Part shown: piece after piece, positions 1 to 22,155 of the stretch
Position numbering within the stretch: the first letter of the stretch is position 1
Layout: each line of letters opens with the position of its first letter
IMG/VR virus record: IMGVR_UViG_3300050581_000228
DNA: 22,155 bases
Strand: one strand, 5' to 3'
From: a virus
Lineage: Duplodnaviria > Heunggongvirae > Uroviricota > Caudoviricetes
The notes under the pieces: generated by a model
What the model was told of the DNA's origin: nothing
The model's input: only the letters and a program-made list of their open reading frames with translations
Database searches by the model: none
Made by a program: the position numbers and the translations under genes

Positions 1-139
1 GCACCAACTGTTCGGCGCGCATGGGGTCCATCTCCCAAAAGTAGCCGACCGTCCTGGACGCGCACACAGGTCGCGGCCAGCGTCGGAGTTGCCCAAAGGT
101 GGCAATTCTAACGCCCAAAAGAAAAGGGAACAAGGCCAC
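1..139 (-). CDS. Possible hypothetical protein, 3'-truncated at the window edge (MALFPFLLGVRIATFGQLRRW...)
   Basis: GTG at 139, 8 nt after the stop of 147-560; frame open to the window edge; not in the ORF track. Confidence 0.3.
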   Translation of the reverse strand, partial: MALFPFLLGVRIATFGQLRRWPRPVCASRTVGYFWEMDPMRAEQLV

Positions 140-146
140 CCGATTG

Positions 147-560
147 CTACCGAACTTGGCTCACCGGCATGACCGCAGACTCTCTATCTGGGAAATCTGG
201 CTGGAGTTTAGCGACCCGAGCCTCGGCAGCATCTCTGGTAGGAAATTCCTCCAGAGTAGCCGGCTGGGCTGTCGCTGCCTGACCGGCCCATCGCTTGTAG
301 ATGAGGAATGGTCCGGCCTCCACGATCGCCTTACGAAAGCTGTTCAAGGTGGCGCAGCAGCCCGCTCCGAAGGCCGGGGCGACCTCGGATGTCGGCTGGC
401 CGACGATCCGGTCATAGATGCCGCAGAGCCAGCGGCCGGGGCGGGAAGGATCAGCAATCAGGTGGCGGCAGGAGCGATCGGTAGCGCTGGTCCGCTCGCC
501 CCAGCCGCAGGGCGCGTGGCGGCAGCAATAGCCGCAATTCACACACGGGGCAGCCTTCAT
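147..560 (-). CDS. Cys-cluster protein (CxxCGxCC N-terminus, YkgJ-like Zn/Fe-S binding motif)
   Basis: CVNCGYCCRHAPC...C...C...C...CC; ATGA overlap with the upstream gene. Confidence 0.75.
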   Translation of the reverse strand: MKAAPCVNCGYCCRHAPCGWGERTSATDRSCRHLIADPSRPGRWLCGIYDRIVGQPTSEVAPAFGAGCCATLNSFRKAIVEAGPFLIYKRWAGQAATAQPATLEEFPTRDAAEARVAKLQPDFPDRESAVMPVSQVR

Positions 561-838
561 TTCTTCTTTCTGGCTACTCTCTTGGCGGCCTTCTTCTGGA
601 CTTCTTCCATCTGTTCCTGCACCTTTTCCGTGAGCGCGCGAAGAGCCGTCATCAGGATTCTCGCATCGCTGATCGTCATCACGTTGTTCAGCCCACCAAC
701 GAAAATCTCTGCGTCCCGCCGAGTCCCTTGGGTGGATGTGACCTTGGCCAAAAGCTCACAAGAGGCATTCTTGTTTGGCTTCCGAAACGGTTTCGTTCTG
801 AGCATTACGCCATCGGTTATGGGTCGCACTTCGATCAT
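557..838 (-). CDS. Hypothetical protein, 93 aa, basic C-terminus
   Basis: ATG start 1 nt after the upstream stop; ATGA coupling downstream. Confidence 0.7.
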   Translation of the reverse strand: MIEVRPITDGVMLRTKPFRKPNKNASCELLAKVTSTQGTRRDAEIFVGGLNNVMTISDARILMTALRALTEKVQEQMEEVQKKAAKRVARKKK

Positions 839-839
839 G

Positions 840-1061
840 CTATGTCCTCGCTATCCTCCAAACTCCTGGTAAACCTACGTTCATGCAGGTCTCACAGAAG
901 CAATCATAGCATAAAACATTGCCGCGAATCGAAGGGGGGACCTGCCTCCATACATCGTCCGGGGCCACAAAATCATGGACCCGCCGGCCGCAATGCTTGC
1001 AGAAGGAGTCAAGCAGCACGAACCGCCGCAGCCGCATCGGCAAGCTGATAGAGTTCATCAT
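840..1061 (-). CDS. Small Zn-finger-like protein (CKHC...CYDC)
   Basis: Two CxxC pairs; collinear with neighbours. Confidence 0.65.
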   Translation of the reverse strand: MMNSISLPMRLRRFVLLDSFCKHCGRRVHDFVAPDDVWRQVPPSIRGNVLCYDCFCETCMNVGLPGVWRIART

Positions 1062-1193
1062 AGCGGGTCACGCCCTGCCCGTGCAGGAGAGGACGAACCT
1101 TCGCCTTGACCTCGGGCCAATGGCCATCCTCACGGAGCAATTCGCGGCTGATGGCGTCAGCGAGCCACAACCGTATCTAGGCACAGTTGCGTT

Positions 1194-2102
1194 TCACGCC
1201 GAGGCCAATTTCTTCGTGTCCGTCTGCCGCTTTCCTTGTTTCGCGCAGCGGTAGCAGATGTATGGATGCCCCTCCTCCTCATGGGCCTTGCGCTGCTTCC
1301 AAGAGACTTGGAACCTTCGACCGCACGTTAAGCACTCCCCCATGAACCGTTCTTCGGGACGGGGCGTTTGTCCAAACAGCTTGAAGACTCGGTGAACGAC
1401 GCCTTTGTAGAATGGTGTGCCGGCCATCGTCACGTGTCCAAGCTCATTGAGCCGTTCGGCAATCACGTCCAGCGGCACACCCTCTTGGTTCAATGGGCGA
1501 ATGATGTCCTCGAAAAGGTACTCGTAGGCTTCTTTCGCTCGCTGCGTGCGGGCAAGAGCGCTGGCGGCTGCCGCCTGCTTGAATCCCCGCAGGTGCTCGC
1601 GTCCTTTCCAGTGACCAGGACGAGCCGATCCAAGCAGCACGCCCTTTTCCTTGGCGATCGCCAGTCCCGCTTTGGTCCTCGCGGAAATGCGATTGGTTTC
1701 TTCCTCATCCATCATTGCGCGGAAGTGCGTTTCCGTCTTAGTTTGCTGAGGGCGATCGGCGCACATAAACTCGACTCCTGCCTCCATGAGATTGGCGACG
1801 AAAGCTACGTTCCTTGCAAGCCGATCCTGTTTACCTATTACCAGGACCGCCTTGTGCATCCGGCACATCCGAATCGCCCTTTGCAGTTGCTCGCGGCAGG
1901 CTTTTTTGTTCGTGCCGGTCTCGATTTCCTGAAACTCGGCAATGATCTTGGCACCGTGGTACTCGGCAATCTTGGCGACTTCTCGCCGCTGATCCTCCAG
2001 GCCGTAGGCATCCCGGATGGTCTGCTCTTTGTTCTTCCCCTTCTTCGGTTTCGACAGGCGGTAGTAGGCGACGATCTTGGTGATTACGCTAGTGACTGGC
2101 AT
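1194..2102 (-). CDS. Serine recombinase (resolvase/invertase catalytic domain, recombinase-type DNA-binding region, C-terminal Zn ribbon), about 302 aa
   Basis: IVAYYRLS catalytic Ser motif, EIETG, DRLARN, IAERLNELG..T..G..F motif, CLTC...CYRC tail. Start moved from 2276 to ATG 2102 (GAGGG RBS; promoter at 2145-2173 lies inside the longer ORF). Confidence 0.9.
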   Translation of the reverse strand: MPVTSVITKIVAYYRLSKPKKGKNKEQTIRDAYGLEDQRREVAKIAEYHGAKIIAEFQEIETGTNKKACREQLQRAIRMCRMHKAVLVIGKQDRLARNVAFVANLMEAGVEFMCADRPQQTKTETHFRAMMDEEETNRISARTKAGLAIAKEKGVLLGSARPGHWKGREHLRGFKQAAAASALARTQRAKEAYEYLFEDIIRPLNQEGVPLDVIAERLNELGHVTMAGTPFYKGVVHRVFKLFGQTPRPEERFMGECLTCGRRFQVSWKQRKAHEEEGHPYICYRCAKQGKRQTDTKKLASA

Positions 2103-2116
2103 GATTCTAACCCTCA

Positions 2117-2130
2117 ATGCTGGCGCGACT
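2117..2130 (-). promoter_or_regulatory. Degenerate operator copy in the recombinase 5' leader
   Basis: AGTCGCGCCAGCAT on the minus strand shares the core GCGCCAGCAT with the other copies. Confidence 0.6.
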
Positions 2131-2144
2131 GAACCTCTACCTAT

Positions 2145-2173
2145 AGAGTACACCCGCTGCACACGGTTGTCAA
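2145..2173 (-). promoter_or_regulatory. Sigma70-type promoter for the recombinase: TTGACA-17-TACTCT
   Basis: Perfect -35, 17-bp spacer, 42 bp upstream of ATG 2102. Confidence 0.7.
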
Positions 2174-2414
2174 ATGACTTCCTCTGAGAAACCATGCCGG
2201 TTGTGCCGAAAGTAGCGTCCTGAAGGCTGAAAATCGGCCTTCCGAGGGCAAATCCCGGCAGAACGGATTCGTACATCTCACCGACAAGGAGTCAGCGTGA
2301 ACTACCGTCATTGCCCCCGCTTGTGGAGGTCATGGTCGAGGCCGTCAATGGATTCGGCGTTACCTGCGTCGGGTCCGCGACACGTCCGCCGAATGACTCC
2401 CAGAGTGAAGCCGC

Positions 2415-2449
2415 AACGGGCTGTCCGTCCTGCAAACGGGCAGCCCGTT
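2415..2449. other. Intergenic hairpin with CCGT-N7-ACGG apex
   Basis: AACGGGCTG-T-CCGT-cctgcaa-ACGG-G-CAGCCCGTT, just after the stop of 2456-2887. Confidence 0.6.
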
Positions 2450-2455
2450 TATGTT

Positions 2456-2887
2456 TCAGCCATGCCGAAAATTGCCGCGCTGAAAGGCTTCCCAAGGCCA
2501 AGCTGCGTCCTCGTTGGAGGCTGGTTGGCGGGAACGATAGTATTCAAGAGCCGCCTTGGCTGCTTGACGCTTTGTCAGACCGTACTCGCTGGTGTCCGTC
2601 TGGTCGTAGCAAGAGCACTCATGCTTTTGATGGCCCACGCTGCCTGCAACTGATCGAAAGAAGCACTCGTGATGCAGGAGAGCGTTCTGGACCGGGCCAA
2701 TTGGCTCGCCGGGCAGAATCGGCTCGCCGCAGTGTTGGCAAACCGTCCCACCGGCATCCTCGTGAAAGACGTGACACCGGCCGCAGTAGCGATTGTCGAT
2801 GTCGTTGACGTTGAACGAACGCGAGCCGCAGCGATGGCACTGGATGAAAGCGTGCCCGTCCTGGACGCCGATCGTGTAGCTACTCAC
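2456..2887 (-). CDS. Cys/His-rich hypothetical protein, phage-type CxxCG..S.N..D....YCGxCH N-terminus
   Basis: CHRC, CGRCH, CQHC, CSC motifs; GTG start overlaps the upstream stop. Confidence 0.8.
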   Translation of the reverse strand: MSSYTIGVQDGHAFIQCHRCGSRSFNVNDIDNRYCGRCHVFHEDAGGTVCQHCGEPILPGEPIGPVQNALLHHECFFRSVAGSVGHQKHECSCYDQTDTSEYGLTKRQAAKAALEYYRSRQPASNEDAAWPWEAFQRGNFRHG

Positions 2888-3143
2888 CCTTGGTCTCCCA
2901 GTGCCGGCCGAAACACCTGACGCCGCCGGGAAGAAACGACATCAGGGCGATCGCGCGGGCCAAATCGTTGAAAGCCTGGACCGTTTTGCCTTCCTCTTTG
3001 TGCAAGACGTACTCCATCCGTTCAGCGAAACCAGGACTGATCTCGCCGATCATCCCCATTCGCTCATCTTCGGGCAGGCTGCGAAACTGGTGAATCCACA
3101 GCGGCACGGCGGTGTCCAAGCTATCTGTCAATAACGTCATCAT
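2880..3143 (-). CDS. Conserved-type phage hypothetical protein (AVPL...AFN.LA....L.F.PGGV..FG.H)
   Basis: RBS GAGGAAGG; motif recalled from phage hypotheticals (unverified). Confidence 0.8.
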   Translation of the reverse strand: MMTLLTDSLDTAVPLWIHQFRSLPEDERMGMIGEISPGFAERMEYVLHKEEGKTVQAFNDLARAIALMSFLPGGVRCFGRHWETKGE

Positions 3144-3195
3144 CAACCTTCCTCACTATGCCCTGCTGTCGAGCAATCACCGACCTCGGTGTCGA

Positions 3196-3495
3196 TCAGT
3201 ATCCTCGCTTTTCGATCAGGTCCATCGCTTGATTGAGCGTGTTCTTGGGCTTGATTTCGTCCAACTTCTTCGTCGCCGACGTGAACGGCTCCACGCTGAT
3301 TCTCAGTGGATCGCAGGGAATCCTCGCCGCAATGATCTGTCGCATCAGCCTGGCGATCTCGTGATCGTCGTAGGTCAACGGACCATCGGCCGTGCCAAGC
3401 CACGTATTCGTCTCCGTGTCGAGCAGACCGAAGCGTTTTGGCTGCTCAAGCGTCCCCGGCATCAGGTCTTCTCGGCCCAGAAGTGCTTCGCTCAT
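3196..3495 (-). CDS. Hypothetical protein, about 99 aa (MSEALLGREDL...)
   Basis: In-frame ATG at 3495 avoids overlap with 3546-3794; protein-like composition. Confidence 0.7.
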   Translation of the reverse strand: MSEALLGREDLMPGTLEQPKRFGLLDTETNTWLGTADGPLTYDDHEIARLMRQIIAARIPCDPLRISVEPFTSATKKLDEIKPKNTLNQAMDLIEKRGY

Positions 3496-3531
3496 CAGGC
3501 AGCCTCGTGGTTGATCCCGAGAACCATCCTC

Positions 3532-3580
3532 TGGGAATTGCCGCGTCAGACCTTCTCTCTGTTCCGCCCCAAAAAACTGC
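3532..3580. repeat. 49-bp imperfect direct repeat, copy 1
   Basis: 40/49 identical to 4371-4419; first 18 bp (TGGGAATTGCCGCGTCAG) exact. Confidence 0.85.
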
Positions 3581-3794
3581 GACGGACTTGGCAGGGTGCC
3601 CGACACTCGACCAAGGCGTCGAAGTTGCTCACCGCCCCGCCTTCGTGATTGAGGTTGATGGGCAGAACCTTCAACTTCGACCAGGCTTCGTCGTCCATGA
3701 TCTCCTGGAGGCCGTTGCCCAACATCACGTCACGCTCTCCGACGATGATCCCGTAGTACCCGTCGCCCGTCTGCACCAAGTCGCCGACTCTCAT
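3546..3794 (-). CDS. Hypothetical protein, 82 aa (MRVGDLVQ..., SH3/KOW-like start)
   Basis: Strong RBS GAGGAGGGAG; ATGA overlap with 3791-4009. Confidence 0.7.
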   Translation of the reverse strand: MRVGDLVQTGDGYYGIIVGERDVMLGNGLQEIMDDEAWSKLKVLPINLNHEGGAVSNFDALVECRAPCQVRRSFLGRNREKV

Positions 3795-4009
3795 ACTCCC
3801 TCCTCGACGCCCGGATCGTCCACCACCCAACCACGATTGGCGATGAGGAGCCGTTTGACCCTGATGTTCCTGGCCTGGAAATACCGATGACCACGGAGGC
3901 CGTAGCACTCGTAGACGCCACGGTATCGCGTCGTCTTGATCCGCGCCCGACCGAGGATTCGGTCAGGGTAGGCTGTGGCGGGTGTTCGCCAGGTCGTCAG
4001 GGTGAGCAT
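3791..4009 (-). CDS. Hypothetical basic protein, 72 aa
   Basis: RBS GAGGGAG; first gene after the promoter at 4037-4065. Confidence 0.7.
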   Translation of the reverse strand: MLTLTTWRTPATAYPDRILGRARIKTTRYRGVYECYGLRGHRYFQARNIRVKRLLIANRGWVVDDPGVEEGV

Positions 4010-4036
4010 GTCTCCCTCGAATCAGCAAAAATGCTG

Positions 4037-4074
4037 ATTCTACCCTTGTGCTGGCGCAACGTCAAGTTTAGTAT
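4037..4074. promoter_or_regulatory. Overlapping divergent promoters sharing one operator (4048-4062): leftward TTGACG-17-TAGAAT (4065-4037), rightward TTGTGC-17-TAGTAT (4046-4074)
   Basis: Both have 17-bp spacers; a small hairpin ATCAGCA-aaaa-TGCTGAT (4021-4038) sits at the leftward start. Confidence 0.7.
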
Positions 4075-4080
4075 GACGGC

Positions 4081-4302
4081 ATGAACGGCCTCGATCTCTA
4101 TGTCGTCTACCGGAACCCAAGCGACTTTCCCGGCCAGTACGTCGTTCGCCGGCAAGTGGCTGGGCCGGGCGTGATCTTCAAGGATGCCCGGCCGCTTGCC
4201 GTTGGCAACCTGGCGGCGGTGCGGGCCGCGCTGCCGACCGGGCTGGTCCGGCTCGATCGTGATCCGAACGACGACCCGTGCATCTTCGAGGTCTGGGTGT
4301 GA
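4081..4302 (+). CDS. Conserved-type phage hypothetical protein (Y.NP.DFP..YVVRR...LP.GL....R...DDP.I.E.W); probably leaderless
   Basis: Motif recalled from phage hypotheticals; no SD; ATG 6 nt after the -10 box. Confidence 0.8.
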   Translation: MNGLDLYVVYRNPSDFPGQYVVRRQVAGPGVIFKDARPLAVGNLAAVRAALPTGLVRLDRDPNDDPCIFEVWV

Positions 4303-4370
4303 GCCAGGCACGCATCCTTGCGTCAGGGAGGACGAATCAAGGCAGCACTGCATCCTGTGAGGCTGTCCCC

Positions 4371-4419
4371 TGGGAATTGCCGCGTCAGTCCCTCTTCATG
4401 TGCCGGCCAAGAAAACTGC
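4371..4419. repeat. 49-bp imperfect direct repeat, copy 2
   Basis: See 3532-3580. Confidence 0.85.
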
Positions 4420-4492
4420 TGTTGTGTGACTGACGCGGCGAACCTCGACGCGGACCCAGGGGACGCTCGATAGGGCCGCGCGGCCCTCCGGC

Positions 4493-4512
4493 CCGCACAA
4501 TCCCTACAATCG
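4493..4512. repeat. Left arm of a long-range inverted repeat
   Basis: Reverse complement CGATTGTAGGGATTGTGCGG matches 9440-9459 at 19/20. Confidence 0.75.
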
Positions 4513-4931
4513 CTACATTTGACCCCACCCGGATGTCCGCTACATCAGATTCGATAGAAGCGCTGCAACCGTTACTCAGAGTTGAGGTTGCGCTAGCTTT
4601 GTTGTGCATCGGTGCTGCCAGTACCTCACCCCGCAAACCTTTCCCGCCTTGCCCCGCCTGACTCTTGCTGGCATGGTGCGAAGTAGCTTTGCTGGCAACG
4701 GGTTAGCTTCTCTTGTGGTTGCGGAGACTTCCCCGCCTTTGCTTCCCGCCTTGCTGCCCCGTTGCCAGATTGGCCCATAGGCCGATATGCCGATACCCTT
4801 TGCCCCGCCTTGCTTTGCGAAGACGAGGGGCGGGGACCGTCGATCCAGGGTGGGATTGCAGGGGTGGAAGCGGAGGTATTGGACCCTCCGCCGGCTCTTC
4901 TTGCTCCGAGAGTAAGGGTCGAATCGACGCG

Positions 4932-4985
4932 GCGCGGTTAGATGTCAAACTCTAACCGCGCGCGGGGCGCGTCTAACCGCGCGCG
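4932..4985. repeat. TCTAACCGCGC triad: inverted pair (4932-4942/4951-4961, 8-nt spacer) plus a direct copy (4972-4982)
   Basis: Read directly; the two direct copies share TCTAACCGCGCGCG. Confidence 0.85.
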
Positions 4986-5001
4986 TTACTTGCCGCCCTA
5001 G

Positions 5002-5088
5002 CCCTACTTTAGTTAATAGTTATTTTCTATTACTACTACTACCACTACATCAGCAAAATAGAGAGTAAAACATATAGGTAAAGTAGGG
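5002..5088. other. AT-rich core (about 26% GC over 5005-5085) bounded by a 10-bp inverted repeat CCCTACTTTA/TAAAGTAGGG; candidate origin/terminus element
   Basis: Hand count of 21 G+C in 81 nt within a GC-rich window; non-coding; TAC tandem repeats. Confidence 0.55.
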
Positions 5089-5191
5089 GGCACACTCCGA
5101 TTAACTCGTCTCCCTTGCTGCCCGTTCCAACTCTGCCCCTTCCTTGCTGCCCGCTACGTCGAACCCTTGCGGTCGATAGCCCCCCTCTTCT

Positions 5192-5206
5192 ATGCTGGCG
5201 CAACTC
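5192..5206 (-). promoter_or_regulatory. Operator copy without an obvious promoter
   Basis: ATGCTGGCGCAACTC (13/15), inverted relative to the copy at 5267-5281, 60 bp away. Confidence 0.65.
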
Positions 5207-5263
5207 CGCCATTACAATCGGCCTAGCGGGATCGCCCTAGTCTCGAATTCGCGGGTTTTCTAG

Positions 5264-5292
5264 TTGACGTTGCGCCAGCATCGACGTATCAT
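5264..5292 (+). promoter_or_regulatory. Operator-containing promoter TTGACG-17-TATCAT driving the plus-strand block
   Basis: TTGACGTTGCGCCAGCATCGACGTATCAT; operator at 5267-5281. Confidence 0.8.
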
Positions 5293-5313
5293 TTAGGTAG
5301 AAGGGAAACAAAC

Positions 5314-5478
5314 GTGGAATACGCGAACCGCCTTATCATCGAAACCGCCCGCAAGACCGTGGAGGTTTGCTTGCGGCACCCTTTGACCCTTGCGGAAGTC
5401 TATTACCATTTCGTGGCGCGCGGCAAACGCCCCGCTATGGCTTCTCTTTCGGCAGGGGTGGCGCGCGTTACCTTCTGA
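5314..5478 (+). CDS. Hypothetical protein, 54 aa (MEYANRLIIETARK...)
   Basis: GTG start with AAGGGA RBS, first ORF after the promoter; below the ORF-track cutoff. Confidence 0.6.
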   Translation: MEYANRLIIETARKTVEVCLRHPLTLAEVYYHFVARGKRPAMASLSAGVARVTF

Positions 5479-5505
5479 CACCACTAGCACCCGGAGACCG
5501 CAACC

Positions 5506-5823
5506 ATGATTAAATGTCTCTTGCTTCTGCCGACAAACTACAATGACGGGTCTCCCGTCGAATCGGGCAAGGTAGACTCTTGCCTTGACCGTGTGGATTC
5601 TCTCATCGGCGGCCATACCGTAGACGGCCTATGCGAAGGGGTCTACCGTATGGCCGATGGTTCCTACGCAAGGGACCGAAACCTAAAGGTTTGGGCTTGC
5701 GTCGATGAATCCGCGCTCCCCGCCCTGCGCAGACTGGCGGGAGACTTCGCGGTCGAATTGGGCCAAGAGTCTATCTATTTCGAGCAAACCGCTACCACGG
5801 TCGAATTCGTCAAGGGGCAATGA
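5506..5823 (+). CDS. Hypothetical protein, possibly PII-like/DUF3574-like fold
   Basis: LLP..YNDG...GG.T....G.Y...DG....D...LA......L.QE.IY pattern (recalled, unverified); RBS GGAGACCGCAACC. Confidence 0.8.
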   Translation: MIKCLLLLPTNYNDGSPVESGKVDSCLDRVDSLIGGHTVDGLCEGVYRMADGSYARDRNLKVWACVDESALPALRRLAGDFAVELGQESIYFEQTATTVEFVKGQ

Positions 5824-5830
5824 CAACCAC

Positions 5831-5888
5831 GGGCAGGGATTGCCCGTTTCCATCCCGTCAAGTAAACGGGGCGGAAACCGACAATCCC
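5831..5888 (+). repeat. Intergenic hairpin unit 1
   Basis: GGGCAGGGATTGCCCG start; GGGATTG/CAATCCC base; CCCGT-caagtaa-ACGGG apex. Confidence 0.8.
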
Positions 5889-5906
5889 GCAACGGAGACA
5901 ACCACC

Positions 5907-6107
5907 ATGAAAACCTTCGCCGTAGCTTGCTGCCTTGACGGGGTGTTTTTCGTTTGGAATTGGGATGATTGCGGGTGGGTTTCGGTTTGCGAGAATTGGG
6001 CCGAAACCCTGCCCCGCGCTTCCCGTATGCCGCTAGGCAAGGCGCAAACCTTGCTGGCGCGCCTTGCCCGTCAATTCCCTTGCTGCCCCTCTTTCCTGAT
6101 TGCATAG
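5907..6107 (+). CDS. Hypothetical protein, 66 aa
   Basis: RBS GGAGACAACCACC; ATG at 5907. Confidence 0.7.
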   Translation: MKTFAVACCLDGVFFVWNWDDCGWVSVCENWAETLPRASRMPLGKAQTLLARLARQFPCCPSFLIA

Positions 6108-6116
6108 GGAGCAACC

Positions 6117-6308
6117 ATGTACCGCGCTATCCTGATTCTCTTACTACTGACAACCCCCGCGCTTGCCGACAACCCGCCCCGCTATCACAAGGGCGGGGCA
6201 ACGGTTGCCCGGTTTCACGCAAGCAACCCGAAACCCGTCAAGCAACCGAAACCGAAACCGTCAACCGACCATATCCACTACGTTATCCGATCTTACCACG
6301 TGAAGTAG
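6117..6308 (+). CDS. Small secreted protein, signal peptide followed by DNPPRYH
   Basis: MYRAILILLLLTTPALA-D; paralogous to 9087-9398; RBS GGGAG. Confidence 0.75.
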   Translation: MYRAILILLLLTTPALADNPPRYHKGGATVARFHASNPKPVKQPKPKPSTDHIHYVIRSYHVK

Positions 6309-6347
6309 CCCGCAAGGGATAACCTTTTCACCATTGGAGCAATCACG

Positions 6348-6593
6348 ATGAAGAAGCAACCCCTATTCGACGTGTCTCGTTTCAACCACCTTGCCGACAA
6401 GTACAACATCCCTTGGATTGATCGGATTCCCCTCATCGAAACCGTTTGCTGGGGTAGCAAGGGATGGATTGACGCCGAACTAGCCCGCAAACTGCGCGGC
6501 CGATGGAATGGTTTTCGGCGCAACGGCCAGTACGGGGCGTTTATGGGCGAAGTTATGCGGGCAATCAATTCCCGCGCTTGCGCGGCCGCATAG
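6348..6593 (+). CDS. Hypothetical protein, 81 aa
   Basis: RBS GGAG; collinear. Confidence 0.75.
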   Translation: MKKQPLFDVSRFNHLADKYNIPWIDRIPLIETVCWGSKGWIDAELARKLRGRWNGFRRNGQYGAFMGEVMRAINSRACAAA

Positions 6594-6600
6594 CGGCAAC

Positions 6601-6655
6601 GGGCATGGATTGCCCGATTAGCTCCCGTTGCACGGGGAGCTAATCGGCTAATCCA
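6601..6655 (+). repeat. Intergenic hairpin unit 2
   Basis: TGGATT/AATCCA base (compensatory change); 13-bp perfect stem CCGATTAGCTCCC/GGGAGCTAATCGG. Confidence 0.85.
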
Positions 6656-6689
6656 CAACCACGTTTCACAACAGAGAGGAGCTAGTTCT

Positions 6690-6890
6690 ATGTGCCGCAA
6701 CCGATCCGGCGTAGAGGCAAACCTGCGCGTTTACTACCCGGATGTTTCCATTGTGGACAACGGGGACCACAAGAGCGCGGAATTCGGGGGTGAATTGCCC
6801 CGTAGTTTCGTCGAATCCCTACGGGCAGTCGGGGCAGAGGTTCTGCGCTATTCTCATCGGGGCGTAGTCTCTACCGTTGTCAACTACTGA
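6690..6890 (+). CDS. Hypothetical protein, 66 aa
   Basis: RBS GAGAGGAG; follows hairpin unit 2. Confidence 0.75.
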   Translation: MCRNRSGVEANLRVYYPDVSIVDNGDHKSAEFGGELPRSFVESLRAVGAEVLRYSHRGVVSTVVNY

Positions 6891-6925
6891 CCCGCAACCA
6901 GAAGAGCAACCGGGAGACCGCAACC

Positions 6926-7105
6926 ATGACCCGTAAGTATCTGAGAGTGATTGCCGGCGCGATTGCCGGCATTGCCGACGATTGCGCCCGCTATGCGGCC
7001 GCGCTCGCGCTTGCCGATGAATTGCGCTACCACAACCCGCGCTTTGACCGTTGCCGTTTTCTACTTGCTTGCAAGGCGGTAGACGTAGACGACCCGCGCC
7101 GCTAG
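6926..7105 (+). CDS. Small phage-type protein, 59 aa, NPRFDR.RFL.AC motif
   Basis: MTRKYLRVIAGAIAG...LADELRYHNPRFDRCRFLLACK; RBS GGAGACCGCAACC; missed by the ORF track. Confidence 0.8.
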   Translation: MTRKYLRVIAGAIAGIADDCARYAAALALADELRYHNPRFDRCRFLLACKAVDVDDPRR

Positions 7106-7114
7106 GCGCGGATA

Positions 7115-7172
7115 GGGCAGGGATTGCCCGATTAGCTCCCGTTCACTTGACGGAAGCTAATCAGACAATCCC
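7115..7172 (+). repeat. Intergenic hairpin unit 3
   Basis: GGGATTG/CAATCCC base, GATTAGCT/AGCTAATC stem, CCGT-tcacttg-ACGG apex. Confidence 0.85.
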
Positions 7173-7185
7173 GGAGACCGCAACC

Positions 7186-7356
7186 ATGATTAGACCTATC
7201 ACGATTCGGGGAAACCTAGCCCTATGGTATTCGCCCGATGAACGGGGCTATTACTGGCAAGACGGGCGGGGGTGGGGCAATAGGGTTAGCAGACTCTATC
7301 GGACGAAAGAGGGAGCTATTCGCGCGTATCGCAAGGGGACAATCAGACTTCGCTAG
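7186..7356 (+). CDS. Hypothetical protein, 56 aa
   Basis: RBS GGAGACCGCAACC at 7173-7185. Confidence 0.75.
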   Translation: MIRPITIRGNLALWYSPDERGYYWQDGRGWGNRVSRLYRTKEGAIRAYRKGTIRLR

Positions 7357-7365
7357 GGAGCTATC

Positions 7366-7584
7366 ATGTTCAAATTCAAGGACCGCTATAACCTTGACGT
7401 GGAAACCCCGAAAGAGGTTCCCGTCATTCTGGAAAACGTCGCCCAATACTACCGCGAATCACAAGGCGAATTGGAAAGCGCTTGGCAAGACAAGAGCGCG
7501 GGGAAAGTATGGGAAGACTTCGCGCGGATACTTGACCGCGCGGCCGAATCATGCCGCAAGGCGATTGCCAAGAGACTGCCATAG
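7366..7584 (+). CDS. Hypothetical protein, 72 aa
   Basis: RBS GGGAG; helical protein-like sequence. Confidence 0.8.
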   Translation: MFKFKDRYNLDVETPKEVPVILENVAQYYRESQGELESAWQDKSAGKVWEDFARILDRAAESCRKAIAKRLP

Positions 7585-7600
7585 CAAGGGAACAACCACC

Positions 7601-8230
7601 ATGCAAGCAACCATGAAACGGGGAGACTTTGACCGCGCTTGTGAGCGCGCGATTGCCTACGCGAACCGCAAACAAGGCGGGTTGGAATTGGCCGAACAAT
7701 TCCTAGAGCGCGCCGGGTTTGGCGGGGAATTGTGCGGGATCGAGTCGGTATCTTGCGGGGAGCGCGAATTGCGCTACTTGAACGTTGGCGAAACCTACTC
7801 CCTTACCATCGGGCAAGAGGGAGACGGGGAGGTTTTCTCTTGCTCTTGGGGCGGGTGGTTGGAAGAGGCAGAGCAAGAGCATTGCGAAGAGAATGGGGAA
7901 ACCCGTTGCGGCTATTGCGGGGAGTTTACCCCGGTTGCCGAAGACCGGCACGATACCGTATGCCAACATTGCGGCCGATACGTCGATAGTGGCGAATTGC
8001 CAGAGAAAGGACAAGAGAAAATGGAACCCGAAAACCTTGACGCAATGGACCCCGAAGACTTGCACGCATATTGCCAAGAACAAAGGAACCCCGCGCCCTT
8101 GCGGGAGTATGCCGCAATCAAAGCAAGAGCAATCGACGCGCGCAAGGCGGGGCGTATCCAGCAAGCGCTGCAATGGGAGCAAGCGCTAGACAGACTCTAT
8201 CAGCAATTGCCCGAAGACTTGCAATGGTGA
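7601..8230 (+). CDS. Multi-domain hypothetical protein, 209 aa, central Zn ribbon (CGYC/CQHC)
   Basis: RBS AAGGGA; C-terminal YA..KA.A...R.AG.I..AL..E...LY..LP...W module. Confidence 0.8.
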   Translation: MQATMKRGDFDRACERAIAYANRKQGGLELAEQFLERAGFGGELCGIESVSCGERELRYLNVGETYSLTIGQEGDGEVFSCSWGGWLEEAEQEHCEENGETRCGYCGEFTPVAEDRHDTVCQHCGRYVDSGELPEKGQEKMEPENLDAMDPEDLHAYCQEQRNPAPLREYAAIKARAIDARKAGRIQQALQWEQALDRLYQQLPEDLQW

Positions 8231-8237
8231 ACGGGCG

Positions 8238-8294
8238 GGGCAGGGATTGCCCGATTCGCGCCCGTAGCCTGACGGGCGCGAATCGGTTAATCCC
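8238..8294 (+). repeat. Intergenic hairpin unit 4
   Basis: 15-bp perfect stem CCGATTCGCGCCCGT/ACGGGCGCGAATCGG, 6-nt loop; GGGATT/AATCCC base. Confidence 0.85.
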
Positions 8295-8312
8295 ACAATG
8301 GAGACCGCAACC

Positions 8313-8540
8313 ATGTATACCACAAGAGAATTGAACCCCTTGCACGATAGGCAAGCGCTTCTGTCCGTCGATTCCCTGCGCGTGCTAGTGAACGTGCTAG
8401 ACACCCGCCAAGTCTTCGCGCGGGTTGATTGTCTCGTCTCCCCAGTGAACGGGGCGGGACAACAATGGGTTAGCGTCGATAGACTGTCACAACCACAAGG
8501 GAGCAATCATGCAAACACCCGTTGTATTCAGGGTCGATAG
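8313..8540 (+). CDS. Phage-type hypothetical protein, 75 aa (V.V.D.R..F.RVD.LV.PV.G.G..WV)
   Basis: RBS GGAGACCGCAACC; overlaps the next gene by 32 nt. Confidence 0.75.
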   Translation: MYTTRELNPLHDRQALLSVDSLRVLVNVLDTRQVFARVDCLVSPVNGAGQQWVSVDRLSQPQGSNHANTRCIQGR

Positions 8541-8787
8541 AGAAGGGGAAGTCTTCGCGCTGTTTCCTACTCTTGCGGCCGATCCATCGGGCAATGTCAC
8601 AAGCTATCAGCATATCGGCCAACATTGCGCGGCCGATTACGGGTTGTGCATTGCCAAGAGCAAACCCGCAACCCCCGCGCAGTATGCCGCGCTGGCCGAA
8701 GAGTTGACGGTGCGCGGTTATTCTCTGCGCGTTGTGCGCAGACAATCGGCCGCAATGCGGAAAGCTAGGGGGCAGTATGCGGAATGA
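8509..8787 (+). CDS. Conserved-type phage hypothetical protein (FR....EV.ALFP...SY.H.GQH..ADY...PA....Y..L..EL...GY)
   Basis: Motif recalled from many phages (unverified); RBS GGGAG. Confidence 0.85.
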   Translation: MQTPVVFRVDREGEVFALFPTLAADPSGNVTSYQHIGQHCAADYGLCIAKSKPATPAQYAALAEELTVRGYSLRVVRRQSAAMRKARGQYAE

Positions 8788-8812
8788 TTCCTGCCCCGCG
8801 CCGATGATTGCC

Positions 8813-8846
8813 GCAAGGCGGGGACTAGCTCCCCGCCTTGCTTGTT
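8813..8846 (+). terminator. Putative intrinsic terminator
   Basis: 11-bp stem GCAAGGCGGGG/CCCCGCCTTGC, 7-nt loop, then TTGTT, 25 nt after the stop at 8787. Confidence 0.6.
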
Positions 8847-8961
8847 GCGCGGTAGGCAACGGGCAGGGAGCTAGGCCGATAACCTCCCGCCCCTTCCCGC
8901 CTTGCTGCGCGCCACAATTCGCAAGTAGGCCGCGCCCCTCTCTGCCCCGCGCCCCGCCCGT

Positions 8962-8990
8962 TTGATTCCCGCCCCTTCTCGAATTACTAT
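8962..8990 (+). promoter_or_regulatory. Sigma70-type promoter TTGATT-17-TACTAT lacking the operator
   Basis: Upstream of 9087-9398; the leader holds two 8-1-8 palindromes. Confidence 0.55.
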
Positions 8991-9086
8991 GATAGGCGGG
9001 GAGACTCCCCGCGCAGAACCCGCTAGGCGCAACGGGGCAACGGTTGCCCCATAGTCCTAGCTCCCCTTTACCCCGTAGGTGAAACC

Positions 9087-9398
9087 ATGCGCCTAGCGCT
9101 GTTGCTTGCGTTGACGGGGGCGGTTTGCGCTATTGCCCCCATGTTCGCTCTTGGAGCGAACCCGCCCCGCTACCACAATGCAACGGGGTCTAGCGGGGTC
9201 GATTGTCCCCGCTACTCCCCGCCCGTCGAATACCGCGCCCCCTTGTGGACATTCTACCACTATCCGCGCGGTATCCCGCAAAACAAGTATGATCCGAAGA
9301 CGCCCGGATACCGCTACTACCCTTACTCGATCTATCGGTCAGACTATCCGCGCGACCACTACGACCGCAACAAGTCGCAGCGCTATCCCGTTCGCTAG
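9087..9398 (+). CDS. Secreted Tyr/Pro/Arg-rich protein, signal peptide followed by ANPPRYH
   Basis: Hydrophobic N-terminus; RBS AGGTG; shares NPPRYH with 6117-6308. Confidence 0.7.
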   Translation: MRLALLLALTGAVCAIAPMFALGANPPRYHNATGSSGVDCPRYSPPVEYRAPLWTFYHYPRGIPQNKYDPKTPGYRYYPYSIYRSDYPRDHYDRNKSQRYPVR

Positions 9399-9420
9399 GA
9401 CCGATTGCACCGATCGCGCG

Positions 9421-9451
9421 CCCCTACGATCGACAGAACCGATTGTAGGGG
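9421..9451 (+). terminator. Hairpin after the last plus-strand gene; weak U-tract
   Basis: CCCCTAC-GATCG-acagaac-CGATT-GTAGGGG followed by TTGT. Confidence 0.4.
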
Positions 9452-9459
9452 TTGTGCGG
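9440..9459. repeat. Right arm of the long-range inverted repeat
   Basis: CGATTGTAGGGGTTGTGCGG versus the reverse complement of 4493-4512. Confidence 0.75.
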
Positions 9460-9746
9460 ACGGCAAGGGTCGCGTGCGTGCTAACCGGGCCATAACCGGG
9501 GACAAAAACGAGTAGAATTCTTCGGCCTTCGGGCCAATGGCGGGCCGGCGGCAGTCGGCCCGTTCTCTTGCGGTTGATGCCAGCGGACGAAAGGGCTACA
9601 AGCTGTCGCCCTTTCGGCCGTTGTCGTCAAGTCTTCTCGCAACAGAACGTGACAAGCTCGCGCGGAAACGCGATAGTTTCGCGCATTCTCGCACAGTTTC
9701 GGCCGCTTTGTTTGCGCCGTGTGGCGAAAGGCAAGTTCCCCATCGC

Positions 9747-9962
9747 TTCACCTGGTCGCCCTGGTCAACAGTCTGGTCGTTTCATCTGGTCGCCTGGTCG
9801 CTTCATCTGGTCGCCGATCATGCGCCCGATCTGATTCTCGCCGTGTAGCGAAAAGCAAGCCCCTTCACCTGGTCGGCCGGCCCGCCGATCTGCGCCGATC
9901 CGCCCGACAGGTGCGCCGATCTGCGCGGGCTGGCGAAGCTCGCGGCCTGATTCTCGCCGTGT
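9747..9962. repeat. Non-coding repeat field: 7x CTGGTC (4x TTCAYCTGGTCG), 4x CGCCGATC, 2x CTGATTCTCGCCGTGT
   Basis: TTCAYCTGGTCG at 9747, 9781, 9802, 9864; CGCCGATC at 9812, 9883, 9893, 9914; 16-mer at 9831 and 9947. Confidence 0.85.
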
Positions 9963-10317
9963 GCGGCATTGCTGTCAGGCGCAAGCCGTCAGCCAGGCAG
10001 AGGCGGGCGGAGACCGGCCGTCACCCAGGCGGAAGCCAGAGCGGCCGGCGGGAAGCTCGGGACCGGCAAGAGCGGACGGAAGGGCGGCAAGCGGCGGCCC
10101 GGCCGGCGGCGGCAACGGCGAAACGCGGGATCGGCCGAAGGCTGTAAGCGCCGTCAACTATAGCCCCTAAGCGCCCACGGTCGTAGCCCCGATGAAACGG
10201 CCCCAGCAAGGCAACCACGTCTTGCCGGGGCCAGGGGTGGCCAATCTATGAGGGCGGGGGGCGTGCATCGGCAAACGGGCACGGCCCCGCCCTTGCGCCA
10301 GCCAATGGCCGGCGGCC

Positions 10318-10986
10318 CTACATCTCACTCTGGCAGTAGGCTTCCCGCACTTCCTCGATTGCGTCGTCGGTCACAACCGACTTGACGCCTTCCACTTTCA
10401 TCCCGCCGTTGCCCTCAGCGGGCAGGAAGCCCTCGCGGCAAGTGTGTTCAAGTATCCGGTCGATCTCGTGAACGCCGAAGTAGCAGACTTGTTCGGTATC
10501 GCGGTCGCCGTCGCGGATAAGCTCGTCAAGCTCTTCGCCTTCTTCGTCGGTCAACTCGCGGCTCGTCTCCCATTGCGTGCCAAGAAAGGTAAGCTCATAC
10601 GTTGCCTCAAAGCTGCAACAATGCACGTGCCGCCGTCGATCAAAGACGTACACGCCGTAAATGCGGCTTGTCCGGTCCAGGATGGTCGGGTCAACCCAGT
10701 GCTCGCGTTCGTCGATCTTCACAATCCACAAGTCGGGCAGTAGCTCGACGCGCTCGCCCTCTTCCAAGCCCTCATACTCGCCGTCGTATCGTCGGTAGAT
10801 TCGCGCGGCGTCGTCTTGCTCCCATTCTGCCTTGGTGTACAACCACCCGTTGTTGTCGTCGCTGTCCAGATGCAACAGCGCAACCTTGTCGGGGTCCACG
10901 TGGGTGCCTTGGCTGTCGGTCCATTCCGCCTCTGGCGTAATGAGAACGGCGGTCGGCTTGAACGGCGCTCTTTCGGTCGTGGTCAT
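10318..10986 (-). CDS. Acidic hypothetical protein, 222 aa
   Basis: Directly downstream of the promoter at 11013-11041; ATGA coupling. Confidence 0.8.
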   Translation of the reverse strand: MTTTERAPFKPTAVLITPEAEWTDSQGTHVDPDKVALLHLDSDDNNGWLYTKAEWEQDDAARIYRRYDGEYEGLEEGERVELLPDLWIVKIDEREHWVDPTILDRTSRIYGVYVFDRRRHVHCCSFEATYELTFLGTQWETSRELTDEEGEELDELIRDGDRDTEQVCYFGVHEIDRILEHTCREGFLPAEGNGGMKVEGVKSVVTDDAIEEVREAYCQSEM

Positions 10987-11246
10987 GTTGGCTCGATTTG
11001 GTTATTCTCCAGATTATGTAACAATGCTGGCACAACGTCCAGTTGCTCCAGCGCGATCTTCAGCGCTTCCAAGCGGTCGCCGGCCACGCGGAACTCCACG
11101 TGGTAGTGTCGTCCTCTTCCGAAACTGTCGATCCCGTAAATTCTCCACGTCCCTGGTAATCCCGCCAGTTCGGCTTTCATCGCCTCTTGGCTGAAGTCGC
11201 GCGGCCGGTTGAATCGTCGCGTCAAGACTGATTCGCTGTCGTGCAT
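10983..11246 (-). CDS. Hypothetical protein, about 87 aa (MHDSESVLTRRFN...)
   Basis: ATG at 11246 within track ORF 10983-11522; its 3' end contains the next promoter. Confidence 0.6.
   Translation of the reverse strand: MHDSESVLTRRFNRPRDFSQEAMKAELAGLPGTWRIYGIDSFGRGRHYHVEFRVAGDRLEALKIALEQLDVVPALLHNLENNQIEPT
11013..11041 (-). promoter_or_regulatory. Operator-containing promoter TGGACG-17-CATAAT
   Basis: Operator variant ACGTTGTGCCAGCAT at 11024-11038. Confidence 0.7.
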
Positions 11247-11737
11247 TGGTATAGCTCGTGGGCTGTTACGGGGCGCTTCTCGCCACGGTCCCGCGATTCG
11301 CGGTGCTGCTGTAGGAATGCCTTGAACTTCTCGACTCGCGCCCGCACTTGTTTTAGGGCGTCTCCGGTGAAGTCGCGGCGGTTGCGAATCCTGCAATCGT
11401 CGTCCAGCTTCACGTTCACGTAGGCCACGTGTTGCCCCATGCCTTGCGGCCGAATCGCCCAGCCGAATGACAAGCTGAGACCTTTCGGCTCGCGGTAGAC
11501 TAAGACGTAGGCTTGACGCCACGATTGGAAGACGGTATCGGGGGCAAGCCGTAGCGAATCACGCGGCTCGCGGCTCTCCGGGGTCGTGGGCAGTCCGGGG
11601 ACAATGTTGCCGCCAGTCACTTGCCAGAAGGGCCAGTCGCCGGGGCCGTAGTGTATTCCTGTATCGTCAAGGTTGTAACCCCACGGCTCTGCCGGCTCGG
11701 GCACGCCGTACATATCAAACTCCTCGCGGTAGCTCAT
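11222..11737 (-). CDS. Hypothetical protein, 171 aa
   Basis: RBS AGAGGA; ATGA overlap. Confidence 0.75.
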   Translation of the reverse strand: MSYREEFDMYGVPEPAEPWGYNLDDTGIHYGPGDWPFWQVTGGNIVPGLPTTPESREPRDSLRLAPDTVFQSWRQAYVLVYREPKGLSLSFGWAIRPQGMGQHVAYVNVKLDDDCRIRNRRDFTGDALKQVRARVEKFKAFLQQHRESRDRGEKRPVTAHELYQCTTANQS

Positions 11738-11970
11738 GGCGTCCTCTTGTCCTCATGCTTCCCCGGTCTCGACAACCACGCTTCGCAAACGCTGTCGTGG
11801 TGCGCGGCCGATCTATCGACGGTGCGCGCCGGCCACAACCCGCCCTTGGCGTCGCGCAGATAGATGCCGGTGAAGCCCGGCGATTCGTCAAGCAATGTCA
11901 CGCCAACTATCCGCTCTGGATAGGCGGCCAACGTAGTGTGGCGGAACTCTTGGGGGATTGTCGCTTGCAT
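11734..11970 (-). CDS. Hypothetical protein, 78 aa
   Basis: Collinear and tightly packed. Confidence 0.7.
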   Translation of the reverse strand: MQATIPQEFRHTTLAAYPERIVGVTLLDESPGFTGIYLRDAKGGLWPARTVDRSAAHHDSVCEAWLSRPGKHEDKRTP

Positions 11971-11973
11971 GAT

Positions 11974-12204
11974 TCACCCGATGATCTGTGTTAGTTTTTC
12001 TTTGCCAATCGCGTACTCTGTCGGGGTCGCTTCCCTCATTCGTCGCCACTTGCCGCTGGCGTGCTTGTGGGAGTTGTGGCAGATTGTCGGGGCAAGCCCA
12101 TGAATGGTCCACTCGGCGTTGCCGCATTCATCGCAGACAACCAGATTTTCGTTGGGCGTTGGCGTGCCACGAATCTTCCAAGTTGGATAGTTGATGGCGG
12201 TCAT
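11974..12204 (-). CDS. Small Cys-containing protein, about 76 aa (CDEC...C.N.H)
   Basis: ATG at 12204 overlaps the upstream stop (ATGA). Confidence 0.7.
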   Translation of the reverse strand: MTAINYPTWKIRGTPTPNENLVVCDECGNAEWTIHGLAPTICHNSHKHASGKWRRMREATPTEYAIGKEKLTQIIG

Positions 12205-12785
12205 GTCGATTCCGGTGTTGTCCGTCTGTCTGACTTGCATATTCGCGGCCCTTTGTGCTCCGCAATGATCCGTTCCGCCTCTTCGGGCAGGTGGCCGAAG
12301 CTCCGCAATGCTTCGGCAAGGTCCGCCGTCGCGGCCACAATCGGCCCCATCGGGGTTTCTTCACCTGCCCGCTGGAAAAGCAAGTAGGTCTCGGCCAGGG
12401 CCAGCCCCAGGTCGGGCACGCCCCAAGGATTCTCAGCCGATGGCGGTGCGTCGTCTTCCGCCCAGTTGGGCAGATTGTGGATCAAAGCCAAGTCGGCTTG
12501 GTTGTCGTTGTAGGCGTCGTTGATTTCGCGTGCATAGTGTTCAGCCAGTTTCTTCGGCGTCCAATCTTGGCGTTCGCGGTCCTCCCCTCCCAGGAACTTG
12601 AAATGGCAGTAGCGCTCCCAGCGCTCCCGCTTGTAGCTCCAGCGCGCCACTTCCACGTAATGCCCTTCGCAACCGCTATTCTCGGCTCGGGCCAACAGGT
12701 CGCCGTACTCACAGTTATGGGTGCAAAGCGCCGCATGGTCGATTCCAGACTGCCAAGGGGCAGTGTATAGGGCGTAGTGTATCAT
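12201..12785 (-). CDS. Hypothetical protein, 194 aa
   Basis: RBS GAGG; 7 nt after the upstream stop. Confidence 0.75.
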   Translation of the reverse strand: MIHYALYTAPWQSGIDHAALCTHNCEYGDLLARAENSGCEGHYVEVARWSYKRERWERYCHFKFLGGEDRERQDWTPKKLAEHYAREINDAYNDNQADLALIHNLPNWAEDDAPPSAENPWGVPDLGLALAETYLLFQRAGEETPMGPIVAATADLAEALRSFGHLPEEAERIIAEHKGPRICKSDRRTTPEST

Positions 12786-12792
12786 GGTCGCC

Positions 12793-13062
12793 TCAATTGT
12801 AAACCGCTTCTAGCTTGGCTTCCACCCGGTCCCGCTCCCGTGCGTTTAGCGGTCGGATAAGGTTCGCCTCTTCATCGCCGACAAACAGGCTGATAAAGTC
12901 GTACCCGTAGCAATGTTCGGTTTCGACCCCAACACCGATCCCGCTCTCGACCCAAGCCGTTACTTCGCCGACTCGCCACTCGTTTAGAGTTTCGATCACG
13001 GTGTCCAGGTCATCGACGGCCTGATAGTCGCCCTGGTCCCCGCAGCGTATCCAGTAAATCAT
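12793..13062 (-). CDS. Hypothetical protein, 89 aa
   Basis: ATGA overlap with the upstream gene. Confidence 0.8.
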   Translation of the reverse strand: MIYWIRCGDQGDYQAVDDLDTVIETLNEWRVGEVTAWVESGIGVGVETEHCYGYDFISLFVGDEEANLIRPLNARERDRVEAKLEAVYN

Positions 13063-13457
13063 GTCCCTGCCCTCACAATCTCTTCCACGCGCTCGGCAAA
13101 GGCAAGTTGGGCTTCAGTCACGTCGATCCCTTCCGTCTGCCGCTTCCGAATGGTCCGGGCGGTGCGCCGATCCCATTGCGTTGCGTATCCGCGCGCCAAG
13201 CTGGCTTCTTTCGCCTTCTGCCAGTCGGCTGCGATTCGTTGCTCGGTTGCGACCATGCCTTTCCGCATGGCGGCAACCTCTTGATGGGCCGGTCTCCGCA
13301 ACCGGGCGGCCGTTCGGATTCGCACGGCCCGGCCGGTTTGCTTGTTGACGGCTTCCCACCCGCCGTAGGGCGACTGGCGGAGAATCCTCACCACGGCAAT
13401 CTTGCCGGAAACCTTGGCAACGTACTCGCGGCCGATCTCGACTTCGCGCTTCAACAT
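13059..13457 (-). CDS. Hypothetical protein with N-terminal ..V.IG..Y.AKVSG....VRI......GGW.A.N..TGR.VRI..A.RLR domain
   Basis: Domain recalled from planctomycete MGE proteins, where it is often fused to a winged HTH (unverified); start moved to ATG 13457 (RBS AGAGGGA). Confidence 0.8.
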   Translation of the reverse strand: MLKREVEIGREYVAKVSGKIAVVRILRQSPYGGWEAVNKQTGRAVRIRTAARLRRPAHQEVAAMRKGMVATEQRIAADWQKAKEASLARGYATQWDRRTARTIRKRQTEGIDVTEAQLAFAERVEEIVRAGT

Positions 13458-13474
13458 GGTTGTCCCTCTACCCA

Positions 13475-13503
13475 ATTATGCCACAATGCTGGCGCAACGT
13501 CAA
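13475..13503 (-). promoter_or_regulatory. Operator-containing promoter TTGACG-17-CATAAT
   Basis: Exact operator at 13486-13500. Confidence 0.8.
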
Positions 13504-13518
13504 CACGCCCGTGTTGTT

Positions 13519-14106
13519 TTACGCCAAGCTCGCTTCGGTCCGCGCTTTCCAGTCCGCTTCGGTCACAAAGCGGTCGGCCGGGGCCTTGCCGAACTTGTCG
13601 ATCAGGGCGGCAAGCTCGGCCTTCACGTCCTCGACCGGAAAACCGTCATAGGGCGAGCAACCGCCGTCAAGCGATTCCAAGACGGTTTCTAGGGTGGTCG
13701 GATTCCCGCCGTCCGCTTCGTTGTCGATCTCGGCCATGAGCAAGCGCTTAAGAGAGACAGAGACTTGCGGTCCCAACCCAGCGGCGTAGGCGGCGCTGAG
13801 GACGTTCTCGGCCTCTCCGATCCAGTCGTAATCCAGCTTGCCGCCTGCATTGTGCGGTTCGCACGCGGCGCTGGCCCGCTCCAGCGCGGCCACAAGCTGG
13901 CCCGGCAATTCATCGTCGCCGTTTATCGACTCACAAAGGGTGTCGATCTCATTGGCGTCCAAGGGTTCCACGTTGCCATCGTCGCTGGCAATATCATACT
14001 CGGCAAGGCAATGGGGTTTAGTCGGTCCCAAGATGCCTTTGCGCTGCCAATAGCGCAGCGCGGCCAGGATGGTGGCAAGCTCTCGGTTGTTGACGTTCAG
14101 GTACAC
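13519..14106 (-). CDS. Hypothetical protein, 195 aa, N-terminal RELATILAALRYWQ module
   Basis: GTG start with AGGAG RBS; motif recalled from MGE hypotheticals. Confidence 0.8.
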   Translation of the reverse strand: MYLNVNNRELATILAALRYWQRKGILGPTKPHCLAEYDIASDDGNVEPLDANEIDTLCESINGDDELPGQLVAALERASAACEPHNAGGKLDYDWIGEAENVLSAAYAAGLGPQVSVSLKRLLMAEIDNEADGGNPTTLETVLESLDGGCSPYDGFPVEDVKAELAALIDKFGKAPADRFVTEADWKARTEASLA

Positions 14107-14115
14107 GGTAGTCTC

Positions 14116-14646
14116 CTATTCTGCCAGTCGCCATGCGCGGCGAACTTGGTTGTCGTTGTCCGGGTCGCGCACAACCCGAAAGTCCTCCCCGTGGATGTCT
14201 TCCACAAGCCACGCGCCGATGCCCTCTTCGTGTACGGCGTCGATGGTCGTATGCCGTTCCCCGCCCAGCCCCAGGTAGTCCTCTCGTTGCGGCGGCCGGA
14301 TCGGGTCCGTTAGCTCCGCTTGCTGTTCAAGCTCGGCTTGGCTCATAAACCACCATCCGCCGGTCTTCGGGCAACTCACGATGTACGGATTATCGGCCGG
14401 CTGTCGGATTTCCGAAACCACAACGTAGCTTCCGCGCGGCGTCACGCGCTCGTTGTCGTTGTCGTCATGGTCGATCTGTAGCGTCAACAGGCGGAAGACG
14501 TCTCCCACCTTGTACCGTTGGCGTCGGGTCCGGCCGCACTTGCAAATGTCGATATGCCGGCAATGCGTTTCTCCGCAAGGGCAATCCCACGTCGCGCCAG
14601 CGCCTTTCGTTACCCCGTGTTGGCAAGGTGAACAAAGCATTGTCAT
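14116..14646 (-). CDS. Hypothetical protein, about 176 aa, Cys/His-rich N-terminus
   Basis: RBS AAGGAGGG; the track start at 14727 would run through the promoter and terminator. Confidence 0.8.
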   Translation of the reverse strand: MTMLCSPCQHGVTKGAGATWDCPCGETHCRHIDICKCGRTRRQRYKVGDVFRLLTLQIDHDDNDNERVTPRGSYVVVSEIRQPADNPYIVSCPKTGGWWFMSQAELEQQAELTDPIRPPQREDYLGLGGERHTTIDAVHEEGIGAWLVEDIHGEDFRVVRDPDNDNQVRRAWRLAE

Positions 14647-14661
14647 TCCCTCCTTACCTCT

Positions 14662-14690
14662 AGCATACCACGATGCTGGCGCAACGTCAA
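14662..14690 (-). promoter_or_regulatory. Operator-containing promoter TTGACG-17-TATGCT
   Basis: Exact operator at 14673-14687. Confidence 0.8.
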
Positions 14691-14691
14691 C

Positions 14692-14723
14692 AAAATAATA
14701 GAAAAGCCCGTCGGGTACGGGCT
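14692..14723 (-). terminator. Intrinsic terminator immediately upstream of the promoter
   Basis: AGCCCGT/ACGGGCT stem, then TTTCTATTATTTT on the minus strand. Confidence 0.7.
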
Positions 14724-14796
14724 GCACAGCACGCGGGCCGACTAGCGCGAACGGGCATACGCGCGAATCCTACCGCCCGTTCGCCCGCCGGGTGTT

Positions 14797-15507
14797 TCAG
14801 GTGTAGAAGAACTTGGTTCCGGGTGTAGCGGCCTTGACCGCCGCTTCCAGTCGCCTGAGTTTCTCCACGTCGCCCGGCTCCTGCTCGGCGTTGCTTTCAT
14901 GCCAAGCTATGTCTTGGGCGACTTCCGCCAAAATGGCGGCCTTGTGTTCTTCACTTTGTACCGTTCGCGTCGATGCGAAAGCGTAGAGCGCACTTTCCTG
15001 TCCACCATGCCAGTGAAATGCCGTGGCAATGATCGGCTCATAGCTCGGGTCCGGTTCGCCTTCCGTCTCGGGCGGATACCCGGCGGCGTCCAGCTTCTCA
15101 TTGGCAAGGTCGCCGTAGGCGTCAAACCACTCATCACCATAGGGCAAGTCTCCCTCGACTTCACACTCAAGACAGCCCTTGCCCCACTGGTCGGCGTAGT
15201 TGTCGCCGATGCTTACGCCATGCCCTTGCGCCCCTAGCAGGAGGTCGCTTAGCGCGTCGATCTGTGTTTCTTCGCCCACGATGCCGCCGGCCGTGAAAAT
15301 GTCGGCCAGCGGCGCGCCCAGCTCCTTGTCGATCTTGGCGAGTAGTGGCCGAATGATCGGCTCATGCTCGGCCGGGGTCAAGGGATCGACCACGGTGCAA
15401 ACGTCAGCCCCGCCGCCGATGCTCCCGCCGCGCCGTTCCCAGGCGTCGGCGAACTCCGATGAATAAATGACGTGGGCGGCCCCATAGATTACGGTATCGG
15501 AAAACAT
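14797..15507 (-). CDS. Acidic two-module hypothetical protein, 236 aa
   Basis: N-terminal FADAWE..G...G.D module and C-terminal WHGGQ.S.LYAF.ST module, both recalled as stand-alone phage hypotheticals; RBS AAGGTG. Confidence 0.8.
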   Translation of the reverse strand: MFSDTVIYGAAHVIYSSEFADAWERRGGSIGGGADVCTVVDPLTPAEHEPIIRPLLAKIDKELGAPLADIFTAGGIVGEETQIDALSDLLLGAQGHGVSIGDNYADQWGKGCLECEVEGDLPYGDEWFDAYGDLANEKLDAAGYPPETEGEPDPSYEPIIATAFHWHGGQESALYAFASTRTVQSEEHKAAILAEVAQDIAWHESNAEQEPGDVEKLRRLEAAVKAATPGTKFFYT

Positions 15508-15625
15508 TGGTTCACCTTCGTTTACATAGTCCGCCCTTCCGCAAGGCGGGTCGGCAGGGGTTGCATCGGTTCGTTTTCTGTCACTCTACCGTTATCGGGC
15601 GGGAGAGTCTACTCCCACTGCCCGA

Positions 15626-15991
15626 TTAGGCCCGCTTGTAGGCAGGCCATGCGGGCAGGTTGCGGATTCGCTTCGGTTTCGGTCGGCGGTCGATCGCGCG
15701 GTAGTATTCCTGTTGCGGCCCGGCCAGCATAAAGCCGTGGCAAAACATGGTGCCGCCGTCGCTCCGCTCCAAGGTCCGGGGGTCGGCGTACTGGTAGTCG
15801 AATCCGTCGCCAATGGGGCATTCTCGCTCGATCACGCGCACAAGGTTCTCCGCTTGGAACTGGTTGCTCACGGCAATCAGCACGTCGCCCGGCTTCACTT
15901 GTGCGGTGTCGGTAATCCGCTCGCCCTTGTCCCATCCATTTGTCGGGCGGCCCTTCTCATAGGTCCGCTGATAGCGCTGTTTCATCTTCAT
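15626..15991 (-). CDS. Hypothetical protein, about 121 aa (MKMKQRYQRTY...)
   Basis: RBS AGGTG; ATG 4 nt after the upstream stop. Confidence 0.75.
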   Translation of the reverse strand: MKMKQRYQRTYEKGRPTNGWDKGERITDTAQVKPGDVLIAVSNQFQAENLVRVIERECPIGDGFDYQYADPRTLERSDGGTMFCHGFMLAGPQQEYYRAIDRRPKPKRIRNLPAWPAYKRA

Positions 15992-15995
15992 CGCT

Positions 15996-16253
15996 TCACC
16001 TGCAAGGTTGTGGATTCCGGCCGTAGTCGGCAAGGCGTAGTCGGCGCAGTGCTTCCTCGTTGGGCAGGGATTCCAGGAACGTGCAACAGGCCGCGCAAAG
16101 GCAAAGCCCCTCGTCGGCAAACGCCCCATCGGTCTCGCGGTGCGAAACGTAGTCCACCCCGGCGCTTCGGCCGCAATGGTAGCACGGGTTCACCTTGGCG
16201 TACTTGCCCCGGTCCCGGTGTCTCTGCCGCTCTTGTTGTTTTCGCGTTCGCAT
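15996..16253 (-). CDS. Basic Zn-finger-like protein (CYHC...CLCAACC); probably leaderless
   Basis: ATG 6 nt after the -10 box TATGCT; no room for an SD. Confidence 0.75.
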   Translation of the reverse strand: MRTRKQQERQRHRDRGKYAKVNPCYHCGRSAGVDYVSHRETDGAFADEGLCLCAACCTFLESLPNEEALRRLRLADYGRNPQPCR

Positions 16254-16259
16254 ATCTCT

Positions 16260-16288
16260 AGCATATCACGTTGCGCCAGCATTGTCCA
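16260..16288 (-). promoter_or_regulatory. Promoter TGGACA-17-TATGCT with the operator in inverted orientation
   Basis: Spacer reads ATGCTGGCGCAACGTGA; operator at 16268-16282. Confidence 0.75.
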
Positions 16289-16289
16289 T

Positions 16290-16333
16290 TAAAATCGGCC
16301 CGCTTTCCGGTGACTAGGCGAAAAGCGGGCCGG
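16290..16333 (-). terminator. Putative terminator immediately upstream of the promoter
   Basis: GGCCCGCTTT/AAAGCGGGCC stem (16297-16331), then ATTTT on the minus strand. Confidence 0.55.
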
Positions 16334-16385
16334 TCATAAGGCCGGTATCGGCTCGGGAGACCATGCGGCCGTTACCGGCCGGCGG

Positions 16386-16718
16386 TTAGTCTCCCGTCTC
16401 TTGCCTTGCTCCAAGCTCCCCGGTCACTTTTAACCGATGTTGCGCGTCATTTGGCCAACCATGTTTGTCCAATTCGGACAACATCGTGGCCACGGGGAAC
16501 CGCACTCGCACGACGATACTGCCTTGCTGCTCCAAGTCAGCTTGCAAGGCGGCAATCGCGGCAAGATAGTCGCCGTAGGTTTTCATCCGGGGCGTGTCGG
16601 GCATGGCTTGGTGCGCGGCAAGGTCGCCCTCGGGAAACTCCCAAAGGTAGACCCGCCTCGCGTTGCTCGGTATGCCGCGAGACGCTCCCACTATCTTCTG
16701 CACGTAGTCGTCACTCAC
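16386..16718 (-). CDS. Hypothetical protein, about 110 aa (MSDDYVQK...)
   Basis: GTG at 16718 overlaps the upstream stop; TY.DYL......DLE..G..V.RV pattern. Confidence 0.75.
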   Translation of the reverse strand: MSDDYVQKIVGASRGIPSNARRVYLWEFPEGDLAAHQAMPDTPRMKTYGDYLAAIAALQADLEQQGSIVVRVRFPVATMLSELDKHGWPNDAQHRLKVTGELGARQETGD

Positions 16719-17718
16719 TCTGCACCTGTTGCTTCTCGGCAAGTTGTTTCATCGCGTCCAGAAACGGCGCGAGGTATTCCAGTTGTTGCCCCTTGAACTC
16801 CAATCGCTCAAAGTCGGAGTAAGACGCGATAGGCGCGTCGATCTCTTGCCCGTGGGCCTTCGCCATGTCCTGCAACCCGCCGAATGCGGCGGCAATCATC
16901 GTGTTCCACTCGCCGACTTCTTCGGCCAGCGCCTTGACGCTGTACTTCCCCTCGTGCCACGTATAAACGCGCTTCTCTGCCCACGGGTCATCCGTGTAGT
17001 AGGAACGGCCGTACTTTCCTTCGTCATCCACGGAGACCTTCATCGTCGGCAACTCCGCGATTCGATCCAACAGGTGAATCACGCACAGGTGGCAGCGGAT
17101 GAAGTTGGGCACACCCCCGGCCGCCGGTTCGCTGGCGTATTGCGTCTTGCAAAAGGCTGAGTAGCGCCAGCCAGAGGAAAGCCGGGTCTTGATATTCCGC
17201 TTCTCCTCGTGGAACTCCGAAAGGTGCGGCCCGCTGTTGCCGGCGCGAATCTGCTCCTCTTGCCACTTGTGGAACTTCCGCCAGTTGAATTCCCATCGCG
17301 TCATGCCGTCCTTCGTAATGGTGGAAATGAAGCGGTCGTCGTCATGGGGCGTGTAGTCGGTTTCGATTTCCGCCGGGAACCGCGCCAAGCCGAACGTAGC
17401 CCATTCCGATCCGGGGCCGGGGATGGTGTCGAAGGAGAAGATTTCCAACGGTTGCACGCGCACTCGGGCACCTTGCTTGCGGTGCCAGGGAACGTCTACG
17501 CTGATGGACCCCTCCAAGACGGCGCTGAATGCGCGGTCATTGCCGCGCAGACTTTCAAGCGGTCGCTGGCATATCTTCGGTCCAAGGTAATGCACCTTGT
17601 CGTCCACATGCTCGAAAGGCAAGTCAAGGGCAAGCTGGCGCATGCGCTCGACCAGCGTCTTGGCCCGCTCGGCGGTGCGCGTTCTGCTGTCCAGACCGTA
17701 GTGAATTGTCAGGCCCAT
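16711..17718 (-). CDS. Conserved-type hypothetical protein, 335 aa (MGLTIHY...FCKTQYAS...NF.RCHL.VI.LLD...DEG.Y)
   Basis: Long ORF with AGAGG RBS; family recalled from MGE hypotheticals; function unknown. Confidence 0.85.
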   Translation of the reverse strand: MGLTIHYGLDSRTRTAERAKTLVERMRQLALDLPFEHVDDKVHYLGPKICQRPLESLRGNDRAFSAVLEGSISVDVPWHRKQGARVRVQPLEIFSFDTIPGPGSEWATFGLARFPAEIETDYTPHDDDRFISTITKDGMTRWEFNWRKFHKWQEEQIRAGNSGPHLSEFHEEKRNIKTRLSSGWRYSAFCKTQYASEPAAGGVPNFIRCHLCVIHLLDRIAELPTMKVSVDDEGKYGRSYYTDDPWAEKRVYTWHEGKYSVKALAEEVGEWNTMIAAAFGGLQDMAKAHGQEIDAPIASYSDFERLEFKGQQLEYLAPFLDAMKQLAEKQQVQSE

Positions 17719-17879
17719 GTTTTACCTCTCGCTTCTTCTTCCAATTCGTCCAATGGTATCGCGTCTTCCGCTTCGGCCGCCACGCTCACAAGACGATTCC
17801 TTGCCGCAAGGTACTCCGGCGTCGGGCACCTATGCGGTTGATCGTCGATCAGGTGTTTGCACTTCGGGCAGATGGTCAT
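17709..17879 (-). CDS. Small protein, 56 aa (MTICPKCKHLIDDQPHRCP...)
   Basis: ATG 3 nt after the upstream stop; CPKC...H.C; fills the gap; missed by the ORF track. Confidence 0.65.
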   Translation of the reverse strand: MTICPKCKHLIDDQPHRCPTPEYLAARNRLVSVAAEAEDAIPLDELEEEARGKTWA

Positions 17880-17882
17880 GGT

Positions 17883-18155
17883 TTAGTAGTCGTCGGGCAA
17901 CAGGATGGTGGTGGTCGAGCGGTCGGCTTCCGTGATGATCCAGATGTCTTCCCCTTTCAGCGTCTTGTAGGCGGAATGAATCCGTCCCTCCTCTTTCAGT
18001 GACTCTTCGTTGAGTTGCTTGTCCTCTGCGCACATCAGGCCCCAGTCCCCTTGGGCGTGTTTCGTCAGAAAGAACTCCGGCTTTTGGCTGGCGCGGTCCA
18101 GCGCTTCTAGTGCGCCGGGCGTGCCGACAATCTGTCCAAGCGAGAATTTGTTCAT
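17883..18155 (-). CDS. 'Plasmid-related protein' family (often mislabelled type I RM subunit M)
   Basis: FSLGQIVGTPGALEAL...H..GDWG.....D...NE..L....RI.SAY......IWIITEADRSTTTILLP.DY. Confidence 0.85.
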   Translation of the reverse strand: MNKFSLGQIVGTPGALEALDRASQKPEFFLTKHAQGDWGLMCAEDKQLNEESLKEEGRIHSAYKTLKGEDIWIITEADRSTTTILLPDDY

Positions 18156-18364
18156 GCTTCATCTACTGACGTTACGTCCACTCCGAGTATGCTCATCGAG
18201 CAATCGTCATCAGCTTCGTCGAGGCAATGCTCAAAGCCATTGTCGCACGCGGATTGCAGCGCGTTGCTTACAGCTTGTTGGGCGGCCTGCTTGATAATCT
18301 TGACCGGATGCGCCGCGTCGGCGTCAATTCGCAATGTCACTTTGATTTCCGCTTCGTATTTCAT
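18152..18364 (-). CDS. Hypothetical protein, 70 aa
   Basis: RBS AAGGTG; ATGA overlaps at both ends. Confidence 0.75.
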   Translation of the reverse strand: MKYEAEIKVTLRIDADAAHPVKIIKQAAQQAVSNALQSACDNGFEHCLDEADDDCSMSILGVDVTSVDEA

Positions 18365-18570
18365 CGTCTCACCTTTCGGAAGTCGGAAGGGTCAACCGAT
18401 CCCTGGACAACCGGGTTCGCGTTCCACGCGGCCCGTGGCGAACGGTAGCCCAGTCGGCGGTGCAACCCGTAGGTTTCGGCGTACCGTTTGAATTCGTCGA
18501 AGTCGGCATAGTTCTCGCGCAGTCGGCATTGCCACCCGCGAAGGCCACACTGGCAAGTCACTTGGCGCAT
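18361..18570 (-). CDS. Phage-type hypothetical protein (Y..FDEF..Y...YG...RLGY.S...AW..NP.VQGSV.P.D)
   Basis: Motif recalled from phage hypotheticals. Confidence 0.8.
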   Translation of the reverse strand: MRQVTCQCGLRGWQCRLRENYADFDEFKRYAETYGLHRRLGYRSPRAAWNANPVVQGSVDPSDFRKVRR

Positions 18571-18779
18571 GATACATGCTCCCGAAGAATCGCCAGATTT
18601 TCTGCCGACTCAGCGGCCCATTCGCGGATTGTGTCCAGCGCGAAGTCAACGATAGACCAATCACGCGCGTGAAGTCTCGCCTCCTCGACGTAATCATCGC
18701 TGTACCAATCGCAATGCTCCTCCGCAAAGTCTTGAGGAGAGTGCAATTGGTTTACAAGTGTTTCGATTTCGTTATTCAT
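18558..18779 (-). CDS. Acidic hypothetical protein, 73 aa
   Basis: RBS AGAGG. Confidence 0.75.
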   Translation of the reverse strand: MNNEIETLVNQLHSPQDFAEEHCDWYSDDYVEEARLHARDWSIVDFALDTIREWAAESAENLAILREHVSCAK

Positions 18780-18785
18780 GGTCCT

Positions 18786-19316
18786 CTAGCCCTTAATCAG
18801 TCCCTCCCGTATCAGCTTGCGCAACAAGCGGTATGCCTCTTGCGCGGTCGCCACGGTCCAGAAGCCGAAGGTCGCATTTCGCCTGCCCGTGTACTCGCCA
18901 AGGTCCGAAGGATCGCGCAGAAACTCCGGGTAGACGAGCACATTGTAGTCCAGCGGCGTCTGTTCGGTCCAGCACTCCTCCCATTCCAGATTCGGCAGTC
19001 TGCGCCAGGTGCCGTCTTTCCAAGCCCGATCGCGCCGTCGCTTCACGGCCGGCGGGATGATAAGGCCCGCGCCCAGTCCGATCTCCGGCCTGTCGAATTC
19101 GATTCTCTCCTTCGCGCCGGGGTAGATGAACGCCCCACCGCTAAGCCGGTGCGAGTTGAACCGCACTTGCACATCGCAAGCGAAGTGCCGCCCCAACCAC
19201 TCGGCAAAGCGGGCCACGGCCCGGTCAAGGCGCTTCGTCTTGCCATTGTATCCGCCGCCCGGCAATGGCCCTGCCCACGGCACTCCGGGACTGATTCCAA
19301 CAGAACGGGTAATCAT
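18786..19316 (-). CDS. Hypothetical protein, 176 aa
   Basis: RBS AGGTGG; collinear. Confidence 0.75.
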   Translation of the reverse strand: MITRSVGISPGVPWAGPLPGGGYNGKTKRLDRAVARFAEWLGRHFACDVQVRFNSHRLSGGAFIYPGAKERIEFDRPEIGLGAGLIIPPAVKRRRDRAWKDGTWRRLPNLEWEECWTEQTPLDYNVLVYPEFLRDPSDLGEYTGRRNATFGFWTVATAQEAYRLLRKLIREGLIKG

Positions 19317-19323
19317 GGTCCAC

Positions 19324-19464
19324 CTACAAGGTATGTGTGATTGCTCGGATTTCGCCCCGTAGCTCTTCGCCCAGCGCGAACAACTCGCGGCTCTCCTCGT
19401 CGGTCAATTCATCCGGCTCACAGTCGGCCAGTTCCAACAGTCGGTCGGCGTTTTCTTCTCTCAT
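19324..19464 (-). CDS. Small acidic protein, 46 aa (MREENADRLLELADC...)
   Basis: ATGA overlap with 19461-20042; C-terminal part of track ORF 19324-20421. Confidence 0.65.
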   Translation of the reverse strand: MREENADRLLELADCEPDELTDEESRELFALGEELRGEIRAITHTL

Positions 19465-20042
19465 GCTCTGCGCTCCACAATAACTCGACCGTCGCGCCAC
19501 CGCACCGACATGCCCGGCAGTAGCTCGATGTACTGATTGCCAGGGCCAATGCGAATCATCGGCCGGTCGCCTTGCATTTCGTTGTAGGCATAGATTTCGC
19601 CCTCTTCCATGCCGATGCTCGCAGTGGTCTTGAACCGGCTCCCATCGGCGTTGTGAAGGAACACGTCGAATTCCGGCTTGCCGAAGTTTTCCTTTCGGCA
19701 GTGCTCGTGGACCGCGCGCTCGACTTGCACAATAAGCCACGCCAATTCGGTCACGGCAAGCCGGTCGCGCTCGCCGCCGAAGAGGGCTTTGATCCGGGCG
19801 ATTCCCTTGGGGGCGTCCAACAGCCAGTAGTGCTCTTCGCCGACTTCCACGTGCATGTTGCCGAAGCATTCCCCGTTGCTGGCGCGAAGAGTAGTGCCGT
19901 AGCTCACGCGGAAGCCGGTGCCCGTTACGGCCTTGTCGGCGTACCGGCATTCGACCCCGGCTTTGCGAAGCTCGCGCAAGGCGGCCTGTAGGCCGCGATA
20001 CTTCGCCTTGCGCTCTTGCTCTTTGCTGATTCCAGCACCCAT
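19461..20042 (-). CDS. Hypothetical protein, 193 aa
   Basis: RBS AGGGGA; collinear. Confidence 0.75.
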   Translation of the reverse strand: MGAGISKEQERKAKYRGLQAALRELRKAGVECRYADKAVTGTGFRVSYGTTLRASNGECFGNMHVEVGEEHYWLLDAPKGIARIKALFGGERDRLAVTELAWLIVQVERAVHEHCRKENFGKPEFDVFLHNADGSRFKTTASIGMEEGEIYAYNEMQGDRPMIRIGPGNQYIELLPGMSVRWRDGRVIVERRA

Positions 20043-20051
20043 GATGATCCC

Positions 20052-20258
20052 CTAGCAAGGTCCGACGGTGAAGCCGGCCGCCGCGATTCCTTCCAATATG
20101 TTGTCTGCCATGCGGCCGTCGATGTTCAAGGTTGCATTCTGCCACTGCCACGGTTCGGCTTGGCAATTCTCGGTAAGCCACTCGCGGGCGACTTGGTTCA
20201 TCGGCGTAATGCCGATGATGCTGCCCATGCGGTCCACGATGAAGTCGTTTTGTGTCAT
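20052..20258 (-). CDS. Conserved-type MGE hypothetical protein (DF.....GSI..I.P....A.EW...N.......W....L.I..R....I..G)
   Basis: RBS AGGAG; recalled motif. Confidence 0.8.
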   Translation of the reverse strand: MTQNDFIVDRMGSIIGITPMNQVAREWLTENCQAEPWQWQNATLNIDGRMADNILEGIAAAGFTVGPC

Positions 20259-20267
20259 GTTGGACTC

Positions 20268-20462
20268 CTACGCAATGATTACCTGTAGTAGCTCCGGTTC
20301 CACGTCCGGGTAGGCTCTCAGGGCCTTGCTCTGGGCGTGCTTGAATGAGACAGCCCGCACGGTTCCGACTGGCTCGTGAATCGGCCACGTGCAACGGGCG
20401 ACGGTTCCTTTCGGATACCACCGCACCGCCGTTGCAATCTGGCGCACCACAACAAAGGTCAT
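20268..20462 (-). CDS. Hypothetical protein, 64 aa (MTFVVVRQ...)
   Basis: ATGA overlap with 20459-20743; RBS AGGGGA. Confidence 0.7.
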   Translation of the reverse strand: MTFVVVRQIATAVRWYPKGTVARCTWPIHEPVGTVRAVSFKHAQSKALRAYPDVEPELLQVIIA

Positions 20463-20743
20463 GGCTTGTTCCCCTGTTTGGCCGGTTTCCTCCATCCGAA
20501 CATTCTCAGCCCGGCCTTGTTCAAGTCGGGGAAGTGAACGGTCCAAGTATACTCCCCGCCATTGTTTTTCGGCTTGGCGGCAAGTGCCAAGGTGTCCCAT
20601 CGCGGCGGAACGTCAGGGTGGGCTTTGCAGTATTCACACTGGCAACCGCCGGTGACAGGGGCCGCAAGCTCGGCCGGGATGGGAACAAACAAGGTGCTCC
20701 CATCGTCACTGATGAAGATCGGTTGTCCGTTCATCGTTTCCAT
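20459..20743 (-). CDS. Hypothetical protein, 94 aa, CQCEYC motif
   Basis: RBS AAGGGA; follows the hairpin at 20767-20797. Confidence 0.75.
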   Translation of the reverse strand: METMNGQPIFISDDGSTLFVPIPAELAAPVTGGCQCEYCKAHPDVPPRWDTLALAAKPKNNGGEYTWTVHFPDLNKAGLRMFGWRKPAKQGNKP

Positions 20744-20766
20744 CGGTCATTTCCCTTGCTCTACCG

Positions 20767-20797
20767 CCCCTGCCCGCCGTCAATAGGCGGGCAGGGG
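20767..20797. other. GC-rich intergenic hairpin without a U-tract
   Basis: 12-bp perfect stem CCCCTGCCCGCC/GGCGGGCAGGGG, 7-nt loop. Confidence 0.65.
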
Positions 20798-20811
20798 CCG
20801 CTAGGTTGTCG

Positions 20812-21543
20812 TCACACGGCCAGCCCGCAATGGGCGTCAAGCAACCCCTGCAAGGTCATGGTCCGCTTCACGGCGGCCATCGGGGCGGTGCCCTTCATCA
20901 CTTCGGTGAAGTCGTTGAAGAGCGACCATACGTTCCGCGGCGCGAAGTCCTCATGCGCCGGCTTCCGCCACTCGCCGACCACCTTGGGGATTGCCTCTCC
21001 ACTGACCACGTGGGCCAGCAAGGCGCGAATCATTAGGTCGTGCGCTTCCACGTCCGAAAGCTCGCGGGCCTTATAGGCTTGAAACCTTGCCGCTTGCTTC
21101 ACGCGAAGGTCGGCCAGCTTCCCCACGGCGGCGTAGATCAGCCGGTCCAGGTCGCGGCCGATGAAGCGGGTATGCTTCCGGGCCACAACCACGTCTCCCG
21201 AAAACGAAAGGTTGTCGCAAACGAAGACGTGATTCCCCAGGGACAGCCCGGCGGGAAAGGTCTTGTCGTGCGAATTGCGAAGGCCAACTACCGTGTTGCC
21301 GCCGTCGCTGTTGTCGCCAAGGTGAAGCAAGCCGAAGTAGCGTGCTCCGTCGTGGTAGAGCGCGTGCTCTTCTTTCACGATGTTCGCGCCGCTGGCGACC
21401 AGCGCGCCCTTGACCGAATCCACAAGGGCGTCGTGCGCCACCGGGGTCCAGGTCGGGGTTGCGTCGGGCAGAGTGACGTTGCGAAGCTGTTCCATTTCTA
21501 TCACGTGTGCGCCGCTGTGCAAGCAAAGGTTTCCGTTAGTCAT
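20812..21543 (-). CDS. DUF932-family phage/plasmid protein, about 243 aa
   Basis: P..H..LV..V...G.RYFGLL...VVGLRNSHDK.F.AGL.LG..VFVCDNL.F.G...RKHT signature; start moved to ATG 21543 (GGAGTTCGCAACC). Confidence 0.85.
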   Translation of the reverse strand: MTNGNLCLHSGAHVIEMEQLRNVTLPDATPTWTPVAHDALVDSVKGALVASGANIVKEEHALYHDGARYFGLLHLGDNSDGGNTVVGLRNSHDKTFPAGLSLGNHVFVCDNLSFSGDVVVARKHTRFIGRDLDRLIYAAVGKLADLRVKQAARFQAYKARELSDVEAHDLMIRALLAHVVSGEAIPKVVGEWRKPAHEDFAPRNVWSLFNDFTEVMKGTAPMAAVKRTMTLQGLLDAHCGLAV

Positions 21544-21593
21544 GGTTGCGAACTCCAAAGTTGTGAAAAGGTGACAAGTTGCTCATCTACTCT

Positions 21594-21622
21594 ATCATAC
21601 CTCGATGCTGGCGCAACGTCAA
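21594..21622 (-). promoter_or_regulatory. Operator-containing promoter TTGACG-17-TATGAT
   Basis: Exact operator at 21605-21619; heads the DUF932 operon. Confidence 0.8.
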
Positions 21623-21679
21623 GTCTTCGTCTTGGATTTTCAGAGAATGATTCAAGTCCCCCGGCCTTACAACCGGACT

Positions 21680-21964
21680 CTAGCGGTAAAGGTCTCCAAT
21701 GATTTCGACATTGCTAATCGTCTTGCCGAAGTCCATAACGGCCGGCGCTAGGCTGGCGGCGTCGTTGGCCGTGCCGCATATCGTGCCGTCGTCGATACCC
21801 GGCGCGCCATATAGATAGGACAAGTCCCATCCGGCGTGCTCGTATACCTTGACCACCAGCGGGCGCTTCTTGCACTGTGCGGCGTACTCATCGGCAATCC
21901 GTCGCATAAGCTCATTGCCCCATTCGTTGGCAGCAAGGTGAATGAAGACCTTGTAGGCGGTCAT
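21680..21964 (-). CDS. Hypothetical protein, 94 aa
   Basis: ATGA overlap with the upstream gene. Confidence 0.75.
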   Translation of the reverse strand: MTAYKVFIHLAANEWGNELMRRIADEYAAQCKKRPLVVKVYEHAGWDLSYLYGAPGIDDGTICGTANDAASLAPAVMDFGKTISNVEIIGDLYR

Positions 21965-22155
21965 AGCTTGATTTCCAGGTGGTAGGTGTCACAGTATTCT
22001 TTCCCGTTGTCCGTCACGATAAGATGCTTGCCGTCTTCGGCCAGCATACCCAGCTTGATTAGGCTTTCGACGGTTGCCCATCGGCAAGCCGGAAACTCCC
22101 CGCAAAGATGCTTGCGAAGCAGACACTTCTCTTGTTGTGGGCTTAGTCTTTTCAT
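21961..22155 (-). CDS. Hypothetical protein, 64 aa or more (start at the window edge)
   Basis: ATG at the last base; possible small winged-helix-like pattern (TVESLIKLGML.....LIVTDNG). Confidence 0.65.
   Translation of the reverse strand: MKRLSPQQEKCLLRKHLCGEFPACRWATVESLIKLGMLAEDGKHLIVTDNGKEYCDTYHLEIKL

Follow-up and report, generated by a model that had tools for sequence, protein, structure and literature searches.

The window, by which we mean the whole 22,155-nucleotide stretch of DNA analyzed here, spans the greater part of the early region of a large, uncultured tailed phage with a genome of roughly 146–195 kb, and is part of neither a plasmid nor a conjugative element. A megablast search with the window found no match among phage and plasmid records, Rfam matched neither the window nor L004, and no tRNA was found at the two junctions where one was sought. 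Relatives were identified through the DUF932-like gene, the best conserved gene of the region, and the comparison set consists of G001 and G002 (complete virus records of 146–149 kb, with proteins about 50–85% identical to each other), a closer relative (L193), and L191, which extends the window. What looks like a direct terminal repeat in G001 is an assembly overlap of 127 bp. A further record, G003, has only the DUF932-like module in common and carries two copies of a spacer of its own, and is therefore uninformative. The genes, predicted promoters, and copies of the repeated site are as follows.

1194–2102, minus strand: serine recombinase of the resolvase/invertase type (Resolvase N-terminal domain, E 2.8e-19; PHROG DNA invertase)
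2114–2131, minus strand: putative operator immediately next to the ribosome-binding site of the serine recombinase gene
4037–4065, minus strand: predicted early promoter TTGACG-17-TAGAAT, putative operator at 4045–4062 (right arm diverged), heading ORF 3791–4009 and the genes downstream
4585–4602, plus strand: degenerate copy with three mismatches, behind TTGAGG and without a good -10 box, probably a decayed promoter
5189–5206, minus strand: copy without a recognizable -35 or -10 box, facing the copy at 5267 at 75 bp
5264–5292, plus strand: predicted early promoter TTGACG-17-TATCAT, putative operator at 5267–5284, heading a plus-strand block of small genes
11013–11041, minus strand: predicted early promoter TGGACG-17-CATAAT, putative operator at 11021–11038 (one mismatch), overlapping the 3′ end of ORF 10983–11246; orthologous to G001 8913 and G002 137506
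13475–13503, minus strand: predicted early promoter TTGACG-17-CATAAT, putative operator at 13483–13500, heading the gene for a 132-aa basic protein; orthologous to G001 10998
14662–14690, minus strand: predicted early promoter TTGACG-17-TATGCT, putative operator at 14670–14687, preceded by a terminator hairpin at 14705–14723; orthologous to G001 14645 and G002 134277
16260–16288, minus strand: predicted early promoter TGGACA-17-TATGCT, putative operator inverted at 16268–16285 without change of register relative to the forward copies; orthologous to G001 16611 and G002 132194, where sequence upstream is also shared, and also kept in L193
20812–21543, minus strand: DUF932-like protein
21594–21622, minus strand: predicted early promoter TTGACG-17-TATGAT, putative operator at 21602–21619, heading the operon of the DUF932-like gene; orthologous to G001 23481 and G002 125879
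21961–22155, minus strand: 64-aa ORF, predicted winged helix, candidate regulator

The initial annotation had reported a 15-bp motif at ten positions (2117, 4048, 4585, 5192, 5267, 11024, 13486, 14673, 16268, and 21605), and we found it at every one of them. With up to three mismatches allowed, the 15-mer matches 11 times in the window against 0.91 expected, a count that none of 100 shuffles reached; the additional match, with three mismatches, falls within a gene (at 14589) and is likely due to chance. The longer TTGACGTTGCGCCAGCA (17-mer), said to be identical in five copies, is indeed exact in five and present with two mismatches or fewer in seven, where none is expected. Seven copies had been placed within promoters, and an independent scan with the σ70 consensus predicts a promoter at all seven, its four best sites in the window all bearing the motif. 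The family consensus is TTGAC, 17 bp, TAnnnT, often with an extended -10 element. Together with the ten copies in the window there are three just outside it, and the early genes of this phage are predicted to rely on a dozen or more strong, nearly identical promoters.

In pairwise comparison, the six forward promoters have an identity of 0.94 at positions 1–18 but 0.45 at positions 19–23, in agreement with the earlier observation that the 3′ part of the spacer varies freely; the corresponding values are 0.68 for the -10 hexamer and 0.25–0.28 for the flanks. With an information content of 1.89 bits per position, the first 12 bases of the spacer equal the -35 box in conservation and exceed the -10 box (1.39 bits). 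Housekeeping sigma factors are not known to read this part of a spacer base by base. Although the 15-mer itself is real, the dyad originally drawn through it (AYGYTG-N3-CARCRT) is weak, with 4 of 6 positions paired, and a register of 18 bp fits better. This unit begins at position 4 of the -35 hexamer, stops 2 nt short of the -10 box, and reads ACGTTG-CGCCAG-CATnnn in the window phage. In the 18-bp register the flipped copy at 16268 is unshifted, occupying exactly promoter positions 4–21. Symmetry between the arms of the window site is weak (4–5 of 6), so that a symmetric dimer does not readily suggest itself.

In G001 and G002 the same slot is occupied by a palindrome, ACAATG-N6-CATTGT, whose arms are perfect in 15 of the 20 copies listed. 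There are 15 copies in G001 and 11 in G002, confined to the early region, and all of those in G001 lie within 39 of its 148.6 kb. A scan of G001 for the bare palindrome with zero or one arm mismatch returns 14 copies, the one in the recombinase leader having been found separately, and the remaining matches fall in genes at chance level (shuffles average 3.9–5.6). The sequence of the site differs between related phages and is uniform within each, with lineage-specific bases common to all copies of one genome; L193 has the window version at every orthologous position, and at least five spacer types were seen overall. The exact 18-mer was absent from the viral contigs searched. In 596 Gb of prokaryote genomes, and likewise in metagenome contigs, it gave only single chance matches, none followed by a -10 box. 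A degenerate promoter pattern found multiple copies only in the two known relatives.

The site is not restricted to a single arrangement. In the relatives it also occurs inverted and 3 bp further downstream, and just outside the window there is a third geometry in which it lies upstream of the -35 box. Promoter-less copies are found at orthologous places, namely the recombinase leader in all three phages: the arrangement at 2114–2131 recurs before the orthologous recombinase gene at G001 138462 and G002 10661, and this copy would bring the serine recombinase gene into the regulon. The copy at 5189–5206 shares its ...CAGCATAGA... context with a promoter-less copy at position 54 of G002, a likeness of sequence only.

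Repeated composite promoters amid ORFans, as in the window phage and its relatives, recall the PeSL elements of T4-type phages, in which a stem-loop, a σ70-like early promoter, a Shine-Dalgarno sequence, and an ATG recur in ORFan-rich variable regions (PMC4122927, PMC2839356). On that model the cassettes would be mobile terminator-promoter-leader modules, homogenized by recombination and providing crossover points for ORFan shuffling, with no dedicated protein bound to the spacer. The layout of hairpin, AT-rich stretch, -35/-10, Shine-Dalgarno, and ATG beside variable ORFans resembles theirs (PMC4122927). A promoter, short leader, and ATG are present at all promoter copies and a clear upstream hairpin at two of the seven window promoters, terminator hairpins preceding those at 14690 and 16288. 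The cassettes are located at boundaries of genes that differ between related phages, and the gene content between them varies, with ORFans coming and going among the window phage, G001, and G002. In the latter two the whole cassette of ∼55 nt is uniform down to the ATG, and recombination between copies could also yield such uniformity, which is a counterpoint to a repressor. We nevertheless consider homogenized cassettes on their own quite unlikely as the explanation. The PeSL spacer is described simply as N17, without conserved content, and no operator is proposed for it; in our case the spacer is conserved better than any other part and can occur alone. In the window phage uniformity is limited to positions 1–18, and both the remaining spacer and the -10 box are variable. 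Between G001 and G002, six orthologous promoters are 91% identical in a 29-nt core despite flanks (40 nt) that have diverged to 43–44%, which within-genome homogenization does not explain, and the inverted, shifted, and promoter-less copies retain the site alone. The two roles are compatible, in that cassettes could both shuffle genes and carry an operator.

The spacer might alternatively be read by the transcription machinery itself, whether host holoenzyme, a phage σ70-family factor, or a MotA-like appropriator, and so define a temporal class of promoters with no repressor site. These phages encode a σ70-family protein (L191 3880–4686), and all lineages examined share TGTGG and a GCCAR element whose distance from the -10 box downstream is fixed at 8 nt; these shared elements could be read by polymerase instead of a repressor. 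We judge this very unlikely: both promoter boxes, optimally spaced, already conform to the housekeeping consensus, copies exist that have no -35 or -10 box, and the sigma gene is flanked by other, AT-rich phage-specific promoters. Moreover, the arms are palindromic in the relatives and the inverted site would still work, neither of which polymerase contacts would tolerate. Taken together, the 18-bp register, the palindrome of the relatives, the identity of core compared with flanks, the inversion, and the promoter-less copies favor a separate DNA-binding protein, most likely a repressor, and the same evidence from conservation, inversion, and promoter-less copies argues against sigma contact or simple duplication of a cassette.

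Given that a separate binding protein is favored, we examined which protein this might be. Pfam and PHROGs detected no DNA-binding family in about 50 window ORFs and about 30 ORFs of G001, HTH_3 gave only sub-threshold matches outside the early region, an S24 (LexA/CI-type) protein was sought in the relatives and not found, and a search for ParA was likewise negative. The earlier statement that the window holds no recognizable regulator thus stands for Pfam and PHROGs but not for structure prediction, which points to a winged helix-turn-helix fold for the 64-aa protein at 21961–22155, so that a repressor encoded in trans elsewhere is not required. The initial annotation had proposed looking for a helix-turn-helix-type gene with the same site upstream, and this protein is such a candidate: its ORF is the first gene after a divergent pair of operator-bearing promoters, its own promoter lying about 45 bp past the window end (in L191). 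The model (pLDDT 84.7, from 5 sequences) superimposes almost exclusively on MarR-family domains, with Z scores of 8.1–6.5, a range commonly seen, and rmsd values of 1.9–3.0 Å over 57–64 residues. In Pfam the sequence matches nothing but HemN_C at E 0.06 and does not fall in the MarR family, and it is too short to accommodate the MarR dimerization helices. The sigma-contacting domain of T4 MotA, which would suit a polymerase-directed role, is among its weak structural matches. On the basis of this model the 64-aa protein is the best candidate for the binder of the sites, albeit a doubtful one.

Several other candidates were discarded. The ParB-like genes are far from any operator, the divergent 73-aa ORF 4081–4302 has no support, the "AP2-like" ORF 3791–4009 is the N terminus of a methyltransferase-like gene that is split in the window phage, and ORF 13059–13457 has a Tudor/SH3-like N terminus. 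In G001, a Cro-like pattern at 25628–25855 is conserved only weakly in G002 and matches neither a family nor a PDB entry, and a 230-aa protein with a faint winged-helix match is without a counterpart in the window. In another lineage the first gene encodes an alternative protein of 127 aa, which folds well and has no clear structural match (best Z 4.6); phages with this gene have at least three different spacer types, and first-gene type and operator type do not therefore correspond one to one.

No phage regulator has been identified with confidence, and the site could in principle serve a global repressor, nucleoid protein, or LexA-like factor of the host that couples early transcription to host physiology; the lineage variants could then mirror different hosts, the GC contents of the three phages being 50%, 56%, and 59%. 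This we regard as highly improbable, since the relatives are without an S24 protein and the exact 18-mer gives only single chance matches in the prokaryote genomes and metagenomes searched.

Besides the PeSL elements, the closest precedents are the C1 operators of phage P1 and the mycobacteriophage stoperators; the lambdoid operators are also comparable. The operators of the lambdoid phages (lambda, P22, 434) are dyads of 14–18 bp over the -35/-10 region of early promoters, bound by a dimeric repressor and Cro, with the regulator gene first after the promoter. The window phage resembles them in having a dyad-type site that overlaps the -35 and -10 region of early promoters and a candidate regulator as the first gene after the promoter, but in place of two operator clusters there are here 13–15 single sites over 25–40 kb. 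In phage P1, many operators of the C1 repressor overlap promoters of early functions. P1 has 22 such operators with a 17-bp consensus (PMC8546580). The likeness would be of one phage repressor with many operators scattered over a large temperate phage genome; the difference is that P1 operators are asymmetric and variously placed, whereas the site described here keeps a single register within the spacer of its repeated cassette and forms a palindrome in the relatives. Cluster A mycobacteriophages (L5 gp71 type) have dozens of short sites per genome, with motifs that differ from one related phage to another along with immune specificity (PMC6550527, PMC9283540). These stoperators are asymmetric 13-bp sites inside transcription units, where they stop elongation and are bound by a two-domain monomer. 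Here, by contrast, nearly all copies are in core promoters and occur in both orientations, irrespective of the direction of transcription, and the arms are palindromic in the relatives.

The systems named as models in the initial annotation are Reg576 and the CUP repeats (ArdK/ArdR) of IncN/IncW plasmids. In these systems, as in plasmids p576 and pKM101, dispersed establishment and anti-defense promoters share repressor sites and give a pulse of expression on cell entry (PMC6294495). Both are functional analogies only. They belong to conjugative plasmids, whereas the relatives here are complete virus records and no plasmid matched the window. The ribbon-helix-helix protein Reg576 recognizes TTATCCC direct repeats, a site of different sequence and symmetry, and no such family was detected among the window ORFs. 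The CUP repeats, in the leading region of their plasmids, exceed 400 bp, compared with a conserved unit of 18–55 bp. Zygotic induction, likewise proposed, can apply only by analogy because the element is a phage.

What stands of the initial proposal is a dispersed regulon of strong σ70-type promoters with a built-in operator-like site that is conserved more strongly than the -10 box, is lineage-specific, and occurs in either orientation and also without a promoter. Copies are many, dispersed, and far above chance, seven lie between the predicted -35 and -10 boxes of early genes, and each phage has its own version, as in multi-operator repressor regulons. Because the relatives have their own version of the site in the same layout, a phage repressor regulon of a familiar kind is most likely, and from the sequence we put the probability of such a regulon, with one phage DNA-binding protein recognizing an 18-bp site in each early promoter and silencing it, at roughly 0.6. 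In such a regulon, the small early genes would be transcribed from strong promoters fitting the housekeeping-sigma consensus, each with one 18-bp site between -35 and -10 for a phage-encoded, sequence-specific protein. When bound, this protein would block RNA polymerase at all early promoters at once, and the early genes would be silent in the lysogen or switched off following a brief burst. Control of the serine recombinase gene would act through the copy beside its ribosome-binding site, and the 64-aa winged-helix protein, if it is the binder, would regulate its own promoter. The window phage is probably temperate, and its host group is probably the Planctomycetota. One phage relative adjoins ordinary bacterial genes within a single Thermoguttaceae MAG contig, which makes lysogeny plausible, and lysogeny needs such silencing; the relatives also encode a tyrosine recombinase.

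A broader proposal, which we think unlikely in its full extent, is that the early promoters of one clade of Planctomycetota phages are all portable cassettes, each at once an ORFan-swapping recombination module and an immunity-repressor operator, with repressor and operator specificities co-evolving into immunity types and the regulator itself swappable (the 64-aa winged helix against the unrelated 127-aa protein). Should the repressor regulon itself be real, the mobile promoter cassette and the repressor operator would be one object, and the variants would form a natural series for the study of how immunity specificities diverge. Planctomycetota phages have, to our knowledge, hardly been studied, and few genetic tools exist for their hosts; for this phylum the regulon, if real, would supply a strong and compact promoter set with a matching switch. 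In annotation, the motif can also flag the early region and the starts of operons in these phages with no need of homology. Most likely, then, this is a regulon of a familiar kind in a phage group that is nearly unstudied.

The dispersed 15-bp motif described in the initial annotation was confirmed at its reported positions, with 11 matches to ACGTTGCGCCAGCAT at ≤3 mismatches compared with 0.91 expected, and the sequence TTGACGTTGCGCCAGCA, said to be identical in five copies, was indeed found in seven copies at ≤2 mismatches (0 expected), five of the seven being exact. All seven copies that had been assigned to −35/−10 promoters were recovered by a separate consensus scan (7/7), and the window's four top-scoring sites in the consensus promoter scan all contain the motif (4/4); an additional match at 14589, inside a gene, probably reflects chance. 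Six copies, each read in its own orientation, take the form TTGACG-17-TAnnnT, with a ribosome-binding site and start codon 20-45 nt past the promoter. Pairwise comparison of the six forward promoters gives identities of 0.94 at positions 1-18, 0.68 in the −10 hexamer, 0.45 in the last five spacer bases and 0.25-0.28 in the flanks, and information content is 1.89 bits/position in spacer positions 1-12 compared with 1.39 in the −10 box. The motif observation is well supported, and we refer below to the 18-bp conserved sequence between the two boxes as the site.

Family searches with the ∼50 ORFs of the window gave two matches only, a serine recombinase (1194-2102) and a weak match to DUF932, and many small ORFans are the typical pattern of a phage early region. 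Two complete IMG/VR relatives, G001 (148,650 bp) and G002 (145,969 bp), were reached through the DUF932-like protein, and both are syntenic with the window, genes in the relatives being called with a simple in-house ORF caller. Exact look-up of one window protein identified L191, a contig that matches the window across their overlap and continues 10 kb rightward of it, and also a closer relative (L193-L196) with gene order as in the window. An 88-kb phage contig, G003, carries a DUF932-like gene that is 81% identical (70.6-73.2 kb), and the rest of the window's early region is absent from this contig; here the gene is a single-gene module moved between phages along with a promoter.

The window ORFs 3791-4009 and 3546-3794 (within 3546-4009) correspond to one 291-aa ORF in G001 and G002 that has a methyltransferase-like glycine motif, so that a methyltransferase-like gene appears to be split in the window phage. 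A 73-aa ORF at 4081-4302 (+), divergent from the promoter at 4065, exceeds all other window ORFs in third-position GC and is 59% conserved in G001, with zero family matches. According to precomputed Pfam matches, L191 encodes a CsrA-like protein of 56 aa (6500-6670) and HsdR, the 1025-aa R subunit of a type I restriction system (1-1211). The ORF at G001 26291-27232 (L004 6291-7232, L004 being part of G001) encodes 313 aa including an HVGH motif and, by eye, resembles class I aminoacyl-tRNA synthetases of the Tyr/Trp type.

The window's exact 13-mer is retained at every orthologous site in the closer relative. The window 15-mer has zero copies in G001 and G002, where the corresponding slot holds a version specific to these phages, TTGAC-AATGGG(G/C)-CAGCAT; as an 18-mer starting from −35 hexamer position 4 this reads ACAATG-N6-CATTGT, and the arms are perfect in 15 of the 20 listed copies. 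A promoter-free scan for the palindrome at ≤2 arm mismatches gave 18 and 21 matches in G001 and G002, compared with 3.9 and 5.6 in shuffles, those with 0-1 mismatches all lying within the early region and the others inside genes. The 14 G001 copies with 0-1 mismatches, together with a separately found copy in the recombinase leader, all fall within 39 of 148.6 kb (chance ∼2e-9 by our own arithmetic), and none of them lies near the sigma, ParB-like or integrase genes. Across six orthologous promoters the 29-nt core is 91% identical between G001 and G002, compared with only 43-44% in the 40 nt flanking each side and ∼50-85% for the proteins; since within-genome recombination cannot keep the two genomes alike, the promoter core is under purifying selection.

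Other related phages fill the same slot differently. L197, a Thermoguttaceae MAG contig with a related phage, has ∼10 promoters of the form TTGACTTACGCCAATTTTGTGGTAGAGT, carrying their own small palindrome, and a further related phage, L198, has two spacer subtypes within one genome, TCTGCCAAAT... and TCTCCGAAACACATGG, which alternate over ∼14 promoters (8159-18494) and may represent two regulators or two temporal classes. L198 also bears a tandem CCGGCC-like hexamer (∼12 copies, 5870-5941) between convergent gene blocks.

Conservation of this kind could also arise if the polymerase itself reads part of the spacer. We retain this explanation mainly because the features common to all lineages (TTGAC, GCCAR 8 nt ahead of the −10 box, TGTGG, TAnnnT and a GAGTA-like start) include two in the spacer, GCCAR and TGTGG, that could be polymerase-read. 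However, sigma or polymerase contacts are sensitive to the orientation and register of a site, a constraint that does not apply to a protein acting through promoter occupancy, and against such contacts stand inverted, shifted and promoter-less copies of the site:

Window 16268, minus strand: TGG-ACAATGCTGGCGCAACGT-GA-TATGCT, 18-mer inverted, still exactly at positions 4-21 as in the forward copies
G001 391, 858 and 1405: second geometry, inverted centre beginning directly behind the −35 box
G002 145218 and 145772: the same second geometry
L191: third geometry, site just upstream of the −35 box and overlapping it
Window 5189-5206: promoter-less copy, its ...CAGCATAGA... context common to the promoter-less copy at G002 position 54

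The promoter with the 16268 copy is orthologous to G001 16611 and G002 132194, the upstream sequence being the same; an apparent 3-bp displacement of this copy arises only when the 15-bp register is used. Copies without a usable promoter are retained, and one of them, in the window phage as well as in G001 and G002, adjoins the recombinase gene's ribosome-binding site. Together these arrangements indicate that the site is separable from the promoter. At L191 4700-5020, the stretch from a phage sigma-factor gene to the following operon contains a large AT-rich inverted repeat, which has zero operator copies and looks like a separate phage-specific promoter class.

The best reading of these comparisons is a putative phage-encoded, sequence-specific repressor that would act on every early promoter, blocking all of them at once. 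The P1 C1 regulon, with 22 dispersed operators of 17 bp (PMC8546580), works alike, as do the cluster A stoperators, whose site motifs also vary among related phages (PMC6550527); the likeness to the PeSL cassette (PMC4122927) is one of appearance. The proposed analogy to CUP/ArdK or Reg576 (PMC6294495) did not hold, the system here being neither. What sets the system apart from all of these is a putative operator placed at a fixed register in each repeat of the promoter cassette.

The window had been described as encoding no recognizable regulator, but a candidate is the 64-aa ORF at 21961-22155, headed directly by one promoter of a back-to-back operator-bearing pair that lies 45 bp past the window end and is the counterpart of G001 25145/25161. 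Its predicted structure (mean pLDDT 84.7; helix, loop, helix, β-hairpin, helix) is a winged helix, with structural matches that are nearly all MarR-family winged-helix DNA-binding domains (Z 8.1-6.5, rmsd 1.9-3.0 Å across 57-64 residues); Foldseek returned the same families with weak E-values. In the other lineage its position is occupied by an unrelated 127-aa protein with >100 homologues, for which the model is confident yet structure comparison gives no clear fold match. Phages with the 127-aa first gene have at least three spacer types, so first-gene type and operator type are not one-to-one. We consider the candidate 64-aa protein a possible but rather unlikely binder of the site.

Just past the window's right end (L191 8964-9932; counterparts G001 25161-25628 and L197 8500-9950), a transcript from the outward-facing member of the divergent promoter pair is predicted to open with a hairpin, of lineage-specific sequence and preserved pairing, followed by ∼1 kb without a called ORF. 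The phage/host-like gene junction of L197 falls within this stretch, which may therefore hold an attachment site or a long non-coding RNA.

Lysogeny of these phages is plausible, because the similar promoter array in the 203-kb L197 contig starts beside ordinary bacterial genes, a 957-kb contig has a homologue of the relatives' 127-aa first gene surrounded by phage genes, and a tyrosine recombinase gene is present in both G001 and G002. A lysogen would need at least a dozen near-consensus promoters silenced, and repression of every early promoter by a phage-encoded protein would fit this role; an early burst followed by shut-off in lytic growth would fit equally well.

Follow-up and report, generated by a model that had tools for sequence, protein, structure and literature searches.

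An operon of small genes, from an uncultured phage of Planctomycetota (with Pirellulales-like hosts), carries four long inverted repeats, each lying between the stop codon of one gene and the start codon of the next, and thus raises the question of what these elements are, what fixes their position and what they might do for the genes around them. Here this question is addressed computationally, using the 22,155-nucleotide stretch of phage DNA that contains the operon (termed here the window) together with related loci. An earlier note, made from the letters of the window, had described the four repeats as covarying hairpins inserted before ribosome-binding sites and had suggested several possible roles for them. 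The operon is headed by a sigma-70-like promoter, the sole promoter-like site on the + strand between positions 4900 and 9600, from which about 11 genes run head to tail, presumably as one polycistronic transcript. Ten of the encoded proteins matched no significant family in Pfam or PHROGs, an exact look-up of the 335-aa protein gave no match, and the promoter 18-mer was absent from the viral contigs scanned. The features on which the analysis turns are listed here, with bit scores from R2, a covariance model built from relatives only.

5264..5292, + strand: sigma-70-like promoter (TTGACG-17-TATCAT), heading the small-gene operon
5821..5823, + strand: TGA stop of gA (gene 5506-5823), 7 nt ahead of unit 1
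5831..5888, + strand: unit 1 (49.8 bits), with inner arm GTTTCCATCCCGT
5831-5835 (GGGCA) with 5841-5845 (TGCCC), + strand: predicted mini-hairpin of unit 1
5836-5842 with 5882-5888, + strand: outer stem of unit 1
6591..6593, + strand: TAG stop of gD (gene 6348-6593), 7 nt ahead of unit 2
6601..6655, + strand: unit 2 (63.9 bits), whose outer stem TGGATTG/TAATCCA is a compensated variant
7103..7105, + strand: TAG stop of gF (gene 6926-7105), 9 nt ahead of unit 3
7115..7172, + strand: unit 3 (60.2 bits), whose 3' end abuts the SD (GGAG) of the next gene
8228..8230, + strand: TGA stop of gI (gene 7601-8230), 7 nt ahead of unit 4
8238..8294, + strand: unit 4 (63.3 bits), with the most stable stem (-42.7 kcal/mol)

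That the four units are related, and are structures, was evident both from their sequences and from their folds, so that the hairpins of the earlier note stand at the coordinates it gave. The 16-mer GGGCAKGGATTGCCCG has four exact matches in the window, every one on the + strand; if as many as 3 mismatches are tolerated, it has 7 matches, where 0.9 are expected and where none of 100 shuffles reached 7. Each unit folds into a single long hairpin (-31 to -43 kcal/mol; z -4.0 to -8.1), and 0 of 200 shuffles folded as well. The helix has about 23 rungs, comprising a conserved 7-bp outer stem, which carries a GGA; a fixed G.U pair and a 1x1 mismatch, which are placed after rung 7 and form a symmetric defect; and an inner stem of 13-15 bp, which is hypervariable and free in sequence. 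Despite fully diverged inner-arm sequences, the 5' arm keeps a length of 21-26 nt (mostly 22-24, as counted from MFE structures). The compensatory changes that had been claimed are likewise present, both as TGGATT/AATCCA in unit 2 and as differences between the inner arms; of the CCGT/ACGG apex described for all units, those of units 1, 3 and 4 are intact, but that of unit 2 appears only with a one-position register shift. (The apex of unit 4 resembles type I-C CRISPR repeats, a likeness judged coincidental because other copies have unrelated inner stems.)

Whether selection has maintained this fold can be asked of the family to which the units belong, which consists of 24 distinct copies spread over about 10 related phage contigs, at 4-5 copies per phage, all of them on the sense strand of one operon. 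The covariance-model search of relatives proposed in the earlier note found the expected covariation: in 15 of 22 stem pairs both sides have changed so as to preserve pairing, and 0 of 500 shuffles equalled these covariation values. Among alignment cells, 90.5% are paired, compared with 36-46% when partners are slid, a level that none of these 500 shuffles reached either; a structure-blind MAFFT alignment followed by RNAalifold arrived at the identical helix and showed compensatory changes in 15 of its 20 pairs. Conversely, the relatives-only model recovered all four units of the window at 50-64 bits (E 1e-13 to 1e-17). Several features indicate the strand on which the fold is used: G.U pairs outnumber A.C pairs by 42 to 20 over the 24 copies, which favours folding of the sense strand; one rung keeps a G.U in 15 of the 24; and covariance-model scores on the + strand are about twice those on the - strand. 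The hairpin family is therefore a well-supported case of a folded mRNA element, backed by covariation and folding as sense RNA.

The related loci of the family were reached by alignment-based search (a single-protein locus search gave none), and covariance searches with R1 and R2 over whole related records found no copies beyond the operon and none in L033-L036, L088, L089, L091 or L095-L105. Scanning viral, genome and metagenome contigs for exact patterns returned almost exclusively single chance matches, the only true copy being that in L073; a scan of 185,579 genomes plus metagenomes returned no multi-copy matches, and blastn of positions 5200-9200 against the GenBank phage collection returned nothing. 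A look-up of sequencing runs returned no RNA run that contains the stretch, and run X20, which covers little of it, is probably DNA. When the complete window was compared with Rfam by cmscan (E<=1), the only two matches were at chance level and lay away from the units. Since these are repeated, covarying, structured cis elements lacking an Rfam match, the suggestion of a new cis-RNA family is upheld.

What fixes the position of the units is the gene upstream. In the window the distances from stop codon to first G are 7, 7, 9 and 7 nt, in agreement with the 7-9 nt given before, and across the family 22 of the 24 copies keep it at 6-10 nt, the other two having 22 nt. The distance to the next start, by comparison, varies from 3 to 34 nt; the gaps to the next ATG for units 1-4 (16-18, 34, 13 and 18 nt) match the 13-34 nt of the earlier note, and unit 4 also has an additional in-frame ATG only 3 nt away. 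Moreover, the same inner stem tracks the same upstream gene (gD, gF or gI), whereas the downstream gene differs between orthologous hairpins. Thus an ortholog of unit 2 follows the gD homologue in L073, orthologs of unit 3 follow gF homologues in L037, L106 and L109, and orthologs of unit 4 occur in L037 and L109 (at 9049-9112), the L109 copy having lost 1 bp on both arms. The earlier placement before ribosome-binding sites is corrected accordingly: the hairpins have their reference point in the stop codon ahead of them and are inherited along with the gene that it closes, rather than being positioned by the ribosome-binding site.

The hairpins also turn over rapidly. Close strains gain and lose copies, the same junction being found with or without a hairpin among close relatives, and the hairpin that follows gA has an inner stem of the unit 3 type in L106 as well as in runs X2 and X3. 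Hairpins are absent from five complete genomes of related phages, where CA-rich tandem repeats fill the same slots. The gene junctions also share a short homology of another kind, a conserved start module (GGAGACCGCAACCATG) present on the + strand in four copies (5493-5508, 6913-6928, 7173-7188 and 8300-8315).

What the units do is best explained, at a probability of roughly 40%, by an intercistronic hairpin that protects or processes the 3' end of the upstream cistron. The early mRNAs of phages T7 and SPO1/SP82 contain intercistronic RNase III hairpins, and REP elements and the intercistronic stem-loops of puf and mal stabilize the mRNA segments upstream of them. By analogy, the units would work in cis, as folded RNA within the polycistronic transcript that starts from the 5264 promoter and covers this operon of small accessory genes. 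A stable 3' structure on the upstream cistron would block 3'-to-5' decay, and with so short a spacer hardly any bare RNA would lie between the helix and a ribosome at the stop codon. Since it comprises two full turns of double-stranded RNA, the helix would probably be cut by RNase III (a double-strand-specific endonuclease) as well, and these cuts would divide the long transcript into segments that are stable individually, as happens at the early sites of T7 and SPO1. This reading draws on the fold, covariation, strand, stop anchoring and linkage to the upstream gene, and on the lack of a terminator tail or promoter; cleavage and an effect on mRNA stability are what we infer from these.

The resemblance to T7 R0.3-R1.3 and to the SPO1/SP82 sites extends to detail: these too are several related hairpins of about 55-60 nt, located between small genes of a host-transcribed polycistronic operon, with a conserved lower stem and a freer upper one, a helix defect at a fixed place and no terminator tail. 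As modelled, the units also combine an intercistronic position with at least 20 bp of double-stranded RNA containing an internal defect, which is what characterizes an RNase III site. The sequences, however, are dissimilar; the defect here is a G.U pair plus a 1x1 mismatch, which counts against the analogy inasmuch as T7 sites have an asymmetric internal loop; and the units have, in addition, a set spacing of 7 nt to the stop codon and a 5' extension, itself conserved, that allows an alternative, GGA-looped hairpin. REP/BIME elements (as in E. coli malE-malF) and the Rhodobacter puf stem-loops share with the units a place just downstream of a cistron and serve the upstream segment, as the units would, but REPs number in the hundreds on host chromosomes and occur in both orientations, whereas the units belong to one phage operon, one strand and one stop distance. 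Further points tell against protection or processing of the 3' end. Neither a plain stabilizer nor an RNase III site needs a conserved GGA or a conserved GGGC 5' extension outside the long helix; over evolutionary time phages can do without the elements, as the five complete relatives that lack them show; and within the window they are restricted to one operon even though sister operons use the same type of promoter.

The part of the units that this leaves unaccounted for is their 5' end. As the earlier note had proposed, GGGCA-N5-TGCCC can form in all four units and excludes the basal stem in each of them. The resulting GGGC..GCCC mini-hairpin arises by refolding the base of the outer stem, and is predicted to be stable by itself in all 18 of the copies folded (-5.6 to -11.6 kcal/mol), with GGA positioned in its loop in most of them. 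A state with two hairpins lies 3-9 kcal/mol above the long hairpin (with one exception at 12.5 kcal/mol, where the predicted mini-fold is non-standard), so that by folding the long hairpin is the more stable state in every case. The GGA is retained in 22 of 24 copies while neighbouring stem positions covary; because it is loop rather than stem in the mini-hairpin, its conservation cannot be attributed to pairing in both structures. The alternative hairpin may be a folding stage passed through during transcription, or else a site for a protein.

A protein site of this kind would make each unit a masked GGA switch: the mini-hairpin (GGGC-A-N-GGA-U-W-GCCC) would be a putative CsrA-type or 30S anti-SD site, the long hairpin would bury its GGA, and a bound partner would switch the element's base to the other fold, governing translation of the following gene jointly with the GGA in the SD downstream, or titrating the host's CsrA. 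Although this main rival, a form of the translational switching suggested in the earlier note, seems unlikely on balance, it accounts for the retention of GGA and for its place in the loop. Within the published CsrA/RsmE consensus, which we take to be RUACARGGAUGU (CANGGANG), the core agrees with CANGGAU; like CsrA/RsmE hairpins, the predicted mini-hairpin presents GGA in the loop of a short hairpin, and its cost of 3-9 kcal/mol is within reach of a nanomolar binder. Individual variants point the same way: a copy at L092 2796 has a double change from G-C to A-U that affects the mini-helix only, two GGCUA/UAGCC variants restore the mini-helix, and a stand-alone mini-hairpin lies 6 nt past the gA stop in L109 and L110. 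The formal pair count, on the other hand, shows no covariation of the mini-helix in a 12-row alignment, leaving single variants as its support, and the candidate site, as modelled, differs from known CsrA/RsmE hairpins in being normally buried in a more stable helix. CsrA is encoded by the host phylum and by the related phages G005 and G006 (84-88 bits, with nearest named homologues from Planctomycetota), but these are relatives without hairpins, and tblastn found no CsrA gene in the window or in the hairpin-bearing loci. The distance from GGA to SD (52-70 nt) is at or past the known bridging range (10-63 nt), the freed 3' arm can pair with the downstream SD over at most 3 bp in the window units, and the anchor is the upstream stop rather than that SD. 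A version in which translation of the upstream gene decides whether the GGA loop, taken as a docking site for a CsrA-type protein or for the 30S, is exposed or hidden in the long helix, making the unit a two-state RNA switch, is distinctly less likely. A further reading is a device coupled to termination, in which the element, being at the mouth of the mRNA channel of the ribosome that decodes the stop, would modulate termination, recycling or re-initiation, either by bringing the next start near the stop or by lowering upstream expression through stalling. REP elements within 15 nt of stops have been reported to lower upstream expression in the latter way. The 6-10 nt spacing is the classical spacer of recoding stimulators and, given the ribosome and mRNA-channel geometry reportedly described by Takyar et al. 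in 2005 and by ribosome profiling, it places the GGGC strand within the footprint of the terminating ribosome; the base of the helix also brings the next SD right up to the stop. Such a device is nonetheless doubtful: frame offsets to the next gene (-1, 0, -1 and +1) give no consistent read-through or frameshift fusions, frame-0 stops lie inside units 1, 3 and 4, every downstream gene has a strong SD of its own, and two copies lie at 22 nt.

Other explanations treat the units as DNA sites or as transcription signals. If the conserved base were a site of gene-cassette exchange, whether homologous, as proposed for T4-type phages, or site-specific, as in integron attC, then the joints between related-strain contigs, which fall exactly at hairpin edges (5817>7115, 7173>6326, 6891>7113 and 7172>6906), and the presence or absence of a hairpin at one and the same junction would be accounted for; a serine recombinase (resolvase) gene also lies upstream on the opposite strand (1194-2276), as it does in L109. 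The PeSL cassettes of T4-type phages are composite units of terminator and early promoter; they too are conserved stem-loops between small accessory genes of hyperplastic regions, at which indels and replacements occur (PMC2839356, PMC4122927). The units share this position at boundaries of indels and replacements, but have neither a U-run nor a fused early promoter. Joints occur at hairpin-free junctions as well (in L073), there are just 4 hairpins for the ~11 genes, no promoter or target-site duplication flanks them, and any repeat yields exchange at repeated sequence as a by-product. Nor do the units look like attC: the R''/R' cores RYYYAAC/GTTRRRY are absent from their ends, the serine resolvase is the only recombinase found (with no tyrosine integrase of the IntI type), and the G.U excess is on the sense (top) strand rather than on a folded bottom strand, which, with the stop anchoring, indicates sense RNA. 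Exchange as the function of the units is accordingly improbable. A role in transcription, as a U-less terminator or attenuator or as a nut/put-like antitermination site, is more so. These are GC-rich hairpins inside an operon, and in the Bgl/Sac RAT and ANTAR antiterminators a small 5' hairpin overlaps the 5' arm of a larger one, which is the layout seen here. However, the sequences 3' of the units (tails CGCAACGG, ACAACCAC, GGAGACCG and ACAATGGA) have no U-tract, as the earlier note had said, with no T-run after any of them, and no terminator-like or promoter-like site was flagged on the + strand at the units. Canonical terminators are in use, since an ordinary hairpin with a T-rich tail ends the operon (~8815-8850); and the mini-hairpin spares the 13-15 bp inner stem and so could not abolish a terminator. 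The antitermination proposed earlier lacks support because there are four units per operon, no U-tract terminators to override and a loop (NGGAU) unlike boxB; there is also no boxA, and the four sites fall within 2.5 kb, whereas we know of no precedent for four nut-like sites in 3 kb. Least credible of all is a selfish miniature mobile element (MITE- or REP-like) or a signal of an ssDNA stage (an Frpo-like promoter or ssi). Short palindromic repeats, a patchy distribution and fast gain and loss would suit it, but all 24 copies share one strand, one operon and one stop-codon distance instead of being dispersed in both orientations, copies within a genome differ by compensated changes instead of being near-identical, and neither a transposase nor multi-copy matches in the genome and metagenome scans were found. 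Target-site duplications were likewise not found: CAAC flanks unit 2 only, and so forms no pattern. The ssDNA-stage expression that had been suggested is unsupported, given the absence of promoter hexamers and the tie to translation stops.

One further precedent concerns starts instead of stops. The SAS and ESAS elements of Cluster K mycobacteriophages resemble the present locus in having a start-associated module, imperfect inverted repeats ahead of some of the genes, a variable spacer and one orientation, with ESAS tied to a downstream gene family and to SAS; the units are tied to the upstream stop and gene, have arms of 23 nt rather than 17 nt, and are unrelated in sequence (PMC3203893). 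Their variable distance to the start and differing downstream genes set them apart from ESAS.

Most likely, then, the kind of signal is one already known from phages such as T7, and it is the family itself that is new. To our knowledge, Planctomycetota phages are almost unstudied, and we know of nothing on how the expression of their many small accessory genes is organized. The hairpins provide a clean RNA motif, supported by covariation and fit for Rfam, and they make three matters testable: whether phages in general punctuate their early mRNA in the RNase III manner, what reason there is to keep a structure right at the border of a ribosome engaged in termination, and whether masked GGA hairpins let phages interact with the Csr system of the host. 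As markers of the points at which strains exchange accessory genes, the elements are also an aid to reading mosaic phage genomes. A two-state switch, if true, would mean that adjacent cistrons of phage operons can be coupled by a new principle, one that might also allow the phage to sense or titrate host CsrA.

The 16-mer GGGCAKGGATTGCCCG has four exact matches in the window, at 5831, 6601, 7115 and 8238 and on the + strand only; with up to three mismatches it has seven, against 0.9 expected, a number that none of 100 shuffles reaches. The four exact matches mark four units, each behind a stop codon:

5831-5888, + strand: unit 1, 7 nt after the stop of gA (5506-5823)
6601-6655, + strand: unit 2, 7 nt after the stop of gD (6348-6593)
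7115-7172, + strand: unit 3, 9 nt after the stop of gF (6926-7105)
8238-8294, + strand: unit 4, 7 nt after the stop of gI (7601-8230)

Each unit folds into one long hairpin (-31 to -43 kcal/mol; z -4 to -8) whose energy is unmatched by any of 200 dinucleotide shuffles, and its 3' end lies 13-34 nt ahead of the next ATG; no T-run follows any of the four, and a consensus scan flagged no + strand terminator or promoter at them. The earlier note described these repeats, folds, spacings and the lack of a T-run accurately, except that the CCGT/ACGG apex is found in unit 2 only in a shifted register.

The window is a portion of a large uncultured phage genome with IMG/VR relatives of 50 kb to 192 kb; its DNA was found in an anaerobic-digester metagenome run and partly in soil, landfill and wastewater runs. 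Family matches are almost entirely absent for its proteins, the exception being a serine recombinase at 1194-2276, and homologues of gI bear the names of Pirellulales MAGs. (The 209-aa, Cys-rich gI is a fusion in the window phage; relatives encode the zinc-ribbon-like N-terminal portion and the last 90 residues in separate genes: 2865-3308 and 4229-4480 in contig L034, 8025-8426 and 8673-8942 in contig L106.) One plus-strand operon, with about 11 small genes, contains all four units; it is headed by TTGACG-17-TATCAT at 5264, the sole + strand promoter-like site there. Promoters of this family, which share a conserved spacer (TTGACGTTGCGCCAGCAT...TATCAT), occur eight times in the window (positions include 4048, 5264, 11024, 13486, 14673, 16265 and 21605), and only the 5264 copy drives a hairpin-bearing operon; covariance-model searches found no such hairpins in other-strand operons with the same promoter type. 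TAG terminates roughly 6 of 10 operon genes read by eye (5314-8540), which is unusually frequent at 58% G+C; since a Shine-Dalgarno site (SD) and start come after each TAG, nothing points to recoding. Four identical copies of a start module, GGAGACCGCAACCATG (5493-5508, 6913-6928, 7173-7188 and 8300-8315), provide gene junctions with a 16-nt stretch of homology. Beyond, three iteron-like direct repeats, CTGGTCGCTTCATCTGGTCGC (21-nt unit; 9739-9814), sit in a non-coding stretch of about 900 nt (9400-10300) between convergent operons.

The hairpins constitute a genuine RNA family. Trained on the four window units, a first covariance model (R1) matches a strain of 96% identity (L037), L073 (a short contig from a metagenome) and, in several copies each, the more distant viral contigs L090, L092, L093 and L094. 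A second model (R2), built from these distant copies only, re-finds all four window units (50-64 bits; E 1e-13 to 1e-17), with + strand scores about twice those of the minus strand. Further R2 copies (L106/L107, L108, L109/L110 and L111) bring the family to 24 distinct copies, all on the coding strand, and an Rfam search returned nothing matching it. Among the 12 distant copies, both-sided changes occur at 15 of 22 pairs, and 90.5% of cells are paired, a share that drops to 36-46% once partners are offset by 1-3 columns; none of 500 shuffles reaches the observed values. Since the model had shaped this alignment, the test was repeated with all 24 copies aligned by MAFFT without structural information; RNAalifold again returns the same helix, with 15 of its 20 pairs compensatory. 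The covarying stems described in the earlier note are borne out. G.U pairs exceed A.C pairs, by 42 to 20 over the 24 copies and by 30 to 8 over the distant ones, and 15 of the 24 copies carry G.U at one particular rung, so the folding strand is the sense strand.

The consensus is (stop)-N6-10-GGGC-A-N-GGA-U-W-GCCC-G-[13-nt free arm]-loop-[arm']-CGG-N-W-A-UCC. Three rungs of the outer stem covary (N/N', U-A to C-G and U-A to A-U), while the GGA/UCC of that stem, with GGA present in 22 of 24 copies, shows no covarying change; next comes a defect consisting of a G.U rung and a 1x1 mismatch, and the inner stem and loop differ completely in sequence between phages. The 5' arm measures 21-26 nt, mostly 22-24, as counted on MFE structures. 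The GGGC extension, though not part of the long helix, is nearly invariant; it can pair with GCCC into a mini-hairpin, predicted to be stable alone in 18 of 18 copies tested (-5.6 to -11.6 kcal/mol). Folding into mini-hairpin plus inner hairpin costs 3-9 kcal/mol relative to the long hairpin (12.5 in a single outlier). A formal count on the 12-row alignment found no mini-helix covariation; three variants nonetheless favour the mini-helix, namely GGACA/UGUCC at L092 2796 (G-C to A-U at a pair unique to the mini-helix) and GGCUA/UAGCC in two copies. At L109 6293-6320 (identically L110 1521-1548) the mini-hairpin ACGGGCAGGGATTGCCCGT, its first 22 nt equal to window unit 1, stands 6 nt past the gA stop without the remainder of the long hairpin. 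Possible relatives of the motif are a hairpin at 8856-8892, in the operon's 300-nt non-coding tail, which starts CAACGGGCAGGGA and pairs differently, and two copies of GGGCAACGGTTGCCC with a CGG loop and no GGA, one within gene gC (6196-6211), the other (9030-9053) 35 nt ahead of gene 9087-9398.

In 22 of 24 copies the first G comes 6-10 nt after the stop (mode 7-8); the remaining two have a gap of 22 nt. The gap from element to next start ranges over 3-34 nt. On the ribosome, the helicase site is near +11 counted from the P site, and the footprint ends about 9 nt beyond an A-site stop. This geometry would put the GGGC strand at the mRNA-channel mouth of the terminating ribosome, and suggests that the long helix begins just beyond that channel.

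Hairpins sharing an inner stem sit behind the same gene in different phages, and the gene downstream of them varies:

after gD: window and L073
after gF: window, L037, L106 and L109
after gI: window, L037 and L109

Their presence is labile: a hairpin follows gA in the window and L106 and is absent there in L073, L109 and L111, and gF lacks one in L108 and L111. No copies were found outside the hairpin-bearing operon in the whole related records searched, nor any in five complete related genomes, one of which carries CA-rich tandem repeats in the same intergenic slots. In L034, a hairpin-free related 146-kb phage, such slots of the same operon hold C/A-rich, G-free tandem repeats running up to the SD (1200-1270, 1360-1410, 2437-2470, 3308-3362 and 3634-3702; units CAACCAC, CAACCCA and CGCAACA), which could be translational enhancers or rut-like tracts. 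A second, simpler stop-proximal hairpin, with a CTAGTGCGCTCCC.../...GGGAGC.. stem lacking the GGGC/GGA base, occurs at another junction of the same operon (L090 4586-4660; L093 4281-4354).

Taken together, the sense-strand fold, the nucleotide-precise tie to the stop and inheritance with the upstream gene point to a function in the mRNA that concerns the upstream cistron. Among known elements, the closest are the T7/SPO1 RNase III sites, REP and puf-type stabilisers, T4-type PeSLs (PMC2839356, PMC4122927) and the SAS/ESAS repeats of Cluster K mycobacteriophages, whose function is likewise unknown (PMC3203893) and whose start-associated sequences resemble the module GGAGACCGCAACCATG. The RNase III sites of T7 and SPO1/SP82 share the layout seen here, that is, a two-turn helix with a conserved lower stem, a fixed defect and no U-tract, recurring between the small genes of a single host-type transcript; intercistronic stabilisers have this layout as well. 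Structurally, the family qualifies as a candidate RNase III site. On these grounds, intercistronic protection or processing is rated the most likely role, at a probability of about 0.4; it leaves the invariant GGA and the GGGC extension unexplained.

The best rival, itself unlikely, is a CsrA-type hairpin with a masked GGA: CANGGAU fits the published CsrA-type consensus, the predicted energy gap between the two folds would be within a protein's reach, and related phages encode CsrA (84-88 bits to PF02599; about 79% identity to the nearest named homologues, CsrA of Planctomycetota MAGs):

L112, 1483-1656, - strand: canonical CsrA gene of complete genome G005
L113, 1501-1668, + strand: canonical CsrA gene of complete genome G006

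These CsrA-encoding phages, however, lack the hairpins, and a CsrA gene was found neither in the window nor in the hairpin-bearing loci. A device coupled to termination is improbable, and a recombination linker equally so: exchange at the units is real, with related-strain contigs joined exactly at hairpin edges (5817>7115, 7173>6326, 6891>7113, 7172>6906) and a unit-3-type inner stem in the post-gA hairpin of L106 and two runs, but exchange is expected for any repeated sequence and also occurs at hairpin-free junctions. Slightly less probable is a transcription signal, and a selfish or ssDNA element is very improbable. The family lacks the features that define intrinsic terminators, nut sites, attC, REP/MITE and ESAS, and the promoter that defines a PeSL.

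The hairpins make up a new sequence family with two unusual traits, namely 7-nt anchoring to the stop codon and a mini-hairpin with a masked GGA.
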